64,000 nucleotides of DNA. It comes from a virus. Its lineage: Duplodnaviria; Heunggongvirae; Uroviricota; Caudoviricetes. The DNA lies in the IMG/VR virus record IMGVR_UViG_2645727901_000008, one strand, 5' to 3'. Of the stretch, positions 1 through 64,000 are shown one piece after another. How positions within the stretch are numbered: the first letter of the stretch is position 1; each line of letters starts with the position of its first letter. Below the pieces are notes generated by a model, which saw only the letters and a list, made by a program, of their open reading frames with translations, had not been told where the DNA came from and did not search any database. The position numbers were made by a program, and so were the translations under genes.

Positions 1-321
1 TTCTATCTCCGGTTCCGCGCTCGCGTAATCACGGATCTTGTTCCTCAGCCATGCCACATCAGGAAGAGTTAACGTGGTCCCGGCGGGCATTTCTTCCATT
101 TCTGACTCATGGCCCACCAGCACCCGGAATACCCAGCGCAAATCTGCATTGCCATACGCCCTGTAGGCTGCAAGGTCTGAACGATATACTTCATCAATCT
201 TTATCGTGTACTGGAAATTATCAGAGTGATACTCCGATACCCGCTTAATCATTTCCTGGTGAAACAGCGCACGAAAAATATCGTCTTCAATGTACCTATC
301 GTCGAGTCTGCTATAGCCCAT
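1..321 (-). CDS. hypothetical phage protein, N-terminal part only (gene runs off the window start)
   Basis: Minus-strand frame opens with ATG near 321 (MGYSRLDDRYIEDDIFRALFHQEMIK...) and has no stop before position 1; GAGAGG-like RBS upstream. Absent from ORF track because truncated by the window edge. Confidence 0.45.
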   Translation of the reverse strand, partial: MGYSRLDDRYIEDDIFRALFHQEMIKRVSEYHSDNFQYTIKIDEVYRSDLAAYRAYGNADLRWVFRVLVGHESEMEEMPAGTTLTLPDVAWLRNKIRDYASAEPEIE

Positions 322-514
322 AACAAAGCCTCTCAGTCATAACATGGGGGAAACTGTATGCAGGGTGTGAAATGCGAGAAACAGACAGGCCACCAGTTCA
401 GGGGGATGTGGTTCATAAATCCCCTCACTGGTGACAAGTGACTTTCATTAATCTTTATGCGGGGGCCAGCTTCATTTGCTGGCATTAGATTAAAAATTAA
501 ACGGAGTGAATGAC

Positions 515-649
515 ATGGATGTTATTCTAGAATTGTTAAAGCTTATTGATCTGTTTATGAACGCCTCATTGACCACTCAAATACTGGCGTCAATATTTTT
601 GTTACTCTTCTACCTGGTATTGAGGGAGTTAACAAAGCTACTAATGTGA
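515..649 (+). CDS. small hydrophobic protein (44 aa, one predicted TM helix)
   Basis: ATG preceded by GGAG; product MDVILELLKLIDLFMNASLTTQILASIFLLLFYLVLRELTKLLM; below track size cutoff. Confidence 0.25.
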   Translation: MDVILELLKLIDLFMNASLTTQILASIFLLLFYLVLRELTKLLM

Positions 650-1303
650 TCAAAGTATCACGGTATCTTCATCAACTTCTTTCCCAGCCAGTGACTTTGG
701 CTGGGAGGTGCCTGCTTTAACTTTTTCATGCCCAATAATGGAAAGGAACGAAGCGAGTATGCCTGTTTTTTGCTCTTTCTCGACTGTACCGGTCATCTGC
801 TCTACATAATCTGCACTGGCAACGTTGTGGTATACGGTCGCGTAGCAACACAGGATCATCAGAATATGCTCCGGCCTGATATCCTGCCAGTTCACCCTGT
901 AGACTTCTTCTCCGTTACCGTTGTATTCGGTATCAACGATAGAGTCGGGGATTTCGAAAGCACCTTTGTTATTTTGCGGCAGGGATAATAGTTTCTGGAG
1001 TTTTAACTCTCTGTATCTTTCCATCCCGACGATGATTGCTGCTCTTCCATCGGCATGACGGGTCTTGAGAGTCACCTGACTTGCTCCGGTGCCAGCGGAG
1101 ATCGTTGGCGTAATTTCGTCTACCAGTACCTTAAATTTGCTTTTCCGCAGGGCTGCTATAGCTGGAGGAATTTTTTGCTTTTGCTCCAATGCTGACGCGG
1201 GAAGGGGTTTTACTTCGTTAATAATGAGAGCACCGTCTTTCAGTATTGCAGTGAGCATTTGAGGCTTGCTGGTGGTCAGGCTGAATATTGCGATCTTTTC
1301 CAT
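650..1303 (-). CDS. hypothetical phage protein
   Basis: Track ORF 650..1345; start moved to MEKIAIF, which has a GGAGGAAGG RBS. The longer N-terminus would overlap a hairpin-terminator. Confidence 0.6.
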   Translation of the reverse strand: MEKIAIFSLTTSKPQMLTAILKDGALIINEVKPLPASALEQKQKIPPAIAALRKSKFKVLVDEITPTISAGTGASQVTLKTRHADGRAAIIVGMERYRELKLQKLLSLPQNNKGAFEIPDSIVDTEYNGNGEEVYRVNWQDIRPEHILMILCCYATVYHNVASADYVEQMTGTVEKEQKTGILASFLSIIGHEKVKAGTSQPKSLAGKEVDEDTVIL

Positions 1304-1330
1304 TGTCCTTCCTCCACGGATGACGGATAC

Positions 1331-1362
1331 AAAAAAAGGCCGCACATGGCGGCCTGCTTTGG
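1331..1362 (-). terminator. rho-independent terminator-like hairpin
   Basis: AGGCCGC-ACAT-GCGGCCT stem-loop followed on the minus strand by a run of 7 T. Confidence 0.45.
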
Positions 1363-1446
1363 CGTTATGACTCCCTACCGCGCTTCGGCTGAAAGTTAAT
1401 CGTCAAAAGAACCTTCAACGGGAGCCGTTAGCGCGATGGATTATGT

Positions 1447-1461
1447 GCAGTTTGTGATTTC
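1447..1461 (-). promoter_or_regulatory. candidate late-promoter element GGAAATCACAAACTG (copy 1) followed by CATAAT
   Basis: The 15-mer is identical to the copy at about 60724-60738 and one mismatch from the copy at about 55021-55038; each is followed within 3 nt by a -10-like hexamer. Confidence 0.35.
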
Positions 1462-1571
1462 CAAAATAGTGTCAACCACTTTTTGTGGATTTTATTTTTT
1501 GACCGAAATTTGGCCTAAATCATGTTGATGTAGTTAATTGTTTTTATAACATAAAACTTCATTTTGTTTAC

Positions 1572-2195
1572 ATGAAGGATGGTGTAGTGAAGTTAAGGGT
1601 TTTAGGGGCCGCGCTCGCGGCTATGTTGGGATGCGTATCTGCTAATACTGCCAATGCAACTGCGTTACCTGCACAATTCAGGGCAGGGCAGCAGGTTATG
1701 AATAATGCTGGTGGGGATCATTCACAAGCGGCCATTATGGACTTTTGCAAGAGGGAGGGCATTCCATTACGGCCTGTTGGAACTCAGTTTATTGGTAAAA
1801 CTGACTTTTGCGTTTTTGCATATACAGCATATCTGACGGACAAAGCTATAACAAAAACAGGTTATTCAACCAAAGATACTCTTTCCAGATTAAGTCAGGG
1901 ATGGCAGCAATTCGAAGTGTATCGCCAGCAAGGATTAGGTGAGTTATTGCAACCACTTTTTATGCTTGCGTTGGTGCCCGAGGGGCAGCAATTTTTGGTT
2001 AAAAAGGGAATGCTTCGCCAAAGTGATATTGCCGGGTTCGATAGCATGATGGCTTATGAGCGCAAACTAACCGAGCAGCGAAATAAAAAACCATCTGCTT
2101 CATGTGTGCAAAGTAAAACAGCAGAATACAGTGCAGTAGCCGGGCCTTTAGCCAAACAAATGGCAGAGCAATGGTGTAAAAAATACGGGCAATAA
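1572..2195 (+). CDS. secreted protein or lipoprotein, unknown function
   Basis: N-terminal signal peptide with MLGC lipobox-like motif (LGAALAAMLGCVSANTANA); RBS-like AGGATGG upstream. Confidence 0.6.
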   Translation: MKDGVVKLRVLGAALAAMLGCVSANTANATALPAQFRAGQQVMNNAGGDHSQAAIMDFCKREGIPLRPVGTQFIGKTDFCVFAYTAYLTDKAITKTGYSTKDTLSRLSQGWQQFEVYRQQGLGELLQPLFMLALVPEGQQFLVKKGMLRQSDIAGFDSMMAYERKLTEQRNKKPSASCVQSKTAEYSAVAGPLAKQMAEQWCKKYGQ

Positions 2196-2215
2196 GTTAC
2201 GCAGCGGAGGCAGAA

Positions 2216-2608
2216 TTGAAAAGATTGACTATTGCTTTACTGGCGTCTTTCCCTTTGATCGCGAGCGCCGGAAATTTACAAGTTAAGTGCGGTCGGTTTG
2301 ATATAAAAATCTATCCAGATGCCATATTTCTGAATGGGAATAAGGTTGATAACGTACACCGAAAAACTAAATCTGACGTAATGAGCTATGTGTTCCAGGA
2401 GTATGCGGAGATGGGGGGAACTTACACGCTGTACTCGCTGGATGTTCCTTCTCGCGGTGATATGACATTATCCCATCAATGGCAGAACGCCGATGGCGAA
2501 GCTCTGCGCGAAGTTAAAACAGAAAAATGCGGCACTTTCCATTCTTTTAAAGGGAAAGTGCCAAATGTTAAATCTGTGCTTGAAAAACAGCGCGCAGGTG
2601 ATTTTTAA
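2216..2608 (+). CDS. secreted protein, unknown function
   Basis: Signal peptide MKRLTIALLASFPLIASA; GGAGG RBS 7 nt upstream; 20 nt after the previous gene. Confidence 0.65.
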   Translation: MKRLTIALLASFPLIASAGNLQVKCGRFDIKIYPDAIFLNGNKVDNVHRKTKSDVMSYVFQEYAEMGGTYTLYSLDVPSRGDMTLSHQWQNADGEALREVKTEKCGTFHSFKGKVPNVKSVLEKQRAGDF

Positions 2609-2629
2609 ACTGCGTTAGCACTTTGAACA

Positions 2630-2680
2630 TGGCGACAACACATCTTGGTGGCTGCGTTGTCGCTGTATGTTTTTATAATA
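2630..2680 (+). terminator. terminator-like hairpin after the two secreted-protein genes
   Basis: GCGACAAC...GTTGTCGC stem followed by TGTATGTTTTTATAAT. Confidence 0.4.
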
Positions 2681-2696
2681 TAAAGCATTAAAGTTT

Positions 2697-3314
2697 TCAT
2701 TTTTGTCGGATCTTTTCCAGCATATTTAATTCATTATCACTTTCTGCTGCTGAGACGGTTGGCCTCACATTTCCGAAATATTTCCTGTGAGACTCATGAC
2801 TTATGTATTCACCGACAGTTTCATTCTTGAATATACGAATTTGACATATGCGAGATCCAACAATAAGTTCTACAGGGCTATTCCCATGATTAAATAACTC
2901 TAAAGATATACAGCCTCTGTACCCTGGTTGTATCATGGTATTTAATGAAAGACCAAGCCTTGTATAGCTGCTTCTGGACAATACATCAGCGTAGCAATCT
3001 GGTGGCAAACAAACATATTCTAATGTTGTTGCCAGTACCACTTGATTCGGGTAAACAATGAATCTATCCCCAAGATCTCTCCTTGTTTCCTGGAAAAATG
3101 TTCTGATTGGTTGATGAGTATCATTGTTTTTTGATGGAATTAACTCTATTGACGGCTTCCTTGTCATAATAGACACTAAAAAATCGTAACCAAGTCTAAG
3201 GTCTATGGTGAAGTTCCCAATTTGGTTTTTATTTAGAAGAGGTTCAATGAACAACGACTCAGGTTCTTCTGATTCATAATATTGCAGCAATTCAGCTTTG
3301 CTTAGGAGATTCAT
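2697..3314 (-). CDS. Dcd-type dCTP deaminase / dUTPase-fold protein (gene C of three-gene operon)
   Basis: Aligns by eye to E. coli Dcd across its conserved blocks: IDLRLG, SRSSYTRLGL (Ser/Arg motif), PGYRGCISLELFNHG (catalytic Glu context). Start ATG overlaps the stop of the upstream gene (ATGA); GGAG RBS. Confidence 0.85.
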   Translation of the reverse strand: MNLLSKAELLQYYESEEPESLFIEPLLNKNQIGNFTIDLRLGYDFLVSIMTRKPSIELIPSKNNDTHQPIRTFFQETRRDLGDRFIVYPNQVVLATTLEYVCLPPDCYADVLSRSSYTRLGLSLNTMIQPGYRGCISLELFNHGNSPVELIVGSRICQIRIFKNETVGEYISHESHRKYFGNVRPTVSAAESDNELNMLEKIRQK

Positions 3315-4384
3315 TGTGCACTCCATTTTTCAAGAATCATTACGTTTCGAATCGATTTTTCAACCAAATCATTTATAGTTTTTTCTATGGCTTCTTGTGA
3401 CAACCCAGACCATATACCCGTAGGTTTTTCCCATTCAGAGCATAAGTACTGCCAGCTGCTGTTAATAAAAGCATGCATTTCATTGTGGTCGCGAATAACA
3501 AAAGGACGCACATTATCAAAAGCTGATTTCACATCAAGCAAAGGTGTCGGCAATGTCAAACAAGGAGAAATAATCTGCCCACCATTATGTAAGGCTGATA
3601 TCACAGCATTGAACATGCCAACAACTGGATTTTCCACTTTGTTCAAAAAGTCGCTTACAATTTTAACTCTATCTTCTGTGGATGGGTGAGTATAGCTTGC
3701 AGGATGAGAGCCAGCTAATTTGTATAAGAAATCTACCCCACTTTTTCCAATAAATTGGGCACTAAATAGATCTGCAAAATATTCTCTGCAATGATTTATC
3801 CAAATAACATCAGGTAGATTACTCCATTCTGGTCCAGGAAGTGTGCCTTTGTCCTTGGAACGATAGTTAAGACAGGCAAGCTCAGAAATACCTTTGCTAA
3901 TATCAACGAAATGTCCCAATTCGTGATATAAAGGTATAGAGCATAATGGTCGTCTTCTGTACATTTCAGGTAATGAAATCTGAATTAATTCGACATCGAA
4001 TTTGACATTTAAAACTTCGTCAAATAAAGAATACAAATTCTTGTTTACAGACTTAAAATAAAACCCATGCATATCTGGAGATAGGGCTGTGGTTATAAGT
4101 GTTTTTTCACTTATCCATTTTTTACAGGCATCATTTAAGCAATAGACAATCTCGTAGGGAATTTTCTTTGTAGTACTGCCAGTGAAAAAATTAACTGCAT
4201 CGGTGATAAAAAAAGTACAATCCGCAATTATTTTATCAGCAACATTCACATGGTTTTCATAGAGCTTATCCACCGCTTCTTGTAGAACAGCAAGATATTC
4301 ATGCATGTCTTTAGAAAAATAGGGAGATTCTGATATCTCCCTTAGCTTATTTCGAACTAATGTAAGTTGTGTAAATGCAAGCAT
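3311..4384 (-). CDS. HExxH zinc metallopeptidase-like protein, ImmA/IrrE (M78)-like core (gene B)
   Basis: HELGH at residues 154-158 and downstream REYFADLFSAQF resembling the ImmA/IrrE E..AN.FA motif; N- and C-terminal regions have no recognisable domain. Start overlaps the upstream stop (TAATG). Confidence 0.8.
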   Translation of the reverse strand: MLAFTQLTLVRNKLREISESPYFSKDMHEYLAVLQEAVDKLYENHVNVADKIIADCTFFITDAVNFFTGSTTKKIPYEIVYCLNDACKKWISEKTLITTALSPDMHGFYFKSVNKNLYSLFDEVLNVKFDVELIQISLPEMYRRRPLCSIPLYHELGHFVDISKGISELACLNYRSKDKGTLPGPEWSNLPDVIWINHCREYFADLFSAQFIGKSGVDFLYKLAGSHPASYTHPSTEDRVKIVSDFLNKVENPVVGMFNAVISALHNGGQIISPCLTLPTPLLDVKSAFDNVRPFVIRDHNEMHAFINSSWQYLCSEWEKPTGIWSGLSQEAIEKTINDLVEKSIRNVMILEKWSAQ

Positions 4385-4689
4385 TAAATGTACTCTAATA
4401 CATTCCGGGCCATTACGGGTTCTAACATATCTTCGCTAGTTACTTTGGTTAGCACCTGGGCGAGCGCCTTAGTGTGGCGTATCTCTACCGCGAGCGAGAT
4501 GGACTCTCTGTGAGAAGGAATCTGTAATTGATCACCTTTATCTACACTTAAGTTTGAGGCTTCTCTGATCACCTCATAAACCCGTAACTTTAACTGCTGT
4601 GACACTTCTTGTTGAGATGCTATAAGCTGAAGTACAGTCTTGATCAACTTCAAAGAATCAGAAGCTTGCTGAGGAACCGCATAGAGCAT
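4384..4689 (-). CDS. small helical protein of unknown function (gene A, first in operon)
   Basis: 101 aa; strong AAGGAGG RBS 5 nt before the ATG; stop overlaps the start of gene B. Confidence 0.7.
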   Translation of the reverse strand: MLYAVPQQASDSLKLIKTVLQLIASQQEVSQQLKLRVYEVIREASNLSVDKGDQLQIPSHRESISLAVEIRHTKALAQVLTKVTSEDMLEPVMARNVLEYI

Positions 4690-4824
4690 AACCCCTCCTT
4701 TCCCTTATCTATAACCGCTTTCTTTTTTCTGTGTATGTTAAAAGTAGAAGCGGTTTTTACCTTTTGTAATATATATAGTGTCTAAAACTAACTTTGGCAC
4801 TATATATGGCATGATATCTATGTT

Positions 4825-4870
4825 TTAAAGACACAAAAGCTCTGTTAAAACAGAGCTTTTGTGTCTTTAA
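4825..4870. promoter_or_regulatory. perfect 22-bp inverted repeat (46-bp palindrome) in the operon's upstream region
   Basis: TTAAAGACACAAAAGCTCTGTT-AA-AACAGAGCTTTTGTGTCTTTAA, about 140-180 nt upstream of gene A; a second 10-bp inverted repeat (ATATATAGTG/CACTATATAT) lies at about 4771-4808. Confidence 0.5.
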
Positions 4871-5014
4871 CTTGATCATTTTCTCGCTGAAGTGTATGTC
4901 AGGCTTAGCTCATAATCAAGTTGCTTCCAAGCTAAAAATGAGCTAGCTCCCTGAAACACTAAGAGCGGGGTGTTTCATTTATTAGCGTTGGGCCTGACGG
5001 TGTGTAGGTGAATT

Positions 5015-5302
5015 TTAGCTCATTACTCGATAACGACGGGGAATGGAATTCTCCATCAGGCCACGAATTACTCCCGCCTCACGTAGTTCCTCTGTCTCCC
5101 AGTATCTGTTTGTCACCAGATCGAGGCTGGCTATGACCTTGTGCCGGTCATTCGGCATAGCTAATTTTTCTGCTATAACCATCAGTGAAAACTCTTCATC
5201 CAGTAGAATTTGATAGCAGTTTTTTGATAGTTCCACTTCCCTTATGAGACTGAAACGTCGCTGGATTGTGGCAGTAGAGTAAGTGAAATCTATTTTCTTC
5301 AT
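5015..5302 (-). CDS. hypothetical protein
   Basis: 95-aa ORF downstream of the Rha-like gene, same strand. Confidence 0.5.
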   Translation of the reverse strand: MKKIDFTYSTATIQRRFSLIREVELSKNCYQILLDEEFSLMVIAEKLAMPNDRHKVIASLDLVTNRYWETEELREAGVIRGLMENSIPRRYRVMS

Positions 5303-5361
5303 CGTGCGGAGAATCCGATTATTTAGCAGTTAAAGCCCCGGACAGGCCGGGGCAACAGTAA

Positions 5362-6288
5362 TTAACTAACAATCCAGTCCATAGCAACCATATCCTCTGG
5401 CGCTAAATCAATAGCATGGATTTTCCCATCCCGGATAGTGCGCCAGTGCTTCCTTGATCCGCCTTCGGGCCATACCCATACACCTTCAGACCATGAGGCG
5501 CGACGGCATACCGTTGCATATCCACTTCTGATCTTCTCTCTGGCGGTATGCAGTGACAGATTATCTTTTGGGATTTCCGGTAAAGGATGATGGATTGCCT
5601 GAAACAGCCCCATCTTGGGATGATACCAGCGTTTGTTGCGTGGTTCTGCCTCCGACATAACCTGCTTGAAGGCTTTCTGGAAGGGGGCCAGGGCCACAAT
5701 GGAGCGTCGCGCAAGCAAACCATCTGGAGTTAAAAACTCATGCGTATCGGTGGGAATCCGGAAAGCGTTAACCAGGTTGCGACATTTGGCTTCGGTCAGG
5801 CCACATTTCGCCGCCAGCTGGCGGTAGCCAATGTAGCCTTCCGGAATATTGCCTTTCTTTATTTGCTCGAGTGTTTCAGCGACCATCGATACTTGTGCTG
5901 ATACCTCGGCTACCTGGGCATTTACGGCGTTGATCCGGCGTTCATGCTCAAGATGCATTTGCGCCATTTCAGCCAGGATTTCGGCTTTTGATTTTAACTG
6001 TACCCGGGCATTCTCCAGTTCGCGCCAGCGGTCCACCAGCCGGGCGGTGAATTCGGGAGAGAGCTGCGCGACGACGACAATACTATCGCGCTTGCCTTGC
6101 TCGCCTTCGAAGACGTAATAGCTCGCCGGGCGGCCTGCGGTGGGCTTTTCCTCAATTTGAGGAAAAGATATTACGCCCCGTTCCGCCAGGTGTTCAATGG
6201 TGCGTTTAACGTTATCAGGGCGCTTACCTACCAGTTCCGCGATCTCAATGCTGGTCATTGTCGCTTTTTGAGAGATGGACAGATTCAT
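5362..6288 (-). CDS. Rha-family phage regulatory protein (antirepressor-like) fused in frame to a C-terminal DUF2829-like module
   Basis: N-terminal region matches the Rha-like protein at 43508..44215 (SIEIAELVGKR..DNVKRTIE, VFEGEQGKRDSI, YRIPTDTHEFLTP). The last ~70 aa match the separate 66-aa gene at 43311..43511 (CRR.SW..GVW.WP...DW). Confidence 0.8.
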   Translation of the reverse strand: MNLSISQKATMTSIEIAELVGKRPDNVKRTIEHLAERGVISFPQIEEKPTAGRPASYYVFEGEQGKRDSIVVVAQLSPEFTARLVDRWRELENARVQLKSKAEILAEMAQMHLEHERRINAVNAQVAEVSAQVSMVAETLEQIKKGNIPEGYIGYRQLAAKCGLTEAKCRNLVNAFRIPTDTHEFLTPDGLLARRSIVALAPFQKAFKQVMSEAEPRNKRWYHPKMGLFQAIHHPLPEIPKDNLSLHTAREKIRSGYATVCRRASWSEGVWVWPEGGSRKHWRTIRDGKIHAIDLAPEDMVAMDWIVS

Positions 6289-6503
6289 CAGTGCGCCTCC
6301 ACGCAGTTCATCGGCAGATTCCAGTAATTGAGGATCTCCATCGCATCAAGAGTGAAGCGAGCAGCAAAAATGCAGGGTTCTTCGGGAAGGTATGAGCGCG
6401 CCTCTGCTTCGGTAGCAGCCATGACGCAGATATACAGGTGTTTTTGGCAGGAATAGAAACGCCAGATAAATTCAGAATGAGTTGGGGTAGGGATAGTAGC
6501 CAT
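6288..6503 (-). CDS. small Icd-like protein upstream of the Rha-like gene
   Basis: 71 aa; paralog of 44215..44439 (shared EFIWRF.S.QKH and AATE.EARS); AAGGAGG RBS; stop overlaps Rha start. Confidence 0.6.
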   Translation of the reverse strand: MATIPTPTHSEFIWRFYSCQKHLYICVMAATEAEARSYLPEEPCIFAARFTLDAMEILNYWNLPMNCVEAH

Positions 6504-6700
6504 ATTGGCAGCCTCCTTTGACTAAGTTAAGGAGCTACCGCGTGAGGTTCCAATCTCAATGGCGGTAGCACTGACTGGGTTGGAACTACCGGCGTCAAAG
6601 GGAACCGGCCTGCCTTTCGGCAGCCCAGCCAGCACTACCATTGATCTCTGAGCTAAACGCTACGTATGGCTGTGCGATGGCATGACACAAAAAAAGACGC
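6504..6700 (-). ncRNA. candidate c4-like antisense/leader RNA region upstream of icd-like gene (copy 1)
   Basis: Minus-strand RNA contains CCCUUUGAC (about 6594-6602) complementary to GUCAAAGGAGG covering the icd-like SD (about 6512-6522); also a UAGCUCAG tRNA-like stretch. Confidence 0.3.
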
Positions 6701-6754
6701 TTTCGGCGTCTGTGTCGCCTTTGACATTATCCGGGGTTCCAATCCCGGCACCCG

Positions 6755-6777
6755 TTTTTCTAAGGTGCCGTAGAAAT
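6755..6777. promoter_or_regulatory. TTTCTA-N8-TAGAAA palindromic operator-like element upstream of immI-like copy 1
   Basis: cgTTTTTCTAAggtgccgTAGAAATAtacc; a related inverted arrangement sits upstream of copy 2 at about 44770-44800. Confidence 0.35.
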
Positions 6778-6815
6778 ATACCCCACGATAATGCCAGGGC
6801 GCAACAGTCAGTATT

Positions 6816-6983
6816 TTATGCTTTGGCGGATTTCTTCCGGGCTTGCTTGCAGGCGTAGGCCATTGCTTTAGCTTTCACTTCATCCAGCTTCCCGGTGATC
6901 GCTTCTTTTCCGAGAGTGACAAACCAGTCATAGCAACCGCCAGTGATGTTCTGGATTTGAAAGTTGAGGTAGCGAACGGTCAT
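6816..6983 (-). CDS. small basic protein (55 aa), unknown function
   Basis: ATG preceded by GGGGG; product MTVRYLNFQIQNITGGCYDWFVTLGKEAITGKLDEVKAKAMAYACKQARKKSAKA; below track size cutoff. Confidence 0.3.
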   Translation of the reverse strand: MTVRYLNFQIQNITGGCYDWFVTLGKEAITGKLDEVKAKAMAYACKQARKKSAKA

Positions 6984-7302
6984 TTTGACACCCCCAGCGC
7001 GAGTAAAGAATGCAGATTATCGCGTGAGTGGCGGACAACGAGTGATGGGAAAAGACAGTAGCTGTTCATAGTGTAGTGACTCCTTGCTTTCGGAGCCGCC
7101 ATCGACTGTTCCACGGTCTGGTGGCGGCGCAATAAAGGCTGGAACACCGTGAGTCAACGGGGGCTTTTCAGCCACCTATATTGCACCGCCATAGGTATAG
7201 CGGCGGCAATAATACGAAAAACTAAACAGTTTGTCTCAAAAAGTTGACCGGTGTGCCAATCGGTAGTGAATGTACATCGGAGAAATTTACAATTCAACTT
7301 AA

Positions 7303-7320
7303 AATGTTAGAAAACTAATT
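7303..7320 (+). promoter_or_regulatory. operator-like motif copy (AATGTTAGAAAACTAATT)
   Basis: Member of the dispersed TGTTAGAAA(A/T)(C/T)TAATTT family; abuts the stop of 7315..7893. Confidence 0.4.
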
Positions 7321-7893
7321 TATCAATTCAATCGCCATCTGATACAACGTCATTTCATCGGCATTGTGCCGCATGAAATCTGCTTTTCCGCCTATTTTTC
7401 CGTCAGCATGAACAGGGACCAGCCAGGGATATTGTTCTCGGACCTCGGCTGGCGCTGCGTACTGGTGGTGCCATTTACACAAAGGGAGGACATATTTATG
7501 CGCGTTCTCTGCCGTTCTCCCGAAGATATGGTGCAGGGATACTACTGGGCTATGTTGTCCGTGAATATGGCAGGCAATGCAGGGGAGAGTACCGATAGCG
7601 GTCTGTATCCGGCGTTCATCAGCTGTGAGTGATCTGCCCTTCAGGCCGCGTGACGTGCGTGTTTTTTTGGGCGGAGCGGATACAGCTTTATCTTTTCTCC
7701 GCTGTTCATATTGCTTTGCTTTTTCAATTTTCTTTTGCCGATATTCAGGCGATGCGGCTTTTTCTCTCGCTCGCTGCTGCTGGCGTTGAGCTTGTTGAAG
7801 GCGCTTTGCCCTTTGTTCCTCTCGCCAGGCCGGGTCAGCCAATTTTTGCATGGCTTTTTGTCTCTGTTTCTCCCAATAGCTCTGTTTCTGCAT
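7315..7893 (-). CDS. zinc-finger (Cys/His-rich) phage protein with basic coiled N-terminus, HNH/DUF968-C-terminal-like
   Basis: CIACHIHG...SLHHIFGRT...PLCKWHH cluster resembles the C-terminal Cys/His cluster of 11350..12345; flanked on both sides by operator-like motifs in inverted orientation. Confidence 0.65.
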   Translation of the reverse strand: MQKQSYWEKQRQKAMQKLADPAWREEQRAKRLQQAQRQQQRAREKAASPEYRQKKIEKAKQYEQRRKDKAVSAPPKKTRTSRGLKGRSLTADERRIQTAIGTLPCIACHIHGQHSPVVSLHHIFGRTAENAHKYVLPLCKWHHQYAAPAEVREQYPWLVPVHADGKIGGKADFMRHNADEMTLYQMAIELIN

Positions 7894-7952
7894 GATGGCA
7901 GTCTCTTACTTTTCAATGATTTTTCTATGATTGATCAAAACTGTTAGATATT

Positions 7953-7972
7953 CAAAATTGATTTTCTAACAC
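7953..7972 (-). promoter_or_regulatory. operator-like motif copy (TGTGTTAGAAAATCAATT on minus strand) with partner half-site TGTTAGA at about 7942
   Basis: About 65 nt upstream of the 7893 start codon; GTTAGA-N16-TCTAAC inverted arrangement. Confidence 0.4.
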
Positions 7973-8165
7973 AAAACATTAATATCATTCCTGATAACTG
8001 TTTGGAGGACATGATGCTTATAGCTTTAAGTGCGATCCACCAGCCATCTGTGAATGAAATTGGCCTGTTCTATGTGTTGTTTTTCGGGGCGTTGGCGCTA
8101 CTTGAGCTTGGTATTGAGCTTTTCGCAGTGCTTATGTTTTGCGTCACGATTTTGGGGAAATTTTG

Positions 8166-8789
8166 ATGGTGAAACGAGTTTTGAAAATTTACATCGCGGG
8201 GCCGATGACTGGTTATCCAGATTACAACCGTGCTGCGTTTAATGCGAAAGCGAGCGAGCTGATGGCTGAAGGGCATATCGTTCTGAATCCAGCTGTGTTA
8301 CCTGGTGGCCTTTGTCAGAGTGAATACATGGATATTTGCCTGGCAATGGTGCGTTCTGCTGATGCGATCTACTTGCTCAATCGATGGGAGGAATCGATTG
8401 GTGCTCGTGCAGAGCACGCGCTGGCTGAAAAGCTGGGGCTGACTGTAATTTATGAATCACCAACCAACATTGAATGCCAGGTTGCTCCGCATATTTACCG
8501 GGAACTGGTCAATGCGTTACGTGATGTTGCTATTGAATGTCACGGCACGGATCAGCTTCGCGCTCGCTTAAGCCAAACCCTTTCCAGTTACCTGTCTTTG
8601 GCTGAAGGATACAACCTCCGACAGCGAAGAATGGTCAAATTAATCACTCTTTTATCGCAATCCCTTGCAAATGCTGAACCAACCAATCCGCTACCTGGTG
8701 ACGCAATGAATTATCTGAAGTCATGCGGTGTTGTTTCTGAAGATGCAGTTCGTTTTGTGGAGTTTATGTCTCGGAGGATGTCGGCGTGA
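8166..8789 (+). CDS. DUF4406-like (nucleoside deoxyribosyltransferase-fold) phage protein
   Basis: KIYIAGPMTGYPDYN motif; start moved to MVKRVLK with GGGGA RBS. C-terminal ~35 aa resemble 16882..17505. Confidence 0.6.
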   Translation: MVKRVLKIYIAGPMTGYPDYNRAAFNAKASELMAEGHIVLNPAVLPGGLCQSEYMDICLAMVRSADAIYLLNRWEESIGARAEHALAEKLGLTVIYESPTNIECQVAPHIYRELVNALRDVAIECHGTDQLRARLSQTLSSYLSLAEGYNLRQRRMVKLITLLSQSLANAEPTNPLPGDAMNYLKSCGVVSEDAVRFVEFMSRRMSA

Positions 8790-9103
8790 GCTGGCGGGGA
8801 TGGGGAAGGGCAGAAATCATGATACTCCGCCAGTGCGCCGGAACTATGACGGTAGAGAGTATTGGGAAGCTGATCGGTCGTACCGGTGATGCCGTCAGGA
8901 CTAAAGCGCGGGAGCTGGGGATCAGCATGATTCTGAAAGGAGACTTTCATCCGTCAGCCAAATACCGGCAGAGCGATATAGAACTGGCACGGCAGCTTCA
9001 TCAGTGTGGTGTTCCCCGCCGTGAGATCGCGGAAAAACTCGAAATGCCCCTGGGCATGATTAATCAGTACGTTTATTTCGAAAGGAGAGTACATGAAGTC
9101 TGA
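8786..9103 (+). CDS. small helix-turn-helix-like protein
   Basis: Overlapping start/stop with neighbours; SIGKLIGRTGDAVRTKARELG HTH-like stretch. Confidence 0.5.
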   Translation: MSWRGWGRAEIMILRQCAGTMTVESIGKLIGRTGDAVRTKARELGISMILKGDFHPSAKYRQSDIELARQLHQCGVPRREIAEKLEMPLGMINQYVYFERRVHEV

Positions 9104-9518
9104 AGGTTTAACGCCAGAGCAACTGGCGGAGCGTAACGCTCAGTATGTGACGGAAATTTCCCGTCTTGAGAAAGAGCGCGCGGCGCTGGCGGCGGAGAAT
9201 GCAGGGCTAAAGGCGATATGTGATGACTGTCGCAGGTTCATCATGAATGGTGTGCAGATGGGTTATATCAAGGTGCCAACAGCGGAAACAGATCCAGACC
9301 TTGAGACAATACGTATTGCTATATCACCACAAAAGCCCATTCCAGCCACCGATGCTTTTCTGGCTGAAGTCCGGGCACAGGGATTGGAGATGTTTGCTCA
9401 GAAATGTAACTCAAAATCAGAACAGTCGATTGCATCTGATATACGCGATAACTGGAAACTACTCGGTGAACATGCCACTGACTTTGCCGCAGAGCTTCGC
9501 AAGGGAGGGAAACAGTGA
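9093..9518 (+). CDS. hypothetical phage early protein (coiled-coil N-terminus)
   Basis: 141-aa ORF in an operon of overlapping genes. Confidence 0.55.
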   Translation: MKSEGLTPEQLAERNAQYVTEISRLEKERAALAAENAGLKAICDDCRRFIMNGVQMGYIKVPTAETDPDLETIRIAISPQKPIPATDAFLAEVRAQGLEMFAQKCNSKSEQSIASDIRDNWKLLGEHATDFAAELRKGGKQ

Positions 9519-9763
9519 GTAATTCAGCACGACTACAGCTTGGTTTTTCACCGCTATCAAAAACCATCGTGTTGGCAAAAATGCGTGACTTAGGGGATGG
9601 AACAAAACGTCGTGTTGGCAATGATCGCGGTCGTGATGTAACCAACGAGGCCGCTCAACTCGTCTGGCATCTGGTCATGGCAGAAGGCGGTGAAATTAAT
9701 TGGGAGCTGGATGATGGTTCGCGCATGGTATTGAAGGCAGAAAAGCAGGAGCCACCACAGTGA
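9515..9763 (+). CDS. hypothetical protein
   Basis: 82 aa; 4-nt overlap with the upstream gene. Confidence 0.5.
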   Translation: MSNSARLQLGFSPLSKTIVLAKMRDLGDGTKRRVGNDRGRDVTNEAAQLVWHLVMAEGGEINWELDDGSRMVLKAEKQEPPQ

Positions 9764-10053
9764 ATATCGACACCACGATAACGATCGATACGGCCCTCAA
9801 CACAGGTTTGGCCCTGCTCGGTTGGTTTTACATCATGTTCAGTGCGGGGAAGTGGGCGGCCTCTGTTTTTCTAAAGCAGTGGGGAAAGCGCCGCAAACAG
9901 GAGATACGCCAGAAAGCGTTAGAGGCGTTCTATGACGCCTTTGAACTTAGCCGCATTGAGCCTGGCACAACAGCCAGGGTAGCAACAAAAGATGACCTGA
10001 TGATCGTGATGTTCCGACAGGAGAAAGCAAATGGCAGCAAAGCGAATGACTAA
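9760..10053 (+). CDS. hypothetical membrane protein
   Basis: 97 aa; hydrophobic segment LALLGWFYIMF; overlaps neighbours. Confidence 0.5.
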   Translation: MNIDTTITIDTALNTGLALLGWFYIMFSAGKWAASVFLKQWGKRRKQEIRQKALEAFYDAFELSRIEPGTTARVATKDDLMIVMFRQEKANGSKAND

Positions 10054-10255
10054 TCGCGAACTTGTTGATGCCGCGATTGAACTTGCTGGCGATTTTTATT
10101 CCATGATGGGGTACACGCATCGCCCAGGCTTCAAATATTGGGAGTCTCCGCACCCGCAAGAGCAACGGGTATTTCAAATGGCCTGTCGCGCTTTTGAAGT
10201 TATTCGCGGTTCTGATGTGATGGACGCGATTGCTGATTTGGAGGATGAAGAGTGA
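10031..10255 (+). CDS. hypothetical protein
   Basis: 74 aa; translationally coupled. Confidence 0.5.
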   Translation: MAAKRMTNRELVDAAIELAGDFYSMMGYTHRPGFKYWESPHPQEQRVFQMACRAFEVIRGSDVMDAIADLEDEE

Positions 10256-10563
10256 ACACAATTAAAGAAATGCCGGTAGAACGTGATGAATATGGCTGCT
10301 GGACACATCCGGAGTATGAGAAGTTTTGCGCAGGTCGTGAATATATTTCCACTGAGGAATTTGACGCCTGGATGAAGGAAAATAATCTTCAGTGGACTAT
10401 TCGCAGTATGGATGAAGATGATTTTGATCTGGACGCAGCTGGTCCCGATATTGCCGCCTGGGAACCGGAGCGACCAGAAGGTGAAGGCTGGTTTGTTGGC
10501 TCTATTCATGACACTGAAGATGGTCCAGTTTGTATCTGGCTGCGGGAGAAGGTTGCCGCATGA
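10252..10563 (+). CDS. hypothetical acidic protein
   Basis: 103 aa; stop overlaps the phosphatase start (ATGA). Confidence 0.5.
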
Positions 10564-11252
10564 TCCAAGCTATGCATGAAGTGAATTTATATAGCCGTAT
10601 TGATGGTTCTGGCTACAGAAACATATGGGTAGTTGGTGATCTGCATGGTTGCTACACCAGACTGATGTCCGAACTCCATCGTGTGGATTTTGACCCGGCG
10701 CAGGATTTACTGATATCGGTTGGCGACCTTATCGATCGCGGTACTGAAAATGTCGAATGTCTGGAACTATTACAGATGCCCTGGTTCAGGGCAGTAATGG
10801 GGAACCATGAGCGGTTGATGCTTGATGCGTTAAGTCCTGATGGCAACGTGAATAACTGGCTAATGAATGGCGGACAATGGTTCTTCATGCTGGACACTGA
10901 TCAGGAAATATTAGCCAAGGCGCTGGTGGAGCTGGTAAAGCGTCTGCCATATATCATTGAGTTGAACACCGGACATGAAACTATCGTTATAGCCCATGCC
11001 GACTATCCAGGTGGAGAGTACCAGTTCGGTAAGGATGTATCGCTTTTTGATGTTGTCTGGTCGCGCAGTCGCGTCGGTGATTCGATAGATGGCATTGGTG
11101 GAGAAATCACAGGCGCAGATCGCTTTATCTTTGGGCACACACCGGTACGAAGACCAAAAGCATACTGGAATCAGCACTACATAGACACGGGCGCGGTTTT
11201 TTGTGGAAATCTGACGCTAATGCAGGTGAAGGGAGGGCAGCTTAAAGTCTGA
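10560..11252 (+). CDS. serine/threonine protein phosphatase (lambda PPase / NinI-like calcineurin fold)
   Basis: Metallophosphatase motifs GDLHG, GDLIDRG, GNHE present; start moved to MIQAMHEV. Confidence 0.85.
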
Positions 11253-11292
11253 TCAAATCATTTACGCACTCAAAATGCGTTAGAACATTGAT

Positions 11293-11312
11293 TTTAGTTT
11301 TCTAACATATTA
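11293..11312 (-). promoter_or_regulatory. operator-like motif copy (ATGTTAGAAAACTAAAAT on minus strand) with GTTAGAA partner at about 11279
   Basis: Intergenic, between the phosphatase and DUF968-like genes; GTTAGAA-N14-TTCTAAC inverted repeat. Confidence 0.4.
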
Positions 11313-11349
11313 TTTTACCACTCGGAACAAAACAGAGTCGGTATGCATT

Positions 11350-12345
11350 ATGAGTGCAATAATCACCCCATATGTCGTAAATGAAACTGGTGTGGCTGTC
11401 TTTCCGGTAGACAAGCCCACCAGCAACTACATCGGCGCAGGTCGCCGTTTCATTATCTCACCACTTCCGCGAGAACAGGCTGAAAACACTCCAGATGGCG
11501 TAGTGGATCTGAATTATTCGCTGGTTGCCAACCAGTCGCTGAAACCATTTTTTCAAAGCGAGCGCGTATTTAACGCGTTAGGCGGTGAAGATTCGCTTGT
11601 TCATTGGGTAAGTTCCAATATCCACGATTGCCAGGCGCACGATAAGCGCGATTGCAGCCACCAGCTAACCACTCATTTCTATAACGGCTCTGCCGTTCGC
11701 CTGTGCTGGAAGCATGATGCGGAATACATGATGAAGGGGTACAGCAAGCTGGACGACCAGTTATCCCTGAATCGCGCCAACTGGGTTATGAACTGGGCTG
11801 CGAGCGAGTTAAAACTACCGCCAGAACGCGATCTGAGCATGGTTGAACTCACTTTTTGGGCCATTCGCCGGAATCTGAAAGATGAGCTGCCAGATGAAGC
11901 CGGGCGCATTGCATTTTGTCAGCCAAAAACTGAAATCCCTACCGGTACGCTGAAAGAATCAGATATCACCTGGGAGCACAGTACCCGCGAGCTGGTGGAC
12001 ATAACCGCAGAGCAGATCGTCAACCTGTCTGTAGATGAGGATTCCGGCCTGCTTTATATGCGCCGACCAAAAGCGGTCCTCGGTAAAAGCCCAGCTTATC
12101 TCCGGTTTGTGGTTTCTCGTCCGTGCATCGGATGCGGTGGCAAAGTTAACCACCCGTTCATGTACCGCGCCCGCTCGTTAAACGAACACGACCGCTGGGC
12201 TGTTCCTCTTTGTGATGACTGCGCCAGAAGCGCAGAACACGATGTCCGGGCATGGGAAAAAGCACATGGCATACGCCTTTATGTAGCCGCTAACCAGCTT
12301 TTCGACTTCGCCATCGAGCGCGGAGTGATCACGTTCAATAACTGA
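11350..12345 (+). CDS. DUF968-like phage protein with C-terminal Cys-rich zinc-binding region
   Basis: 331 aa; CIGCGG...HPFMYRARSLNEHDRWAVPLCDDC cluster. Confidence 0.65.
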   Translation: MSAIITPYVVNETGVAVFPVDKPTSNYIGAGRRFIISPLPREQAENTPDGVVDLNYSLVANQSLKPFFQSERVFNALGGEDSLVHWVSSNIHDCQAHDKRDCSHQLTTHFYNGSAVRLCWKHDAEYMMKGYSKLDDQLSLNRANWVMNWAASELKLPPERDLSMVELTFWAIRRNLKDELPDEAGRIAFCQPKTEIPTGTLKESDITWEHSTRELVDITAEQIVNLSVDEDSGLLYMRRPKAVLGKSPAYLRFVVSRPCIGCGGKVNHPFMYRARSLNEHDRWAVPLCDDCARSAEHDVRAWEKAHGIRLYVAANQLFDFAIERGVITFNN

Positions 12346-12358
12346 TGGGAACAACGCA

Positions 12359-12658
12359 ATGAGTCAAGGTAACGGTGGTGGAGCTGCAAAGTGCAGAATC
12401 TCCACTTGTTTGATTAATGGCAGAAAAATAGAACCGTGCGCGGCGCTGGCACAATCTCTGGAGCAGGATGCTGAATACACGACGCGAAAAGGCCTGCTGA
12501 AATACAAAGTCTATAACCATGAATTAATTCATTCACAGGACCTGATCATGCTGCGGTCTGGTGAATTTTCTAAATCGCCTATTCGAGTTTCATTTTGCCC
12601 ATTCTGTGGTGAAAGTCTGAAAACGTGGGAAGCGGAGGCAACCAGTGAGCAAAATTAA
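12359..12658 (+). CDS. small Cys-containing protein, paralog A1 (CPFCGESLKTW family)
   Basis: Shares C-terminal FCPFCGESLKTW and central IEPCA with 14151..14414. Confidence 0.6.
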   Translation: MSQGNGGGAAKCRISTCLINGRKIEPCAALAQSLEQDAEYTTRKGLLKYKVYNHELIHSQDLIMLRSGEFSKSPIRVSFCPFCGESLKTWEAEATSEQN

Positions 12659-13103
12659 CTATCAAGAACTGCGCGAGGCGGCGGAACAGGCAACGCAAGA
12701 TGAATGGGTAGCATATATTTTGCCGGGTCATAACGGCATTTATCCTGCGCGCACGTCTGAAGGTAGGCATTGCGGATACTTTATTGACTGGCCTGGCATT
12801 GATGGACAAAGGAATGCTGGTGCTAATGCCCGTTATATCGCGGCTATCCCACCAAAAGTTGCACTGTCACTCCTAGGCGAAATTAAGCGCCTGGAGGACA
12901 AAAATATTGATGCCATGTGCCAAATTGCAGAGCTGGAGAGCAATCGCGCGGCGCTGGCGGCGGAGCATGGTATTCAGATTGCAATAAATGAACTGCTTGC
13001 TCTGGCCCCGCGTCTGGATAAACGAGCGATGGATGCACTCTCTGTGGCTGTGGAGCACCTGTGTAAACTGATTAAGAAGGAGGCAGTCAGTGAGCAAAAT
13101 TAA
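12645..13103 (+). CDS. Ea22-like early protein, paralog B1
   Basis: GTG start; N-terminus MSKINYQELREAAE shared with 13090..13770 and 14407..14961. Confidence 0.6.
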   Translation: MSKINYQELREAAEQATQDEWVAYILPGHNGIYPARTSEGRHCGYFIDWPGIDGQRNAGANARYIAAIPPKVALSLLGEIKRLEDKNIDAMCQIAELESNRAALAAEHGIQIAINELLALAPRLDKRAMDALSVAVEHLCKLIKKEAVSEQN

Positions 13104-13770
13104 TTACCAGGCACTGCGTGAGGCGGCAGAAAAAGCACTACATGGTGAATGGGGTTACGAGGCAGGGGCAATCTGGAATACCTGTGATAGCGGCTATGTT
13201 CAGCACATGGCAGCGGTCGAGACTGGCGATGATGTTAGCGATGAAGAGCATATGAGCAATATGCGTTTTATCACGCTCGCCACGCCAACTGTTGTTCTTG
13301 GATTGCTTGATGAGCTTTCTGAAGCTAAAGCTGCCGAAGAGAATGAGTCCAGTTGTGCTAACAGCGTTATCGACATCGCTATCAACTGGCAGATGCGAGC
13401 CAAAGATGCAGAAGCCAAGCTGGAAGCCGCAGAGAAGCGCATTGCGGAACTGGAAACAAAAGCGAACCAGCAAACCAGAATAAGCGATAAGAATCTGACC
13501 AGGCTGATTGCCGATGCTGACAAAATGCTGGGTATGCGTTCGCCGGTTATAGACAGCGAGTGGTGGACGCTTTTACGGCAGTTCCTGATTGAACTTCAGG
13601 ATCGCCGCAGAAACAGCATTTCTGAATCTGGAATCCGTGCTGAAACCCTGAATGATTTAATCCGACATATTGACAGAAACCTGGATATTGACGCGATGAA
13701 ATCGCCGTTTGAACTGTCATCTGAAATTGTGGATTACGTTAATAGGCAACTGCACAAGGAGAATTCGTAA
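13090..13770 (+). CDS. Ea22-like early protein, paralog B2
   Basis: N-terminus MSKINYQALREAAE; internal NQQTRISDKNLTRLIADADKMLG segment repeated downstream at about 13990. Confidence 0.6.
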   Translation: MSKINYQALREAAEKALHGEWGYEAGAIWNTCDSGYVQHMAAVETGDDVSDEEHMSNMRFITLATPTVVLGLLDELSEAKAAEENESSCANSVIDIAINWQMRAKDAEAKLEAAEKRIAELETKANQQTRISDKNLTRLIADADKMLGMRSPVIDSEWWTLLRQFLIELQDRRRNSISESGIRAETLNDLIRHIDRNLDIDAMKSPFELSSEIVDYVNRQLHKENS

Positions 13771-13946
13771 TGCAGGTGGCATTTGTTGGCCTGTTACCGC
13801 ATCCGATCCGCCTTTGGGCGGATATGTCACTCATAAAAACGCATTTTTTTACTACTGATGGCGGCATTCCGGCACCAAAGCGCCGTCATACCGGTATTGC
13901 AGCGGCACGACGAGCAGCAAAGAGACGCAGGAGAGCAAAGCGATGA
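13770..13946 (+). CDS. small Arg/Lys-rich protein (58 aa)
   Basis: AAGGAG RBS; ATG overlaps upstream stop (TAATG); C-terminus RRAAKRRRRAKR; below track cutoff. Confidence 0.35.
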   Translation: MQVAFVGLLPHPIRLWADMSLIKTHFFTTDGGIPAPKRRHTGIAAARRAAKRRRRAKR

Positions 13947-13989
13947 AAAACCGTAAAGCAAATAAAGTGGCAAAACAGGAGGCGGCGCA

Positions 13990-14154
13990 GTGAACCAGCA
14001 AACCAGAATAAGCGATAAGAGCCTGACCAGACTGATTGCCGATGCGGACAAGGTGCTGGAGCGGAACACACCCGTTGCCGATGAGGAATGGTGGCAGGAT
14101 TTCCGGGCTGCAATGCTGGAACTTCAGGAACGTCGTCGGGAGGAGTTGAAGTGA
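13990..14154 (+). CDS. truncated Ea22-like paralog fragment (54 aa, GTG start)
   Basis: AGGAGG RBS 5 nt before GTG; product matches the central part of 13090..13770; stop overlaps the GTG start of the next gene. Confidence 0.4.
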   Translation: MNQQTRISDKSLTRLIADADKVLERNTPVADEEWWQDFRAAMLELQERRREELK

Positions 14155-14414
14155 GTGAATTAAAGTGTCGAATTAATGGCAATCAGATAGAACCGTGTGC
14201 GGTACTGGCAAAAGCACTCGAATATGGAAATCCAGCCTTTAAGAGTAAAGGCATATTTATCCCGGAACGCGTGAATATAAATACCGGCGAGCCAGGCTTA
14301 GACATTGCTCAAATTCACTCCGGCCAATATGTCGGTCGTGGTGTTGCCATGTGTTTTTGCCCGTTCTGTGGTGAAAGTCTGAAAACATGGAAAAAGGAGG
14401 CAACCAGTGAGTGA
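14151..14414 (+). CDS. small Cys-containing protein, paralog A2 (CPFCGESLKTW family)
   Basis: Start moved to GTG (VSELKCRINGN) with GGGAGGAG RBS; C-terminus matches 12359..12658. Confidence 0.6.
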   Translation: MSELKCRINGNQIEPCAVLAKALEYGNPAFKSKGIFIPERVNINTGEPGLDIAQIHSGQYVGRGVAMCFCPFCGESLKTWKKEATSE

Positions 14415-14961
14415 AGTTAACTATCAGGCACTGCGTGAGGTGGCAGAGGCCGCGAAGGGGGATACGACGTGGCAGAACCTACAGGCTTTTCATGCTGCGG
14501 CAACGCTGGAGGTTGTGCAGGCGTTGCTGGATGAAAACGAAAGACTGTGTCGCGATCTGATAGCTCGTAATGGTGAGATTGAAGGGCTTCGGGAGTGGGC
14601 AGAAGAACTGGAGGCACGGGAAGTGGCTTTGCCAGTAGCGTCATGCATTGTTGAAGATGGATGCATGTGTGTTGATGGGTTCAGTGAGTATGTAGGTCAC
14701 TCGCTACCTGATGGAATGCATGAGCTTTATGCTGCCCCACCAGCGTCGGTAGTGCCGGAAGGACTAGTTAAAGCAGTGCGTTTCTATGAACAGGTAAAGT
14801 GTGAGAATCCGCCAGTCGAAACCGGAGCATGGAAAGACGCTATTGACTGGGTGCTCAAAGAGGCTTGCCAGGCTGTAAACATTGGCATCAAAGGAGAGAG
14901 ATATGGCAACTTTAACAAAAAAAGAACAAGCATGGTTGAACGAATTACAGGACGTTCTTGA
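14407..14961 (+). CDS. Ea22-like early protein, paralog B3
   Basis: GTG start; N-terminus SEVNYQALREVAE. Confidence 0.6.
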   Translation: MSEVNYQALREVAEAAKGDTTWQNLQAFHAAATLEVVQALLDENERLCRDLIARNGEIEGLREWAEELEAREVALPVASCIVEDGCMCVDGFSEYVGHSLPDGMHELYAAPPASVVPEGLVKAVRFYEQVKCENPPVETGAWKDAIDWVLKEACQAVNIGIKGERYGNFNKKRTSMVERITGRS

Positions 14962-15166
14962 TCGCTGTCCGTCACCGAAAAAAATAGGCTTTTACACCAT
15001 TGGCGATAAAAACATTTACCTGTATGACCTACGCCGCATGGATGTAATCATGGAGGCTCTTGATAATCGTTCGTCGATGGATTGGTGTGCTGCTGTCCAT
15101 GATATGAATGCCGGATTTGATGAAACGATTTTGTTCCCCTCATCAGTTGAAAGCACTGCGGGTTAA
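14903..15166 (+). CDS. hypothetical protein
   Basis: Start moved to MATLTKKEQ with AAGGAGAG RBS; overlaps the 3' end of the previous gene in another frame. Confidence 0.4.
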   Translation: MATLTKKEQAWLNELQDVLDRCPSPKKIGFYTIGDKNIYLYDLRRMDVIMEALDNRSSMDWCAAVHDMNAGFDETILFPSSVESTAG

Positions 15167-15176
15167 GGAGTAACAC

Positions 15177-15560
15177 ATGACCACTATTACCAAAGAACGT
15201 ATTGAATTGTTCATTAAAAATCCGCTTGAAAACGGACTTACCCGTGGCGAACAAATGGAACTGGCACGAATTGCACTGGCCTCGCTTGAGGCAGAGCCAG
15301 TTGGTGCATTCCACATTGCTGAACAGCAAGTTGACGGCACAAGTGACTACATCAAGGATGGGGAGTGGCCTATTGATAATGGGACAATTGAAGTCTACGC
15401 CGCCCCGCCAGTACCGGTAGTACCTGCTGCATTACCTGAGAACGACGATGAGGACGGGCAGGACATTGATTATCTTGAGCCATCTGAAGTTTACGCGCTT
15501 GGGCGAACAGCTGGCTGGAACGCCTGCCGTGCTGCCATGCTTAAGGGAGATAAATCATGA
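15177..15560 (+). CDS. hypothetical phage protein
   Basis: 127 aa; AAGGAG RBS. Confidence 0.55.
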   Translation: MTTITKERIELFIKNPLENGLTRGEQMELARIALASLEAEPVGAFHIAEQQVDGTSDYIKDGEWPIDNGTIEVYAAPPVPVVPAALPENDDEDGQDIDYLEPSEVYALGRTAGWNACRAAMLKGDKS

Positions 15561-15928
15561 TTAATCGTACCAAGCTGGAGCACATCCTCGAATATGCCAG
15601 ACAGCAGAAGCGCTTTGGTCAGCATTGCAAAATTCCGCCAGGAGATATGGTTGAAATCGTGGAGATTGCCATGCGTAAGGCTGGCAACTATCCGGTAACT
15701 CCGGATAGTTGGATAAGCTGTAGTGATCGAATGCCTGAAAAGGGCCAGAACGTGCTTATTTCGGTGAATTTCGATAGCTCTCTGGTTGAACCGCTAATAT
15801 GCTCCGCACGCTATACCGGAAGCACCTTTCGGCGCGGAGATGCAACGATTAAGCCGGGTAATGGTATTGAGCAAGCAACTCACTGGATTCCGCTACCGGA
15901 ACCGCCGCAGGAGGTTAACCGTGGCTAA
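15557..15928 (+). CDS. DUF551-like phage protein
   Basis: 123 aa; WISCSDRMPE...THWIPLPEPP pattern typical of small DUF551 proteins (family assignment by memory). Confidence 0.5.
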   Translation: MINRTKLEHILEYARQQKRFGQHCKIPPGDMVEIVEIAMRKAGNYPVTPDSWISCSDRMPEKGQNVLISVNFDSSLVEPLICSARYTGSTFRRGDATIKPGNGIEQATHWIPLPEPPQEVNRG

Positions 15929-16202
15929 CCTGCAACTTGCCGTCAAAGGTGAATACTTCGATGCCATGATTCGCGGGGAGAAAACAGAAGAATATCGCCT
16001 GTGTAATGACTACTGGAATAAGCGAATTATGTTCCGGGAATATGACCGCCTGATTATCACAAAGGGATATCCGAAGCGCGACGATTCCAGTCGCAGAATA
16101 GACGTCCCGTATAACGGATATGAAATCAAGACAATCACACATCCGCACTTCGGTGATAAACCGGTAAAGGTGTTCGCGATAAAAGTGAAGATTAATAGCT
16201 AA
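15921..16202 (+). CDS. hypothetical protein (possible ASCH-like fold)
   Basis: GTG start with AGGAGG RBS, overlapping the previous stop. Confidence 0.5.
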   Translation: MANLQLAVKGEYFDAMIRGEKTEEYRLCNDYWNKRIMFREYDRLIITKGYPKRDDSSRRIDVPYNGYEIKTITHPHFGDKPVKVFAIKVKINS

Positions 16203-16225
16203 ATTTCAATTAACACGGAGTAATT

Positions 16226-16519
16226 ATGTGGCGCGGTAATAATCATGGCGGAAGCCAGATGATACTTACCGAATATACGTTCGACCCCAAAACCTATAAA
16301 TCACGTTCAGTATATTTGCTTCGGCACAATAGCCGCGTAAGGAATACCGTGCTGGAGCAAAATCTGACCGTTGAAATGGATAATTTTGGGAACTTCAAGC
16401 CAACAATTGCGCTTGATGATTTTCCGCGTGGTTTAAGCGAAAGAGAAGCAATGCTGAAATTAGCAGAATGGCTACAAAGATTAAGCATTGCTATTGAAGA
16501 TAACTGGTCTGAACCTTAA
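16226..16519 (+). CDS. hypothetical protein
   Basis: 97 aa; GGAG RBS. Confidence 0.5.
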   Translation: MWRGNNHGGSQMILTEYTFDPKTYKSRSVYLLRHNSRVRNTVLEQNLTVEMDNFGNFKPTIALDDFPRGLSEREAMLKLAEWLQRLSIAIEDNWSEP

Positions 16520-16525
16520 ATTTAT

Positions 16526-16900
16526 ATGATGACACTAAAACATTTTCTTGACCGCCCATTATGGGCGGCAGCCGCAGGCTATGATTTTAATTATATGGAT
16601 TGCATGTCTTATACTGCCAATGCATACGACCATTCGTTCAGCCTGCTGTTTAATTCTTTAAGAATATTGCCGGAAACAGAAGTTGGAGAGCTTCATTTAT
16701 GGCTATTGGGTTTTATCGCGGCTGTCGTTGGTATTGCTGTATGGCCTTTTATTTTCTGGCTGGTGGCTGTTGTAGTGTGGTTTAAGTGCAAGACATACCG
16801 GAAAAAGTATTTCTTAGGTGATGGAATGACTGATATTGCCAAAATGAACATTGAAAAATGGACTAAGGAATGTGAAAAGAAATGGCGCAAAAAGAAATGA
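16526..16900 (+). CDS. membrane protein (two TM helices)
   Basis: WLLGFIAAVVGIAVWPFIFWLVAVVVWF hydrophobic stretch. Confidence 0.5.
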   Translation: MMTLKHFLDRPLWAAAAGYDFNYMDCMSYTANAYDHSFSLLFNSLRILPETEVGELHLWLLGFIAAVVGIAVWPFIFWLVAVVVWFKCKTYRKKYFLGDGMTDIAKMNIEKWTKECEKKWRKKK

Positions 16901-17505
16901 CCAGAATCACTGAAGAGCGTATATCAGAGATTATTTCCCGTATCGAAATGTATGGTCACGGAGCTGGATATACGGCAGATGAAGTATTGGAAATAGCCCA
17001 GCAGATGCTGGCCTTGAGACAAAAAGAGCAACATGAAAGTAATACGTGTAGATTGAATTTTGAGCAGTGGCTGGAACAGCAACGCGGGAAAATCGATGTG
17101 GACTGTGGTTGTGTGTCCACTGAAACATTCATGCACTGGCTGCGGGTAGCTTACGAGGCTGGCAACTATCCGGATATTCCGGATAGTTCGGCGCAAGCAC
17201 CAGGGAAGGGGGGGTTCCCCGGAGAGCGGATCCGAATTAAGCCGCATGTTTACCGTGAACTGGTTAACCGCCTCCACGATACAGCGATCAAGTGTGCTGG
17301 CACCCAGCAATTACGGGAAAGAATTAGCCGCGTTTTGGGCGAAGTTATTACACCAGATCGTCATAAACAAGCCGAGAAAAGCGGCCTGGAAAGGAGTCAT
17401 CTTGAGGCGGCATTAAACATTAAACCGGGGCATACGCTAGGTGTCATTGATGCCATGTTGGTTCATGAAATGGCTAAGGCGTTATTGCCACTGGAGGCTG
17501 ATTAA
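16882..17505 (+). CDS. hypothetical phage protein sharing a C-terminal module with 8166..8789
   Basis: HVYRELVNRLHDTAIKCAGTQQLRERISRVLG versus HIYRELVNALRDVAIECHGTDQLRARLSQTLS. Confidence 0.55.
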   Translation: MAQKEMTRITEERISEIISRIEMYGHGAGYTADEVLEIAQQMLALRQKEQHESNTCRLNFEQWLEQQRGKIDVDCGCVSTETFMHWLRVAYEAGNYPDIPDSSAQAPGKGGFPGERIRIKPHVYRELVNRLHDTAIKCAGTQQLRERISRVLGEVITPDRHKQAEKSGLERSHLEAALNIKPGHTLGVIDAMLVHEMAKALLPLEAD

Positions 17506-17568
17506 ATTCCGGATAAAGCTGATATCTGATCACCATGCTAAAATCCCCTCAATTCACAGAGGGGATTT

Positions 17569-17841
17569 TTGTATATGTTGCGTAGATTTTTAGGTAAAAG
17601 CGTTATTGTCGGTGCGATGTTGGCTATGTCTGGGTGTGCTATGGTGCAATACAATGACGGAGAAAAGGTTAGCATCCAGTCAGATGGTTGGTATGGCCTG
17701 GATAGCCTGCAAAAAACAGCGGATAAAGCCTGCCAGCAATACGGAAAGTCTAAAGCCGTATATCAGCATAGCGCGAACGCTAACCCTCATCTTGCGCCCG
17801 GTTCGGGTGTTCAGAATACCATCTGGAAATGTGAGCCTTAA
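17569..17841 (+). CDS. small lipoprotein
   Basis: Signal peptide with lipobox AMSGC. Confidence 0.55.
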
Positions 17842-17843
17842 AC

Positions 17844-18092
17844 ATGAGCGACTGGAATATTGCAGCCAAAAGTCAGGAAGAACGGGATAAGGTTAACGTA
17901 GATCTGGCTGCCAGCGGTGTGGCGTACAAAGAGCGATTGAACATACCAGTCATAGCGGAACAGGTGGCCAGGGAACAACCTGAGCACTTGCGTGCATATT
18001 TCATGGAAAGACTACGTTATTACCGCGAGCAGAGCGTGAAACTACCAAAAGGAAGTGATCCGGTATATCAAAAGGCAGATCCACAAAAATAA
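17844..18092 (+). CDS. hypothetical protein
   Basis: 82 aa; 2 nt after the lipoprotein gene. Confidence 0.5.
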
Positions 18093-18203
18093 GCCTTTTC
18101 AATAAGCTATATCACCACCAGCTAAAAAATACATTCTGACTTGCATGAAATGCGCCCTTTAGCGATATACTGTATATAAACACAGTATTTAGGAGGGCGT
18201 ATA

Positions 18204-18596
18204 ATGGGATTCCCATCACCAGCAGCCGATTTTGCTGAAAGCAGAATTTCGCTTGACGCACAATTCATCAAACGACCAACCGCAACATATTTCATGCGGG
18301 CCGCCTGCTCACATCTCCGTGAGGGGATTTTGCAAGGTGCAATGCTGGTGGTTGATTCATCTCTTCCACCACTGGATGGTTCTCTACTCATATGTGCCGT
18401 AGAGGGAGAATTTCGCGTAAAGCGATACCGCAAGCATCCTCGCCCACACCTTGAGGATCTGGAAAGCGGAAGACGTGAGTCACTGCCAGATGATGATGAC
18501 AGCAGCTATTCCGGGAGTCAGGCCATATTCGGGGTAATCACATACATCATTAACGATGCCAGGAGTGGGGAATTTGATGATTGCCCGGTGATTTAA
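18204..18596 (+). CDS. humD: UmuD'-like protein beginning at the position of the UmuD autocleavage site (HumD-like)
   Basis: Starts MGFPSPAADF, matching UmuD residues from Gly25 (the Cys24-Gly25 cleavage site); the canonical SGDSM serine is replaced (AACSHL); sits immediately upstream of phd-doc as in P1. Confidence 0.75.
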   Translation: MGFPSPAADFAESRISLDAQFIKRPTATYFMRAACSHLREGILQGAMLVVDSSLPPLDGSLLICAVEGEFRVKRYRKHPRPHLEDLESGRRESLPDDDDSSYSGSQAIFGVITYIINDARSGEFDDCPVI

Positions 18597-18668
18597 GCTG
18601 CAAAGAGCTGGTGCTTTATGCTTGTGAAGTTTATACTTGTGTACACATAACGAGTACACGAGGTGTTT

Positions 18669-18890
18669 ATGCAATCCATTAACTTCCGTACCGCGCGTGG
18701 CAACCTTTCTGAAGTGCTCAACAATGTTGAAGCCGGGGAAGAGGTTGAAATCACCCGCAGAGGCCGTGAGCCAGCAGTAATTGTCAGCAAGGCTACTTTC
18801 GAAGCCTACAAAAAAGCGGCGCTGGATGCTGAATTTGCATCCCTGTTTGACACCCTGGACTCCACCAACAAGGAACTGGTTAACCGATAA
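18669..18890 (+). CDS. phd: Phd antitoxin
   Basis: Product [49 protein letters not shown]... recognised as Phd/YefM family, essentially P1 Phd; stop overlaps doc start. Confidence 0.9.
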
Positions 18891-19270
18891 TGAGGCATAT
18901 ATCACCGGAAGAACTTATTGCGCTTCATGATGCGAATATAAGCCGCTACGGCGGCCTGCCGGGAATGTCAGATCCGGGTAGGGCAGAGGCCATTATCGGG
19001 AGAGTTCAGGCCAGAGTTGCCTACGACGAGATCACCGACCTTTTCGAAGTCTCCGCCACCTACCTGGTGGCTACGGCGAGAGGGCATATATTCAATGATG
19101 CCAATAAGCGTACCGCGCTAAACAGTGCGCTGCTATTTCTACGCCGTAACGGTATACAGGTATATGATTCTCCCGTGCTGGTGGAACTTGCGGTGGGGGC
19201 CGCAACTGGTGAAATCCCCGTATCTTCAGTAGCGGAAAAACTACGTGAATTATTTGGTTCCAATATTTGA
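18890..19270 (+). CDS. doc: Doc toxin (Fic/Doc family kinase)
   Basis: 126 aa with Fic/Doc signature [11 protein letters not shown]; translationally coupled to phd. Confidence 0.9.
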
Positions 19271-19274
19271 AAAG

Positions 19275-19305
19275 AAGCCCGCTCAACCAGGCGGGCTTCC
19301 TACTA
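19275..19305 (-). terminator. terminator hairpin between doc and the convergent minus-strand operon
   Basis: GAAGCCCGC-loop-GCGGGCTTC followed on the minus strand by TTTTC. Confidence 0.45.
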
Positions 19306-19353
19306 TCACTCAATGATTTTTTCTGCTGTCAGCCAGCTAATTCGGTGATGTTT

Positions 19354-20160
19354 TTAGGCGTCAGCATCAGCATCCTCCGCTACCTCTGCTTCCACATCAG
19401 CCACGGCTTCATCGGACGGTTCTTCTTTGGCCTGATCTGCAATCGCCGCACGGCATTTCGCCCTGGCTGTAGCGATTGCTTCAGCTCGCACATCATCAGG
19501 AATCGTTGACGTGATATACATATCCACTTCTTCGGCGCGGAACACTGTTTGGTCCAGATATTCGCGTAGCATCCAGGTAAATTCGAAATCACACGCGATA
19601 ATCTCTGCGCTACCTTCTGCACCATTTGAGAAATGAATAAATGCCTGTTTAGCCAAACCGATAACACGACATGCGGTTGCCAAAACAGCGACAACTAGGT
19701 TTACATTTTCACACGCTACGGGCTGATTAACGCCGGAGATTACTCCATTTAACTGTCGGTTATATGGAAGGTAGTTTGAGATGCGTTCTACGCGCCATGT
19801 GCCAGTCAGGCTGCCATTTTTAAATATAATTGGTGTAACGGATAGCCCAAGCTCGCGTATAAGTCGTTGCGCTATAGCAGGATCATTAAACAGGTCTAAT
19901 GCTATACATTCGAAAGACTGCGCAAGGGCAAACAGTTCTTCCAGAGAGTAGTCTTTGCCCCTGGCGGTGATGTAACGACGAACGCCGCTGTCTGCATCAC
20001 TCCATATAGCTACGCCATGCTCTTCATTCAGCACTTCATTAAAGCCGAGATACGTCATGATAGTGCGTTCAATCGTGTCAAACGGCAGTGACATGTCGGC
20101 GTTAACAGCCACCAGCAGGCCATTACGCAAGCGGTATTGAATTGTTTTGGTGCTTTCCAT
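19354..20160 (-). CDS. hypothetical protein with acidic Ala/Glu/Asp-rich C-terminal tail
   Basis: 268 aa; last gene of a minus-strand operon starting near 22167. Confidence 0.6.
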   Translation of the reverse strand: MESTKTIQYRLRNGLLVAVNADMSLPFDTIERTIMTYLGFNEVLNEEHGVAIWSDADSGVRRYITARGKDYSLEELFALAQSFECIALDLFNDPAIAQRLIRELGLSVTPIIFKNGSLTGTWRVERISNYLPYNRQLNGVISGVNQPVACENVNLVVAVLATACRVIGLAKQAFIHFSNGAEGSAEIIACDFEFTWMLREYLDQTVFRAEEVDMYITSTIPDDVRAEAIATARAKCRAAIADQAKEEPSDEAVADVEAEVAEDADADA

Positions 20161-20166
20161 GTCAAA

Positions 20167-20844
20167 TCACTCCACTACAAACCAGTCACATGCCAGTAAG
20201 TCGCCTACAGAAGGAACCCACGGAACAACTACACCTTGTGCATTTTTTAAGGCGAAATAAGCACCATACGGAACGAGGTCGCCGGGGAAATATCCCTTAA
20301 TGGGTTCCATTCGTGCCGGGTACTGTCCTTCAGGAACCAGCCAGCAGAATTGGTTTTCGCCGTTCCACCCGCGTCGAGCAACTTTCTTGCCATCCTTCAG
20401 CCACATCAGCGCGTCAGAAAAGTCGGCTGCTTCAAGGTCGATTTCTTCTTGCTGGGTGGTGATGCCACCAGCAGAAATAGTTACGCTCCCGGTAAGATTA
20501 ATCATCACGCCGTTGTCATCCGTAATGATGACCGTGGTTCCATTTTTGGCGGCGTCGTTAACCAGGCCATAGCGTTCCTCAAATGGTTTCTCCGGGGCAT
20601 AGAACAAATAACCGTTTTCATAAACGATCAGATACCCGCCAGTTTTTGGTCGGTGTTTTTGTAAAAACATTGCGTCAACACAAACTGTTGCCCCTTTTGG
20701 CTCAACGAGTTCGATGCAGCCCCAAAGTGGGGCATCAGTTACTCCGAAAATAACAACATTTTTGATTTTCGATGCACTAACGTTTTTGTGAGCTTTGTAT
20801 TTGGGAAGGAACTTAAAAAGCTCTTTCGTTGCCATGTTATTCAT
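20167..20844 (-). CDS. phage protein with C-terminal DUF2829-like module
   Basis: C-terminus WLKDGKKVARRGWNG...WVPSVGDLLACDWFV matches the 66-aa proteins at 43311 and 34221. Confidence 0.6.
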   Translation of the reverse strand: MNNMATKELFKFLPKYKAHKNVSASKIKNVVIFGVTDAPLWGCIELVEPKGATVCVDAMFLQKHRPKTGGYLIVYENGYLFYAPEKPFEERYGLVNDAAKNGTTVIITDDNGVMINLTGSVTISAGGITTQQEEIDLEAADFSDALMWLKDGKKVARRGWNGENQFCWLVPEGQYPARMEPIKGYFPGDLVPYGAYFALKNAQGVVVPWVPSVGDLLACDWFVVE

Positions 20845-20858
20845 AGTCTTTTCTCTGC

Positions 20859-21353
20859 TTATAACTTTTCGTACTGAAGCGGTGAACGCTTAATTTCAAA
20901 GTGGCCTTCCGATGTGCTACCAAAGCCACCAGCACCACGTTCCGTTTCGTTGAGTTCCTCAACCTCGACTAGTGAGACTTGTTCAACACGCTCAAAAATG
21001 CCTTGCATGACAGCCATTCCTGGCTTGAGACAAACGCCTTCCCCGCCGGGATCAGTAATCAGTTTTGCCATGATTTCACCGCGATAATCGGAGTCGATAA
21101 TTCCTACGCAGTTAGCCAGGCGAGTATGTTTTTTGCAGCCCAATCCGGATCGCGGATAGAGTTTCAGACACCAGCCGGGCGGGATCTCCATAGCCAGTCC
21201 GGTATACACCCACCAGCTTGAGGAAATTGCACCATTGCTATCGACGCATGTTTTTATTTCAACAGCCTCAAAATCCATCGCCGCCGATCCGGAGGTGGCA
21301 TAAGCTGGAAGTTTTGCTGCCGGATGTAGGCGTTTCACTTTTACGTAAATCAT
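20859..21353 (-). CDS. dut: dUTP diphosphatase (dUTPase)
   Basis: All dUTPase motifs present: AAMDF, YPRSGL, GIIDSDYRGE, RGAGGFGSTS. Confidence 0.85.
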   Translation of the reverse strand: MIYVKVKRLHPAAKLPAYATSGSAAMDFEAVEIKTCVDSNGAISSSWWVYTGLAMEIPPGWCLKLYPRSGLGCKKHTRLANCVGIIDSDYRGEIMAKLITDPGGEGVCLKPGMAVMQGIFERVEQVSLVEVEELNETERGAGGFGSTSEGHFEIKRSPLQYEKL

Positions 21354-21826
21354 TGTTTTTTAGCTCTCTGCGTGAAGGTGTAAACCCGACGTTTGATATG
21401 TGGAACGGTAGGAACAGGAAGACAGGAACTTTCAATAACCCCTTGCTCCTCCAGCGATCGCACCGCCCGCAAGAACTGCGACGTGTCGCCGCCAAACTGG
21501 CGGGCATAGGTGCTGCCGTTAAGAAGTATTTGAGCTATTACCCGAGCTTTTGTCTGGCTGTCACGATATGCGAATAGCCGCACGGCCTCTTCTGGCGCAA
21601 TCGCTAACTGATAGCCTTTACCGGCACGGTGTCGAATGAATCCATGCGCCAGTAGGTTTTTGAGTTCGTTACGAGTGCGAACAGATCCGTAATCCAGGAA
21701 GTGCGGATTAATAACGACTGGCTTAAACCATTCCGTAGGTGCTTTAGCTAATAGAGCTAACAGCTTTCCGGACAATTCTGGATAGGAAGACGGGTAACAA
21801 TTCAGAGATGGGTAATAAGTTTTCAC
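21350..21826 (-). CDS. hypothetical protein (possible winged-helix DNA-binding)
   Basis: 158 aa; overlaps neighbours by 4 nt on both sides. Confidence 0.5.
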   Translation of the reverse strand: MKTYYPSLNCYPSSYPELSGKLLALLAKAPTEWFKPVVINPHFLDYGSVRTRNELKNLLAHGFIRHRAGKGYQLAIAPEEAVRLFAYRDSQTKARVIAQILLNGSTYARQFGGDTSQFLRAVRSLEEQGVIESSCLPVPTVPHIKRRVYTFTQRAKKQ

Positions 21827-22167
21827 CGACGCCCCCTTGCAGGATATCGACCTGCATCAGTATCCGGTGCGATAAAGCCGGTAGTGGGGCGAGTGAAAGC
21901 GAGATTAATCTTCTCGACCATAGTGCGATAATTTTCCTGATAGTGGGCCAGGAGTTTTTCGGCGGCAATGATGGTTACTTTCCGGACGTAGCTTTCTGCT
22001 TCCTCCAGATTTCGCCAGTTTTTTTCGAGGGTAAACACAGGGACGGCCTCAAGCCCGGTCATGATGCCGAATACAACGACAGCATGACTGTTCTTAACAC
22101 CAGCAGCGAAGGTTACGGTGTAACCATCCACCTTAAAGCGTCTTGATTCCGTGATTTGACTCTGCAA
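21823..22167 (-). CDS. hypothetical protein, first gene of the dut operon
   Basis: 114 aa; operator-like motif about 55 nt upstream. Confidence 0.5.
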   Translation of the reverse strand: MQSQITESRRFKVDGYTVTFAAGVKNSHAVVVFGIMTGLEAVPVFTLEKNWRNLEEAESYVRKVTIIAAEKLLAHYQENYRTMVEKINLAFTRPTTGFIAPDTDAGRYPARGRR

Positions 22168-22221
22168 AGCACCCTCCGAAATAGGCGAGGGTACTTTACA
22201 GCAAAGATAACAATCTAAAAA

Positions 22222-22241
22222 GATGTGTTAGAAATTTAATT
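22222..22241 (+). promoter_or_regulatory. operator-like motif copy (TGTGTTAGAAATTTAATTTA)
   Basis: Near-identical to the copy at 45988-46007; between the dut operon start and the recombinase stop. Confidence 0.4.
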
Positions 22242-23269
22242 TATGAATCCATCAGGCGGCTATTAGCCCCCACAGACACGCCGCCACGGCGCAGATACCG
22301 CATAAGTGTTTCCGGTTTCTTCCAGGTTCCTTCCTGCATGATCTCCACCATAGACACCTGCTTTTCAGCCATATCGATAGCGGCCCCGACACGAGCACTA
22401 TGCCCGGTCCACGTCCGGTATCTCCCTTTGTTTGGCGTGGCATCTCTTTTATTCAGCAACACCCAGGCGTCGCTGAATATTTTCTCCATTGCAGGTGCAG
22501 TAAGGGGAGTTGTCGTAATCCTGGCCTTATTGCTACGGTGTATCGGCGGGAACAGCACCGCGTCAGGATGTTCACGAAGCCCGGAAACATCCAGCCAGTC
22601 ATTCAGCACTGCGGTAGTGCGACGGGAAAGCACCTTATCAAGCCCGGCGGCGGTCGTTATTGTCTTCGTGTGTGAAATATGTAGCGTGACAGTGTCACCT
22701 GTTTGGTCCAGATCTCCTACACGAATACGCGAGATTTCAGACATTCGCATCAGCGTATTGTATGCAACGAAGAGGAAAGCCCGGTTACGCAGGTCCACCA
22801 GCCGTTCTGACCTGGACAACAGGACGTCGAGCAGTTTCAGATCGTCCCACCGCAGCGGTATAGCCTGGCCTGTTCGTTCGCCTTTTTCCGTTGCCGCTTC
22901 GCGCCGGATGCGCCGCATAGCCAGAGAAACACTTTTATCATCCGAAAGTGGCGGAAGGCCACAATGCGAAAGCAGCATGTTAAGCATGGCGTAGTGCTTA
23001 TCAATGGTGGTCGAAGCCAGATCAGCATCATGCAGCTGAAGAAAATACTCGCGGGCCATCTCTGGTGAGATCGGGAACCAAGCGAGCTGGCGAGCGTGGC
23101 ACCATCGCGCCCAGGAGTGAAACACTAACCGGAGATCGCGCAAAGTATTCGGCGCGTAAGCCCCCTGGTCATTCATGAACCGCATAAAGTTTTCTGCGGC
23201 CTCCTGGTACTCTTTGCCAATGTTGCGCAGAAAACCACCGGAGCTGCCAGAGATAATTAATTCACTCAT
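22241..23269 (-). CDS. dre: Cre-family tyrosine recombinase (Dre-like)
   Basis: 342 aa; C-terminal catalytic region RYRTWTGHSARVGAAIDMAEKQVSMVEIMQEGTWKKPETLMRYLRR aligns with Cre (...WSGHSARVGAARDMARAGVSIPEIMQAGGWTNVNIVMNYIR); a rox-type 14-4-14 site lies about 150 bp upstream. Confidence 0.85.
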   Translation of the reverse strand: MSELIISGSSGGFLRNIGKEYQEAAENFMRFMNDQGAYAPNTLRDLRLVFHSWARWCHARQLAWFPISPEMAREYFLQLHDADLASTTIDKHYAMLNMLLSHCGLPPLSDDKSVSLAMRRIRREAATEKGERTGQAIPLRWDDLKLLDVLLSRSERLVDLRNRAFLFVAYNTLMRMSEISRIRVGDLDQTGDTVTLHISHTKTITTAAGLDKVLSRRTTAVLNDWLDVSGLREHPDAVLFPPIHRSNKARITTTPLTAPAMEKIFSDAWVLLNKRDATPNKGRYRTWTGHSARVGAAIDMAEKQVSMVEIMQEGTWKKPETLMRYLRRGGVSVGANSRLMDS

Positions 23270-23420
23270 GAAACTATTTAACCTCTATATACAGATGACG
23301 CTACGCAAAAATATAAAAATGACAGGGTAGCTATAAGTTAATTTTCAAAATTCAAGCCTTTGATTCGAGGCACGTATTTTTAGTGATGTCAACACTGATC
23401 ATCTACCCATGATTATAGTC

Positions 23421-23452
23421 TAACTTTAAATAATGCCAATTATCTAAAGTTA
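23421..23452. other. lox/rox-type recombination site (14-bp inverted arms, 4-bp spacer)
   Basis: TAACTTTAAATAAT-GCCA-ATTATCTAAAGTTA; arms are inverted repeats with one mismatch; differs by one base from the rox site as I recall it. Confidence 0.8.
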
Positions 23453-23625
23453 GAAACTTAGGAATTTTTTTCCTTTCCCCGTAGATGGGCAATGCATTGC
23501 TGGCGTGGGCTTTAAGTTATGCCTGGCAGTTTTTAAGCAGAATTTTCTAAATTGGATGACAAAAAAATGCATCTTGATCCTTTACTCACCCTGTTATTCG
23601 GCATAGATTTGTCATAGTAATTTTA

Positions 23626-23645
23626 TGTTAGAAAACTAAATCGAG
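23626..23645 (+). promoter_or_regulatory. operator-like motif copy (TATGTTAGAAAACTAAATCG)
   Basis: About 12 nt upstream of the 23654 start codon. Confidence 0.4.
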
Positions 23646-23653
23646 TAGGAATA

Positions 23654-24691
23654 ATGAGTAAGAAGTCGATCGAGAAAGAGTACAAACGGTTCCTGCAAAC
23701 CGCTGAACGGTGGAAAGAGCTGGTGGTCGCAAACTCTGTTTTCCATGATACCAGTTATGCCGGCGAGGAATTCCGCCACGTTGCACTAACACATGATCAG
23801 AATGTACTAGAAGAAGCTGAAAAGTGCCTCACAGAATGGAAAGCCTTTGTTGACTTGTGCCGTAACGCTGACGGCAAAGCGTCCAACATTGTTGAGTCTG
23901 TATATTCTCCGATCCCATTCATTATTGAGGACACAAATCAAAGCACGCATATTGTTGTGCAAAGCGCGACCACCACCCGCTCATTTACGCGCGAAAATCT
24001 GCTCAAAAAATATGATGCAATTATAAAGAAAAGCCTGAAAAACAAGATATTTTCGCAGATTGTTGGTGCACTTGAAGAAGAGCGCCGTTTTTTCGCATCA
24101 GAACCTGAAGGGGAAGTTTACCGGGCGCGCAAAGATGGATACACAGATGTAGTGCTTACAACAAACATTGAAGGCAGCAATGCTCTGTCACGATTCAGGG
24201 TAGGCGCACACGGAGCCTTAGTGTTCGCAAAACTTCCGAACACCACAGTGCCCGTTGTTAATAATGTCGGCGAACGTCGCAGCATTACTATTTATTCTGG
24301 GGTTGAGTCGATACCTTGCGGCCTGCTTGGTGACTTTAGCCTCTATCGCGTTCGCGATCTGGAGAAACACCAACCAAGCTATGTTGCGAAGTCATATATC
24401 TTGCGAAACATCGACATCCGCAATGAGAGCTTAAAGAACAAATCAGCCAAAATGCTTGAGGAAGCCGATCCGGCTATTCGCCATATCATTGAGCGTAAAA
24501 TACAGACAGCACGCGAAGCGATGGCGAGACTGAATAAAATGGATCTGGAGTTGTTAGACGTAATGATGACATCCGGAGATGACCTGACAGGCATAAAACT
24601 GACAGACGCGCGGAAAAGATACGGTAAAACCATAGAAGAACGTTACGGGTTCACTTTCTCCCAAACACAGCACGCCGCTAAACTCTGGTAA
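23654..24691 (+). CDS. hypothetical protein at the c1-equivalent position between the recombinase and pac genes (candidate regulator)
   Basis: 345-aa ORF divergent from the recombinase; operator-like motif just upstream; no recognisable similarity to P1 C1 by eye. Confidence 0.55.
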   Translation: MSKKSIEKEYKRFLQTAERWKELVVANSVFHDTSYAGEEFRHVALTHDQNVLEEAEKCLTEWKAFVDLCRNADGKASNIVESVYSPIPFIIEDTNQSTHIVVQSATTTRSFTRENLLKKYDAIIKKSLKNKIFSQIVGALEEERRFFASEPEGEVYRARKDGYTDVVLTTNIEGSNALSRFRVGAHGALVFAKLPNTTVPVVNNVGERRSITIYSGVESIPCGLLGDFSLYRVRDLEKHQPSYVAKSYILRNIDIRNESLKNKSAKMLEEADPAIRHIIERKIQTAREAMARLNKMDLELLDVMMTSGDDLTGIKLTDARKRYGKTIEERYGFTFSQTQHAAKLW

Positions 24692-24716
24692 TCACAAGCC
24701 CCGCATTGCCGGGGCT

Positions 24717-26225
24717 TTATATATCCAGATCTGGCATTTCCACATCTGCAAGAACCTGATCGCGGAAGGTAGCCATTTCAGCGCCGATATCTTCATTAGC
24801 AGGAACATAGTCCACCAGCATTGTAAAGCAGTAGGTATCCCATCGGTCAGGTGATTTGATGTTCAGCTTTTGCCGCATGTGCTCCTTGCGCATCATCGCC
24901 ATCTTCCCTTCTTCATTAAGTAAAAAGGGGATTTTTGACGCTTGCTCTGCCGTTTTAGGGTCACTGTCTATTCGCATACGACCTGACTTTATGGCATCAC
25001 GAGCCATAATATTTGCGTAGGCACGTTGGTTAACAAAACGCTCCTTGTCTTTGTTCGAAAACATGGGTTTCCCCCACCGAATACGTACCGGATTAGCCCC
25101 ACGGCGCACCAGCTGCGCACAGGTATCTGAACCAAAACCGTCTGCGTCAACCGCGATTGTAATATTCGGGTATTTATCCGGCGTGCATTCGTTGTATATA
25201 AAGTCAGCAAAAGCCAGCGGGTCCATAGTCCCTGGCATTTCCATTATCTTAAAGTTAACAACGCGCCGCTTATTCCTGTGACCTGACACCTTGCAGATGT
25301 TAAGGACCGACTTGTCTCGCCCGTTCCCAACGTCAGCTGTCGCTACCCACCCCCAATTTTTCTCCAACAACACCTTGCGCCGCGCAGCGCGATCGCATTC
25401 ATCACGACCAAGCAAATAGCCGTTAATCTCCCGAGGGAACTGACCAAGCACCTTAACCATATACTCAATAGAATCGCGCCCGCCATATTCCAGGAGTTTC
25501 TGCCTGATGAATTGTGGTGTGACGAACGGTGATTCTTCTGAGTTAAGAACAATTGCTGTCCAGATCCCTTTCGGGTTGTCTGGGGTTTTAGCTTGAGAAT
25601 GGTGCGAATCGTAGAAATAACCACTTGGCCTTGTTGGCTGGGATAGCATCAACATTCGGTTATCTTCTTCAGTAAGAGCACCGGTCATTACGCCGATCGC
25701 CTTATCAGATATACCAGATGCTTCATCCAGAATTAGAAGCAAATGTGCCGCGTGTTCCCCCGCCAGCGCTTCTTCGTTGCCGAGTCGATAACCTTTGCAG
25801 AGAACTTCCCAAATCCCCTTACGGGAGCGCTCATAAAACATGGTGTCAGAGAGGACAAAATAGGTCTGCAACCACCCATGACGCTTAACTGCATTCGCCC
25901 AATACTGTTTAACGTATTTGAATACGCCTGTTTTTACCTGGCCTATCTTGTTAGCAACAATGATGACACGGGCATCGGGGAACAGGATCATAAAAATCAA
26001 CAGCAACATCGCGGTAAGGGACGACTTCCCCGTTCCGTGTCCGGACGTGACGGTAGTCCTACTCCCCGTTTCCTGCACTGACTGAATGATCTGCTGCTGC
26101 TGGTGGGAGGGGAACATCCCAAAAATATCGACAACAGCCTGGGTAAAGTTGTAGCGGTATTTGATTACCATATCGCGCCAGCGTGGATCGCTGGTGACGC
26201 ATTTAATCTTGCGCCCGCCAGCCAT
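24717..26225 (-). CDS. pacB: terminase large subunit (PacB-like)
   Basis: 502 aa; Walker A-like SGHGTGKSS; LILDEAS Walker B-like; position and size match P1 pacB. Confidence 0.75.
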   Translation of the reverse strand: MAGGRKIKCVTSDPRWRDMVIKYRYNFTQAVVDIFGMFPSHQQQQIIQSVQETGSRTTVTSGHGTGKSSLTAMLLLIFMILFPDARVIIVANKIGQVKTGVFKYVKQYWANAVKRHGWLQTYFVLSDTMFYERSRKGIWEVLCKGYRLGNEEALAGEHAAHLLLILDEASGISDKAIGVMTGALTEEDNRMLMLSQPTRPSGYFYDSHHSQAKTPDNPKGIWTAIVLNSEESPFVTPQFIRQKLLEYGGRDSIEYMVKVLGQFPREINGYLLGRDECDRAARRKVLLEKNWGWVATADVGNGRDKSVLNICKVSGHRNKRRVVNFKIMEMPGTMDPLAFADFIYNECTPDKYPNITIAVDADGFGSDTCAQLVRRGANPVRIRWGKPMFSNKDKERFVNQRAYANIMARDAIKSGRMRIDSDPKTAEQASKIPFLLNEEGKMAMMRKEHMRQKLNIKSPDRWDTYCFTMLVDYVPANEDIGAEMATFRDQVLADVEMPDLDI

Positions 26226-27589
26226 TAATCATCCTCCGGCGGTTCTATCGCGATATCATCATCTCCGGCGTCATACCCTGCATCAGATACATCATAATCA
26301 CCGTAAATTTCAGCCGTTGCCGAAGGGTCAATATCCAGCTCTTCGTCGTTGGCCTCGAATTCTCCAGCTTTACGCTCGCCATTGCGGTCGTAATCTCCGC
26401 ACCCCAATTCTTCAACAATGGTTGCCACATCCGCCCGGCGCTCTGCCAGCCATTGCGGATGGTTAGCCTGAAGCGTTGCAAACTCCCTTGCCTCTTTGTC
26501 CAGCTGTTCATCATCAACATCATTGACGTCAGAAACAGGTGGTTCGAGAAGAGTGATAGCTTTCGCCGCGCGCGCCGCGAGGATAGCCGGGACGCTGACC
26601 CCCTGGCGCTCGATGTATTCAGCAACACCGATATCATCCAGTTCCTCGCGCTCACGCATACGTATAGCGGCGGCGATAACTCTGGCTGCGCGTGCGTCAG
26701 CGCCAATGCGATATTCAATCTCTTTGCCACGCTGTTCGGCCTGTAGGCGTGCTAATTCGAGTTTTTCTCTGGCCTCAGCCTCTTTGAATGCTTGCTGGCG
26801 AGCGCTCTGACGAAGCTTTTCATCCCCCTGTCGCAGCTTTTGTTCGGACTGATATATAGCTGCCAACCTACTGATAAAATCATTCATGTAGTAGGCCGCG
26901 TCACTGATTAGACCGAGAAGACGCTGCCCAGGGTGCATTCCTTCTGGCTCTTTATCGCCCAAGGCGTCTATTTCCGCCTGTAGGCGTTCGGCCTCCTGAT
27001 CAACAATGCTTTGATACTGAAGTGCGCGCTCTTGCGCCATTTGAATTGCTAACCGCAGGTGTTCTTCTGCGCCGTTCTTCATCATATCGCGAGCCACATT
27101 CGTAGTGGGCAATGTGGCACGCTGCACAGCACCGTCAGGGATCATTGCAGAAGATCCCTCAATTTTTGGGGCGCTTTTATCTTCTTCGGGGATCATTTTC
27201 GCCATTTTTTCGCGCAATGATCTCCTGACAGATTCTTTTATCTCATTGTTATTATTTGCATTATTTTCATGATCCGAAGTTTTCTTTCTCGGCATACTTC
27301 GGAAAGAACCTGCGCCCTGCGAATTGTCAATTTCTGTAAATTTTGTTTTTTCTGCACCCTCTTCCAGCTTTTTTGTTGCTCTTCCCGCCCGTTTTTTTTC
27401 AGGTGATTTGGTGCTTTTTTTTGTTGTCTTTACCTGCGACCGCACCTCATTTTTTTTCATATTGAGATGCTTTCTGGCTGTATTGAAGCTAAGGCCATGC
27501 TCCTCACAGTATTCCTTTACAGTGATCCCTTTTTCTTCACGCAACGCTATAAAGCGGGCGCGGTGCTCCTCCCAATTAACCAGACTCAT
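26225..27589 (-). CDS. pacA: terminase small subunit (PacA-like) containing a candidate pac site
   Basis: 454 aa, highly charged; translationally coupled to the large subunit; cluster of 4 GATC within about 27140-27273. Confidence 0.65.
   Translation of the reverse strand: MSLVNWEEHRARFIALREEKGITVKEYCEEHGLSFNTARKHLNMKKNEVRSQVKTTKKSTKSPEKKRAGRATKKLEEGAEKTKFTEIDNSQGAGSFRSMPRKKTSDHENNANNNNEIKESVRRSLREKMAKMIPEEDKSAPKIEGSSAMIPDGAVQRATLPTTNVARDMMKNGAEEHLRLAIQMAQERALQYQSIVDQEAERLQAEIDALGDKEPEGMHPGQRLLGLISDAAYYMNDFISRLAAIYQSEQKLRQGDEKLRQSARQQAFKEAEAREKLELARLQAEQRGKEIEYRIGADARAARVIAAAIRMREREELDDIGVAEYIERQGVSVPAILAARAAKAITLLEPPVSDVNDVDDEQLDKEAREFATLQANHPQWLAERRADVATIVEELGCGDYDRNGERKAGEFEANDEELDIDPSATAEIYGDYDVSDAGYDAGDDDIAIEPPEDD
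27140..27273. other. candidate pac (packaging) site: GATC cluster inside the pacA-like gene
   Basis: Four GATC sites in about 130 bp (GGATCAT, AGATCC, GGATCAT, TGATCC). Confidence 0.3.
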
Positions 27590-27978
27590 AAAGCAACACC
27601 ACGCTTTTTAACGGCGGCATTCCACAGCTTATTCGCCATGTCCACCAGCTCTCGTTGCTCTTTTCGCGCCTGTTCGACTGATTTCCTGCTACAGTTTTTA
27701 ACCAGTAAGCTACCGTATTCAGGCGTGCGCCCGCGCACCTTGAACTGATATCCGTTCAGACCATGTAGCCAATATTTTCGTGGATACACACGATCATCCA
27801 GCTCACAGATTGCCCTGCTTGAACGAACAAAATGACGAATGATGTTAGTTACACTTACTCGTGAAACATGGAGATGAGGGTATTTTTCTTTGGCGAGAGT
27901 GGTAATTTCAGTGACTGTCAGATAGCAGTCAGCCCTGATCATGATATCCGCAATTTCTGCGCTGCTGATTTGTTCCAT
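27586..27978 (-). CDS. small regulatory-type protein upstream of the pac genes (Lpa-like position)
   Basis: 130 aa; first gene of the pac operon; weak operator-like motif at about 28056-28075. Confidence 0.5.
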   Translation of the reverse strand: MEQISSAEIADIMIRADCYLTVTEITTLAKEKYPHLHVSRVSVTNIIRHFVRSSRAICELDDRVYPRKYWLHGLNGYQFKVRGRTPEYGSLLVKNCSRKSVEQARKEQRELVDMANKLWNAAVKKRGVAL

Positions 27979-28055
27979 TAATCCCCCGGGCAGGAAATGA
28001 CCGAGGGGATGATAATGAGAATGTTAAAACTGTATAGACTGGTAAAAAGATGATT

Positions 28056-28075
28056 ATATTAGAAAATTAATATTA
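28056..28075 (+). promoter_or_regulatory. weak operator-like motif copy (ATTAGAAAATTAATATTAAA)
   Basis: Partial match to the dispersed motif, upstream of the pac operon. Confidence 0.25.
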
Positions 28076-28086
28076 AATACCTAACG

Positions 28087-28479
28087 CTACCAGCGAGACA
28101 AACGAACAACATGTTTCACTTTTGCGATCCACTTTCCGCGATAACTATTGATTACGGCCTGTGCCAGCTTCAAATTGGCTTCAAAATCAGCCTTACTACC
28201 ATCAGACTCCACCAGCATTCCTCCATCTATTTCTGGTAAACATAGATAATCCTGCTCAACCTGCAGCGGCATTGATGGCTCTCTGAATGGCGTTACTTGC
28301 TCTGCTTTCCAGCGAAATCTAACCCTCATCCCCCTGGTGGTCATTACTAGATAGCCTGTTATAGTGCTTTTATGGCCCACATCAGTACGCGTGGCATTGC
28401 ATGACACGATCTTACAGTTAGCGATAGACCACTCCATATTGGTGGCCTGTTGAGTGCTTAATTTGGTAGTCCCGTACAT
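28087..28479 (-). CDS. hypothetical protein
   Basis: 130 aa; coupled to the upstream gene. Confidence 0.5.
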   Translation of the reverse strand: MYGTTKLSTQQATNMEWSIANCKIVSCNATRTDVGHKSTITGYLVMTTRGMRVRFRWKAEQVTPFREPSMPLQVEQDYLCLPEIDGGMLVESDGSKADFEANLKLAQAVINSYRGKWIAKVKHVVRLSRW

Positions 28480-29054
28480 CAGAAAGCCTCCCAGTCAGTC
28501 GCGATAATATCCACACCAGTTGCAAACCAGTCTGTCTGCGCCTGTAAATCACCATTCATCATTACCAGGCGAGGCATCACCATCACATCGCACCCTTCCA
28601 CAATATCGAATGCCTCTTCCGGCAAGAATTCGAAGAGCTTTTCTTTGCTGCCAATGCTGCCACGGAACATCGATATATAGCTCCCTTTAGGCCATGATGT
28701 CCGCCGGGCATCAAGCCCTTTCATCATCCAGTAAAAAGCCGAGGAAAAAGGGATATTCTTTTTGCCAATGATTACATTATTCGCTTCTGTGTACTTCAGG
28801 AACTTAACTAACCTTACCATTGACTCGGATAACGCAACGTATGGCTCATGATTGATTGCTGACACGCTTACACCGTGCAATCCAACGCTTACCACTGTCA
28901 TATCGCCGCTTTGTGCGGTTTCGATATTGACGCCTTTGCGAACTAATGAGGCGTAAAGTTCCTCTCGCTTTTGGGTCCAGCGTTCACGCTTCCCTATGAA
29001 GTCACTCAAAATGAGATCTTCTTCTGCATATGCGTTATCGTTCGCCATTAACAT
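28479..29054 (-). CDS. phage protein with C-terminal DUF2829-like module
   Basis: C-terminus FYWMMKGLDARRTSWPKG...TDWFATGVDIIATDWEAF. Confidence 0.55.
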   Translation of the reverse strand: MLMANDNAYAEEDLILSDFIGKRERWTQKREELYASLVRKGVNIETAQSGDMTVVSVGLHGVSVSAINHEPYVALSESMVRLVKFLKYTEANNVIIGKKNIPFSSAFYWMMKGLDARRTSWPKGSYISMFRGSIGSKEKLFEFLPEEAFDIVEGCDVMVMPRLVMMNGDLQAQTDWFATGVDIIATDWEAF

Positions 29055-29508
29055 AACGTCTCCTTTTTTACACGCGCGACTATCCCCCGGAAGTACCGGT
29101 AGTGATGTCGTAACTTCGTATTAATTAAGGGGTACAGCCTGAGCGGCTATATGATGAATTGAAAGGAGTTGTGGCGGTGGTGCCTCCACCTGCCAGGTTA
29201 GCCACTCCCGGCGACGTCACTTATCAGAACGTAGTGAATGAAAATGGCTTCGTCACGAGCGCATAGCCGCAATTACCACAACGGAAACGGCGCTCACGCT
29301 AATTAAACGCCTTTTCCTGTTGTGCGCCGTACTCTTCCGGCTGTCACACCGAATCGCCAGGATGGTGAGTCCTCGGTCCGACGATATGAACGGGGCTTGC
29401 ACATTCCGGCTACCTGGTTTGTTGCCTGAGCTAGGGGAAAAGGTAACCCCTTTAACGTCACCAGACCGCTAACGACGCATGTGCCATACGCCGTGTTACA
29501 ACCAAATA

Positions 29509-29584
29509 TGGTGGCCCCTACCGGACTTGAACCGGTGACCGTGCGATTATGAGTCGCCAGCTCTAACCACTGAGCTAAAGGGCC
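29509..29584 (-). tRNA. tRNA with CAU anticodon (Ile2/lysidine-type, or Met)
   Basis: 76 nt with encoded CCA; sequence is very close to E. coli tRNA-Ile2 (ileX) as recalled. Confidence 0.85.
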
Positions 29585-29594
29585 AATTAGTGTT

Positions 29595-29708
29595 TTATTT
29601 TCGACGCCTGAGATTCTTCGCGACTTGTTCTACGCCGTATACGATCACAAGTAGAAACAGCAAAAACCATCCAGGGTTCTTATCGATATACGTCCAAAAA
29701 TCCATCAT
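29595..29708 (-). CDS. micro membrane protein (37 aa)
   Basis: MMDFWTYIDKNPGWFLLFLLVIVYGVEQVAKNLRRRK; start overlaps upstream stop (ATGA); below track cutoff. Confidence 0.3.
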   Translation of the reverse strand: MMDFWTYIDKNPGWFLLFLLVIVYGVEQVAKNLRRRK

Positions 29709-29869
29709 GAGTTCCTGAACGCACCTTCAATAATCGGCAATAGCAATACCACAGCTACTGAAACTAATGCCCCATCAGCCAACACCGACATCACTTTGCT
29801 GGTGAAATCCACCAGTACGGACAAAACGAGAAAGCCAATGGCGCCCGCAATACGCGCCTTGCCAATCAT
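29705..29869 (-). CDS. small membrane protein (54 aa)
   Basis: MIGKARIAGAIGFLVLSVLVDF...; start overlaps the TerB-like stop (TAATG). Confidence 0.35.
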   Translation of the reverse strand: MIGKARIAGAIGFLVLSVLVDFTSKVMSVLADGALVSVAVVLLLPIIEGAFRNS

Positions 29870-30324
29870 TACAGATAATCTTCCACACGAAGGCCAAGAC
29901 GGCGACCAACCTCTTCCAGAACCTTATGCTCCGCAGGTTCGATTTCACCATCTGCTTCAGCGATCGTGAGCATGTTCACGAAGACTTCTTCCGCTTCTTT
30001 GGGATCGTTTTTGATATCTTCAATTTCGCGGAGGATATTCATGCGACCAACACGGAAACCAGCTTCCAGTTGCTCAGTAAAACGGGTGATTGTTGCGGTA
30101 ATTTCGTTGCCAAAATGACTTAAGCGAGGATTAGAGCGGACAAGCTGATCAAGTTTCGCTGTTTCTTCCTTTTCGATTTCACCATCTGCGGCAGACACCA
30201 GCAAACAGCCACCGATGATGGCCTCCATCAGATCGCGATTCTCAACCCTTTTCAGCTCTACTTTTGCTGAAGCGACTTTCTTACCGAAAAATTTACCGAA
30301 CATTGGTTTTCCCTCAATAAACAT
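29869..30324 (-). CDS. TerB-like protein (tellurite-resistance TerB fold)
   Basis: Two AADGEIE/AEADGEIE repeats typical of TerB-like domains. Confidence 0.65.
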   Translation of the reverse strand: MFIEGKPMFGKFFGKKVASAKVELKRVENRDLMEAIIGGCLLVSAADGEIEKEETAKLDQLVRSNPRLSHFGNEITATITRFTEQLEAGFRVGRMNILREIEDIKNDPKEAEEVFVNMLTIAEADGEIEPAEHKVLEEVGRRLGLRVEDYL

Positions 30325-30570
30325 GACGTATTTATTAGGTTGCGGTGCCTGGTGCCTCCAGGTGACGTTAACCAGTTAACAATTAACGCCGGGATTTTTG
30401 TCTTCACAATTAAGGAGGATTGTTTTAACTGTTCCGCGTGCGCTTAGCCGCATTCACCGCAATGGTAAGAGCACTTGGCTGGCTGGGCGGCGATGACGCC
30501 TGTACGCATTTGGTGAACCGGTTCTGCTTCCGGCATTCGCTTAATTAGCCAAATACTCTTAACGTTGCAC

Positions 30571-30657
30571 TGGCGGAGAGTAATGGAATCGAACCATCAT
30601 CGCTTGCGCAATGGGACGGTTTTCAAGACCGCTTGAGCACCATGCTCCCTACTCTCC
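30571..30657 (-). tRNA. class II tRNA, anticodon UGA (Ser-like), atypical short D-arm
   Basis: Perfect 7-bp acceptor stem plus CCA; anticodon loop CUUGAAA; long variable arm; T-loop TTCGATT. Confidence 0.55.
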
Positions 30658-30794
30658 CGTTATTGTGGCGACCGGTGCTGATCTCCGGCTTGCGGTTATT
30701 TCAGACTCTCACGGGCGTTTAATTGCCCCGCCGAACAGCTCTTTTCCGCAATAGCTGCAATGTCTTTCGCGCATCAGCCTGCGCATTCACCACA

Positions 30795-30878
30795 ATGTTG
30801 AGAACACTGGTTGTCACGCTGCAACGCAACATTTATTCGTAGATTGGGATATGACCCCGTTACGCCAGTGTTCTCAAC
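30795..30878. repeat. 13-bp perfect inverted repeat pair (TTGAGAACACTGG / CCAGTGTTCTCAA) with about 58-nt spacer
   Basis: Lies between tRNA genes in noncoding sequence. Confidence 0.4.
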
Positions 30879-31028
30879 GTTGTAGTGCCGGTTACGGTTC
30901 CGGCCAGGCCTCTTCCTCAACGGGTTGTTCTCCATACGGACTACCGTTTATTGGTCGTTCCTGCGGTTTATGTTGTGAAGCCAGATGCTTATCTTCTGGT
31001 TGCTTCAAAGAGCTGCACTTCATCACAA

Positions 31029-31100
31029 CGGTAAGGGTACTTCGTAGGGATTCGAACCCTCTGCCAAGCACGGCGATCTCCGACGTCGCAAAATACCCTT
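31029..31100 (-). other. tRNA-like structured element or tRNA remnant
   Basis: Contains a GGTTCGAATCC T-arm-like segment enclosed by a perfect 10-bp inverted repeat (GGTAAGGGTA / TACCCTTACC); no canonical D-arm. Confidence 0.25.
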
Positions 31101-31111
31101 ACCTGTTGCGT

Positions 31112-31187
31112 TGGTGCCGATTAACGGGATCGAACCGCTGACCATTCGCTTACAAAGCGACTGCTCTACCAACTGAGCTAAACCGGC
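31112..31187 (-). tRNA. tRNA-Thr (anticodon UGU)
   Basis: 76 nt; canonical cloverleaf; anticodon loop TTTGTAA; T-loop GGTTCGATCC; CCA encoded. Confidence 0.85.
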
Positions 31188-31191
31188 AATT

Positions 31192-31278
31192 TGGTGGGGA
31201 GTGATGGAGTCGAACCACCCGAGTCGCAATGACAGTAGATTTACAGTCTACCCCGCTACCCCTACGGACTAACTCCCC
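31192..31278 (-). tRNA. tRNA-Tyr (anticodon GUA), class II
   Basis: 87 nt; acceptor GGGGAGT/ACTCCCC; anticodon loop CTGTAAA; long variable arm. Confidence 0.8.
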
Positions 31279-31283
31279 TAAAG

Positions 31284-31360
31284 TGGCGATGGTGGGTGGA
31301 TTCGAACCACCGACCGACAGCTTAGAAGGCTGCTGCTCTATCCTACTGAGCTACACCATC
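31284..31360 (-). tRNA. tRNA-Arg (anticodon UCU)
   Basis: 77 nt; anticodon loop CTTCTAA; T-loop GGTTCGAATCC; CCA encoded. Confidence 0.8.
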
Positions 31361-32429
31361 ACTTGCCGGGTACGTCTCCGGCGAGGGCTTCCACCTCCGT
31401 ATGCTTTTCGGCGCACCGCGCCCTGGCTGCAATTCAGTAACAGGGGATGCATAACCCTGGCTTCCAGCGTGATTAGCGCCTTCAGCATGACGGGATATAC
31501 CCGTAACCAACAAACTTTCCCATATACCATCAAACAATGGCTGTTACGCGGGAGGGACGTAACAGGTAAGGGCGCTGACCAGAAAGACCTGACCCTTCTC
31601 ATTCATCTGGTTAATCACACCAGCGCCCTTGCCTGTTATGTCTCCCCGTTCCCTAATACACAGACGGGGACACTCTGCGGTCGATTTTTTGACGGGGGAC
31701 GACTCATACCCCGTGGCGTCTGGCTTCTTAGGCCGCTACCATCATCAGATCATCGTTTGCATTTACTTTAATGGTCGGTTTCTAAACCGCCGCAAAGCCG
31801 CTAACCATGACGAAAACCCTAAAAAAGCCCACCCGAAGATGGGCAAATACGCTACATCTCACACAAGAAAGAAGCCGACTGCCTGAGCTGGATTCACTTT
31901 CAAATGCCCGCAGAAAGGGAACACAAGTCGGCTTCTTTCTTGATGCGGCACTCTCTCCGCCCGTCACCGTTCTGTCTCGGTTGTCGCGTTTGCCACGCCA
32001 GCCGTAACGAGGTTTAAAGTCTTTGCACGTTTCCATCACTCGACTGCCGTCTGTGGCTGTTCGTTGCAGCGGGGGTGCCTCCCCCTGGGGATATCCCCGG
32101 CCTTACCCCATTCTTTCAAGACACAATGCAAGGCCGCATCCGCATAGGTGCATTACCGCAACATTAAGGAGACTTAGGGCAAAAGGTAATCGCCACAAAA
32201 AAAATCCCTATGCCTCCTTAATGTTGAGGATGTGCATTGATGATGATTCGATGCGGCGAGTCCCGTTACTCTCTGCCGGACCATCATCAATGAACATCTT
32301 AAAAAGACCTTCCGTGGCTCAACATGTCTTGTCGTTTACTCCGTAAAGTGCTCTCTCTGAAACCACTTTACGCACTAAACCTGCTGAACTTTGGCTTGCT
32401 CGGTGCCAAAGCGAGTCCCTGTATGTATG

Positions 32430-32450
32430 TAATTTTCTAACACTTTAATT
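32430..32450 (-). promoter_or_regulatory. operator-like motif copy
   Basis: taattTTCTAACActttaat on the plus strand. Confidence 0.35.
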
Positions 32451-32585
32451 TGTTATTTGCTGGTGGGCGAACAACAACCAATAAGTGACTATCAAGCCCA
32501 GCAAGCGAAATGTGGCAACGCTCCACCAGCAAGGAAAATTCTAAGTTAAGTTACTCTCACAATCAATACGTTCGTTTAGTGAAAT

Positions 32586-32605
32586 TAGATTTCTAACATT
32601 TTATT
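32586..32605 (-). promoter_or_regulatory. operator-like motif copy abutting the stop of 32601..33809
   Basis: agatTTCTAACAttttattt on the plus strand. Confidence 0.35.
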
Positions 32606-33809
32606 TCCCATAAAGATCTTCTACGCCCCCATTCTTCTTGTCCCATTCGTTAGCCCACACCCGGCAGGCATCAATAATTTCTTGACGACGGTCGCCCTGC
32701 ATAAAGGGGATGCTTTCATGAAAACTACTTGGGATACAGGCCACGCTGAATACGGTATCAAACGCAGTCTGTTTGATAGCTTCCAACGTCTCTGGGCGCA
32801 TTTTCAATTCATCGATCGGCGCATCCTTAGAGTCCATAATCCGGCGATGCAGGCGCGGGAAATCAGTCTCCAGGTACGCCATAATTTTATCTGCCAGGCA
32901 TTCGTCTATATCGGTATTCCAGTCCGTTTCGAAGCCGGGCAGGCGATAGTAAAGCGGCGTTCCCCATACTGATGGGATCACATCCATCGTCAGCAGGCGG
33001 TTGGTTCTAATTTGTTGATGGTAATTAGCCGTCAACAGAGCTTCACCACGCTGACCAGTCTCCGCAACCAGACCATGCGGGTACTCATGGATATAGGCAA
33101 TAGCATCCACCCCGTCATACATGAGCGGGAATGTCTCTGGCCTTTGTCCCATACCACAAGCGCGGTTCAGATCATGACCAAGCTGTGAGCACTCTCGTTT
33201 CAGCGTTTCAATAATGTTCTGCGCTGTTGCTAACTTTTTACGCAGTGTGACGCCTTCGCCTTGATACTTAATGCATTGCTGATTCAGCTCTGTTAAACGC
33301 TCTTTTAGTTCCCGACGCTCTCTTTTCAGCGCACGGTTATCCTTCTCCGCAACATCCAGTCGTTTTGACAGACTGGCTGGATAGTCTTTTTTGTAACGAC
33401 TCAAATCGGCTTCTGCGGATTTGCGCAGTGTGTTTGCCTGTTCAAGACGCGCTTCCAGATTACCGATCTCACTACGCATATTCGCGGCAAATTGATTAAC
33501 AGCATTGCCAAGACTTTCAACTGTCGCTGATACGCCTGTGACTTGTGAAAAACGGATCAAGCCATCATTAACGGCTTGTTGATATCCCTCAAACTGATCC
33601 ACCAGCTTGTTGTAATCAACCGTCCCTTCCTCAAGTAGCTGGTTGATCTCCGCGACCAGGTTATCAGTAGTGGCAATGACGCTCTCATGTAACCGTCTGG
33701 ACAGGTCATCCCCCGGATTCCGCTTTTGAATAAGGGCGATCTGTGTCCGCAGCGTTTCAATCGCGGCTGAGATGATTTCCAGATTAGAAGTATCAGTTTG
33801 TTGACTCAT
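32601..33809 (-). CDS. hypothetical phage protein with coiled-coil N-terminal half
   Basis: Track ORF 32601..33893; start moved to MSQQTD (GGGAA RBS) because the first 28 codons overlap the operator/promoter region. Confidence 0.6.
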   Translation of the reverse strand: MSQQTDTSNLEIISAAIETLRTQIALIQKRNPGDDLSRRLHESVIATTDNLVAEINQLLEEGTVDYNKLVDQFEGYQQAVNDGLIRFSQVTGVSATVESLGNAVNQFAANMRSEIGNLEARLEQANTLRKSAEADLSRYKKDYPASLSKRLDVAEKDNRALKRERRELKERLTELNQQCIKYQGEGVTLRKKLATAQNIIETLKRECSQLGHDLNRACGMGQRPETFPLMYDGVDAIAYIHEYPHGLVAETGQRGEALLTANYHQQIRTNRLLTMDVIPSVWGTPLYYRLPGFETDWNTDIDECLADKIMAYLETDFPRLHRRIMDSKDAPIDELKMRPETLEAIKQTAFDTVFSVACIPSSFHESIPFMQGDRRQEIIDACRVWANEWDKKNGGVEDLYGK

Positions 33810-33835
33810 TGCAGTTCCCATTGTTTTTTGCAAGA

Positions 33836-33855
33836 TTAGTTTTCTAACATATTTT
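33836..33855 (-). promoter_or_regulatory. operator-like motif copy (AAATATGTTAGAAAACTAAT on minus strand)
   Basis: About 30-45 nt upstream of the 33809 start; identical core to the copy at 11293-11312. Confidence 0.4.
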
Positions 33856-33892
33856 ATTAGTATGAGAACAAGAGCGAAAGATGTGATAAACA

Positions 33893-33920
33893 AAAAACCC
33901 GCTAATCGGCGGGTTTTTGA
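33893..33920. terminator. bidirectional rho-independent terminator
   Basis: AAAAAACCCGC-TAAT-CGGCGGGTTTTT. Confidence 0.5.
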
Positions 33921-33924
33921 GCGG

Positions 33925-34239
33925 TTATTGTGTCATTGCCTGGTAGATAAAATACACGATGCATACCGGTACGATAGCCCATTGCAGCAATGAAAGCAGC
34001 CTCATGGCTGTCATGGGAGTAACTCCATCTACGTATTCCTTCTCTGACATTTTCCCTAACCAACTAACCGACAAAAGGGTCGAGTTCTCCCCCATTTCCA
34101 GCTCCCTGAGGGCTTCCCGGATTAAAGGCGCTGTTACCACCTTGCGGGCAGTGTTGAGCGTAATGCTCCGCGTCCTCCCGGCGTCATCGGCAAACGCCAG
34201 GTTCACATGATATTTTTTGCTCAATGTACAAACTCCCAA
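33925..34239 (-). CDS. small membrane protein
   Basis: 104 aa; C-terminal TM helix LSLLQWAIVPVCIVYFIY. Confidence 0.5.
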   Translation of the reverse strand: MGVCTLSKKYHVNLAFADDAGRTRSITLNTARKVVTAPLIREALRELEMGENSTLLSVSWLGKMSEKEYVDGVTPMTAMRLLSLLQWAIVPVCIVYFIYQAMTQ

Positions 34240-34421
34240 TCATTGGCTTTCGCGCTTTCCGGGGTAATGCATACCTTGTCGCCGGTAACTATGTTTCGGG
34301 CTTCTAATGCCCCATCATCCATCTTTTTAAGCTCTATACAGAAAGAATGAGGCCATGAGCAGCGACGAGCAACAACGTTAGCACCAGCAGGGATAAGTTC
34401 AGCCACGTTAAGTAAACGCAA
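34221..34421 (-). CDS. DUF2829-like small protein
   Basis: 66 aa; VARRCSWPHS...ANDWEFV matches the other DUF2829-like copies. Confidence 0.5.
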   Translation of the reverse strand: MRLLNVAELIPAGANVVARRCSWPHSFCIELKKMDDGALEARNIVTGDKVCITPESAKANDWEFVH

Positions 34422-34435
34422 AACGATTTCTCCGT

Positions 34436-34879
34436 TTAATCAAGACAAACATATTCCGTGATAGCTTTTATGGCTTCATCGGCACTGCGCGCCTCAAAGC
34501 AGTAATAGCCTGCTTCCGTGAGGCGAGTCATCCAGACGAGCTGTTCGGGAGTCAGACGGTTTCTCCCGTGCTTCATCTCAATGCGCATTCCGTGATACCC
34601 ACCACGAGCAAGGTCAATAGAAAGGTCCGGATAGCCCTTCTTCTGACCTTCTGCCACCATCTTAATGGCTGTCCTTTTGCCTCTCAGGCCGCCGTTCGGT
34701 GTTGAGTGTGTGTGCTCATACACGTATCGCATGTTGCGATACAGCCAATCCAGAACGCGAACCTGTTCGTAATGTTCGTAATTCCGTTTTAATAAGTCAG
34801 GATTTCTTTCTAACTCTCTCAGTGCAGCAGCGTGCGGGGATATTTCAGAATACGCACTATGATGCCTGCGTCTTCGCAT
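34436..34879 (-). CDS. VRR-NUC domain nuclease-like protein (PD-(D/E)xK fold)
   Basis: KKGYPDLSIDLARGGYHGMRIEMKHG carries the PD...E.K motif; operator-like motif directly upstream. Confidence 0.6.
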   Translation of the reverse strand: MRRRRHHSAYSEISPHAAALRELERNPDLLKRNYEHYEQVRVLDWLYRNMRYVYEHTHSTPNGGLRGKRTAIKMVAEGQKKGYPDLSIDLARGGYHGMRIEMKHGRNRLTPEQLVWMTRLTEAGYYCFEARSADEAIKAITEYVCLD

Positions 34880-34880
34880 C

Positions 34881-34900
34881 AAATTTCTAACACAAACTTA
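34881..34900 (-). promoter_or_regulatory. operator-like motif copy (TGTGTTAGAAATTT on minus strand)
   Basis: aaaTTTCTAACACAaactta on the plus strand; immediately 5' of the VRR-NUC start. Confidence 0.35.
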
Positions 34901-35067
34901 CTGAATTCATGAACACGATAATAACAAGAGCGTTAGTTTTATCAAACCGAGGGGAATACTACTGAAGAGATAGGCGGATGCAACAGGTCGGACTTGTTTT
35001 TAGAGTAAATGGTGATGCGGGTCAACAAGCCGGGTAAATTGTATGTCATTTACCCAACTTGTTATTT

Positions 35068-35328
35068 TTAATGGTTTATTTTATCAGGTTCGTTAATTTC
35101 CGTAACCGCCTTGTCGATAGCAATCATCCATCCTTCATAGGATAAATCATCAACAAGTCCCACCAGCTTATCGTCAGTGTGCGGAAAATAAATCCATCCC
35201 CATTTCGAAGGGTTTCCTATATGCCGCAGGGTAAATACCCGCTTATAACGGTGGTATTCAAGGGCGTATCCCTTCCCTTGTGAGTACGCTTTTAAGTCGT
35301 CGATCGTAAACCTACGATTCTTCCGCAT
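35068..35328 (-). CDS. hypothetical protein
   Basis: 86 aa; coupled to the upstream gene. Confidence 0.5.
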   Translation of the reverse strand: MRKNRRFTIDDLKAYSQGKGYALEYHRYKRVFTLRHIGNPSKWGWIYFPHTDDKLVGLVDDLSYEGWMIAIDKAVTEINEPDKINH

Positions 35329-35330
35329 GG

Positions 35331-35765
35331 CTACCCCACGATTCGATATTTCTCTATAGACTCGTCGTAACTTGTGTATACGTATGGCTCTGTATCATCA
35401 GCATAAGGCGCGACTTCCAGAGCATGAACGGGATTGTATACCGCGTCATTTTCCAGGCGATCGCTCGAATACAGATGCCCGGCTAAAACCGTAAGCGCCG
35501 GGCGACTCATTTTGTAGATTTCTGCCACATCACTATCTACAACTTGTCCAAATGATATGTCGCCACGCTCCAGCAATAACGTTTTAAGCGCAGGCCACCA
35601 CGGCCCATAAAGATGATAAAGCTGTGGATCTCTTTTCAGCCTTTCCGCCATGCCATCCAGATATGCATCCAGAAACGCCTCTTCACTCCTGCCATTGAGC
35701 GCCTGCGGCAAAATGTCCTCAAGGTAGGATTCCGTCGGTTTTACAGTGTCAATTAATGTCGTCAT
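35331..35765 (-). CDS. hypothetical protein
   Basis: 144 aa; follows the giant gene after a GC-rich hairpin (about 35773-35790). Confidence 0.5.
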   Translation of the reverse strand: MTTLIDTVKPTESYLEDILPQALNGRSEEAFLDAYLDGMAERLKRDPQLYHLYGPWWPALKTLLLERGDISFGQVVDSDVAEIYKMSRPALTVLAGHLYSSDRLENDAVYNPVHALEVAPYADDTEPYVYTSYDESIEKYRIVG

Positions 35766-35801
35766 TCAAATTCGGCCCCGGTTGGGGCCGCTCCTTATCT
35801 G

Positions 35802-38800
35802 TTAGGCCGCATCGGCGATTATTTTACGCAATTCATCTACCGAGTAACGCGTAGATACCATCCATGCAGGACGGTCAAAGTTCACATCAGCAACCGGGTT
35901 TGCTTCAAAATTCCAGAAACGCCCGCCAATCTTCTTAATCGCGTCTTTGGCGTTCCGTATTGTCGAGGAACCAGGTTGGTCGGCAATGAGATAAACCGCA
36001 CCGACGTCCTCGCTGACACTCCACCAGCGCCCGCGAACACGCGCCTTAGCGCGAATCGGCTTATCATTAACCACAATGATATAGTCATCATTCGCCGCTT
36101 CATCAGCTCTGGCTTCAGCCACTGCCGCCTGCTCTTCTCTTTTGCTTTCAGCCTGTTCAAGCCTTTCCGCGATCTCTGATTCGGTGGCCCCGCCGTTTTT
36201 CAGCGATACATAGTCTTGCCACGTTGCTGATTTGAGCGCATCCGGCAACTCATTCACATAGTCACCGTCTTTCAACTCACGGGCGCGGCGGGTAGCCATT
36301 TCTACCAGGCGATTAACAGAAACAGCATCAGCAAAATCGTCCTTACTAATGTGTTTTTCATCAAATGCATTGATGACAGCCCCCACCTTAATCCACTGCG
36401 CTGCTGGCGAATCCAGAGGATTATCGGCCTGAACAATGGCTAATTTCGCTCCATCGACACCATTATTAGCCAGCTGCTCCAATGCCGACCAGCCATCGGC
36501 ATCGCTGAGTGATTTATATTGCTCAAACAATGCATCGCGCCAGGCCACCAGCGCAGCTCGTGTTTTCTCAATTTTCGCCGTAATTTTCGCGGCCTTCACC
36601 TGATTAAACATCCGTTCAATGTCATCAGTGTTGCTAAAGGCTTTCATCCTGCCCTGGAATAAACGGTATGCCACCACGGTCTTCCAGAAAGATTCCAGCC
36701 CTTCTCCGGACGGTTTACGGAACAGGCTAAGAATATCTTCAGAAGTAACTTTATTAAGTGAGCGACCGGACAAACCACGCCCTGCCATCCAGTTTTCAAA
36801 CTCCTGGGAAACATCATCCATCGTGGCCTGTGACCCCCATGCCTGCATTCCCTGGATGTAATCATATCCATACAATGCCTGGAGGAATCCCTCGCCGTCC
36901 ACGACATTCAGCGGGTTATCACTGGCTTGTATTTTTGCCACTTCACGCTTCAGCGCCTCATCGTTGCCATCAGGGTAAATCCACCGCTCAGGCGCTATAT
37001 CCGATGCTCGCCCGATTTTTTGACCTATTACGCCATCATAAGCCGATGACAGTGCAATCTGACCATCATCGGTGCGATAAGCCCAGTATTTAATAGCTGA
37101 ACCACCGCCCCATACTCTACTAGGCTTCCCGGCAGTGACATTCATTACCCCATTGCGAATAGCATCATAGAACTGATCGCGCGTAAGTGTTGTTGATAGC
37201 TGGTGGCATTGAACACCACGTGCAGCTGTTTCACGCGATTCTGCAACTCCCTCTTCAAAGGTTACCGATTCAATTATCAGGTTAAAGGGCAAAAATAATG
37301 CCGTCCCCGGAGAACGAGAGTAACGACTAGCCACATCCAGCCAGGATATGCGGCACGTACACCCGCCCCTTTCCGCATCAATGGCGGTAACACGAACAAT
37401 TGCTGTCGTATTGTGATTCTCATCGATGATCGCGCGATAATGGCTGCCCTTGTGCAACAAGATATTTTTCTCAGTGCGTACATACTCCTGTGGGTTCTGC
37501 AATACATCGGCATCAAGCTCCAGAACCCCGGCTTTAATCGCACGTTCCAGATCACCACGAGAACGTTTCATAACGGTGTCAGCGTCTTTAGCTCTGGTGA
37601 TCGCAAAGCGTAGCTCCCGCACACGTTTTCTGTAGTCTCGCAACTGTTCCAGAACATATTTCTGCCCGTTCCTGTTCGTCCCCGCTTTAATCAGGTCGTC
37701 AAGATTGCGCTGGTAATGCTCTACCTGCTCCATCGCGCTTTTCAGTTCTGTCTCCATCATGCCGATATCTTTCCCGGCAGCATTCGCCGCTTTCAGGTAG
37801 TTATCGAGAGCATTATTGGCTTCGCGTAGGGCTTTCAGTTTCAGACGTTCTTCACGCTCTTGCGCCTGACGACTCATGATTGCACGGCGTTCTTCCGGAT
37901 TTGCCGCCAGCATAATGGCGCGTTCATCTGCGTCATCCGCATCACCATTGGCGATCTCTGACATGTCGGAGGTCATCACCATATTGATCCAGTCCTTCTT
38001 ACGTTTCAGCGTATCCAGACGGAAGTCATCAAATGTGCCTTTGCCACAATAGTAGTGAACATTGACCTTTTCTTGTGGTGAGCCTACCCGAGCGCCGCGC
38101 CCATTACGTTGGTCGATACTGGCAGGAGTCCAGGGTAGTGTCAGATGGTGGATATCGGTTGTCCCGATGTGCAAGTTAATACCTACTTCAGCCTTCTTGT
38201 TACAGATTATGATGCGCGTGCGACCTTCGTTATAGTCGGCGGCAATACCTTCCATGCCCTCAAGGCCAGCATCATTTTTAGCTGAGAGATAATCCTCATA
38301 TTGGGCAAGTTTGCTGTAGTAGGTTTCCCATGCACCTTCTTTGTATTCACCGTTTTTATTTGGCGTAGGTTCAGTCGGCTTATTCACCTTCTTCAGCTTG
38401 ACGCCGCCAGCCTGGCTAACTGTCGTCGCATTGATAATGCCTATCTCCTGCTCCGGCATTTGCAGTGCACTGGCAATAATACGGCGCAGCTTCTGGTGCT
38501 GGGCTTTTTCATCAATGAAGACGATTTGTTTACCGTTCTTCAGACCTTCACGAAGGTTTTCGATCAGCGCGGCATACTTCGGCGGGATGGGGTGTGATAC
38601 CTGCTGCATATCAATACCGGCAGCCGCAATGGCCTTCAGTATTTCAGCTTCCAGTTCAATGCCAGCACGTATTTCAACATGCGACGGATGTTCGCTAAAG
38701 GTGGTCTTCACTACCTTGCTGGCACGCGTACTGACCAGCCCACCAGCGCCATCTTCTTCGGCCTCGTCTACATCATCTGCCACTTTACCGCCAGCTACTT

Positions 38801-41800
38801 TTGGCAGGGCATCAGCAATAGCTTTTACCTTGTCTGCAAGCTCAACGGGGAACTGGAATGTAATCGCACTGGCATACAGATCAGGATCTATAGCAACCTT
38901 ATCCATGTCGCGGATGATGGAGAAGATGAAATCATCCGGTTTTTCGTTTGTGATATGCCCGTTTTCATCGACCGTCAGCGCATCTTTACTACTTAACTCC
39001 TGTGCACGCTTACGAAGTTCTTCGTAAATGGCCTCTTGCTCTCCTGTCATCGGGATCTGCAAGGTATTCTCGACAATATCAGGGATTTTTACCGTCGCCC
39101 CGACGTCCGCAGCAGTCTTCAGAGTAGTCCAGCGATGGAAAATACCACGCAGACCATCCAGGTTCTGGAAGCCCACCAGTCCCTGCTTCTCTTCCACCTC
39201 ACCGGAAATTTTCTGAACCTGAACTGTGGCTGTTTTACCGAACACGCGAACGAAATCATCCGGCGTAACAATACCCATGCGCATCCACTCTTCCTGCGGA
39301 ATGACAGTAGACAGCATGTTGAAAGCATCAATCGGGCTGTTCACCAGCGGTGTTGCCGTCAGCATAACCACACCACGCCCGTTGTTGCGTTTCATCATGT
39401 ACGCAGCTTTTACAGCCATGTCGCGGGCCATTTTGGATACTGCCGGGTTAGGCAAATATGCCAGTTGCCCCGCTTCGCGCCCGGCGCTAAAGGAGTTGCG
39501 GTAGTTATGCCCTTCGTCGGCAATTACGCTATCGAAGTTCATATCCTCAAAGTACGGGATATTCTGCTTCTTCGTTGTACCGGTATTTGCGGCCTGGTCC
39601 TTAATCTTGTTCTTCTTCTGCGCGTCACGGTGTTTGCCAGATGCCAGGTCAAGACGCCCCATTTCCACAGCATTAAAGACCGCTTGCTGTGAGTTTTCCT
39701 CAATGGTTTCTTCTCGTAGCGGGATAGACGCGAATTGCTCTTTTGTCATGATGACCGTTCGCCAATTTGACGACGGGATCATGTTCATGCGCTGAACGAT
39801 AACGGCGCTGGCGGACTCTTTCACAACATTTCTGGTAAGAGCCTGCCCGTTACTGTCGAGGCGTGGTTCGCCATTTTCATCAAGCACCGGCGCGGTCAGA
39901 ATATTTCCGCTGTCATCACGAACTTCATCCAAACCGATAAACATCATATTGGCGAAGGCATCAGAACTGTAGAAACTCTGTGCCTCGTGATACCAGTTCT
40001 GATAAACCGCCTTCGGAACAACAATACACGTGCGTTTAGTGCGACCTGTTTCGAAGTTATACGCCTCAAGCGCAAGCGCGGTCGTGGTTTTACCCAGCCC
40101 GGTGCCAAATCCCATGATGCCGCGCCCATCTTCTGATAAGCGACGAACTTCTTCATTCTGATAAGTCAGAGGAATGCGCTTCCCACTAATCCCCTCCAGG
40201 CCAAGCGGTGCGTCAGAATGCGTAAACGGGATGAAGCCATTAAATGCGTCGTTATAGTCGCGGGCTATCTGATCAGCCTGCGGGTGAGTGCGTAACCAGT
40301 CGTTGAAGCTAATTTCCAGTTGAGCAATCTTATCCAGGTACTCGTTAGCGTTCTGCCCACGCGGTTTAATGCCGTTCAGGTAGTTTTCTAACTGGTTCAG
40401 GAAGCCGTCTTTATTGTTGGCCTTCTTGAACTCATTCCCGTTTTTGCCGTTTACGGTTCGTAGTTGATAGCCAGTAAATACCCCGTCCTTACCTTCGTAA
40501 TCGTCCGGAGATACCAGAATGCCGTCCTCAACCTTAAGGTCGGGTTCTGTATACTTAAACTCGTCATAGCCCTGCTCTGCCAGGAACTCTTTTATCAAGC
40601 GGCGATCCAGCCAGCGGGCGTTCAGATTAACGGTGACTTTATTTAGTGGCGTGAAAATGCGTTTCTCTTCGATTTTCGCCAACTGACGCTCAAAGTTCGC
40701 TTTCTGCTCACCTGTTGACGCATCACGCCAGCCCACCAGCAATGCTGTTTTGGTTGCAATATCGCCGCTGGTGGCGCGGTCCATCGGCAGCAGGCAGCCA
40801 TACCCATCAATAGCGATATCATCAAATTTCGCCAGGTATTCCAGAGCAGCATCGTCGTCTCCTGGCAGTTCGCCAGCAAACGCCTCACGAAAATCGTCCA
40901 GTGTGATTGGATTAAGTGCCACGTCACTGAAAAGGTGGGTTACAACTTGTTCCGGGCGTGTAAAGTCAATACCGGCAGCACCATCCGTTACATCAAGTCG
41001 TCCAGCAAGGAGGTCAGAAGCAGAGCCGTCCTGTTTCACGTTGCCAGTGAAAGTCATCCAGTTTTTAGCGCCAGCTTCAGCAATCCCATTCAGCTTAATC
41101 GCGTGCGGCGGACCATACTTCGCAATTTCGGCTTCCGCCAGGCGCGCGGCATCAGCAAGTACATCATCAACATTTTCCCCCAGATTACGCTTATCAAGCG
41201 CCTTGTTGATCAACTGCCCTATCAGTGCGCCGCGCATAACGCGTTCTCTGTCTTTTTCTCTCTGCTTGCCAGCAAAGCGAATCATTGCCGCTACTTCATC
41301 ACTGATAACCGATGGATAGTCGGACGCGATCGCCGATATCTGGTCCCATGACAACGCCAGAATGCCATTTGTTGACTGAAACGCGATCTGCAGATCACCA
41401 AACGTCGTAACACCATATCGATTTACATCAAGCGCGGAGGATTTGGTTGTCGCGTCCTTGACCCATTTCAGACCATCAAACTCATGCCAGATGCCGCCTA
41501 CAAGGCGTTTATCGCCCACTTTCGCGCCCTGCCATGCCTGAGTAGTTACGCCAAGCAAATCCCAATTAATGCGGCTTTCAAAGCGGCGCGATAGAGCGGT
41601 TTTCATCGACTCATTGGATACACGACCGTCCTTTTTCACCACCAGGGTATTGCGGAAGCTGGTACGCTCCATATCGCCGTAAACAAATCGCTTCCCTTCG
41701 GTTGTAAACCATTTTCCTTTGAGGAAGGTATCCCAAAGGACGTTTGCCGATTTGAGCGTTGCATCATCCGTGTCGGGGATCATCTCCAGGAAGGTTTCCG

Positions 41801-42641
41801 GGTGTTTACGCAATACCCATACGTCCACCACGGTATCTGTACCGGATTCGCTGAACGTACCAGAAGGCATACGATGTGCGCCCAAAAATTCCGCTTTACG
41901 GCTGACTTTATCGCGCAATTTTTTGTATTTCGTACCATCGGTCATGCCATTCGGCACCACCAATACAATTAGTCCACCAGGTTTAACCTTGTCGATCGTG
42001 CGCAACACAAAGTAATTGCCAACGTTCTTCTCGTTTGCATATGCCGGATCAAGCCCGGCAACGCCGGAACGCCCTTCACCAAACGGTACGTTACCAACAG
42101 CGTGGTCATACATTGCGTCTTTCGCCGCCAGCGCCTCAAACGCCCCGATATTCACATCGTCTTCCGGGTGCAAAAGCTGGTTTATTCGACCGGAAATCGG
42201 AGACAGTTCGGCGCTGGTCATTATCATGCCCTGCCGTTTTGTCTCCTGGAAAATACCTGTGCCCGCTGATGGTTCCAGTACGTGCCCACCATCAATACCG
42301 TAGTCAGCAAACAGATCCCATATACCTTCAGCCATAAACTGTGGCGTGTAGTATTCGTATTGGCTGCCCTCACCATCTGTCAGGCCGCCTTCACCGGTAT
42401 ACCCGGCAAGAATCTGACGTTGTTCGTCAGTTAATTTCGCCCCATCGAAGCCGGGCGGAAGGGAATTAAGAAGATTTACTGCGGCATTGTTTGCTGCCCG
42501 GCGTGTTTTCTGAATACTGACGCCATCGGCTTTCCTGACGCCAAAGGTCGCAACAGCACGTAATTTATGCAACCGACTAACAATTTCAATCAGTTCGCCT
42601 AAGCTGGAGGCTTCACTGATTGAATGAAGTAGTTTGTCCAA
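35802..42641 (-). CDS. darB: giant DarB-like protein: N-terminal SAM-dependent DNA methyltransferase domain plus SF2 (DExH) helicase domain
   Basis: 2279 aa; MTase motif I VLEPSAGTGIF and NVPFG; helicase Walker A GFGTGLGKTT, motif II VIADEGHNYRN, motif VI RNGRGARVG; size and architecture match P1 DarB. Confidence 0.8.
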   Translation of the reverse strand: MDKLLHSISEASSLGELIEIVSRLHKLRAVATFGVRKADGVSIQKTRRAANNAAVNLLNSLPPGFDGAKLTDEQRQILAGYTGEGGLTDGEGSQYEYYTPQFMAEGIWDLFADYGIDGGHVLEPSAGTGIFQETKRQGMIMTSAELSPISGRINQLLHPEDDVNIGAFEALAAKDAMYDHAVGNVPFGEGRSGVAGLDPAYANEKNVGNYFVLRTIDKVKPGGLIVLVVPNGMTDGTKYKKLRDKVSRKAEFLGAHRMPSGTFSESGTDTVVDVWVLRKHPETFLEMIPDTDDATLKSANVLWDTFLKGKWFTTEGKRFVYGDMERTSFRNTLVVKKDGRVSNESMKTALSRRFESRINWDLLGVTTQAWQGAKVGDKRLVGGIWHEFDGLKWVKDATTKSSALDVNRYGVTTFGDLQIAFQSTNGILALSWDQISAIASDYPSVISDEVAAMIRFAGKQREKDRERVMRGALIGQLINKALDKRNLGENVDDVLADAARLAEAEIAKYGPPHAIKLNGIAEAGAKNWMTFTGNVKQDGSASDLLAGRLDVTDGAAGIDFTRPEQVVTHLFSDVALNPITLDDFREAFAGELPGDDDAALEYLAKFDDIAIDGYGCLLPMDRATSGDIATKTALLVGWRDASTGEQKANFERQLAKIEEKRIFTPLNKVTVNLNARWLDRRLIKEFLAEQGYDEFKYTEPDLKVEDGILVSPDDYEGKDGVFTGYQLRTVNGKNGNEFKKANNKDGFLNQLENYLNGIKPRGQNANEYLDKIAQLEISFNDWLRTHPQADQIARDYNDAFNGFIPFTHSDAPLGLEGISGKRIPLTYQNEEVRRLSEDGRGIMGFGTGLGKTTTALALEAYNFETGRTKRTCIVVPKAVYQNWYHEAQSFYSSDAFANMMFIGLDEVRDDSGNILTAPVLDENGEPRLDSNGQALTRNVVKESASAVIVQRMNMIPSSNWRTVIMTKEQFASIPLREETIEENSQQAVFNAVEMGRLDLASGKHRDAQKKNKIKDQAANTGTTKKQNIPYFEDMNFDSVIADEGHNYRNSFSAGREAGQLAYLPNPAVSKMARDMAVKAAYMMKRNNGRGVVMLTATPLVNSPIDAFNMLSTVIPQEEWMRMGIVTPDDFVRVFGKTATVQVQKISGEVEEKQGLVGFQNLDGLRGIFHRWTTLKTAADVGATVKIPDIVENTLQIPMTGEQEAIYEELRKRAQELSSKDALTVDENGHITNEKPDDFIFSIIRDMDKVAIDPDLYASAITFQFPVELADKVKAIADALPKVAGGKVADDVDEAEEDGAGGLVSTRASKVVKTTFSEHPSHVEIRAGIELEAEILKAIAAAGIDMQQVSHPIPPKYAALIENLREGLKNGKQIVFIDEKAQHQKLRRIIASALQMPEQEIGIINATTVSQAGGVKLKKVNKPTEPTPNKNGEYKEGAWETYYSKLAQYEDYLSAKNDAGLEGMEGIAADYNEGRTRIIICNKKAEVGINLHIGTTDIHHLTLPWTPASIDQRNGRGARVGSPQEKVNVHYYCGKGTFDDFRLDTLKRKKDWINMVMTSDMSEIANGDADDADERAIMLAANPEERRAIMSRQAQEREERLKLKALREANNALDNYLKAANAAGKDIGMMETELKSAMEQVEHYQRNLDDLIKAGTNRNGQKYVLEQLRDYRKRVRELRFAITRAKDADTVMKRSRGDLERAIKAGVLELDADVLQNPQEYVRTEKNILLHKGSHYRAIIDENHNTTAIVRVTAIDAERGGCTCRISWLDVASRYSRSPGTALFLPFNLIIESVTFEEGVAESRETAARGVQCHQLSTTLTRDQFYDAIRNGVMNVTAGKPSRVWGGGSAIKYWAYRTDDGQIALSSAYDGVIGQKIGRASDIAPERWIYPDGNDEALKREVAKIQASDNPLNVVDGEGFLQALYGYDYIQGMQAWGSQATMDDVSQEFENWMAGRGLSGRSLNKVTSEDILSLFRKPSGEGLESFWKTVVAYRLFQGRMKAFSNTDDIERMFNQVKAAKITAKIEKTRAALVAWRDALFEQYKSLSDADGWSALEQLANNGVDGAKLAIVQADNPLDSPAAQWIKVGAVINAFDEKHISKDDFADAVSVNRLVEMATRRARELKDGDYVNELPDALKSATWQDYVSLKNGGATESEIAERLEQAESKREEQAAVAEARADEAANDDYIIVVNDKPIRAKARVRGRWWSVSEDVGAVYLIADQPGSSTIRNAKDAIKKIGGRFWNFEANPVADVNFDRPAWMVSTRYSVDELRKIIADAA

Positions 42642-42792
42642 AGGATTTCCCCCTCTAAACCGTAAAAAATTCCGCTATGCGGTACGGTTGAGAGGGTATG
42701 GAGAATGTTATTTTCAGGGGGACGATACTACCGTCAAAATCACATACTCCCCATAGTTTGCCTACTTATTAACCCATGACCGGGAGAAAAAT

Positions 42793-43278
42793 ATGGCAAA
42801 CATTGAACCTCGCTGGCTAATTGAAGCCCGTAAGCACATTGGCCTGACTGAAATAAAAGGCGCTAAACACAACCCTGAAATCGTTCAGTTCTGGCGCGAC
42901 ATCAAGCGCGGCGGAATTAAAGACGATGAAACGCCGTGGTGCGCAGCATTTGTCGGTGCAATGCTGGAACGTGTAGGCATCCGCTCAACAAGATTTGAGT
43001 CGGCAAAATCCTATCTGGATTGGGGCGAGAAATTAGATACACCGGCATACGGATGTATCGTTGTATTTACCCGCGTAGGCGGTGGGCACGTAGGCTTCGT
43101 TGTCGGACGCCGTGCCAATGGCGATCTGCTTGTCCTGGGTGGGAACCAGGGGGATGCTGTTAATATTCGCGCATTCCCAACATCAAGAGTGTCTGGCTAT
43201 CGCTGGCCTGCTGGCGAACCACGCAATACCGCTCTGTTACCAGTCGGAGACGCAGCAACCTCAACTAATGAGGCATGA
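42793..43278 (+). CDS. cell-wall hydrolase-like protein (CHAP / NlpC-P60-like, TIGR02594-type)
   Basis: Cys...His pattern (ETPWCAAFVGA ... GGGHVGFVV); GGAG-type RBS. Confidence 0.55.
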   Translation: MANIEPRWLIEARKHIGLTEIKGAKHNPEIVQFWRDIKRGGIKDDETPWCAAFVGAMLERVGIRSTRFESAKSYLDWGEKLDTPAYGCIVVFTRVGGGHVGFVVGRRANGDLLVLGGNQGDAVNIRAFPTSRVSGYRWPAGEPRNTALLPVGDAATSTNEA

Positions 43279-43281
43279 AAA

Positions 43282-43305
43282 AAGCCCCGGCCAGGCCGGG
43301 GCATC
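43282..43305 (-). terminator. rho-independent terminator
   Basis: GCCCCGGCC-loop-GGCCGGGGC followed on the minus strand by TTTTTT. Confidence 0.5.
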
Positions 43306-43310
43306 ACGCT

Positions 43311-43511
43311 TCAATTCACGATCCAATCATTACCGACTATATCAGCCGTCGATAAATCAACTTCCCGGATCTGGAGTCCATTAATACAAAACCATCCGGT
43401 AGTAGAGTAATTATCAGGCCAGGCCCATACACCAACACTCCATGCTTTACGGCGGCACACTTCAGCCTGTCCTTCCCTGATTTTTTTTACCGCCTGCATG
43501 ATGTCCATCAC
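43311..43511 (-). CDS. DUF2829-like small protein
   Basis: 66 aa; start overlaps the Rha stop (ATGA); CRRKAWSVGVWAWP...GNDWIV. Confidence 0.6.
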   Translation of the reverse strand: MMDIMQAVKKIREGQAEVCRRKAWSVGVWAWPDNYSTTGWFCINGLQIREVDLSTADIVGNDWIVN

Positions 43512-44215
43512 TCACCTCCCCAACCGATCACCTGGAATTGCCCCATTTTGGGGTGATACCAGCGTTTTCCTCGGTGTTCAGCCTCCGACATCATCCGGTT
43601 AAAAGCATTCATGAAGGGAGATAAGGCCACGATGGAACGACGCGACAATACCCCCTCTGGAGTTAAAAACTCATGTGTATCGGTGGGGATCCGGTAAGCG
43701 TTAACCAGGTTGCGACATTTGGCTTCGGTCAGGCCGCATTTTGCCGCCAGCTGGCGGTAGCCAATGTAACCTTCCGGCATGTTGCCCTTCTTGATTTGCT
43801 CGACGGTTTCTACCACCTGGCTAACCTTTGACTCAACAACATGAAGCCGCTTTTGCTGCTGAACTGCATTTGCAGCCATTGCGGCGATCATCTCTATTTC
43901 GGTCAACGGCTGGCGTGCTTGTTCTTCCAGTTCGCGCCAGCGGTCCACCAGCCGGGCGGTGAATTCGGGAGAGAGCTGCGCGACGACGATAATGCTATCG
44001 CGCTTGCCTTGCTCGCCTTCGAAGACGTAAGCCTCAACACTACGTCGTAGTCCTAAGTTATTGATTTTTTCGAAAACCTCAATTTGAGGACGAACAATAA
44101 CGCCACCTTTGTCTAATGTCTCAATAGTGCGTTTCACATTGTCATGACGTTTTCCCACCAGCTCCGCGATCTCAATGCTGGTCATTGATGGCTTTTCGAG
44201 AATGCAGATATCCAT
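43508..44215 (-). CDS. Rha-family phage regulatory protein (antirepressor-like), copy 2
   Basis: 235 aa; shares segments of 90-98% nucleotide identity with 5362..6288. Confidence 0.8.
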   Translation of the reverse strand: MDICILEKPSMTSIEIAELVGKRHDNVKRTIETLDKGGVIVRPQIEVFEKINNLGLRRSVEAYVFEGEQGKRDSIIVVAQLSPEFTARLVDRWRELEEQARQPLTEIEMIAAMAANAVQQQKRLHVVESKVSQVVETVEQIKKGNMPEGYIGYRQLAAKCGLTEAKCRNLVNAYRIPTDTHEFLTPEGVLSRRSIVALSPFMNAFNRMMSEAEHRGKRWYHPKMGQFQVIGWGGE

Positions 44216-44439
44216 CAGTGAGCCTCCGCAATGCCGGGATTGGTAATATTGCGATACCAGGGATTGGTGTTTGGTTGTGGGGAAGTGGAGAAACGACCAG
44301 TGAGAACGCCATACTGATCAGGGATCAGAGAACGGGCTTCTTTTTCAGTTGCGGCAATTGCGAAGTGATCGCAGTGTTTTTGCAGGGAGTGAAAACGCCA
44401 GATGAATTCTGGACGTGAGCAAGGATTGGCATTAACCAT
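44215..44439 (-). CDS. small Icd-like protein, copy 2
   Basis: 74 aa; paralog of 6288..6503; stop overlaps Rha start. Confidence 0.6.
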   Translation of the reverse strand: MVNANPCSRPEFIWRFHSLQKHCDHFAIAATEKEARSLIPDQYGVLTGRFSTSPQPNTNPWYRNITNPGIAEAH

Positions 44440-44570
44440 AGTTACGGCCTCACTAACAGGTTTAACAACCTGCTACCCGCTGCTAAACAGGTGGCAGGAC
44501 GTGACGGGGTTAGCAGACTGGCGTTAGTGAAACCAGCAGGCCGAAGCCTCCCCATCACGCCCCACCATAA
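44440..44570 (-). ncRNA. candidate c4-like antisense/leader RNA region (copy 2)
   Basis: Minus-strand RNA has UUCACUAAC (about 44523-44531) complementary to GUUAGUGAGG spanning the icd-like SD (about 44448-44457), and CUGCUAACC pairing with GUUUAGCAG. Confidence 0.3.
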
Positions 44571-44785
44571 TTTGGGCGTAACGCGGTTTTACGGACACAA
44601 AAATACCGCAATATCGGATATCTGCGGTTGTCCGCACTAACATTCAGGCTGCTAAACCCGGTCGCAGAATTTGCTACGACGACATGAATATAAGCCTGAA
44701 AACATGGAAGATCAACTAAAAATTTCAGCAATAGATGACTTCAGTCGATGATGCAGATCATACATTCCGATTTAGAAACGGCAAA

Positions 44786-44805
44786 TTAATTTTCTAACAC
44801 AAAAT
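44786..44805 (-). promoter_or_regulatory. operator-like motif copy with inverted partner (TTAGAAA-N12-TTTCTAA)
   Basis: atTTAGAAAcggcaaattaaTTTTCTAACACaaaatg. Confidence 0.4.
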
Positions 44806-44853
44806 GTCGAGCGAGCATTTTCCGATCATTGGGATGTTTTGTAGACGCACAGG

Positions 44854-45816
44854 TCACCCCCTAAAGCCAGCCGGGATTGACCAATCCTCACGGTCAAATT
44901 CAGACCGATAGCCACGCTGTTTCATCAGGTCAAAGGCTTCACCAATGGTTGCACACCCCTGGGAGCCAGAATAATCCATTGAGAAATCCAGGGCACTGGA
45001 TTGTTTAGGCTTATTCACTGCGGTAGCGGCACTACGTATCCATGCAAATTTTTTTGCCAGCTTTTCAGCGGTACGATACAGAGCCTGCCGTTTTGTGTGC
45101 CCCTCGTCTGAACGACGCTTTGCAGCTCTCGCTTTTGCCGCCGCCAGGCAGTGGTTGGTCTGTTCTTCCCTGATTACTGTTTTTTTATCCAGCACCCCGT
45201 TATCCGTTTGAGAACTATCTGCTGGTGAAGCCTTTGGCTGAACCGCGCATGATCTTTCTCTTCTTTTGGCTATAGAGTGACTCTTATTTTCTATTGGCTG
45301 TTCATTTTGAACATGGGGGGACTTGTTCAATTTGAACAGGGGGTTCCCAGTTTCAAAAAAATAACGAACCTTTGAAATCAACTGCTTAACCAGTTTTGTG
45401 GCGTTGGCAAATTTGATGCCCTGCTTACCCCCTATCTCCATTGCTACATGAATGAAGTGGAGAAATTGTGTCGTAAACCGATATACGTTACACACCTGGG
45501 CATTGTTATTCGCTACCTGATGTTGCTTAACAAGCATTCCGCACTTCGTCGCTTCAGCAAATGCCCGGCGTACAGTAGAAATACTGCGTCCTGTAATCTC
45601 GGACATATCAGCATATGAGCGACGGATCATGTATTCATCGGTAGACCCTGCCAGGTTGGCGAACTCGGCAATAATGGCGCTATGTGAAGGGGAAAGAAGA
45701 CCGCTATGACGAGCAAAAAAACTCAACTGATGACCTTTGATTTTTTTGTGGTATTCAGTGTTGTTTTTATACTCAGAAGTGTTGAAAGTTACTGAAACTG
45801 AATTTAAAATATTCAT
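44854..45816 (-). CDS. hypothetical DNA-binding protein (possible replication/regulatory protein)
   Basis: 320 aa; HTH-like stretch SISTVRRAFAEATKCGMLV; basic C-terminal half. Confidence 0.55.
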   Translation of the reverse strand: MNILNSVSVTFNTSEYKNNTEYHKKIKGHQLSFFARHSGLLSPSHSAIIAEFANLAGSTDEYMIRRSYADMSEITGRSISTVRRAFAEATKCGMLVKQHQVANNNAQVCNVYRFTTQFLHFIHVAMEIGGKQGIKFANATKLVKQLISKVRYFFETGNPLFKLNKSPHVQNEQPIENKSHSIAKRRERSCAVQPKASPADSSQTDNGVLDKKTVIREEQTNHCLAAAKARAAKRRSDEGHTKRQALYRTAEKLAKKFAWIRSAATAVNKPKQSSALDFSMDYSGSQGCATIGEAFDLMKQRGYRSEFDREDWSIPAGFRG

Positions 45817-45879
45817 CAGATAGTTCCGTGCAAAAATCTATCTACCGTATAAATCTATGCCAGTGGATTTATACACCAA

Positions 45880-45912
45880 AAAGCCGCTTCTCAGCGGCTT
45901 TTGCTTTTTTTG
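45880..45912. terminator. bidirectional rho-independent terminator
   Basis: AAAAAGCCGC-TTCTCA-GCGGCTTTTGCTTTTTTT. Confidence 0.5.
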
Positions 45913-45987
45913 GCAGTCGCTACCGGAGCAGTGACCGCGATCCTACTCAATCACATCGGACAGGATCAACAGTGTATATAAATACAC

Positions 45988-46007
45988 TATGTTAGAAATT
46001 TAATTTC
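45988..46007 (+). promoter_or_regulatory. operator-like motif copy (TATGTTAGAAATTTAATTTC) next to palindrome AGTGTATATAAATACACT
   Basis: Near-identical to the copy at 22222-22241. Confidence 0.4.
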
Positions 46008-46016
46008 ATGCAGCGG

Positions 46017-47015
46017 TTATCCCCGTCGCGAAACGAAGAGTAATGGGGTAGTATTTTTGCTCTCCTTCGGCGATAACTCCGGCTCTTTCTTGCCTGATAT
46101 CGGCAAGCCATAAGTCGCATTTGCCCCCAGAGATTCAAGCATCGCAGCCACTATGCGAGCATCATCTTCAGACTGCATACGGCAGAGCGCCCGACGCTGT
46201 TCTGCGCTGATAAAAACAGGCAGCTCCTGGATAGCATCACGCAAAATCCTACGGCATTTCTTCGCATCTTCGCCCTGGCTTTCCATCATTGCGGCCTGGT
46301 TGCGTAATTCGTCGCGAAGTTGCATATTTTCCACTTCAAGGAGCATCAATTCTGACTCAAGGGCTTCACGCTGTGCTGACTCGAAAATAGCCTGCTGATT
46401 CTTCATTGCTGAAAAGTGGTGAACAAGATCCGTAGCCGCGTTATCGGTAAAACCTTGTTCGATAAGTGCCGCATGAATAGCCGCGTCGCGCTCTTCTGCT
46501 GATTCCAGCATCAGACTTTTCTTGTCGAGGCTGATATAGTTAGGCACAGTTACGTAATCAAAGCCGTGGAAAGACTTTACCAGGGATACCGATGAATCTG
46601 GACCAGATGTAGCCCACGACCAACCACCAGCACCAGAGTTAATCATGCCCTGAACAATACGCCCGGTGTCTGTATCCAGTATTTCCTGCGTATGAGTAAC
46701 AATGCCGTTGTCGTCAATCGAAATGTCGATAGTCCTGTTTGACGGCACGTTCTCCAATACAACAGGCTTCCCATCTACCATCACAACAGAGACTTCCGGC
46801 AAGTTCAGGCTTTTCGTTTTGTTATAGTGCATCGCCCGGCGACCATGACCGTAATAACCATACATCTCACCCAGCGCGATACGCTCTTTTGTTTCTGGCG
46901 AGTTGAATGTGTCTCGTACCGACTGAATGACGTAATTTCGGTTGTTCTGCGGTGTGTGTTTGCGGATTTTCTCTACCAGGGAGAAGCGATCCGTAACAGT
47001 ATTCAGTGATTGCAT
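46017..47015 (-). CDS. head morphogenesis protein (possible prohead protease/scaffold)
   Basis: 332 aa; directly downstream of the portal-like gene; coiled-coil C-terminal half. Function inferred from position only. Confidence 0.5.
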   Translation of the reverse strand: MQSLNTVTDRFSLVEKIRKHTPQNNRNYVIQSVRDTFNSPETKERIALGEMYGYYGHGRRAMHYNKTKSLNLPEVSVVMVDGKPVVLENVPSNRTIDISIDDNGIVTHTQEILDTDTGRIVQGMINSGAGGWSWATSGPDSSVSLVKSFHGFDYVTVPNYISLDKKSLMLESAEERDAAIHAALIEQGFTDNAATDLVHHFSAMKNQQAIFESAQREALESELMLLEVENMQLRDELRNQAAMMESQGEDAKKCRRILRDAIQELPVFISAEQRRALCRMQSEDDARIVAAMLESLGANATYGLPISGKKEPELSPKESKNTTPLLFVSRRG

Positions 47016-47028
47016 TATTTCCCTCCGG

Positions 47029-48711
47029 TTAATTGCTCATCACAAATTTTGCAAAGTTTATTAACTGTTCTGGCGTCCAGTTTTCCGGATCGTCACCGGA
47101 CGACAACGGCGCGGATTCGTACATACCATGCTCGTTGTTTTGCTCTGATTCATTCGCCTTAAACTCTTTGATCATGGTGTTGAGAGTGTCATCGTCGATG
47201 TGCAACTGCTCAGTGAACAGATAACGCATAAACGCGTCGCTACCAGCCAGTTTCGGGTTGTTCTGGATCTGGTCCATAATTTGGGAGATGACAGCAACAA
47301 AGTTGGCGCGTGCATCCAGTTCTCGGTTTTCCTCTTCCTGGATAGCAGTGTTCATTGAGTTGAATTGCACGTCATAAGGGCGGTTTGTTTCGGTGTAAAC
47401 CTTGCCGTATTTATAAGCGAGGTGAATGTCCAGAAGCCGATAAATAGTTCGCTGGGCGGCCTGTCTGATCCAGTTCGCACGCAATGCAGCCTGGATAGCA
47501 GTTTGCTGCCAGCCGCCTTCTCCAAGCCCTCCGCTCATCTGATCAGCCCAGCCAAGCATTGTTGCGTCAATGCCGAGGCTTGCAGCAAGCTGCCGGAGGT
47601 GAAACATAACGTCTTCGATACCACTGATATCTGCGGGTATGGATTGCGTATCAATGGTGATGCCGTTCTTCCCGTCTCCCATAACAGGTATCAGATGGTT
47701 AAGCACAGTCGGAATAGCGTTGGCATTAATCGACCTTTGCGCCACCAGGTCACTATGACGCTTCAATGCCTGGCTGACGCCACGCGTATAGTTCGCCGCA
47801 TTAACCGGGTCCAGTGTGTTCGTCGTAAGAGCAATCAGGCGGTCAATTTTGGCTGCATTATTTCGCGTTGATTTCAGCGCGGCGAGCGAAGCACATAAAT
47901 TAAGGTAAGGTTCATAGCTGTATTCCAGGAATGAAGTTCCGTAATTCTGCGTCTCCATTAACGGCTTATCAGCCTGATCACTTAACAGTGAATACCCTTT
48001 TGTACCGTAGCTAACCGGAATAACCTTATGCTGCGGCGTCCAATACGGGTTTTTCATGGAAACAAGATTCCACGGTTCGGTTATTACCCTGCGCAAACTA
48101 TGCGTATCCAGAATGTAATCACCACTAAAACCGACCAGCTGGCTACCGCGATAAAATTCCTGGACGAAGTGTGGAAGAGTGTAATAACTGGATTCAATGC
48201 CAGTTATCCCTCTGCCCTGTTCAGCATAAGGTCGGACATAAGACACCCCAAAGATCGCCATAATCATGGCCCATGAAGGAAGTCCGTCATTAATCATTGC
48301 CCCCAAATCAGCTGTTAACTCTTCACACCTACTTACCGCCTCGGCATCGGAACCATCTTTTGGCGAAAGCATGAATGCCAGCCCGGTTTTCTTTGAAGGC
48401 GCAAGCGCATGTGCAATATGAATGTTTAAAGCCGTTGAGATAGTCGGGCTTTTAGCCATCGTTTCCAGGATGTTGTACTTTTGCAGGCGCTCGCCGGGCA
48501 GTTCAGCGGATAAAGAAATTGAATCTGCTGCACTCGTCATGCCATCGCTGTTGCTACCCAGGATGCCTGGACGTAAAGCGGACAGGCCGGAACGAGCAAC
48601 GACACTATGCCCGCTCGTAAAAACGACCGGATCGGCGGGCGTAACATCACCACCGTTGAAGGCTTTCTTCAATGCCGACAGAAAGCCTTTGTTTTTGTCT
48701 TTCGTTGCCAT
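47029..48711 (-). CDS. large virion protein, putative portal
   Basis: 560 aa; first gene of a head operon; function inferred from size and position. Confidence 0.5.
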   Translation of the reverse strand: MATKDKNKGFLSALKKAFNGGDVTPADPVVFTSGHSVVARSGLSALRPGILGSNSDGMTSAADSISLSAELPGERLQKYNILETMAKSPTISTALNIHIAHALAPSKKTGLAFMLSPKDGSDAEAVSRCEELTADLGAMINDGLPSWAMIMAIFGVSYVRPYAEQGRGITGIESSYYTLPHFVQEFYRGSQLVGFSGDYILDTHSLRRVITEPWNLVSMKNPYWTPQHKVIPVSYGTKGYSLLSDQADKPLMETQNYGTSFLEYSYEPYLNLCASLAALKSTRNNAAKIDRLIALTTNTLDPVNAANYTRGVSQALKRHSDLVAQRSINANAIPTVLNHLIPVMGDGKNGITIDTQSIPADISGIEDVMFHLRQLAASLGIDATMLGWADQMSGGLGEGGWQQTAIQAALRANWIRQAAQRTIYRLLDIHLAYKYGKVYTETNRPYDVQFNSMNTAIQEEENRELDARANFVAVISQIMDQIQNNPKLAGSDAFMRYLFTEQLHIDDDTLNTMIKEFKANESEQNNEHGMYESAPLSSGDDPENWTPEQLINFAKFVMSN

Positions 48712-48795
48712 GAATCACCGCGAATTGTTTCCAGTTTCGCGGCAGCATAATCAGTATGTGATTTGATAGGAGAGTTTTATTGGTGCTGTTAATGA

Positions 48796-49128
48796 TTACT
48801 TACACGCTTCCCTGCCCACATAGTCAGCGATGGAACCACTTACAATCCCCCCCATTTTGGGATCAGGTTTTGAATTTTTCATCTGTTCAAGCGTCTCCCC
48901 AGAACCAAGATACTTCACTTCATTTGTCATGCAATTATATATTCTCTTCGAATATGCTGTCCCAGATGGGCCTTCCCTTTTTGTAATGATAGTTTTATAT
49001 TCACCTTCACGACCAATATCCAGCACTGTATAAGTAGCTTTTGGATCAGAAGGGATTTTTATCTTATAGGGCGCAGCACAAACTGATGCAGAAGCTAATA
49101 AAGCACAAACCAGGATTATATTTCTCAT
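48796..49128 (-). CDS. secreted protein, unknown function (AT-rich island)
   Basis: Signal peptide MRNIILVCALLASASVCAAP; low GC. Confidence 0.55.
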   Translation of the reverse strand: MRNIILVCALLASASVCAAPYKIKIPSDPKATYTVLDIGREGEYKTIITKREGPSGTAYSKRIYNCMTNEVKYLGSGETLEQMKNSKPDPKMGGIVSGSIADYVGREACK

Positions 49129-49172
49129 AACTATACTCCATGTTATAAATTATCAAAGCTAAGTAAGTAAAA

Positions 49173-49730
49173 CTAATCTGGATCAACAATAAGTTGTGAA
49201 ACCTTCGCTGCAAGTCTTATATAGCGTTCAGCTTCATTTCTGGTGATTTCAAAATCCAGAAAGTGCGCGGCTTCATTTCTTAGCGAGCGAAGCCGTTTTA
49301 ACAGCAAAGCAGCGGAATCTTCAAGTTTTCCTTCTTGAATCAACCAGTCAATGAATAGTTCTGGATTCCGTTTCGGCTTTAACCCTCCCTGTATAAAACC
49401 AGAGCGCCCGGCAGCCTCCTCTACCATCAACCATGACTCCATAATAGCAGCTCTAGGTGAAAAATCAGCAATTCTCTCTAATTGTGCGATTTTATTTATA
49501 TATTCAGAGTTATTATTACCATTGTTAATATTTTTATTCCCAACTGATGCATCTGTTGCTAATACTTCTGCTGCGGTTAGTCCCGCATTAAACTCAGCTT
49601 CAGCTGCTCCAATCTTGAATCTACTCAGACGTACTATTAACTCCTTAATATCAACCCCATACTTATTAACAAACCACACAAACACCAATGGCCATGCAAG
49701 AGCTGAAACCAAATCTGTAAATGATGACAT
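49173..49730 (-). CDS. membrane-anchored protein with HEPN-like R-x4-H motif
   Basis: N-terminal TM helix (LVSALAWPLVFVWFV); C-terminal LRSLRNEAAHF fits the HEPN Rx4-6H signature; AT-rich gene. Confidence 0.55.
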   Translation of the reverse strand: MSSFTDLVSALAWPLVFVWFVNKYGVDIKELIVRLSRFKIGAAEAEFNAGLTAAEVLATDASVGNKNINNGNNNSEYINKIAQLERIADFSPRAAIMESWLMVEEAAGRSGFIQGGLKPKRNPELFIDWLIQEGKLEDSAALLLKRLRSLRNEAAHFLDFEITRNEAERYIRLAAKVSQLIVDPD

Positions 49731-49855
49731 CGGTTATCCTCATTCATTATATTCTCAGCTAGTTTACATATTATTAAACAGGAACAAAAATGAATTATGC
49801 GCCCATCTTCAGATATGTTATGAACGCACAGAAAGAGCATTAAGTTACATTGATG

Positions 49856-51232
49856 TTACCCAACAGAGGTTGACTCAAACATAGAAAAAATTAACCCTTT
49901 ACCTTCGCCAAACTCAGTCTCAATTTCATCAGAAACGGCAGATAAAATGCTACGCAGATCGACATCTCCGCCGCCGAACATATCGCCTAACGCTTGTTGT
50001 TGGTGAATAAGTTCATCGTTAATTTTTTGCGCCAGTTTCTTGAAAGCGGCCCCCATTCGCTTAGCGCTTCGGTTGTTGGCAACAATAAACAGAGCAAGCG
50101 CTTCTGCTTCCGGAGTGCTATCTCCAAACAATCCACGCTGTGCGATCACCTCTTCTACTGCCTGACCGTTATCTTTTGCTTCACGAACAAGGTTAATTGC
50201 TTCCTGGAGTGCTGCTATCGCCTGTGTATCCAGGCCATTAACCTGCTCTATACCGTCCACTAAGCCTGTTACTGCGTCATGGTGAGCGTCGCCAGACAGC
50301 GACTGCATTTGCGCAAAATCGCTGGCTGCCGTATTTAATGCGGTCAGGATATTACGCATTTCCGGATCTGGCTCTTCCGACACTAGCCGAACAAGCCTTT
50401 CATCCTTGTACGCTTTGGCAAAAATTGCATTCTGGATGCGATCGATAAGCTGTTTCGTGGGACGCCCATCGGCAGTAAGCAAGCCTGCCGTCGCTGTATC
50501 GCCAATTTCGCGCAAAAACGCACGAATAAACGCATCATTGGACCGCGCCAGCAGATTTCCATCATCTGAAGGATTAAATAGCGCCATGACGCTCTCAGTG
50601 AGAAATTGCGCATCCGCATACGCTTTTTCACTTGCTGCCATCTCTTGCAGATCGCTAATGTTTGAATCGCGGGCAAATTGAGCGCGGTCTACATCTGTGA
50701 GTCTTTCTCGCACTAGTACGGGCATAGACATTTGCGAAATTTCGTCAGGATTCAGACCAAACTCTTTCGCATGGTCGATCAGGTACTGGCGATACTCATC
50801 CGCCTGTCCTTGCTCATAGGCACGCCAGATACCCATACTCCTTCCGTTGCCGGATTCAACAACGTTGTCCGGACCAACTATCGGCGCTCCGTGGCTGCTC
50901 ATACCGGAATCCGTTAATTGTGCCGGGCGTAAATTGGAGGCAATACGGTTAACCTGGAGTTTGCTGGATAGCCGGGTACGATCTCGTGGTTGGAGTTCTT
51001 CCGGGAAGGCCGGGTTAATCATACCGTCAAGGTTGTTCGAAATGATCAGACTGCTGGCATCAACGACCTTAAAAGCCGTCTTTACCTCTGCACCTTTGCT
51101 GGTGACTACGTAGCTACTTCGCCCCAGGCGTGTTTCTTTCCTCTCTAATGAAGAAACCAGAGCAATGACGCTGTTAATATCTGCGGCCTCGGAAAGCGCA
51201 GAAGTAACTGATTTGTTCAAAATACACTCCAA
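49856..51232 (-). CDS. hypothetical virion-associated protein (Dar-operon-like region)
   Basis: 458 aa; start uncertain; no motif recognised. Confidence 0.55.
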   Translation of the reverse strand: MECILNKSVTSALSEAADINSVIALVSSLERKETRLGRSSYVVTSKGAEVKTAFKVVDASSLIISNNLDGMINPAFPEELQPRDRTRLSSKLQVNRIASNLRPAQLTDSGMSSHGAPIVGPDNVVESGNGRSMGIWRAYEQGQADEYRQYLIDHAKEFGLNPDEISQMSMPVLVRERLTDVDRAQFARDSNISDLQEMAASEKAYADAQFLTESVMALFNPSDDGNLLARSNDAFIRAFLREIGDTATAGLLTADGRPTKQLIDRIQNAIFAKAYKDERLVRLVSEEPDPEMRNILTALNTAASDFAQMQSLSGDAHHDAVTGLVDGIEQVNGLDTQAIAALQEAINLVREAKDNGQAVEEVIAQRGLFGDSTPEAEALALFIVANNRSAKRMGAAFKKLAQKINDELIHQQQALGDMFGGGDVDLRSILSAVSDEIETEFGEGKGLIFSMFESTSVG

Positions 51233-51288
51233 CTATAGAGAAAGCTGTGAGTGTAAAAAGAGTGTGATTTATGTGAGAACAGAGAAGT

Positions 51289-51313
51289 GAAAGGGGCATT
51301 TCGCCCCCTTTTG
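51289..51313. terminator. terminator-like hairpin
   Basis: AAAGGGGC-ATTT-CGCCCCCTTTTGA. Confidence 0.4.
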
Positions 51314-51314
51314 A

Positions 51315-51683
51315 TTACCCGGCATAACCGTTGGCTTTCACCCAGCTTATGGTCTGTTCTTTAGCCTGCTCCAACGTAAGGAACTCGCCAACATAGTTTG
51401 AGATCCCACGCAGCGCATCAATAAATTCCATTTGTGTGGACTTTGTGAACACACCGCCCAGGAAGTCAGTCACTATCTTAGGGACTTCATCTACAACAGG
51501 ATCAGTCTGTTGTTGCGGTTCCGCTGCCGGTTGCGCGGCAGTCCCCAGGCCCAATTTCAGCATCACATCAACAATCTGCTTACCAATGGTGACGCGTTGC
51601 AATACTGGCGCAGTTTTCTGCGCCTGCATTAGATCTGATAGCTCTTTACCTAATTTCAGGCGGTCTAAAACAGAGATGGTCAT
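51315..51683 (-). CDS. hypothetical protein
   Basis: 122 aa; stop/start overlap with the upstream gene. Confidence 0.55.
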   Translation of the reverse strand: MTISVLDRLKLGKELSDLMQAQKTAPVLQRVTIGKQIVDVMLKLGLGTAAQPAAEPQQQTDPVVDEVPKIVTDFLGGVFTKSTQMEFIDALRGISNYVGEFLTLEQAKEQTISWVKANGYAG

Positions 51684-53608
51684 TAAGCACCTCCCTGCTG
51701 AATTTCAGCCAGAATGTTGATCAGGTAGTCAACTGCTGCACCCACAGTGGCTTCGTTCTCGTCGTATCGACCTGCACTGATTAGAGCATTTGCTGCTTCC
51801 TGTACATGATCAAGTTCAGTACTGATGACCGTCAGATCGCGGGGTGTAAACTGCTCCGGAACGGATTTCAGGTACTCCAGCGCTTTATCTGCCTCCTGAT
51901 CAGCTTCACTTGCTGATTCACCAGCTTCTTCTGGCTCCGGCTCCTGTTCTGTTGCTGGTTGTGGTTGTGATTCCGGATCAACCACATGCTCTGTTTTTAC
52001 TTCGATTGAATGATTTTGAAGGGCGTTATACACGTCCATAATGAAAAGGTTCTCCCCATCACCAAGTGGATACGCCACGTTTGGAAACGCTTTGCGGAAA
52101 AGAATTTTCACTTGCGCCTTGAATGTTTTCAGGTCACTGCCAAACAGGTCTACATAGCCATCAATATGTTTCGACATGCTGGACACAACCAATTGGCCTG
52201 CAAAATCTTTCAGCTCATCTTCATCAGGAAGATAGAGCAACTCGTACTGGCTGACTTCTTCATCTGTCAGTTTACGGTCATACGTAATGATACCGTGACG
52301 AGCATATTCGTAATACTGATCAGCCTGGTCAGGACGATCAATCACGGCTTTATTTCCATCCGGCACAGCACCAACACCAGCCGGGCGAGATTGAAGTGCA
52401 TAGTGGTATTTACCTACATCCTGGCTCTCTTGTTGTGATACTGGGTTCGTCTCGGGGTCTGTCTGTGGTGGTTCGGAGTCTTCCTGCTGGCCTGGTAACA
52501 CATCAACTTTATATTTATCTGCGTTATGCTCTCGGTAGGCTTTAAGTAATTTGGTTGCAGCATCTGCCAAACTGCCTCCTTTGACAGCACTGGCATCAAT
52601 ACTGAATTTACCTTCAGGTGCTACTATCGTAACGAAATTGTCACTGCCGGACGTGACATAATTAACTTCAGCGCCATTATCCAGCACTGTTTTTCCGTCA
52701 ATGGCAAGATTATGTTTTACATGTCGCAGCTGGTCACTAAACGCTCGCTCTTTCGTTTTTTCACCTTTAGCAGACAACAATTTATCGCGTTTTGCTTGTA
52801 ATTCCTCGTTGATGGCTTTCTGGGCATCAAGTTTTTTTTGCATCTCCGTAAGAGCAGCACGCTTTTCAGTCAGCCCACGTTGCGCAACTTCCACCTGATC
52901 AATCATTATTGACCGTTCTTCTGCCAGTTTATCTGCTTCATTGAGATAACTCTCAATATCTGCCTTCATTTTGTCCTGGCGCTCTTTTGCTTTCTTAAAT
53001 TTTTCGCTGTTACGCTCAATCAAATTAGATAGCGCCTGGCATACCTGGCTTAAAGAAACATCTCTCCCACCAATCGGGGCGACAACGTGAGTTACGTTAC
53101 GTTTATTAAGTAAAAACTGAAATGCAACAAGCTCGTCGTTACTCTTTATTTTTGCCCCGTCAGATGTTGGAGAGTGGAAAATTATGCTTGTACTCTGCCC
53201 GTCAGTAAGCGGTATCTGCGCGGTCAAAACAGGGATATTAGCTACCCGACGTACACGACCGATAATCGCACCACCAATACAATTACGTCCATTTTCATCG
53301 GCCCCGGCTTCATCAGTCCCTGCCATAATATTCGTACCATTCAGGCCACGATTCAGCGCACGGACGAAAGCTCGCATTGTTTGAGCTAACCGAATTCTGG
53401 TTGTAGTTATGGACTCAAACATAGCTTCGTCAGACACAACCAGAATTTCATTGCCCATATAGGCAAGCTCAATATCTTCTAAGGTCGCCGCCTCAAAAAT
53501 CAGGTCATCTTCGCTTAATTCTTCTGAAGACCAGCGACTTGGCATATAGCCGGGGATCGTATCAGCAAAAGTAGACTGAATATTAATTCGTAAAGGATTG
53601 TTAATCAT
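51683..53608 (-). CDS. large hypothetical protein, candidate DarA-like internal head/antirestriction protein
   Basis: Start moved to MINNPLR (GGAGG RBS 6 nt upstream); 641 aa with coiled-coil centre and acidic C-terminus; downstream of the lysis-like genes as in the P1 darA operon. Assignment is by context only. Confidence 0.55.
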   Translation of the reverse strand: MINNPLRINIQSTFADTIPGYMPSRWSSEELSEDDLIFEAATLEDIELAYMGNEILVVSDEAMFESITTTRIRLAQTMRAFVRALNRGLNGTNIMAGTDEAGADENGRNCIGGAIIGRVRRVANIPVLTAQIPLTDGQSTSIIFHSPTSDGAKIKSNDELVAFQFLLNKRNVTHVVAPIGGRDVSLSQVCQALSNLIERNSEKFKKAKERQDKMKADIESYLNEADKLAEERSIMIDQVEVAQRGLTEKRAALTEMQKKLDAQKAINEELQAKRDKLLSAKGEKTKERAFSDQLRHVKHNLAIDGKTVLDNGAEVNYVTSGSDNFVTIVAPEGKFSIDASAVKGGSLADAATKLLKAYREHNADKYKVDVLPGQQEDSEPPQTDPETNPVSQQESQDVGKYHYALQSRPAGVGAVPDGNKAVIDRPDQADQYYEYARHGIITYDRKLTDEEVSQYELLYLPDEDELKDFAGQLVVSSMSKHIDGYVDLFGSDLKTFKAQVKILFRKAFPNVAYPLGDGENLFIMDVYNALQNHSIEVKTEHVVDPESQPQPATEQEPEPEEAGESASEADQEADKALEYLKSVPEQFTPRDLTVISTELDHVQEAANALISAGRYDENEATVGAAVDYLINILAEIQQGGA

Positions 53609-54236
53609 GCTCATCCTCCAGGCGCGCGATTTCTTCTTTAAGAGCACGTGTCTTAGCTACTTCCTGAGACAAGGCAGCTTTAACGTTACCCGTATCTTGC
53701 ATTACTTTGTCTGACTTGCTCTGGAGTTTAGACAGTTTGTCGTTAGCATTAGCGATATCTTCACGGAGTGCATCACGTGATTCTTTCGCTTCAGCTAATT
53801 TCTGAGCGTTAGATTTAACTCCCTGCCGCTTCTTATTTCCGTCATCAATATTTTTTGCTGCACGAGCAAGTTTTCGAGCTAATGACTTCTGGAAAGAAGT
53901 TGCTCCGCGATTAAATAAAGCCGCAAGAGATTGCCCCAAAGCCGACATTGTTTTTACTGGCTTGAACGGTACTGTTTTACCATTCAGTTTGATCCCAGAT
54001 ATATCACCGGTATCGTTAACCTGAACTTCCATTGTCTGTTCATCAATACCAATAAGGGTAAACGTGCGCGTCATGATCCCATCTTTCTTCCTGCCATTAC
54101 TTGCAGGGATCACCCTCGCTATCTTGTAACCACCTTTGCTGATTTCTTTGACGAGTTTTGCCAGCCCCTTTTCGTTTAACTCATCATAATTAAGAAGAAC
54201 ATAATTATTCTTATTTGACATCCCAGTCTCCTTCAC
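53601..54236 (-). CDS. hypothetical protein with coiled-coil C-terminus
   Basis: 211 aa; likely GTG or internal ATG (MSNKNNYV) start. Confidence 0.5.
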   Translation of the reverse strand: MKETGMSNKNNYVLLNYDELNEKGLAKLVKEISKGGYKIARVIPASNGRKKDGIMTRTFTLIGIDEQTMEVQVNDTGDISGIKLNGKTVPFKPVKTMSALGQSLAALFNRGATSFQKSLARKLARAAKNIDDGNKKRQGVKSNAQKLAEAKESRDALREDIANANDKLSKLQSKSDKVMQDTGNVKAALSQEVAKTRALKEEIARLEDEHD

Positions 54237-54657
54237 GCTTTTCGATCGTAAACTGGCGCTCTATGCAGTCATTGATAGGGAAAATGCGATAAAGCGGATT
54301 CAGTCGACAGTTACCGTTAGTCAATGTGACTTTCAGATCCCACTTCGTTGGCTCAAGATATTTCGTATCGATGAGCAAATACTCTTCTCTCTCACCGCGT
54401 TTTGAGGCGTCAACTGGTCGCGTTTTCCCTGAAATAACCACAGATGGATTTTTCAGGTCTTGCAACCAATATTCGATTTGAGCATTGCTGACCCAGCTTC
54501 GCTTAACACGTAGCGAAACAGGAAATGCTATAGCGGATTCTTTCACTACAGCGTCACCAATACTCAAAATCTCAACACTCTTGCGACGAAAAATGAAACG
54601 GTCAATGATGGCAACAAATGCCATGATAAAAATGAAATAATTTCCAAAGTTACCCAT
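54211..54657 (-). CDS. membrane protein, possible antiholin/lysis regulator (LydB-like position)
   Basis: 148 aa; N-terminal TM helix YFIFIMAFVAIIDRFIF. Confidence 0.5.
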   Translation of the reverse strand: MGNFGNYFIFIMAFVAIIDRFIFRRKSVEILSIGDAVVKESAIAFPVSLRVKRSWVSNAQIEYWLQDLKNPSVVISGKTRPVDASKRGEREEYLLIDTKYLEPTKWDLKVTLTNGNCRLNPLYRIFPINDCIERQFTIEKREGDWDVK

Positions 54658-54983
54658 TATTTCTCTCCACCTTTTCCCCCATTCGCTATTACGCTTAAGA
54701 GATTCAAGACGTTACTAGCTCTGGACTTCAAGCCCTGTAAAATTTCACTACCGTTGTTACTGGCAATCAGAACAACGCAGAAAATGATACCTTCAGGCCA
54801 TTCTTGGCTAACCGCCACCCCATACCCCGCAAGCCCGGCTGTTACCGCAGTAAACAATTCACTCGCAAGATTGAGCAGGGACGCAGAAATGCGCCCGTCT
54901 CTAACTCCGAGAAGGAATACGCCGGTTCCACTTAGTAGGGATGTTATGACTACTACAGCCAGATTTTCATAATCTGCAAACAT
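54657..54983 (-). CDS. holin-like small membrane protein (LydA-like position)
   Basis: 108 aa with two or three hydrophobic helices; first gene of the operon; preceded by a late-promoter-like element. Confidence 0.5.
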   Translation of the reverse strand: MFADYENLAVVVITSLLSGTGVFLLGVRDGRISASLLNLASELFTAVTAGLAGYGVAVSQEWPEGIIFCVVLIASNNGSEILQGLKSRASNVLNLLSVIANGGKGGEK

Positions 54984-55020
54984 ACCCCTCCAGAAATAAC
55001 ATCTAATGCGCCACTAACTT

Positions 55021-55038
55021 AGTCAGTTTGTTATTTCC
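55021..55038 (-). promoter_or_regulatory. candidate late-promoter element (GGAAATAACAAACTG, one mismatch to the 15-mer)
   Basis: About 40 nt upstream of the holin-like start. Confidence 0.3.
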
Positions 55039-55088
55039 TTACAGGACATCTTCTAGAATCTCCCCCCTTAACATACAAGGGGGGACAT

Positions 55089-55649
55089 ATGCTTATTGGA
55101 TACATTCGCGTATCAACTAATGACCAAAACACCGCTTTACAACGAAACGCCCTTGAAAGCGCAGGATGTGAGCTAATTTTTGAGGATAAGGCGAGCGGCA
55201 AAAAGGCTGAACGCCCAGGGTTAAAAAAGGTTCTGCGTATTCTTTCCAGAGGTGACACCCTGGTCGTATGGAAGTTAGATCGTCTTGGGCGCAGCATGCG
55301 TCACTTGGTTGTGCTGGTGGAAGAGCTGCGTGACAGAGGCATTAACTTCCGGAGTCTCACTGACTCCATCGACACCAGTACACCAATGGGGCGCTTTTTC
55401 TTTCACGTAATGGGGGCGCTGGCAGAAATGGAACGTGAGCTTATCATTGAACGTACACGCGCTGGACTTGATGCAGCTCGCGCAGAAGGTCGTATAGGTG
55501 GGCGTCGGCCTAAATACCAAGAAGAAACATGGCAGCAAATGCGGCGATTGCTGGAGAAGGGCATCCCTCGTAAGCAAGTTGCAATCATCTATGATGTGGC
55601 TGTTTCCACGCTTTATAAGAAGTTTCCGGCATCATCATTTCAATCCTAA
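55089..55649 (+). CDS. cin: serine-recombinase DNA invertase (Cin/Gin/Hin/Pin family)
   Basis: MLIGYIRVSTNDQ with catalytic Ser; resolvase/invertase N-domain motifs; C-terminal HTH; adjacent to the invertible segment. Confidence 0.9.
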   Translation: MLIGYIRVSTNDQNTALQRNALESAGCELIFEDKASGKKAERPGLKKVLRILSRGDTLVVWKLDRLGRSMRHLVVLVEELRDRGINFRSLTDSIDTSTPMGRFFFHVMGALAEMERELIIERTRAGLDAARAEGRIGGRRPKYQEETWQQMRRLLEKGIPRKQVAIIYDVAVSTLYKKFPASSFQS

Positions 55650-55668
55650 ACCTTGGTTTAAGAGAACT
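55641..55668. other. cix/gix-type inversion crossover site (left)
   Basis: caatcctAAACCTTGGTTTaagagaa imperfect palindrome at the outer edge of the left inverted repeat. Confidence 0.6.
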
Positions 55669-55696
55669 CGGTACCAGCGGTGAAAAGATCCCCCTG

Positions 55697-56761
55697 TTGA
55701 GTACGGCTAACACATGGAGTGCGCGCCAGACTTTCAACGGCGGGATCACCGGGGCGCTGACAGGGAACGCCGACACCGCGACGAAATTGAAAACAGCTCG
55801 AACAATCAACGGGGTGGGATTTGATGGTTCTAAAGATATTACACTGACTCCTGAAAATCTTGGCTTGACGGATATCGTGTCTCAAGCTGGTAACGCCGTT
55901 CAGCGTTCCGGCGATAAAATGACCGGAGAACTGAAAATTGGTACGGTGAATGCGCTTCGGATATTTGATGAAGCATTCGGTCTTATTTTCCGTCGTTCAG
56001 AAGATTTTCTTCATTTCATTCCGACGGCTGAAGGACAAGGCGAAAACGGTGATATCGGCCCATTAAGGCCATTCGCTATAAATCTGAGAACAGGTGCTAT
56101 ATCTGTCAGCCACGGGGCCAAAATTGAAGGAGGTCTAGCTATTGGTGCTACTGATAACGCACTGGGTGAAAACTCCATTGTTCTGGGAGATAACGACACC
56201 GGATTTAGGCAAGATGGAGATGGTATTATTAGCTTCTATTCAAATGGTTCGCGCATCGGACATATTGATGGGTTAGGATTATATCTTTATAAAGATATTG
56301 AATCTAATGGCAGCAATTTTAGATTAAAAAGTAATTACCGCCACCACATTACATTCGCCAACGAAGACGGAAGTATTCGTATGTTTTTGTGGAAAGATAA
56401 CGGTGGTGATGGTGTTCATATTAATAACGGTTCAGATGGTGGTGGTGACTTCATCTTTAAAAGGGATGGCGGTTTCACTCTGGGAAGTGGTGCGCAAGTC
56501 GCGTCTAGTGGCGATATTTATGGTTCAGTGTGGGAAAACAACTGGTTAAGCACATGGCTGCATAATCATGTCGTTCGGGATATTCGTCTTGGCAGCATTG
56601 AACATAAAAACGTATGGCGCGACTACGGCTTTGGCGATGCGTCAGGTTATGTTTTAACAGCCGCAATTAACAGCAATGCGGATGATATTGTCGACACTGT
56701 TGCCAGAAGGCCAATTCAGAAATTGATTGGGGGAATATGGTACAACGTGGGGAGTGTTTAA
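55697..56761 (+). CDS. alternative tail-fibre C-terminal cassette (Sv'-type, currently in the silent orientation)
   Basis: N-terminal 45 aa identical to the internal segment of 57855..60239; the listed start is inside the inverted repeat, so this is a cassette not an independent gene. Confidence 0.7.
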
Positions 56762-56762
56762 G

Positions 56763-57290
56763 ATGATGCACCTGAAAAATATTAAGGCCGGGAATCCGAA
56801 AACACCGGAACAATACCAGCTAACTAAAAAAGCGGGCGTGGTATGGCTCTTTTGCGAAGATGGCAAGAACTGGTATGAGGAACAAAAGAATTTTCAGCCA
56901 GACACCATAAAAATTGCTTACGATGAGAACAACATCATCGTTGCTGTCAGTAAAGACGTTTCAACTATTAATCCTGAAGGGCTAAGCATAGTTGAAGTTC
57001 CTGATATTACGGCAAATCGTCGCGCAGACAATAACGGAAAATGGATGTTTCTGGATGGTAAAGTAGTAAAGAGGGAATATACAGAACAGGAACTGCAACA
57101 ACAGGCCGAATCACAAAAGGCCGCGTTACTTTCCGAAGCAGAAAGCGTTATTCAGCCACTGGAACGCGCCGTCAGGCTGAATATGGCGACGGATGAGGAA
57201 CGCGCACGACTGGAGTCATGGGAACGCTACAGTGTTCTGGTCAGCCGTGTGGATACGGCAAATCCTGAATGGCCACAAAAGCCTGAATAA
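56763..57290 (+). CDS. tail fibre assembly protein (U'-type, alternative)
   Basis: [22 protein letters not shown]...; paralog of 57319..57852. Confidence 0.8.
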
Positions 57291-57318
57291 AAATTAAGGC
57301 CCGATATCGGGCCTTGTC

Positions 57319-57852
57319 TCATTCAGGTTGTTCGGGAAACGTTACTGGCAGGCAGGAGGTGTCTGTGGATTCGACTTTCTGCGCATAGAGCATCCACTCT
57401 GTTAATTTTTGTTTATTCTCGTCGGAAATGATGCCCAGCCGTAGCTGTGAGTCCCATAGCTGGGTTTTATCCCTGACGAGCTGTAGCAGGCTTTGCTTTT
57501 CATTTTCCGCCTGCTGCCTCTGCTCTTCCTCGGTATAAGTTCGCTTTACCACTACGCCATCTTTGAACATCCATTTACCAGAAATATCAGCCCGGCGATT
57601 TGCTGTAATATCAGGAACCTCAACGACGCTTGCGCCTTCTGGATTAATTGCTGAAACATCCTTTTCAATACAAATAATAACGCCGTTGTGGTCATAGACC
57701 ATTTTCAACGTATCAGACTGGAAATTCTTTTGTTCCTCATACCAGTTTTTTCCATCCTCTGTATAAAGCCATTTGATGTTAAATTGTTTCGTTAGCTGGT
57801 ATTGCTCTTTTGTTTTAGGGTTGCCCGCTGTAATATTTTTTAAGTGCATCAT
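57319..57852 (-). CDS. tail fibre assembly protein (U-type, currently expressed orientation)
   Basis: MMHLKNITAGNPKTKEQYQLTK...; follows the tail-fibre gene. Confidence 0.8.
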   Translation of the reverse strand: MMHLKNITAGNPKTKEQYQLTKQFNIKWLYTEDGKNWYEEQKNFQSDTLKMVYDHNGVIICIEKDVSAINPEGASVVEVPDITANRRADISGKWMFKDGVVVKRTYTEEEQRQQAENEKQSLLQLVRDKTQLWDSQLRLGIISDENKQKLTEWMLYAQKVESTDTSCLPVTFPEQPE

Positions 57853-57854
57853 AA

Positions 57855-60239
57855 TTAAATGCTCCCCGCGTTATACCACGTCCCATTAATACAATACTGA
57901 ATTGGCCTTGCCTGTGTTGTATCAATTAATTCATCACGGTTTCCATTAACTGAACCCGTAACGACATAACCTGACCTGTCAGACCAGCCGGGACCATTCC
58001 ATGTCTGAACAGATGACAGACCGCCCAGGCGAATACCTGTAATAAACCTTGAGTTACATTCTGCCTGTGTATATGCACCAACATCCCCCGCAGAGGGTTT
58101 GCGGGTTGTGGTGTAAAACTCTGACCAGTTAGCTTCAAAGCCATAACCATCACGCGCTGAACGATAAAAGATACCGCCGTTCTTATAATTCACGCGGAAC
58201 TGTACAGCAGGGCAACTCCCCGCATTCATATTAAAGTGGAGGATTAATGTCGATGCACCACTGATATCTGCATCATAAACGCCGCTATTCCAGTTCCAGC
58301 CAACAGCTTTATCATGTGCAACCCTGCTTCCTGTTTGCCCTAAAGCAAATGCAGGCTGCTGGTTTTTCGTATTGTAGTCTCTTCGCCAGCCAGGAGCATA
58401 AGCATCACCATGATTAATATAAGTGAATTGAGCGTTAGTGATTCCGCCGCCGCTGGACGTACTCGGAGTAGTAACGCGTATGGTCATTGCGCCGCGAGTG
58501 CCAATAACTTCCACCACAGCACCTGCAAGACAAATATTTCCGCAACCTGTATCTGTAATGACCTTATTATTTGCATAAGCCCATGAGCCTTTGCACATCC
58601 AGTAAGGATGGTTAAATGCCCCCTGACTCTCCAGCCACGAAATAAATTGCGCAGTTGTCCAGATCTGACTATCGCCACCAATATCCACCCATGCGCTATA
58701 TGCGCGGCAGGCACCAATATTTTTGGTGAAGGTATCTTTTCCCGGAATATCTGCGCCGTTCTGGTTTTTCTGTAATGCTCCTGCGGCTAATTCTACGGTT
58801 TGTTCAAGATTTAAATCTTCCGCCGTTAGCTCAATGTTTTTAGAACCATCAAATCCCACCCCGTTGATTGTTCGAGCTGTTTTCAATTTCGTCGCGGTGT
58901 CGGCGTTCCCTGTCAGCGCCCCGGTGATCCCGCCGTTGAAAGTCTGGCGCGCACTCCATGTGTTAGCCGTACTCAACAGGGGGATCTTTTCACCGCTGGT
59001 ACCGAGTTCTCTTAAACCAAGGTATTGGATAACGGCCAGTGTGCTTGTTTTAGCCAGAATATCGCGACCGACTGACGTTAAATCAGTCTGCGCTACCGTA
59101 TCCTTATCAATGAAATAAGGCAGTTTGTTTGCACCAGTCGCAAGACCAGCAAGCGCGGTTAAAGTTGCATCCAGAGGCTGTTTGCCTGCCAGCGCATTTG
59201 TCATTGTTGTCGCAAAGTTCGGGTCATTGCCCAGTGCTGCTGCAAGCTCATTCAGGGTATCAAGAGCTTCAGGTGATGAGCCGATCAATGCAGAGATAGC
59301 AGCTCTTACATAAGCGGTCGTAGCAATCTGCGTGTTATTCGTACCCTGTGCAGCGGTAGGCGCAGTAGGTATTCCCGTTAATGCAGGGCTTGCTAAAGGC
59401 GCTTTGAGAGCCAGGGCATTGTTGATAGTTGTGCTGAAATTCGGGTCGTTATTGATCGCAGCCGCTATTTCTTTCAGCGTGTCCATCGTTCCCGGAGCAC
59501 CATTGATAAGCGCATTTATAGCAGCATAGACAAAGGCCGCATTTGCGATCTGTGTGTTGTTTGTACCGGGTTCAGGTGTTGGCGAAGTCGGCGTACCTGA
59601 CAGATGCGGACTATCGAGCGGAGCTTTTGTATCAACCAAATCATGGAGAGTTTTGACAGCCAGAGGTGTAGCCGCTTTTCTTTCTTCTGTACTGCTTATT
59701 TCATTAGAGAATTCGACACCAACAGCACGGTTAACTCGGTATTTAAGCACAATCATTTCTTTAGTCACAGCCGTTGCGCCGCTAGGCACGATAACTCGAC
59801 ATAATTCAATTTGATTCTGCCCAATAGTATTGTCCGTACGCACGTAAATTCTTGCAGCGCTGACAGAAGATGCGCTATCTACCTGTGTCGTTTTTACACC
59901 ATGTTCAAAATTGGCTTCCAGCACAATAATGTTGGTAGCCCCAGCCTTTACCGAGACAGTCACATCTTCTATTTGCTGAACGGATATCTGAACATTATTT
60001 ACATCTACTGAAGCAGCCCCTTTACCTTCTGAGTTTTCAGAAGTTATACGGACGCTCAACCCTGTGCCGGGAACTGGTTCAAATCCACAGTAAAAGCCAG
60101 GCAAAACAATATTTTTAAGTTTTCTGTTAAGAGCCGAACTACTATAGAGTTCGAAATATTGAACATCAGCAAGCAACGGCTGTGAGACACCAGAGGATAG
60201 TGTCATTATGTTGTTCGTTTTATCAGCCCCCATAATCAA
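57855..60239 (-). CDS. tail fibre protein (constant N-terminal part outside, variable C-terminal part inside the invertible segment)
   Basis: 794 aa; Ala/Thr-rich repeats (NTQIANAAFVYAAINALI / NTQIATTAYVRAAISALI) typical of myovirus fibres; crosses the right inverted repeat. Confidence 0.85.
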   Translation of the reverse strand: MIMGADKTNNIMTLSSGVSQPLLADVQYFELYSSSALNRKLKNIVLPGFYCGFEPVPGTGLSVRITSENSEGKGAASVDVNNVQISVQQIEDVTVSVKAGATNIIVLEANFEHGVKTTQVDSASSVSAARIYVRTDNTIGQNQIELCRVIVPSGATAVTKEMIVLKYRVNRAVGVEFSNEISSTEERKAATPLAVKTLHDLVDTKAPLDSPHLSGTPTSPTPEPGTNNTQIANAAFVYAAINALINGAPGTMDTLKEIAAAINNDPNFSTTINNALALKAPLASPALTGIPTAPTAAQGTNNTQIATTAYVRAAISALIGSSPEALDTLNELAAALGNDPNFATTMTNALAGKQPLDATLTALAGLATGANKLPYFIDKDTVAQTDLTSVGRDILAKTSTLAVIQYLGLRELGTSGEKIPLLSTANTWSARQTFNGGITGALTGNADTATKLKTARTINGVGFDGSKNIELTAEDLNLEQTVELAAGALQKNQNGADIPGKDTFTKNIGACRAYSAWVDIGGDSQIWTTAQFISWLESQGAFNHPYWMCKGSWAYANNKVITDTGCGNICLAGAVVEVIGTRGAMTIRVTTPSTSSGGGITNAQFTYINHGDAYAPGWRRDYNTKNQQPAFALGQTGSRVAHDKAVGWNWNSGVYDADISGASTLILHFNMNAGSCPAVQFRVNYKNGGIFYRSARDGYGFEANWSEFYTTTRKPSAGDVGAYTQAECNSRFITGIRLGGLSSVQTWNGPGWSDRSGYVVTGSVNGNRDELIDTTQARPIQYCINGTWYNAGSI
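59000..59027. other. cix/gix-type inversion crossover site (right)
   Basis: ttctctTAAACCAAGGTattggataa, mirror of the left site. Confidence 0.55.
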
Positions 60240-60682
60240 CCCTCAACTTGCTCGATTGTCATGAGAATACTGTAACGTTTACCTTTATAGAGGGTATCTT
60301 GCTGGGTGCAAAGCACACCAAAAGCCTGTTCCTCAGCATCAACAAGCACAAGCGTGTTAAAGTCGTAAGGCGTGTTATCCGGCATTCTTTCTTGAGGGAA
60401 GGCTGCATTGATAGTGATAATCCCATCCACACTGGACAATATCAGATCGGACACTGCAAACTGTTGAGCATCACTCAATTTAAAATCGAGTGGAATGTCA
60501 GCTATATTCCAGCCTCCTGCACCATTAGCAGTTACCAGACTAGATTTGCACCAATACGCCTTAGAGATAACAAAACGCGCACCTTTGCCGATCGCCGACT
60601 CAGCGCGGCGTGAATAATAGTAGGAAAGCAATTGCGCCTTATACAGGCGGTTACCATCTCTTGCCTTTAAATTTTCAGCCAT
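60236..60682 (-). CDS. tail protein upstream of the fibre gene
   Basis: 148 aa; stop overlaps the fibre start; late-promoter-like 15-mer about 45 nt upstream. Confidence 0.55.
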   Translation of the reverse strand: MAENLKARDGNRLYKAQLLSYYYSRRAESAIGKGARFVISKAYWCKSSLVTANGAGGWNIADIPLDFKLSDAQQFAVSDLILSSVDGIITINAAFPQERMPDNTPYDFNTLVLVDAEEQAFGVLCTQQDTLYKGKRYSILMTIEQVEG

Positions 60683-60723
60683 ACGAACATAGCCCCTTCA
60701 TAAGCAATGAACCAAAGGAGAGT

Positions 60724-60738
60724 ATGCTCAGTTTGTGA
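60724..60738 (-). promoter_or_regulatory. candidate late-promoter element GGAAATCACAAACTG (copy 2) followed by CATACT
   Basis: Identical 15-mer to the copy at 1447-1461; adjacent 10-bp GC hairpin (TTCTTCCCCC/GGGGGAAGAA) at about 60738-60765. Confidence 0.35.
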
Positions 60739-60776
60739 TTTCCGTTGTTCTTCCCCCAAATGCGGGGGAAGAATTA

Positions 60777-61622
60777 TTAAACAGGTTGAAGGTGGTAATC
60801 CAAAGGCCACGCATCGAGTGGGGTTACATCAAGATGTAATTGCTTTTCTGCCGTTCGGTTCGGTATGGCGTTAAGAGAAATATTGTCTACCTGGCAGGAG
60901 GTATCACTACGGGATAGCATATCAGCCATACTCTCAGTAACATAAACACCTTCAATTACCGAAACATCCGTAGACAAGCAATTTAGTATTTCTGCCACTT
61001 CAGGGAATACAGCACTAAGCCGAAACGAGACGCCATCAAAAACAATATGCAATGGCAACAAAGGGGCTATTACTGTTTCGAAGTCAGATAACAATTTCTG
61101 CACAGCGGCTTCTTTATCCTGCTCTCCATATGAGCGATATAGCTTGTTCTGATCAACAACGACCAGCCCCCTTGATGTCAGGAAGAACTCACCGAATTGA
61201 GCCTGTGCCGTAGGTATTTCTATTTCGGTCGCAAAATATGAACCATAGGGGTGTTTTTCTATATTTACAGGTGCATATAGCGGTTCCCAACTAACAGGAA
61301 TACAACCGAATTCACGCCAGAATGTCTGCTCAATAGGCAAGATAGTGCCTTTAAAGTGCACTTCATCTAAACGTTGCGCCAGCAGCATTGGCCTACGGGC
61401 CTTATCTTTTTCAGTGATAACGAAAAAACGCCCGTATTCAGCAATGCGGGCATCCATATCCTCACTGTCCATAGTGAAGAAGGATTTTCTGTTACTTATT
61501 CTTGTTAATATTGGTTCTACTGCCTCATTCCAGACATCTTGCAAAGCGTCTATAAAGGCACTCCAGAGATGGGAATCCTGTTTTACTTTAGTTAATCGTT
61601 CCTTAAGCCAATTATCTTTCAT
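60777..61622 (-). CDS. baseplate/tail protein
   Basis: 281 aa; between the baseplate J-like gene and the fibre operon. Confidence 0.6.
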   Translation of the reverse strand: MKDNWLKERLTKVKQDSHLWSAFIDALQDVWNEAVEPILTRISNRKSFFTMDSEDMDARIAEYGRFFVITEKDKARRPMLLAQRLDEVHFKGTILPIEQTFWREFGCIPVSWEPLYAPVNIEKHPYGSYFATEIEIPTAQAQFGEFFLTSRGLVVVDQNKLYRSYGEQDKEAAVQKLLSDFETVIAPLLPLHIVFDGVSFRLSAVFPEVAEILNCLSTDVSVIEGVYVTESMADMLSRSDTSCQVDNISLNAIPNRTAEKQLHLDVTPLDAWPLDYHLQPV

Positions 61623-61632
61623 GCTAACCTCA

Positions 61633-63063
61633 TTACGGGTAAGAAATGCTGAACGTTGAAGATTTCACGTCAAGATAAATGAAGTCATTAAAGTAAACAG
61701 CATCTTTCATATTTTGTATTGTTATGTCGTAAGACAGAAACATGTCCAGAGACTCTATTACTCGCCAAATATCTTTAACTTTTACCTGTGCATAACATTG
61801 CTGGGAATCATCATCACTCTGTAGTAATAAACTGAATGATGACGAATCACGGCCAAAATTATCTTCCAACGCTGCTTTAATAGCATTTTGAGCATCGTCT
61901 ATCAGAACATTTTTACGTGCAATACCTATAAAATTTATAGTAAATGGCTGTTCATTTGTATCTACATACTCGAACCGCTTGTTCAACTCATTTGGAACAT
62001 TCTCTAGAGCTTTCAGTATTTCTGATTTTAGCTGAGCCTGGCTTACACCCGGCTTATGTCCGCAAAAGAAAATTTTGTTGATGTTTCGAACGTCAAACCC
62101 AGTTATTTTCTCTTGTAACGCTTCGCCCCAAACGTTCAACCATGAAGTTCCATGAACAACATTCTGAATGAATTGGCGATAATCACCGCCCCATATCACT
62201 TGTTCATCGTATGCAACATAATACTGAGCACGATTTCGAGTTTCTTCTGTAGTTTCCATACCACTACCACCGGTAATGATCGAATCTGTTTTAAACTCTA
62301 GTGACTCCACATATTGAGCGATATTTCCAGCCGGTTCTAACTTTTGTCCTTCAGCCAAAGTATAGTCGCCAAGGCTAGCCATAACATCGATTCGAACCTG
62401 ACAGCCTGCTGGAGGCATCATACCCATAGAACCATCACCAAACTTGACTCCAAGTTGTTCTGTAGGTTTATATGCCAATGAATAGTGCTTACTCTTGTCT
62501 CTGGACATTCTAAATAATGGGTTATATGTCCATTTTTCTTCTACGCCATCTGTAATAATATAAACATCCAGGCTAGAGACTTCTTTTGTTAACTCTCTGG
62601 AAAGCAACAATGTCAGAAATAAAGTTTCCTTCTCAATATCAAATGTAACGCTAACAGCTTCATGCTGTTTAGTTTCTACGCCAGAAACAGTTCCTCCAGC
62701 AGGAATTACAACACTGTTAATAATTGCCAAAGGTGTTTGGTCATTGGCAAGCAATTCAGCCCCGGCTGGCAACGTAATATCCCGATCAGTTTTATTGGTT
62801 ATAGACGTTGTTCCGTATGAAGCACTAACAAATCGCCCTACGTAGCTACGGTCTTCAGCAACCGCTAAAATACTTGAGCGGCGCGTAGCCGTTGAAATAA
62901 GTCCCTCAGTGAGGCCGCGGCTTGCAAATGTACGGGCAATATAAATAAGCTGTGATCCGAATATAGCGTGCATCTGCACAAACTGACTATTTACAAATCG
63001 TGACCACCATGTGTTTTCATTTAACTTGGCATTAAATTTGTCCAGTAATTCTGTAATCGTCAC
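61633..63063 (-). CDS. baseplate J-like protein
   Basis: 476 aa; size and position (after the gp25/W-like gene) typical of myovirus baseplate J/gp47. Confidence 0.6.
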   Translation of the reverse strand: MTITELLDKFNAKLNENTWWSRFVNSQFVQMHAIFGSQLIYIARTFASRGLTEGLISTATRRSSILAVAEDRSYVGRFVSASYGTTSITNKTDRDITLPAGAELLANDQTPLAIINSVVIPAGGTVSGVETKQHEAVSVTFDIEKETLFLTLLLSRELTKEVSSLDVYIITDGVEEKWTYNPLFRMSRDKSKHYSLAYKPTEQLGVKFGDGSMGMMPPAGCQVRIDVMASLGDYTLAEGQKLEPAGNIAQYVESLEFKTDSIITGGSGMETTEETRNRAQYYVAYDEQVIWGGDYRQFIQNVVHGTSWLNVWGEALQEKITGFDVRNINKIFFCGHKPGVSQAQLKSEILKALENVPNELNKRFEYVDTNEQPFTINFIGIARKNVLIDDAQNAIKAALEDNFGRDSSSFSLLLQSDDDSQQCYAQVKVKDIWRVIESLDMFLSYDITIQNMKDAVYFNDFIYLDVKSSTFSISYP

Positions 63064-63434
63064 GCGCCCACCCCACTTGATTTCTGCATAACAATATCCA
63101 TGCTCCCACCTTTCGCATAAAAACTAATTAATAAAGAATCTTCAGAAATTGATGTGCAACGAATCCCCTGCACATCCAAACCTGGCAAGTCTTGTCGTAG
63201 TTTTTTCATCATTCTCCCTTCAATAGCCACTTCAACTATGTGCGAAGTTTCAGAGCCGAATGGTTCATGCTTAAATTCTTCCATTGGATTCCCCCAAGAG
63301 GGTAAACCATAAACACTCCCTTCAGGGGTTCGTAGCCACTCGTCAAGTCGGGCCATCCATGCTGCGGTACTTCCTTCTGCAATAATGACACCGCTCTCAT
63401 TCGTTTGAAGTCTTGCGTCTATTTCATAAAGCAT
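63060..63434 (-). CDS. baseplate wedge protein (gp25/W-like)
   Basis: 124 aa; coupled to the J-like gene. Confidence 0.55.
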   Translation of the reverse strand: MLYEIDARLQTNESGVIIAEGSTAAWMARLDEWLRTPEGSVYGLPSWGNPMEEFKHEPFGSETSHIVEVAIEGRMMKKLRQDLPGLDVQGIRCTSISEDSLLISFYAKGGSMDIVMQKSSGVGA

Positions 63435-63439
63435 CTGTA

Positions 63440-63961
63440 TTAATCCTCAAGCAGAGCATCCAGCGACGGGTCATTAATAGTTGTGCTAGCACGTGGTCGC
63501 GGTTGCGGCTGCGATGTTTTGACAACCTTATCCGGATCGCCTTTTGTATTGTTCTTGTTCACATTCAGAAGATCGTTCAGGATAGAGCAGATGTTATCCA
63601 GCGCCTTCAACATAGCAGGATCGTTATTTATAGTGTCAGTAGTTAATGGTTGTCTTATTCCGCTTCGTGCGAGATCTGTTACAGTAGGAAGCTGTGGTGG
63701 CAAAGCAAGAAAAGGTTCTTGCACGGCTGACGCAGAGCCAAATATGGCATTATTGGCTTCGTTTGATATACCTCTAATGCTATCTGCGGTTTGTTGAATA
63801 CCATTATTCAGCCAACTACCGGCGCTCTTGGTAAGCGGGCTAATAGCCCTGGCAATTGTTGAGTTCTGCCCAGTAGCCTGATAAACCAAATCATTAACAA
63901 TACCTGTGCCATCTACCCCACCAATAAGTTGTGAAACGTTATCGCCAATTGCAGGTAACAC
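63440..63961 (-). CDS. tail/baseplate protein (may extend beyond the annotated start toward the window end)
   Basis: 173-aa ORF in the same operon; Gly/Asn-rich. Confidence 0.5.
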   Translation of the reverse strand: MLPAIGDNVSQLIGGVDGTGIVNDLVYQATGQNSTIARAISPLTKSAGSWLNNGIQQTADSIRGISNEANNAIFGSASAVQEPFLALPPQLPTVTDLARSGIRQPLTTDTINNDPAMLKALDNICSILNDLLNVNKNNTKGDPDKVVKTSQPQPRPRASTTINDPSLDALLED

Positions 63962-64000
63962 AGCAGAGCTAATACGTTTCAGACCTGTTAATGACGAGTC

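Follow-up and report, generated by a model that had tools for sequence, protein, structure and literature searches.

What is the function of an asymmetric 18-bp word that recurs at the gene junctions of a viral genome? The sequence that raises this question, a stretch of 64,000 nucleotides hereafter called the window, is by its gene content and similarities a D6-like phage-plasmid (plasmid prophage) of the P1 family, being 94-97% identical over most of its length to phage D6 and D6-like plasmids and carrying c1, dre/rox, pacAB and lpa. Its closest relatives, 94-97% identical, are phage D6 itself (MF356679; Gilcrease and Casjens 2018) and D6-like plasmid prophages, pYU39_89 being one of them. 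The window differs from D6 by replaced segments at 1630-5078, 9212-9757 and ~12.7-17.2 kb, and by its tRNA set. The gene order dre-rox-c1-pacB-pacA-lpa is that of D6 and P1, which places the following gene in an immC context:

23654..24691, plus strand: c1, D6-type C1 repressor (345 aa), 94% identical in DNA to D6 c1; presumed binder of the motif.

An earlier note on this DNA, made from the letters alone, had singled out this gene as the candidate repressor, and sequence homology indeed identifies its product as the C1 of a D6-like P1-family prophage. The protein is 20% identical to P1 C1 over 239 aa (BLASTP, E 8e-8) and, in precomputed Pfam annotation, all C1 homologues carry PF27008 (Phage_P7_repressor_C1).

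The same note had claimed a dispersed repeated motif and proposed a motif scan. When the window was scanned with the 18-bp consensus RTGTTAGAAAAYTAATTT, allowing up to three mismatches, 12 matches were found vs 0.25 expected (none of 100 shuffles gave 12), with starts no more than 4 nt from the positions noted earlier: 7304+, 7955-, 11277+, 11291-, 22225+, 23625+, 28056+, 32426-, 32582-, 33833-, 44783- and 45989+. Weight matrix scores in the window are bimodal, these 12 strong sites standing apart at 20.8-30.3 bits, followed by a gap and then by scores of at most 17.3 bits. The next-best score belongs to 34876-34893(-), the copy previously noted at 34881, which is thus a weak one; below it come 1535(-) with 14.1 bits and the half-sites 28070(-) and 7941(+) with 12.3 and 12.0 bits, while the rest of the window does not exceed 9. 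Two weaker copies on the original list had to be revised, since the one at 28056 is a full site of 25.5 bits and the one at 6755 scores -5 bits inside an isrK-like RNA and is no site.

Positions 4-9 of the 18-bp consensus are invariant, and the motif is asymmetric, without internal dyad symmetry. At the bivalent offset, a strong inverted partner is lacking for nine of the 12 strong sites; of these nine, two have a marginal one. The inverted partner half-sites reported before are real at three sites (7941/7955, 11277/11291 and 28056/28070), where paired 18-mers share 4 bp with their tails inward and the partners score in the top ~0.01% of background, and marginal at 44783 and 32582 in the weight matrix. 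The description of all copies as intergenic stands overall, with two exceptions of a few bases at stop codons: 7304 contains the TAG of ref and 22225 shares 2 nt with the TAA of dre, all else in the 12 sites of the window being non-coding. In phage D6, which has the same motif in the same places, all 14 copies genome-wide fall inside the non-coding 10.5% (P about 1e-12). Operators are not annotated in the D6 GenBank records. The putative operators of the window are the following:

7304..7321, plus strand: operator holding the ref stop codon, upstream of a second immI-like module (30.3 bits).
7941..7972, both strands: bivalent operator between ref (minus) and a divergent early operon from ~8054 (plus); P1 counterpart Oref.
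11277..11308, both strands: bivalent operator between ppp and the pdcB...pmgU operon (20.8 + 26.7 bits, 4-bp overlap).
22225..22242, plus strand: dre-stop operator, upstream of the orf117-orf116-dut-isaA operon (minus) (28.8 bits).
23543..23553, minus strand: distal, inverted copy ATTTTCTAAAT, degenerate and below the matrix threshold, ~90 bp ahead of the proximal c1 operator.
23625..23642, plus strand: c1-proximal operator, 11 nt before the c1 ATG, putatively for autoregulation (25.7 bits); P1 counterpart Oc1ab.
28056..28087, both strands: bivalent operator upstream of lpa-pacA-pacB (25.5 + 12.3 bits); P1 counterpart Olpa/Op94.
32426..32443, minus strand: second operator of the tRNA unit of 32582 (22.6 bits).
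32582..32599, minus strand: tRNA-side operator, 2 nt after the pmgS stop codon (28.8 bits).
33833..33850, minus strand: pmgS operator, immediately downstream of the hexamer TAAAAT, with 11 nt between it and the pmgS start codon (27.4 bits).
34876..34893, minus strand: weak operator, ~25 nt downstream of the pmgM promoter-like TTGATA-N16-TGnTATTAT at 34945-34918 (17.3 bits).
44783..44800, minus strand: immI operator, its tail overlapping the -35 of TTGCCG-N16-TATGAT (30.3 bits).
45989..46006, plus strand: repL operator, 10 nt after the pro stop codon and upstream of repL (29.2 bits); P1 counterpart OrepL/Op53.

These sites were compared one by one with the protein_bind features of the P1 RefSeq record (NC_005856.1), in which the C1 operators considered were Oref, Omat, Olpa, Oc1ab, OpmgT, Oc4, OrepL, Orlf, O26, Oppp, OpmgRa/b, Odmt and Oban. 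Window sites lie at P1 C1-operator junctions on both sides of ref and before c1, lpa-pacAB, repL, pmgS, C4-icd-ant and the tRNA operon. Around ref the agreement extends to orientation, which relative to the gene is the same in P1 and the window for both operators, and P1 Omat overlaps the ref stop codon as 7304..7321 does. The module that follows the latter on the minus strand comprises an isrK-like RNA, a C4 RNA (both by Rfam), icd and a Rha-type antirepressor, and on the other side of ref the bivalent site combines 7955(-) at 27.1 bits with 7941(+) at 12.0 bits, the latter score ranking in the top 0.013% of background. OpmgRa/OpmgRb, directly after ppp-pmgQ in P1, correspond in place to the bivalent site after ppp; they are annotated as controlling pmgR and pmgS, and the window has 33833..33850, with a terminator upstream of it, before pmgS. 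The site 34876..34893 at pmgM, conserved in three relatives (L009, L010 and L013), matches O26/Oppp around pmgL-pmgM. P1 Oc4 overlaps the -35 of P2c4 and the immI operator at 44783 does the same, the operator tail lying over the -35 in both; beyond it come a second promoter, the a1b1 targets (Rfam c4-a1b1, 44641-44693), C4 RNA (44487-44572), icd and the antirepressor. P1 has the bivalent Oban before a dicF-like region and tRNA genes, and its counterpart 32582..32599 lies 15 bp before a promoter-like TTGATT-N17-TAGAAT, found by promoter scan and directed at the tRNA cluster (minus strand, 31360-29509), with 32426..32443 ~95 bp downstream of it.

Conservation in relatives points the same way. 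Among seven relatives, no part of the c1 upstream region is better conserved than the proximal c1 operator, upstream of which lies a conserved promoter-like TTTACT-N17-TAAATT, and in L012-L014 a full TGTTAGAAAAA site is found at the place of the degenerate distal copy. The site at 22225 is kept before the orf117 homologue in five relatives (L009, L010 and L012-L014), even 120 bp from the recombinase stop codon, and L012, L009 and L010 also have the 32582/32426 pair, downstream of their pmgS homologue. At lpa, whose product matches PF25716 (E 5e-57), a perfect TATAAT on the minus strand overlaps the head of the bivalent site. The operons named in the earlier note (dre-adjacent, both immI-like C4-icd-ant modules and lpa-pacA-pacB) were correctly chosen.

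Among other explanations, the one that survives best is that a different DNA-binding protein, such as a Rha/Roi-type antirepressor, RepL or host IHF, Fis or Tus, binds the motif and that its co-occurrence with C1 is incidental. The motif is AT-rich, the antirepressor ORFs carry HTH-like domains and the c1-proximal site loosely resembles TerB. This resemblance is however not significant, as operator scores against TerB did not exceed those obtained with shuffled Ter (P 0.06, 0.41 and 0.84) and the operators lack the strictly conserved Ter core GTTGTAAC. The site-by-site match to experimentally founded P1 C1 operators would be hard to account for otherwise, and the motif follows the C1 type. The core TGTTAGAAA stays in place in relatives with C1 proteins 81%, 72%, 52%, 50% and 45% identical, is absent from a Pantoea element with a 29%-identical C1 and is lost wherever the compared C1 is <30% identical, while a dispersed intergenic word of its own, CGTTAGGA (aCGTTAGGAta), occurs in five copies with a third C1 type (24-27% identity); this co-occurrence is confounded by the overall divergence of the elements, among which no natural c1 swap separating the two was found. 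Taken together, binding by another protein appears improbable.

Even less credit can be given to the motif being a late-promoter element for the Lpa activator, i.e. the counterpart of the P1 -22 box rather than a repressor site. Some copies do flank 'morphogenetic' genes (pmgS and pmgM), and the P1 -22 box itself (AAGTGACTT) is not enriched in the window. However, the P1 junctions pmgR-pmgS and pmgL-pmgM carry annotated C1 operators, and copies precede c1, lpa itself, ref, repL and the immI modules, whose P1 counterparts are early units or under C1 control, while the matrix scan found none at 46-64 kb, where 18 kb are taken up by genes for head, tail and lysis, or inside 35-44 kb. Nor is the distance from site to -10 hexamer fixed. 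Finally, one could regard the copies, given their two orientations and gene-boundary locations, as what is left of a short repeat that was mobile or arose by recombination and does not regulate anything. This notion is scarcely tenable for repeats of just 18 bp whose flanks lack similarity, target duplications and terminal repeats and whose positions are kept in relatives with otherwise diverged intergenic DNA.

The motif is thus very probably the operator of a C1-type master repressor encoded by 23654..24691, because site statistics, conservation, the positions of P1 operators and repressor homology all favour this reading. The original proposal of P1-C1-like asymmetric operators under one master repressor finds in silico support in the shared operator junctions, the bivalent layout and the co-conservation of motif and C1. 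We infer that C1 is most likely the binder, that it most likely acts as a monomer and that repression is the most likely outcome. In the prophage state, C1 would bind DNA carrying ATGTTAGAAAACTAATTT, recognizing in each asymmetric 18-bp site an invariant head TGTTAGAA and an AT-rich tail YTAATTT, and the three bivalent sites would take two molecules apiece. At least 10 transcription units would be silenced as a result: c1 itself, ref and the divergent early operon, the pdcB-pmgU operon, the dre-adjacent dut operon, lpa-pacAB (and via Lpa all late genes), repL and hence lytic replication, both C4-icd-antirepressor modules, pmgS, pmgM and a tRNA operon. Some sites cover or immediately follow promoter hexamers, others lie just downstream and would act as roadblocks, as in P1. 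Against this reading, promoters that a simple scan can recognize are overlapped by no more than a minority of the sites, 7304 and 22225 are at least 60 bp from any recognizable promoter, and a terminator-like hairpin follows 22225.

A possible structural basis for this mode of recognition came from an AlphaFold (AF2) model of the window C1 (pLDDT 85.7), for which only E. coli Tus-Ter structures were matched in the PDB (Foldseek E 5e-8), with TM-scores of just 0.37-0.43. The predicted two-domain alpha+beta fold is like that of Tus over most of the C1 chain, to which C1 adds a C-terminal helical domain. Sequence searches of C1 against PDB sequences gave no Tus match, and alignment of a 95-sequence C1-family profile with a Tus alignment was weak (hhalign probability 2.9%, E 0.015) but collinear over 91 columns, pairing C1 85-175 with Tus 145-247. 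Tus (PDB 1ECR, 4XR0-2; PF05472) is a monomer on an asymmetric ~20-bp site, and 10 nt separate TerB from the tus ATG downstream, much as 11 nt separate the c1 operator from the ATG of c1; Tus arrests replication forks, whereas C1 would repress transcription. Whether the PF27008 C1 repressors of P1 and D6 type share the Tus fold, and possibly its ancestry, is in our view about evenly poised. Such a Tus-like C1 would grip the DNA between its two domains as a monomer and place beta-strands bearing arginines in the major groove, which would explain the monomeric reading of an asymmetric operator. P1 C1 has long been known to recognize its non-palindromic operators as a monomer. If true, this would tie a repressor family of mobile elements to the Tus-Ter fork trap, whose distribution is narrow.

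How far, then, does the window follow P1? The operator words have only an AATTT tail in common (RTGTTAGAAAAYTAATTT in the window vs ATTGCTCTAATAAATTT in P1), and the P1/P7 consensus, that of Op2, Op51, Op53, Op68, Op72, Op82-88, Op94 and Op99, has no match in the 64 kb with up to three mismatches; the window would therefore represent another specificity group within the same kind of system, and the two elements are expected to be heteroimmune. Sauer and McDermott reportedly noted sequence divergence for D6 c1, with which a differing operator word fits. The window C1 is 62 aa longer than that of P1 through a C-terminal helical extension, one strong operator and a degenerate distal copy precede c1 where P1 has five, and there are two immI-like modules rather than one. 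P1 Coi has no homologue in the window (tblastn). Lxc was not recognized either, an 86-aa ORF after ulx, at what we take to be the lxc position, having matched only D6 when used (instead of P1 Lxc) as tblastn query. Accessory circuitry may therefore differ from that of P1; Coi and Lxc analogues without sequence similarity may be present. Lxc was likewise not detected in a D6-like plasmid (PMC6799933).

The core of the system, on the other hand, is common to both. In P1, C1 controls RepL and Lpa among the targets of 22 asymmetric 17-bp operators (PMC8546580). P1 and the window share a homologous repressor in an immC context (lox/rox, recombinase, c1, pacBA and lpa) and asymmetric sites of 17-18 bp, of which at least 12-14 copies are scattered over gene junctions, in many cases right next to a stop codon. 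Bivalent operators are built alike, from two inverted copies with heads outward and AT-rich tails overlapping (Oc1ab and Obanab in P1), spanning 32 bp in the window and 28 bp in P1. Shared targets are ref, the operon after ref, C4-icd-ant, repL, lpa, c1, pmgS, dmt/hrdC and tRNA operons. The control scheme is thus most likely that of P1 written in another DNA word, which would make the window a further member of the P1-type C1 regulons.

The consensus RTGTTAGAAAAYTAATTT is matched 12 times in the window at three or fewer mismatches, against 0.25 matches expected, and none of 100 shuffles came near this count. A weight matrix derived from the sites themselves gives bimodal scores, with 12 sites at 20.8-30.3 bits, a single copy at 34876-34893 with 17.3 bits and everything else at or below about 14 bits. 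The conserved part of the motif is its head, TGTTAGAAA, in which TTAGAA (positions 4-9) is invariant among the 12 sites and T2, G3 and A10 are each conserved in 11, while the AT-rich 3' tail is less strict. Three sites are bivalent (7941-7972, 11277-11308 and 28056-28087), each consisting of 32 bp in which two inverted 18-mers have 4 bp of their tails in common. A pattern scan placed the coordinates listed in an earlier note, made from the sequence alone, correctly to within 4 nt; according to the weight matrix, the copy at 28056 that it had called weak is a full site, and 6755, which it had also listed, scores -5 bits and is not a site. A weak copy at 1535-1552 on the minus strand (ATGTTATAAAAACAATTA, 14.1 bits), in the intergenic gap separating the mat homologue from that of simB, may be one more operator, of low affinity.

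Phage D6 has 14 copies of this word in its genome, and all 14 fall within the 10.5% of that genome outside annotated CDS, intruding on coding sequence only by 7 and 2 nt at the ref and dre stop codons. The random scatter through coding sequence that the earlier note had named as speaking against an operator is not what is found. In IMG/VR, the exact 17-mer is present at 104 loci, 68 of which are D6-like; the remainder are single matches with scant or no similarity to the window, two of them on one contig.

Region 20000-28000 is 94% identical to D6 by megablast, which also returned ~105 full-length plasmid matches (95-97%) in E. coli, Salmonella and Shigella, and the immC record of D6 lists dut, dre (encoding a Cre-like recombinase), rox, c1, pacB, pacA and lpa for this region. 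Together with whole-window BLAST, in which the window, apart from a few replaced segments, is collinear with D6 from 70.6 kb via the rox origin to 41.4 kb, this identifies the window as roughly two thirds of a D6-like plasmid prophage of the P1 family, and its gene names were transferred from the D6 record. The window holds 38 Chi sites (GCTGGTGG; 13 on the plus and 25 on the minus strand), ~25-fold above the ~1.5 expected from base composition. Five tRNA genes (Met, Ser, Thr, Tyr and Arg), on which ARAGORN and Rfam agree, lie on the minus strand at 29509-31360; the D6 record has another set of three (Ser, Thr and Asn), annotated on the opposite, plus strand at the equivalent location.

In P1, C1 bound to dispersed operators at early and lytic-control promoters keeps the prophage silent (PMC8546580), and this scheme is, by analogy, the best-supported reading of the window motif. 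Predicted occupancy of the dispersed operators by C1 would silence early and lytic-control operons, and the targets would include lpa (and through it all late genes), repL, the antirepressor modules and c1 itself. The P1 operators, taken from the protein_bind features of the RefSeq record (NC_005856.1), were compared with the window junction by junction.

C1 operators of P1 and the sites at corresponding junctions
P1 Oref, before ref: window 7941/7955
P1 Omat, overlapping the ref stop codon: window 7304, containing the ref stop codon
P1 Olpa, before lpa: window 28056/28070
P1 Oc1ab, bivalent at Pc1: window 23625, 11 nt upstream of the c1 ATG
P1 Oc4, its tail overlapping the -35 of P2c4, followed by P1c4, a1/b1 targets, C4 RNA, icd and ant: window 44783, overlapping the -35 of TTGCCG-N16-TATGAT, followed by a second promoter, c4-a1b1, C4 RNA, icd and a Rha/Roi-type antirepressor
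P1 OrepL, before kilA-repL: window 45989, before repL
P1 OpmgRa/b, annotated 'controls pmgR and pmgS': window 33833
P1 O26 and Oppp, flanking pmgL-pmgM: window 34876 (weak)
P1 Odmt, before uhr-hrdC-dmt: D6 64115/64129, beyond the window
P1 Oban, bivalent, before a dicF-like region and tRNA genes: window 32582 and 32426, on either side of a promoter-like site aimed at the five minus-strand tRNA genes

Both ref operators have the same orientation relative to ref in P1 and in the window. The abutment of sites on stop codons, which the earlier note had pointed out, is accounted for by the P1 operators, since Omat, Orlf, OpmgRa, OpmgT and Olpa habitually do likewise. The 22225 site has no counterpart in P1; it precedes the orf117-dut operon, and its position is kept in relatives even away from the recombinase stop codon. 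There are two separate immI-like modules (6558-6768 and 44487-44693). In each, icd and a Rha-type antirepressor come after a C4 antisense RNA, and a C1-type operator lies ahead of the module. The 44487-44693 module has in addition the c4-a1b1 target element, and the other, with the 7304 site upstream, an isrK-like sRNA. Between the tRNA cluster and pmgS, ~1.2 kb (31361-32580) contain no gene or RNA family recognisable with Rfam or PHROG; a strong terminator (31844-31827) lies in this stretch, along with two operators and a promoter-like site. In P1, a dicF-like region occupies a comparable place behind Oban.

Promoter relations in the window back P1-like repression in part. The -35 hexamer of immI is overlapped by the operator, the only clear overlap in promoter scans, the other relations being read from the sequence by eye: at lpa the operator head overlaps a perfect TATAAT, at pmgS the operator immediately follows a TAAAAT hexamer, and the c1 and pmgM operators lie 15-30 nt downstream of promoter-like pairs. 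The remaining sites have no recognisable promoter close by. The strongest promoter-like site among the scanned regions (TTGGCA-N16-TATAAT, 11/12 sigma-70 matches), at 23412-23439 on the minus strand in the rox region and pointing at dre, is overlapped by no operator. That the motif might instead mark late promoters was rejected, its distribution speaking against this and the -22 boxes extracted from P1 giving two matches in the window, neither significant nor related to the motif.

For repression of the P1 kind, the predicted master repressor is the product of ORF 23654..24691 (plus strand, 345 aa), which is 20% identical to P1 C1 (283 aa) over 239 residues (E 8e-8) and is the only match to P1 C1 in the window. 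No model matched it in a Pfam search and PHROGs lists it as 'unknown function', yet PF27008 (Phage_P7_repressor_C1) is the precomputed annotation on every homologue in a large protein database. The family is small, 1.84 billion proteins yielding 110 clusters of it at 50% identity. The operator word of P1, ATTGCTCTAATAAATTT, does not occur in the window and only the AATTT tail is common to both words, which argues for a system of the P1 kind with a different specificity. A homology search found no Coi homologue in the window. An 86-aa ORF (35068..35328, minus strand) directly after the ulx homologue occupies the position that the corepressor gene lxc has in P1. It has no P1 match and is 72% identical to D6 orf13 between flanks of ~94%; it is a possible Lxc analogue co-varying with C1.

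Comparison of relatives points to co-variation of the operators with C1. By tblastn, 157 PLSDB plasmids encode a window-type C1, in identity classes of 99, 90, 81 and 72% followed by a drop to <30%, and elements representing the 81% and 72% classes have the TGTTAGAAA core at the same junctions. On metagenomic and assembly contigs with C1 at 52, 50 and 45% identity, synteny is unchanged and TGTTAGAAAA is found, with drifted tails, after the recombinase, before c1 (as two inverted copies separated by ~90 bp), ahead of lpa and around the homologue of pmgS. Seven aligned c1 upstream regions share three conserved blocks amid diverged DNA: the proximal operator, a promoter-like pair (TTTACT-N17-TAAATT) and the distal inverted copy, which is degenerate in the window. 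The motif is absent from a Pantoea plasmid, pPSP-26e, whose C1 is 29% identical, and a de novo word search over 27 kb of it gave no convincing motif. L015, a P1-like element on a 94-kb Logan contig (SRR31513766) with the same synteny as the window, encodes a C1 of a third type (269 aa, 24-27% identity), and in it aCGTTAGGAta has five intergenic copies (at 3538, 7173, 8215, 13844 and 17848) and none in coding sequence. This is presumably the element's own operator word, and it has a GTTAG core in common with the D6-type word. With the core kept or absent by C1 type, the operator word follows the repressor type, overall divergence of the elements being a confounder.

An AlphaFold2 model of C1 (14-sequence alignment, mean pLDDT 85.7, pTM 0.56) gave four significant Foldseek matches in the PDB, all E. 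coli Tus-Ter complexes (E 5e-8 to 1.6e-6, ~305 columns aligned, TM 0.37-0.43), the next match being at E 0.2. Tus binds its asymmetric Ter site as a monomer, and TerB lies 10 nt upstream of the tus start codon, much as the operator lies 11 nt upstream of c1. R41, P88, R159 and G187 are invariant in the C1 family, to which the D6 clade adds R113/E114, R157 and R182, and the invariant residues are mostly on predicted beta-strands. Searches of PDB sequences with phmmer and hmmsearch gave no link to Tus, and hhalign of a 95-sequence C1 profile gave a weak, collinear alignment of 91 columns (E 0.015, probability 2.9%) with a Tus profile that is shallow, all retrieved homologues being >81% identical. 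A resemblance of the operator to TerB (TATGTT..AACTAAA), striking by eye, was not significant against shuffles; a BFVD fold search with the model returned nothing significant and a literature search no paper tying C1 to Tus. The modelled resemblance of fold is probably real. If true, it would explain in structural terms how a monomer recognises an asymmetric operator, and Tus, itself of obscure origin, would gain a possible relative; it is the single element that could surprise specialists, and would be of wider interest if confirmed.

The D6-type operator word is annotated in neither D6 GenBank record, and, among the open-access papers searched, none contained the motif string or joined D6-like elements with C1 operators. 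Phage-plasmids of the D6-like group are common in E. coli, Salmonella and Shigella, and resistance genes occur on some P1-family elements. Together, the operator word and the map of its sites would define the repressor regulon of the D6-like group, and C1 with its word is a predicted orthogonal repressor/operator pair, beside Dre/rox, a system that the same phage supplied. As a kind of system this is textbook P1 biology, with no new principle beyond P1, and the operator word would offer a sequence marker for immunity groups, TGTTAGAAA in the D6-like elements as against TTGCTCTAAT in P1 and CGTTAGGA in the third type.

Follow-up and report, generated by a model that had tools for sequence, protein, structure and literature searches.

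The window analysed here, a 64,000-nucleotide stretch of viral DNA, encodes a small paralog family that is probably built on the Tad2 fold and would come in two grades. Copies B and C are the full-size members, B being a predicted sponge; the modules of copies A and E would be accessory to the anti-repressor Ant, and copy D a component of the Dar block. The underlying domain, DUF2829 (PF11195), is now named "Tad2-like" and is known as a domain with which phages sponge up the signals of Thoeris, CBASS and Pycsar. Tad2 proteins are homotetramers that sequester small immune signalling molecules, and the family has diversified over several ligands (3'cADPR, His-ADPR, N7-cADPR, cyclic dinucleotides, cUMP/cCMP), sometimes with two pockets per protein.

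By its DNA identity the window belongs to the D6-type (P1-family) phage-plasmids of E. coli, being 93% identical to phage D6 and 93-97% identical to about 100 plasmids of E. coli, Shigella and Salmonella. A first-pass annotation had reported five module-bearing ORFs, and all five are present where it placed them, on the minus strand (Table 1); copy A lies outside the range 20167-43511 given there. Profile searches over all window ORFs recover just these five and no sixth copy, and the complete D6 genome holds exactly five as well.

Table 1 Features of the window that carry or surround the five modules
Feature	Position	Strand	Details
Copy A, Rha/Ant anti-repressor with fused C-terminal mini-module	5362..6288	-	308 aa; module residues 244-308, window 5365-5559
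Icd-like gene, cassette 1	6288..6503	-	phrog_1426 5.5e-41
C4 antisense RNA, cassette 1	6558..6645	-	Rfam RF01695 77.1 bits
isrK-like RNA near cassette 1 C4 RNA	6690-6768		RF01394 62.7 bits
Copy B, N-terminal extension (residues 1 to ~135) and canonical Tad2 domain	20167..20844	-	225 aa; domain 137-225, window 20170-20436
Copy C, lineage-specific N-terminal domain and divergent Tad2-like domain	28479..29054	-	191 aa; domain ~99-191, window 28482-28760
Copy D, stand-alone mini-module, between VRR-NUC gene and pmgR-like gene	34221..34421	-	66 aa
VRR-NUC (pmgM-like) gene, immediately upstream of D	34436..34882	-	Pfam VRR_NUC 9e-6
Copy E, mini-module ORF, start overlapping the upstream ant stop (TGATG)	43311..43511	-	65/66 aa
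Ant2, Rha/Ant anti-repressor without fused module, cassette 2	43508..44215	-	235 aa; Phage_pRha 6e-9; phrog_63 positions 127-358 of 431
Icd-like gene, cassette 2	44215..44439	-	phrog_1426 5.7e-39; "Icd-like" in D6 annotation
C4 antisense RNA, cassette 2	44487..44572	-	Rfam RF01695 70 bits; RF03163 51.5 bits
a1/b1 target element of cassette 2 C4 RNA	44641-44693		

Pairwise identity among the five copies is 17-45%. The signature proposed for them, RR.(S/A)W...W near the start and D(L/I)..(N/C)DW at the end, is approximate: B has RRGW, C ends in DIIATDW, A ends in DMVAMDW and D is without the first Asp. Searched against the 758 stop-to-stop ORFs of the window, the strict expression RR.{1,2}W.{30,75}D[LIMV].{2,3}DW gives four matches (A, B, C and E), and a form relaxed at the C-terminus matches all five copies; residue-shuffled ORFs yield 0.005 strict and 0.015 relaxed matches by chance (mean of 200 shuffles).

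The copies appear to fall into two structural grades: full-size domains of about 90 aa in B and C, and insertion-less mini-modules of about 65 aa in D, E and the C-terminus of A. The span from the first to the last Trp (W25 to W85) is 39 residues in every member of the A/E/D families, as against 60-61 in SPO1 Tad2, ModTad2 and B, and 67 in C. A common module size of roughly 65 aa had been given before; this suits A, D and E, but in B and C the domain takes up some 89-93 aa, with an N-terminal helix that had been missed and an insertion of 20-30 residues.

The original DUF2829-like call was good: PF11195 matches B (E=1.7e-22, 80.1 bits) and C (E=1.1e-9, 39.1 bits) above threshold. Sequence searches of the PDB with B retrieve ModTad2 (9eib/8v3e, 1e-19 to 1.5e-20), as well as AcrIIA7 (8kbi) and SPO1 Gp34.65 (8sme). 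In SPO1 Tad2, the ligand is contacted by W25, N26, W73, S76 and D79, with W25 and W73 making the van der Waals contacts that hold it in the canonical pocket; B retains all five, and G27 as well.

Judged from what is known of the family, copy B would act as a genuine Tad2 sponge, assembling into a homotetramer with pockets between its protomers for TIR-derived ADP-ribose signals. Upon infection of a cell or induction of the element, it would weaken abortive infection of the Thoeris type, and possibly that of the Pycsar or CBASS type. This prediction derives from ModTad2, the closest solved relative, which binds His-ADPR (type II Thoeris) and cUMP (Pycsar).

C, too, is homologous to the Tad2 family: its family profile aligns with the canonical Tad2 profile over 75 columns (hhalign, 96.6%, E=6.7e-10). 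C retains W25, W73 and D79, with N26 changed to Pro and S76 to Thr, and shares the motif ARRxSWP with D and A. C is a divergent full-size member, in which the Trp pair and the Asp are kept and the loop and insertion altered; most likely it acts as a sponge but prefers another ligand. For both B and C, ligand binding is a plausible role, and the sensor role proposed earlier for the module fits these two copies if it is meant as a ligand-binding domain. RefSeq labels C homologs "MW1434 type I toxin"; we rejected this label as a functional lead, as the sole paper behind it only lists MW1434 as a predicted toxin.

The relation of the mini-modules to Tad2 was assessed with profiles. The module of A is 45% identical to E, its paralog, and the C-terminus of A matches phrog_7385 at 5e-16. 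Among the 758 window ORFs, the best non-self matches of a D profile are E (2.9e-4), A (7e-3) and C (0.086), and a merged mini-module profile finds C at 2.6e-3. By hhalign, D is linked to E/A (86%, E=4.9e-6), and E/A to Tad2 plus C over the full length (68.5%, E=4.6e-5, 62 columns). In a column-shuffle null, the observed score is reached in 0/300 shuffles for D versus E/A, for E/A versus Tad2 plus C and for the merged mini profile versus Tad2 plus C; it is reached in 1/300 for D versus Tad2 plus C, a local match only, and for E/A versus Tad2 without C.

It is also conceivable, though rather unlikely, that only B and C are Tad2-like, and that D, E and the C-terminus of A belong to an unrelated family of SH3-like beta-barrels whose RRxxW…DW likeness arose by convergence or chance. 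The Pfam check proposed in the first-pass annotation speaks for this: A, D and E never reach the gathering score of 25 bits, the best being 14.9 bits (E, E=0.04). Window D gives no PF11195 match, and two of the ten D-family members reach E=0.15. However, PF11195 is the top, if sub-threshold, Pfam family for 9/9 members of the E/A family, with end-to-end alignments (best E=0.0066). NCBIfam gives nothing useful for any of the five copies.

When PDB sequences are searched with the profiles of D, of E/A and of the merged set, no Tad2 chain is retrieved (Fc-gamma receptors and endonuclease I, at E>0.02, were treated as noise), and Foldseek with the D model against the PDB gives none either. Ranked among 48,164 chains, however, the few Tad2 representatives take places 1 and 3 for E, whose model rests on 3 sequences (pLDDT 63), and places 3 and 7 for D. 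The best non-family match of the mini profile is C, both in the window and in the D6 genome, with both motif blocks in the right order. This, together with the full-length E/A alignment and its shuffle null, argues against an unrelated origin.

The family alignments behind these comparisons are shallow (Neff 1.4-3.3). Word-indexed homolog searches return close relatives only, 5 proteins for D and 3 for E, so that the initial profile-profile comparisons (Neff ~1.4) had little to tell. An exhaustive HMM search with the D profile adds six further divergent members of 66 aa and finds no bridge from the D family to annotated Tad2 proteins; its three weakest matches (P0035-P0037) proved to be repeat proteins and were dropped. 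When C is left out of the canonical Tad2 profiles, hhalign matches D or E/A to them over just 13-35 columns, with low probability.

On the preferred reading, a common Tad2 fold, the mini-modules would share with the full-size domains the helix, the "RRxxW" element of beta1-beta2 and the final "DW" strand, but not the beta2-beta3 insertion. The 21 residues that they miss coincide with the known variable insertion of the family (SPO1 residues 36-59), which again speaks against an unrelated family. In solved Tad2 structures this insertion (helix alpha2) builds the V-shaped dimer and the second, CDN/cUMP pocket. All five copies keep the Trp equivalent to W25. Across the A, E and D families, every member has I, V, E or F in place of W73, and N26 varies; D79 persists in E/A, and D-family members have S, A, C or E at that site. 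The mini-modules are without half of the canonical pocket residues, a point in favour of the unrelated origin. Because they have neither the insertion nor W73, and D has no D79, the mini-modules are unlikely to be canonical binders of gcADPR or His-ADPR.

These losses also bear on the proposal that all five modules are active small-molecule sponges, each for a different immune signal, which together give broad cover. The diversity of Tad2 ligands established by experiment, up to two pockets in one protein, speaks for such a battery; the W25 equivalent is universal and D79 persists in E/A, D lies within an anti-restriction block and anti-defence genes abound in the element. But the mini-modules lack the insertion for the dimer and second pocket, as well as the W73 that partners W25 in ligand contact, and two of the three, rather than being free proteins, are physically linked to an anti-repressor. 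We consider this proposal improbable.

Copies A and E lie in two paralogous C4-RNA/icd/ant cassettes, the module being fused to Ant in one and a separate ORF in the other. Copy A matches Phage_pRha (E=1.1e-6) and phrog_63 Ant (1.9e-62), and it is colinear with Ant2 plus E at 59% identity. Read from the sequence, A and E are not independent placements. E, previously called stand-alone like D, represents the C-terminal domain of the upstream Ant gene, split off as an ORF of its own. The repeated deployment of the module had likewise been overstated: since A and E come from one duplicated immI cassette, once fused and once split, there are four independent genomic contexts, not five.

The split between Ant and E is kept in D6 (orf17/orf18) and in about 120 plasmids, most with two places each; among deposited phages, tblastn finds this mini-module in D6 alone. 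The TGATG stop/start overlap at the Ant2-E junction suggests termination-reinitiation. Programmed frameshifting was considered and seems less likely, as a canonical slippery heptamer is missing there. As the module is fused to Ant or encoded directly behind it in both cassettes, this gene context leads us to infer that it may be a C-terminal accessory domain of the immI anti-repressor, for oligomerisation or regulation.

Copy D is a member of a darB-ulx-VRR-NUC block. Its synteny is conserved at 33-44% identity, and the VRR-NUC neighbour is present across the D family (contigs of P0029, P0032, P0033 and P0034). D would be a fixed small component of this anti-restriction block, and its gene context suggests that it probably works with the proteins encoded there.

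Two further proposals seem very improbable to us. One, raised in the first-pass annotation, takes the module for an adaptor that brings Rha/Ant and the N-terminal domains of B and C to one common protein partner. The module does stand behind different N-terminal domains, among B homologs several unrelated N-terminal extensions are attached at a conserved EIDLEAADF junction, and SH3-like folds often mediate protein binding. Yet every characterised Tad2 member binds small molecules as a homotetramer, with no protein partner known; HgmTad2/AcrIIA7 is reported not to interact with SpyCas9, and its anti-CRISPR activity could not be reproduced. The surface residues of the five copies are also very different, which argues against a single shared partner. 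The other proposal, about as doubtful, makes the Ant-linked mini-module a signal sensor: a host immune nucleotide would switch on or stabilise Ant, so that the plasmid-prophage derepresses and escapes the cell undergoing abortive infection. If true, the sponge fold would have been re-used to couple bacterial immune signalling to prophage induction.

Among the known ways by which phages overcome signalling-based immunity, Tad2 sponges are a major one. Here, the same fold would occur at five places in one mobile element, including an insertion-less minimal form that falls below Pfam thresholds and appears to have been built into both the lysis-lysogeny switch (Ant) and the Dar anti-restriction block. 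Should the mini-modules have retained ligand binding, they would define a minimal Tad2 pocket and extend the detectable set of anti-defence genes; if they bind none, they illustrate how a sponge fold can become a protein accessory domain. In practice the gain is modest: about 120 D6-type phage-plasmids of E. coli, Shigella and Salmonella can be annotated better, and the RefSeq toxin label on C homologs is corrected.

Copy B itself is already known, Tad2 in D6-like elements having been published: Tad2/AcrIIA7 is reported in 93% of D6-like phage-plasmids. The mini-modules, with their Ant fusion and split, are a new variant. The closest known counterpart of B is ModTad2/MoTad2 from a Myroides odoratus prophage (8V3E, 9EIB), with which the C-terminal 89 residues of B align end to end at 45% identity. 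Length and insertion size match and W25, N26, G27, W73, S76 and D79 are identical, whereas ModTad2 (89 aa) has no equivalent of the 135-residue N-terminal extension of B, and its T78 is Gly in B.

SPO1 Tad2 (Gp34.65; 8SME), a sponge for 1''-3' gcADPR (type I Thoeris), shares the same domain with B at 36% identity (E=1e-8 to 1.6e-9). The elements of the original signature correspond to its W25 loop and its D79…D84-W85 segment. Compared with SPO1 Tad2, C has Pro in place of N26 and a longer insertion; A, E and D miss residues ~36-59 (alpha2, dimer interface) and W73. In HgmTad2/AcrIIA7 (8KBI), which also binds cyclic dinucleotides, the insertion is enlarged to 41 residues: that of C is intermediate and unrelated in sequence, and in A, E and D it is wholly lost. 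Finally, both cassettes of the window follow the order of the P1 immI operon (C4 RNA, icd, ant1/ant2), with a C4 RNA, an Icd-like ORF and an anti-repressor. Here, however, there are two copies of the cassette, and its anti-repressor, a member of the Rha family, carries or precedes a mini-module.

All five ORFs (A-E) lie where the first-pass annotation had placed its recurring DUF2829-like module, on the minus strand. Each copy has Arg-Arg-x(1-2)-Trp some 20 residues from the start of its module and, at the end, Asp-Trp with 3-4 residues after it. Scanning the window's 758 stop-to-stop ORFs, a strict signature regex matched four of the five copies and one with a relaxed C-terminal part matched all five; residue-shuffled ORFs gave a mean of only 0.005 and 0.015 matches, respectively, so the recurrence is far beyond chance. 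Per-family profiles run against every window ORF recovered A-E and no sixth copy, and a profile search counted exactly five in the complete genome of phage D6 (orf82, orf114, orf6, orf11 and orf17). By sequence the window is a D6-type, P1-family phage-plasmid: Escherichia phage D6 shares 93% identity with it, and some 100 non-mobilizable E. coli, Shigella and Salmonella plasmids of ~90 kb share 93-97%. Four tRNA genes detected with Rfam match the annotated tRNA cluster of D6, P1 and P7; they are flanked by the C/lpa/pac region and the pmgS/darB block.

Coordinates of the module ORFs and neighbouring features in the window
Feature	Position	Strand	Remarks
A	5362-6288	minus	308 aa; Rha/Ant fusion
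Cassette 1, upstream part	6288-6768	minus	
C4 antisense RNA, cassette 1	6558-6645		
isrK-like sRNA match	6690-6768		RF01394
B	20167-20844	minus	225 aa; dUTPase adjoining, Cre-like recombinase gene nearby
B, residues 1-136	20437-20844	minus	
C	28479-29054	minus	191 aa; lpa and pacAB downstream
tRNA genes	29512-29584, 31115-31360	minus	four genes
D	34221-34421	minus	66 aa
VRR-NUC gene	34436-34882		
DarB-like ORF	35802-42641		2279 aa
CHAP-domain protein	42793-43278	plus	161 aa
E	43311-43511	minus	66 aa from GTG start; 65 aa from adjacent ATG
Ant2	43508-44215	minus	235-aa anti-repressor
Cassette 2, upstream part	44215-44693	minus	
C4 antisense RNA, cassette 2	44487-44572		
c4-a1b1 target element	44641-44693		RF03163

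The HMM search upheld the family assignment for B and C: PF11195, formerly DUF2829 and now named "Tad2-like" in Pfam, scored above threshold in both (residues 141-224, E=1.7e-22, and residues 103-190, E=1.1e-9, respectively). The last 89 residues of B directly matched solved Tad2 structures, namely ModTad2 (8V3E/9EIB; ~1e-20, 45% identity), SPO1 Gp34.65 (8SME; 36% identity) and AcrIIA7/HgmTad2 (8KBI). When a profile of the C family (window, Shigella and Pantoea homologs) was compared by hhalign with a diverse canonical Tad2 profile, the match had 96.6% probability (E=6.7e-10).

The C-terminus of A and E, 45% identical, are clear paralogs. Profile-profile comparison joined D to the E/A family over 60 columns without internal gaps (86% probability, E=4.9e-6), a score reached by none of 300 column-shuffled profiles (z=10.4). 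The link of the short modules to Tad2 is weaker, yet consistent across methods. For E/A the DUF2829 assignment held in part: PF11195 was the top Pfam family, end-to-end, in nine of nine members, yet always below threshold (best E=0.0066). Against a Tad2 profile including C, hhalign gave E/A 68.5% (E=4.6e-5, 62 columns; 0 of 300 shuffles reached the score), and the best outside match of the merged short-module profile was C, in the window and in D6 alike. Against the link, Foldseek with the D model returned no Tad2 among its matches, PDB sequence searches with short-module profiles gave nothing meaningful, and the E structure model had a pLDDT of only 63. A and E are likely Tad2 derivatives, and D is probably one too. 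An unrelated SH3-like family would accommodate the sub-threshold and structural results and has the profile matches against it; we consider it unlikely.

Published ligand contacts of SPO1 Tad2 (W25, N26, W73, S76, T78, D79) and HgmTad2 were located in the five copies and in the families to which they belong. B retains W25, N26, G27, W73, S76 and D79. In C, W25, W73 and D79 are intact, S76 has become T and N26 has become P. In E/A, W25 and D79 are kept, W73 is replaced by Ile or Val and N26 is not conserved; in D, W25 is the sole contact left. In all members of the A, E and D families the terminal Trp lies exactly 39 residues from W25; the same spacing is 67 in C and 60-61 in SPO1 Tad2, ModTad2 and B. 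The ~21 absent residues correspond to the beta2-beta3 insertion (SPO1 residues 36-59), the source of helix alpha2 and of the V-shaped dimer; in HgmTad2/ModTad2 the insertion also builds a second pocket, which takes cyclic dinucleotides or cUMP. By residue loss and spacing, the short modules would be Tad2 reduced to its core, lacking half of the canonical pocket.

Owing to homology and residue conservation, the best-supported reading of B is a homotetrameric sponge that would sequester TIR-derived signals and so disable Thoeris-type abortive infection; its nearest characterised relative, ModTad2, binds His-ADPR and cUMP. For C, a sponge of altered specificity is probable, and the reading favoured for the short modules is a non-canonical role. 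A battery of five sponges has these contact losses against it and is quite unlikely. An adaptor with a common partner, as first proposed from the module's repeated use, is highly improbable and ranks below the accessory-domain and sponge readings, the known family role being that of a small-molecule sponge.

Residues 1-136 of B weakly resemble Dec, the decoration protein of phage L (PDB 6E3C; E=0.005, residues 56-126; its OB-fold and the beginning of its beta-helix stem), and a homolog of residues 11-95 in one phage, Ralstonia phage AhaGv, is annotated as head-tail adaptor. The N-terminal extensions differ among close homologs of the B Tad2 domain (P0010-P0014, P0019, P0020 and P0028; alignment A3): several unrelated or truncated types occur, and each meets the domain at a conserved (E)IDLEAADF junction. 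The D6 copy (orf114, locus L063 29127-29567) is just 146 aa long. The pattern suggests that the N-terminal part is swapped as a module. Plasmid homologs of C (loci L130 1501-2076 and L131 1300-1884) are named 'MW1434 family type I TA system toxin' in RefSeq; MW1434 is merely one entry among predicted toxins in the sole paper found, and the label looks misleading because the C-terminal domain of C is Tad2-like.

Rfam also detected two C4 antisense RNAs; behind each come an Icd-like ORF (phrog_1426) and then a Rha-family anti-repressor. These loci are paralogous immI-type cassettes, both complete. The isrK-like match lies in cassette 1 and a separate c4-a1b1 target element in cassette 2. A is colinear with Ant2 plus E (59% identity, 313 columns), and the break falls in the linker. 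E, initially described as stand-alone, therefore represents the C-terminal domain split off from an Ant paralog, not an independent gene. The ant stop and E start overlap as TGATG, which suggests translational coupling. The split is kept in D6 and ~120 plasmids, most with an E place as well as an A place; a search of 50,697 deposited phage genomes gave the E/A module in D6 only. The CHAP gene, convergent with E, sits between E and the DarB-like ORF; its product matches only the C-terminal end (positions 987-1146 of 1179) of a baseplate-hub/tail-lysozyme PHROG.

D is a fixed part of the darB anti-restriction and morphogenesis block: the order darB, ulx-like, small ORF, VRR-NUC, D, pmgR-like, pmgS-like is kept in contigs whose D homologs share only 33-44% identity. 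Across the D family the VRR-NUC gene is always adjacent, 12-15 nt apart or with a 4-nt overlap, which hints at a functional pairing. The module of A and E may be an accessory domain of the anti-repressor, acting in oligomerisation or regulation, and D may be a small partner protein inside the Dar/VRR-NUC block; gene context being their only basis, confidence in both roles is low. Immune-signal sensing by the Ant-linked module, with coupling to prophage induction, has a very slim chance of being right.

Tad2/AcrIIA7 has been reported in D6-like (93%) and P1-like (56%) phage-plasmids (10.1101/2025.09.12.675607) and B homologs already carry the DUF2829 label in RefSeq, so B counts as known. We found no paper linking DUF2829/Tad2 to anti-repressors, and the literature at listing level indicated none on several copies per genome. 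Three things appear undescribed: 65-aa forms without the insertion, the way these are fused with an immI anti-repressor or split off from it, and the fixed place of D in the darB block. One immI cassette is described in P1; this element carries two.

Follow-up and report, generated by a model that had tools for sequence, protein, structure and literature searches.

Five tRNA genes in a phage-plasmid operon

Running ARAGORN on the window, that is, the entire 64-kb stretch of DNA analysed here, returned exactly five tRNAs, all on the minus strand: tRNA-Arg(UCU), which reads AGA/AGG and has an encoded CCA (31284–31360); tRNA-Tyr(GUA), of class II and also with an encoded CCA (31192–31278); tRNA-Thr(UGU), which reads ACA (31112–31187); a class II tRNA-Ser(UGA), which reads UCA and has a short D arm, G73 and an encoded CCA (30571–30657); and a CAU tRNA of the Ile2 (lysidine) type (29509–29584). 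PGAP annotates five tRNAs (Arg, Tyr, Thr, Ser and Ile) at the corresponding positions of the RefSeq plasmid NZ_JBYCWU010000003.1, which is 100% identical to the window over the 786 bases compared. Both the five genes and the packing of Arg, Tyr and Thr at a distance of 4–5 nt, as given in the original prediction, were borne out, with measured spacers of 5 nt (Arg–Tyr) and 4 nt (Tyr–Thr). The general Rfam tRNA model (RF00005, gathering score 29) recognises four of the five at 41.9–72.1 bits (Arg 72.1, Thr 65.2, CAU tRNA 64.7 and Tyr 41.9 bits) and gives no match to tRNA-Ser. The Ser-like and CAU tRNAs had been singled out as the calls that tRNA predictors might reject; ARAGORN and PGAP call both.

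The fold assigned to tRNA-Ser by ARAGORN is a 7/5 class II fold in which one nucleotide serves as the connector and the D arm has a 3-bp stem and a 9-nt loop; the unusual short D arm noticed earlier is therefore real. We also considered a tRNA-Sec or an allo-tRNA, which are characterized by an 8/5 or 9/4 acceptor/T geometry, a 6-bp D stem with a 4-nt loop, and a UCA or non-Ser anticodon. This candidate was rejected on the score of RF01852 (43.5 bits, below the gathering score of 47), the Ser anticodon UGA and the 7/5 fold. The CAU tRNA is identical to P1 trnI at 76 of 76 positions, and P1 trnI is annotated as 89% identical to E. coli ileX. In agreement with the earlier call and with the PGAP annotation as tRNA-Ile, its sequence assigns it to the Ile2 (ileX) type, for which lysidine modification is predicted.

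In comparison with the Ser tRNA of rV5-like phages (82/91 identical), the pairing of the variable arm is kept through A-U/G.U and C-G/A-U differences, and the acceptor pair A5-U68 is replaced by G5.U68. The T stems of the scaffold common to tRNA-Asn and tRNA-Arg (see below) differ as GGTGG/CCACC versus GATGG/CCATC, with pairing kept. Under the established identity rules for Arg and Ser tRNAs, A20, C35 and U36 of tRNA-Arg and G73 together with the long variable arm of tRNA-Ser can be read from the sequence as identity elements. Judged by compensatory pairing and identity elements, the tRNAs appear to be functional genes.

The window derives from a phage-plasmid of the D6/P1 family, in which positions 29509–31647 of the minus strand form the stable-RNA part of an accessory operon of the tciA/tciB/ban type. 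The tRNAs, the hairpins described below and the tci genes are all on this strand, which the original prediction did not specify. A homologous operon is present in P1, P7 and D6. The operon of P1, which is repressor-controlled and early, has the order Pban, trnA, trnT, tciA, tciB, tciC, trnI, ban. In the window, tciA of the TerB family (29869–30324, minus strand; Pfam PF05099, E = 2.3e-14; also annotated in P1 and D6) is followed by tciB (DUF3927; 29705–29869, minus strand; Pfam PF13064, E = 1.4e-17) and by a listed ORF of 37 amino acids without a Pfam match at the position of P1 tciC (29595–29708, minus strand). A Tad2-like anti-Thoeris gene is located just downstream of the CAU tRNA. No site was found in the whole window for the P1 C1 operator ATTGCTCTAATAAATTT with up to three mismatches, so that operator control of the P1 Oban type could not be shown. 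Upstream of the cluster, the 1.2-kb non-coding leader contains a terminator-like hairpin followed by a U run (31827–31844, minus strand), which separates the tRNA cluster from the one promoter-like site that was found, so that a single transcription unit is putative. On this region, a P1vir/hfq transcriptome preprint reports only changes in trnA and trnI.

Origin and codon match of the tRNA set

As had been noticed from the sequence, the tRNA set differs from the three tRNAs of P1 (Asn-Thr-Ile). The set varies across 44 related loci, among them one with a fused Asn/Thr gene (L023), and the same five tRNAs occur in only a few relatives (L006, L007 and L010). Locus and gene order are shared with the P1 ban operon (trnA-Asn, trnT-Thr, trnI-Ile2) and with D6 and P7 (Asn, Thr, Ser, CAU), in which the tRNAs are followed by tciA, tciB and tciC and then by the CAU tRNA. 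The flanking DNA is 94.6% identical to the window in D6 and 89–93% identical in P7 and P1, the Ser tRNA is 99–100% identical to the D6/P7 type, and the trnI sequence is identical. By contrast, Asn is replaced by Arg(UCU) and Tyr(GUA) in the window, the anticodon stem of Thr differs, and the gene downstream of the CAU tRNA is the Tad2-like gene rather than ban as in P1.

Further relatives are found in rV5-like lytic phages (Vequintavirus). The cluster of phita32 is Arg-Tyr-Ser-Thr-Met-Pro, with Arg followed by Tyr in the same order as in the window. The tRNA-Tyr genes of the two are identical at 81 of 87 positions, the Ser tRNAs share the short D arm, and the Arg tRNAs resemble each other in D-loop and anticodon arm. 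However, the Thr and CAU tRNAs are only ~71–73% identical to those of the window, and the acceptor and T arms of Arg in the window are of the P1-Asn type, not of the rV5 type. tRNA-Arg is identical to Asn(GUU) of a related locus (L020) in alignment columns 1–15, 22–28 and 46–77, and its sequence identifies it as a chimera in which the D-loop (with A20) and the anticodon arm are new and the remainder is the family's tRNA-Asn scaffold. Similarly, tRNA-Thr has acceptor, D and T arms of the P1 type and an anticodon arm of the lambdoid type found in Sf6 and phage 21. We interpret the tRNA set as a recombinant variant that would have arisen by recombination among phage tRNA cassettes, and exchange is the simplest explanation for whole tRNAs that are close to those of lytic phages. 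The change from Asn to Arg provides an example of how tRNA sets evolve, with anticodon arms swapped on a shared scaffold.

Relative to a host sample of 32 genes from one 50-kb segment of K-12, the most enriched of the 61 codons in the mechanically called ORFs of the window are AGA (8.0x), AGG (5.8x) and AUA (4.5x), followed by ACA (3.4x), CGA (2.65x) and UCA (2.4x). The exact cognate codons of four of the five tRNAs (Arg, Ile2, Thr and Ser) rank 1, 3, 4 and 6; according to a hypergeometric estimate, the chance of four out of five random codons being among the top six is ~1e-4. This part of the locus is an ordinary but clean case of a tRNA set that tracks the rare-codon load of the phage-plasmid itself, and the main role of Arg-UCU, Ile2-CAU, Thr-UGU and Ser-UGA would be to make up for scarce host tRNAs in the translation of the element's own genes. 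Tyr codons, at 1.1–1.35x, are outside the enrichment pattern, and Tyr-GUA may serve another purpose.

Alternatively, the tRNAs, above all Tyr and Arg, could act in counter-defence by replacing host tRNAs destroyed by anticodon nucleases, rather than as codon supplements. Codon use leaves Tyr unexplained, and the tRNA-Tyr of phage T5 rescues infection from PtuAB of retron-Eco7, which degrades tRNA-Tyr (PMC11555353). Evasion of tRNA-targeting defences has been proposed as a function of phage tRNAs (PMC10264068), and this is also consistent with the fast turnover of the tRNA set between relatives and with the Tad2-like anti-Thoeris gene that adjoins the CAU tRNA. However, four of the five tRNAs fit the most over-used rare codons, which is a direct prediction of the codon account. 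In addition, Tyr and Arg have the anticodon loops of their host counterparts (CUGUAAA and CUUCUAA, respectively), and there is thus no sign of nuclease-escape changes. We consider it rather unlikely that counter-defence takes the place of codon supplementation, but the two are compatible and not mutually exclusive.

A hairpin family with covarying arms

One nucleotide past the CCA of tRNA-Thr begins an element that was originally described as a palindromic tRNA-like remnant, with a T-arm-like sequence enclosed by a 10-bp inverted repeat near 31029–31100. Repeat and T arm were located as described: GGTAAGGGTA at 31030–31039 pairs with TACCCTTACC at 31094–31103, and the interior contains the T-arm-like AGGGTTCGAATCCCT at 31046–31060. 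As minus-strand RNA, this hairpin, here termed hpC (31024–31110), can form 13 bp, or a helix of ~21 bp with one bulged A (A31104) that extends from C31110-G31024 through G31089-C31044. Its folding energy is −40.4 kcal/mol (z = −4.6), a value that none of 200 shuffles reached. hpC is 99% identical in P1 itself, and its orthologues are 97–100% identical across P1-like loci, with almost no covariation of their own. The palindrome is thus real, but it is not a lone tRNA relic, given its conservation in P1 and its membership in a hairpin family with four copies in the window.

These four paralogous RNA helices (hpA to hpD) are imperfect, ~21 bp in length and encoded on the minus strand, with arms that co-vary and interiors that differ. 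hpA (30458–30569) starts 1 nt past the CCA of tRNA-Ser, and hpB (30788–30887; −49.3 kcal/mol) has a 23-bp stem with one C.A mismatch. The fold z-scores of hpA to hpC range from −4.1 (hpA) to −6.1 (hpB). hpD (31551–31647), upstream of tRNA-Arg, was recognised as an inverted repeat that folds; its 27-nt arms are 85% complementary and carry the family motif AACAGGCAAGGG / CCCTTACCTGTT. The arms of the family start and end with an invariant AAC...GTT and carry a bulged base.

In an alignment of 16 arm sequences, 92.6% of the cells are paired and both sides are changed in 9 of 21 pairs, compared with 35–52% pairing in slid controls. The covariation score of this alignment was reached by none of 500 shuffles, a test that overstates independence because the aligned arms were picked for complementarity and the paralogues share ancestry. 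On the sense strand, G.U exceeds A.C by ~3:1 in one count and by 52:13 in another, which points to likely selection on the sense-strand transcript. The interiors are unrelated between copies and cannot be aligned, whereas the frames are conserved. Natural deletion variants with mismatched hybrid stems (L022 and L023) indicate that a given hairpin copy is dispensable.

No Rfam family covers the hairpin, and a literature search for the arm sequences found nothing. hpA to hpD were rejected as intrinsic terminators, their main stems not being followed by U runs; a terminator scan inside the hairpins identified only a small weak stem in the 3' arm of hpD (31565–31541), the clear site being the one in the leader at 31827–31844. 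For YrlA (RF02553), the window gave no match up to E = 5, and P1 gave a weak match of 25.6 bits (gathering score 69) over its two tRNA genes.

Each of the mapped copies hpA to hpC runs into a second structured domain, sharing with it the strand GUUGYG at the hairpin base. The domain after hpA, A2 (30341–30461, minus strand), forms the 5' leader of tciA and resembles STnc100 (RF02076) as well as a sequence in the Qin prophage. B2 (30663–30797, minus strand) follows hpB and ends 5 nt before tRNA-Ser; according to its fold and sequence matches it consists of GGUGAAU, a hairpin GCGCAGGCUGAUGCGC ... CCGGAGAUCAGCACCGG and a closing helix UUGUGGUG/CGCCACAA, and copies that are ~97–99% identical are found in chromosomal prophages of E. 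coli. C2 (30972–31029, minus strand) is a short domain after hpC that is closed by GUUGUGA/UCACAAC and has a weak fold (z = −1.7). In a Watson-Crick test, the closing helix of the second domain was present in 77 of 111 contexts compared with 3.2% of shuffles, and it co-varies; this test replaced an earlier one that allowed G.U, in which shuffles scored 8.1 of 9. With 38.9 bits over positions 31–147 only of the 206-position model, below the gathering score of 47, A2 was rejected as a member of STnc100; P1 (33.4 bits) and Qin (34.4 bits) also score below 47, and the relationship is one of resemblance, not membership.

The hairpin family occurs in at least 120 viral contigs and in 37 species-representative genomes, with further hairpin types in relatives and copies in lambdoid phages. 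In lambda, the hairpin is located at 44,790–44,860, directly after tR', and the interior of hpA is identical to lambda 44,858–44,940 at 76 of 83 positions. In P22-like phages, the module occupies the slot in which Sf6 has tRNA-Asn and tRNA-Thr. Sf6 itself is without the hairpin, and Asn-Thr-hairpin is thus not a fixed unit. Wherever a tRNA is present in the same locus as the hairpin, both are on the same strand.

Possible roles of the hairpins and comparison with known systems

As the best explanation of the locus as a whole, which we consider fairly probable, we propose functional codon-matched tRNAs in a recombinant set, together with co-transcribed modules for processing or stability of the RNase III type. 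The hairpin modules would share a transcript with the tRNAs and function as RNA, most likely as double-stranded processing or stability elements of the RNase III type; these would delimit the tRNAs, the sRNA-like domains and the tciA mRNA within a single long precursor and free them from it. The shared precursor, RNase III cleavage and a possible influence on tRNA maturation are what we infer, and the proposed role of RNase III is derived from stem length (~19–23 bp with irregularities) and position. The predicted stems of 19–23 bp, with one bulge or mismatch, have the geometry of RNase III substrates (~two turns, mostly Watson-Crick). A module of this type is our best guess for the hairpin, and among the three options originally offered for hpC, namely a degenerate tRNA, a processing element or an integration-site remnant, we favour the processing element. 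A pure processing role does not explain the unrelated interiors.

It is possible, rather than probable, that the hairpins and their second domains are scaffolds of base-pairing sRNAs of the STnc100/PasD kind, with the interiors as target-recognition segments and a conserved frame that gives stability and chaperone binding. This would be consistent with the unrelated interiors in conserved frames, with the 38.9-bit match of A2 to STnc100 and with the use of the module in P22-like phages in a slot that relatives use for tRNA genes. STnc100 and PasD are prophage sRNAs; Pas sRNAs are Hfq-bound prophage sRNAs with a terminator hairpin and U tract, and PasD is located near Q (bioRxiv 10.64898/2026.05.13.724894). 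However, neither the terminator hairpin nor the U tract of the Pas sRNAs is present in the domains of the window, all STnc100 matches are below the gathering score, and a lambdoid module (L094) is without any Rfam match.

Tentatively, the module may be a "framing" RNA that is widespread among temperate enterobacterial phages (lambda, P22-like, epsilon15-like and P1/D6-like) but previously undescribed, a conserved and processable scaffold for variable short RNA cargos that is exchanged as a cassette with tRNA genes in operon leaders. Such cargos could comprise seed-like segments, mimics of T arms or parts of other leaders, and the T-arm insert of hpC would be one of them, not debris. The supposed remnant in any case exposes a conserved structured RNA without an Rfam family or a function found, even in the late leader of lambda and in P1. 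If the module directs the processing of tRNA and sRNA precursors or frames small RNAs, this would account for the way in which stable-RNA cassettes are expressed by temperate phages and exchanged among them. The role of the hairpin can be tested directly in lambda and P1.

That hpC is a decayed tRNA gene, a pseudogene formed by deletion inside a former tRNA and without a function of its own, appears doubtful. Its interior has a perfect T arm (AGGG-UUCGAAU-CCCU), UAUUUUG/CGAAGUA is readable as a 7-bp acceptor stem, hpC directly adjoins three tRNAs, and recombination that truncates or fuses tRNAs is known at the locus from the Asn/Thr fusion. However, neither ARAGORN at a lowered threshold (-ps80) nor the Rfam tRNA model recognises a tRNA in hpC. 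A cmscan search with 97 nt gave only T-arm matches of 13–15 nt (tmRNA and plastid motifs) and a 14.2-bit match to mascRNA (E = 1.1), and BLAST with the interior gave only T-arm matches of 21–22 nt (E ~1–4). With the T arm as the only arm recognised, we rejected hpC as a tRNA or tRNA pseudogene; "degenerate tRNA" applies at most to its interior. Moreover, the arms of hpC are homologous to those of hpA, hpB, hpD and ~75 other hairpins without tRNA-like interiors, and its 97–100% conservation across P1-like loci is unlike that of a decaying gene.

We regard it as improbable that the modules serve in antitermination, as boxA/nut-like or put-like signals with which polymerase can pass a long untranslated stretch. 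The region is ~2.5 kb of mostly untranslated RNA, the lambda copy is in the late leader, and the commonest 3' arm contains UGCUCUUU, presumably the core of rrn boxA, followed after 11–13 nt by a small G+C hairpin (GCGCAGGCUGAUGCGC) in an arrangement that recalls the order boxA-boxB. However, a 21-bp helix sequesters the boxA-like bases, the motif is absent from hpB, hpC and hpD (GUGUUCUCA, GUACCCUUA and GCGCCCUUA), and late transcription of lambda already has Q.

Slightly more improbable still is an action of the inverted repeats as DNA, either as attC-like sites of cassette exchange or as integration-site remnants. It would fit the invariant AAC...GTT arm ends with a bulged base, the direct CACAAC repeats that flank the module, the variable interiors, and the change of neighbouring cassettes from one relative to another at breakpoints within or close to the arms. 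The core consensus of attC is RYYYAAC ... GTTRRRY, with extrahelical bases and an integron integrase nearby. Of the sequence features, only AAC...GTT and the bulge fit, whereas the flanks CACAAC and GTTGTGG depart from RYYYAAC and GTTRRRY, respectively, and on this basis an integron attC site was rejected. The strong excess of G.U over A.C favours RNA, the element is always co-oriented with the tRNAs and the operon, and homologous recombination between repeated arms accounts for the mosaics without a dedicated recombinase. The integration-site remnant of the original prediction found no support; an att remnant is unlikely in a plasmid prophage whose hpC is also conserved in P1. Finally, it is very improbable that this stretch encodes plus-strand proteins with the palindrome as an incidental feature, as might be suggested by plp ("putative lipoprotein") and upl annotated over it in P1 and by a 96-amino-acid plus-strand ORF at 30851–31141 of the window, given that this ORF is absent from 24 of ~41 related loci that keep hpC, has a 3' end that runs into the tRNA-Thr gene, and is without a Pfam match, and given that what is conserved are paired arms in which changes compensate one another; the plp and upl ORFs over hpC are probably spurious.

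The favoured role in processing or stability can be compared with known RNase III stems. In rRNA operons, at the early sites of phage T7 and in DicF maturation, imperfect stems of ~20 bp border stable RNAs in polycistronic transcripts. The hairpins of the window differ from these in that they enclose a short variable insert, not a mature RNA, and their cleavage is putative. A second comparison is with STnc100/PasD and the DicF-dicB leader of Qin: the GGUGAAU domain and closing helix match positions 31–147 of the STnc100 model, and the A2 domain is also located between DicF and dicB in the Qin prophage of K-12, right after DicF. By contrast, window, P1 and Qin score 33–39 instead of 47 bits, and the window domains lack a terminator. 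DicF itself (RF00039) has no counterpart at 29300–32700 of the window at E up to 5 (K-12 control, 76.7 bits). It is not enclosed by arms of the family, and an enclosing pair in Qin was rejected on the absence of a 5' arm upstream of DicF (L004). A third comparison is with the late leader of lambda between tR' and S, which has the same hairpin family and, after it, a second domain with the closing helix GUUGUGCUG/CAGCACAAC. To our knowledge, no function is annotated for the lambda copy. The association with a tRNA slot, occupied by tRNA-Asn and tRNA-Thr in Sf6 and phage 21, is common to the lambda/P22-like phages and the window, but lambda has a single copy in a Q-dependent late leader, whereas the window has four copies interleaved with tRNAs.

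Conserved RNA hairpins adjoining stable-RNA genes

The perfect 10-bp inverted repeat described in the original prediction is present, and as minus-strand RNA the segment at 31024-31110 (hpC) forms a helix of approximately 21 bp with one bulged A, folding far better than shuffled sequences (z = -4.6). The palindrome stands, but hpC is not a tRNA gene: no tRNA finder or model detected anything beyond a T arm. We find hpC to be one copy of a phage RNA hairpin that is both widespread and unannotated, and this is the part of the locus that warrants follow-up. Its paralogues hpB (30788-30887), hpA (30458-30569), and hpD (31551-31647) also lie on the minus strand, and further types occur in relatives (hpE, hpF, and hpG) and in a lambdoid prophage. 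The arms have in common CAAC(A)GGTAAGRGYAT and RTRCYCTTACCGTTGYG, and the interiors, of 21-66 nt, are unrelated. No Rfam family covers the hairpin, and a full-text literature search with the arm sequences gave no match. The natural deletion variants L022 and L023 (approximately 2764-2870) contain hybrid hairpins, in which a 5' arm of hpB and a 3' arm of hpF were joined via the common interior into a mismatched stem.

In an arm alignment of 16 sequences, with arms picked by complementarity and paralogues that are not independent, 92.6% of cells were paired and 9 of 21 pairs had changed on both sides; orthologues were too alike to contribute covariation. None of 500 shuffles reached the covariation score, and slid registers paired at 35-52%. 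Irregularities of the helix are likewise conserved, namely the bulged A, a U.U or U-A position, and a U.G pair. On the tRNA strand, G.U exceeded A.C approximately 3:1 (52:13 in a wider set), which points to selection acting on the transcript and not on duplex DNA.

The pattern of the commonest arm matches at least 120 viral contigs and 37 species-representative genome records, many of them from Enterobacterales and others being contigs in unrelated taxa. Assemblies of Pseudomonas, Shewanella, Oceanobacillus, Neobacillus, and other bacteria contain low-coverage contigs with a hairpin of the 71-nt length found in lambda; three of these (L212, L231, and L238) are approximately 48.4-48.5 kb long, L223 and L228 are 20-24 kb, and others are short. 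We take these hairpin contigs in unrelated bacterial assemblies to be probable phage lambda contamination. Phage lambda itself has the hairpin at 44,790-44,860, between S and the 6S/tR' terminator, which it immediately follows. In the P22-like phage JEP4 and in contig L094 the module follows tR', in the slot occupied in Sf6 by tRNA-Asn/tRNA-Thr, and in epsilon15-like contigs the 3' arm adjoins tRNA-Arg. Wherever a tRNA and a hairpin share a locus, they are on the same strand. The family is shown to be a conserved, covarying RNA helix that has the orientation of the stable-RNA genes and in many cases directly adjoins one. The interior of hpA is identical at 76 of 83 positions to the lambda segment 3' of lambda's hairpin, so that frames and contents recombine.

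Module layout, transcription, and possible function

The 3' arm of each hairpin continues into GGUGAAU and a second structured domain, with a closing helix that reuses GUUGYG. In the window these domains are A2 (30341-30461), B2 (30663-30797), and C2 (30972-31029), following hpA, hpB, and hpC, respectively, and all cluster features discussed here (tRNAs, hairpins, second domains, and the tci protein genes) are on the minus strand. Of 111 distinct contexts, 77 have a reverse complement of the 9-mer from the hairpin 3' end 25-230 nt further downstream, compared to 3.2% of shuffles, and the closing helix covaries (GCUG/CAGC, GGUG/CACC, GCGG/CCGC). The module therefore consists of CACAAC, the hairpin, GUUGYGNUG, the second domain, and CANCRCAAC. 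A2 scores 38.9 bits on the Rfam STnc100 model, below the threshold of 47, and the Qin prophage of K-12 has an A2-type domain with DicF on one side and dicB on the other. Among prophage small RNAs, STnc100 is related to PasD, and Pas sRNAs are Hfq-bound (bioRxiv 10.64898/2026.05.13.724894). Downstream of the CAU tRNA, positions 29200-29508 are 89% identical to part of a leader in a lambdoid E. coli prophage (L005; 2763-2874), located after the repressor gene; this leader also has a family hairpin, a 99% identical B2, and a DicF-like hairpin.

We consider it likely that the stems form a structural module at the RNA level and are no tRNA relic. The starts of hpC and hpA lie a single base past the CCA of tRNA-Thr and of tRNA-Ser, respectively. 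Based on this position and on a stem length of approximately 20 bp, we tentatively predict an RNase III-type mechanism, though the odds are somewhat against it: the stems would most likely act within the transcript as processing or stability elements, and would separate tRNAs, sRNA-like domains, and the tciA mRNA from each other. The main rival is that the hairpin modules serve as sRNA scaffolds, which accounts for the variable interiors better than a processing mechanism does. Readings as a DNA-level (attC-like) element, as an antitermination element, or as protein-coding sequence are weaker, the first of these being at odds with the G.U excess. With regard to coding, the P1 counterpart of hpC shares 99% identity with it and falls within the plp open reading frame annotated on the opposite strand. 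This frame overlaps tRNA-Thr (P1 trnT), has no Pfam match, and is missing in 24 of approximately 41 relatives that retain hpC. We regard plp as probably spurious, and because the frame is absent from most relatives, plp and upl are probably mis-annotations of a structured-RNA region. In P1 (NC_005856), plp and upl (69472-70041, corresponding to approximately 30790-31141 of the window, plus strand) cover hpC, C2, and hpB on the opposite strand.

Transcription of the cluster together with the hairpins as one unit is putative: the sole promoter-like site found (32566-32538) is followed by a terminator-like site (31844-31827) ahead of the cluster on the minus strand, and the window contains no P1-type C1 operator. 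The 1.2 kb upstream of the tRNAs (31361-32600, minus strand) is without a convincing open reading frame, and its terminator-like hairpin is strong and has a U run. Promoter-like site and terminator-like hairpin together suggest a separate small RNA or leader. Part of this segment corresponds to the P1 "dicF-like region"; the Rfam DicF model has no match there.

Codon use and the tRNA genes

ARAGORN calls the same five tRNAs as the original prediction, with exactly coinciding coordinates, and the Rfam tRNA model backs four of them. The exception, tRNA-Ser(UGA), scores on the tRNA-Sec model alone (43.5 bits, below the threshold of 47); in ARAGORN it takes the usual 7/5 fold of a class II tRNA, with a D stem of 3 bp, a D loop of 9 nt, and a single connector base. 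CCA is encoded in all five genes. PGAP annotates all five in an identical plasmid, including tRNA-Ser, and names the CAU gene tRNA-Ile. The CAU tRNA is identical to P1 trnI, which the P1 annotators relate to ileX.

We compared codon use in 53 mechanically called window open reading frames (15,235 codons) with that in 32 long K-12 genes from one 50-kb segment (13,600 codons). AGA, read by tRNA-Arg(UCU), was enriched 8.0-fold and ranked first among 61 codons, followed by AGG (5.8-fold; the same tRNA by wobble), AUA (4.5-fold; Ile2-type CAU), ACA (3.4-fold; Thr-UGU), CGA (2.65-fold; no matching cluster tRNA), and, in sixth place, UCA (2.4-fold; Ser-UGA). Four of the five tRNAs thus have their exact cognate codons at ranks 1, 3, 4, and 6, and the probability that four of five randomly drawn codons land among the top six is approximately 1e-4 (hypergeometric estimate). 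For these four tRNAs the codon logic is clear, and the match is the classical codon-supplement pattern.

Tyr codons, by comparison, are without enrichment (1.1- to 1.35-fold, window reading frames versus the K-12 sample). For tRNA-Tyr(GUA), a role in counter-defense instead of codon supplementation is a live alternative, favored by this result and by a Tad2-like anti-Thoeris gene close downstream of the cluster, although the anticodon loops of the cluster tRNAs show no apparent difference from those of the host tRNAs. It is also favored by the finding that the tRNA-Tyr of T5 saves the phage from retron-Eco7 PtuAB (PMC11555353). The Tad2-like reading frame (191 aa; 28479-29054, minus strand; PF11195, E = 1.1e-9) is directly downstream of the CAU tRNA; its counterpart in the identical plasmid is a Tad2 family protein according to PGAP, and the ban helicase occupies this position in P1.

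Origin of the tRNA set and relationship to P1 and D6

The tRNA set differs among 44 related loci. Asn-Thr...CAU, the P1 type, is commonest; D6 and P7 have Asn-Thr-Ser...CAU, some loci have Asn-Tyr-Thr...CAU, and the window shares Arg-Tyr-Thr-Ser...CAU with three other loci. There are also deletion forms, including a fused gene in L023 (approximately 2466-2545), a natural deletion variant with the 5' half of Asn and the 3' half of Thr. The acceptor stem, D stem, variable loop, T arm, and discriminator of tRNA-Arg(UCU) align without a difference to those of an Asn(GUU) variant, and the differences are limited to the D loop, which gained A20, and the anticodon arm. Both of these parts are similar to their counterparts in tRNA-Arg of the rV5-like phage phita32. 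According to established identity rules, ArgRS recognizes A20, C35, and U36, and the determinants for AsnRS are the anticodon and G73; the D loop and anticodon arm are just the parts that need to change for a switch from Asn to Arg identity on a common body. tRNA-Thr combines a P1-type body with the anticodon arm of the Sf6/phage 21 tRNA-Thr. Tyr and Ser are identical to rV5-like tRNAs at 81 of 87 and 82 of 91 positions, respectively; the short D arm of Ser is also present in the rV5-like Ser, and its variable arm has diverged with pairs kept. The locus thus appears, on sequence comparison, to be a recombination hotspot for phage tRNA cassettes. In the rV5-like tRNA cluster of phita32 (minus strand), ARAGORN also lists an unusual tRNA-like gene of 99 nt, tRNA-???(atcc), for which the anticodon call has four bases.

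Two separate minus-strand matches to the C4 antisense RNA (6558-6768 and 44487-44693; 77.1 and 70 bits), one beside an isrK match and the other beside a c4 a1/b1 target match, indicate that the element carries two immI-like immunity regions. A second immI-related region has been mentioned for D6-like plasmids (PMC6799933).

Around the cluster, a 2.3-kb segment shares 94.6% identity with phage D6, 89-93% with P7 and P1, and, over its entire extent, 95-97% with many E. coli plasmids 87-95 kb in size; for a 786-base stretch of the window, identity to plasmid P2 of E. coli GZ2408P is 100%. The homologous stretch of P1 is annotated as the repressor-controlled ban operon, in the order Pban/Oban, "dicF-like region", trnA(Asn), trnT(Thr), tciA, tciB, tciC, trnI, and ban, with plp and upl on the opposite strand. 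D6-like plasmids are reported to have Asn, Thr, Ser, and "Met" tRNAs adjoining tciA/tciB (PMC6799933). Based on these identities and on the shared tRNA-tciA/tciB locus, the window belongs to a phage-plasmid of the D6/P1 family; its tRNA cluster represents a known kind in recombinant form and is already annotated in public records.
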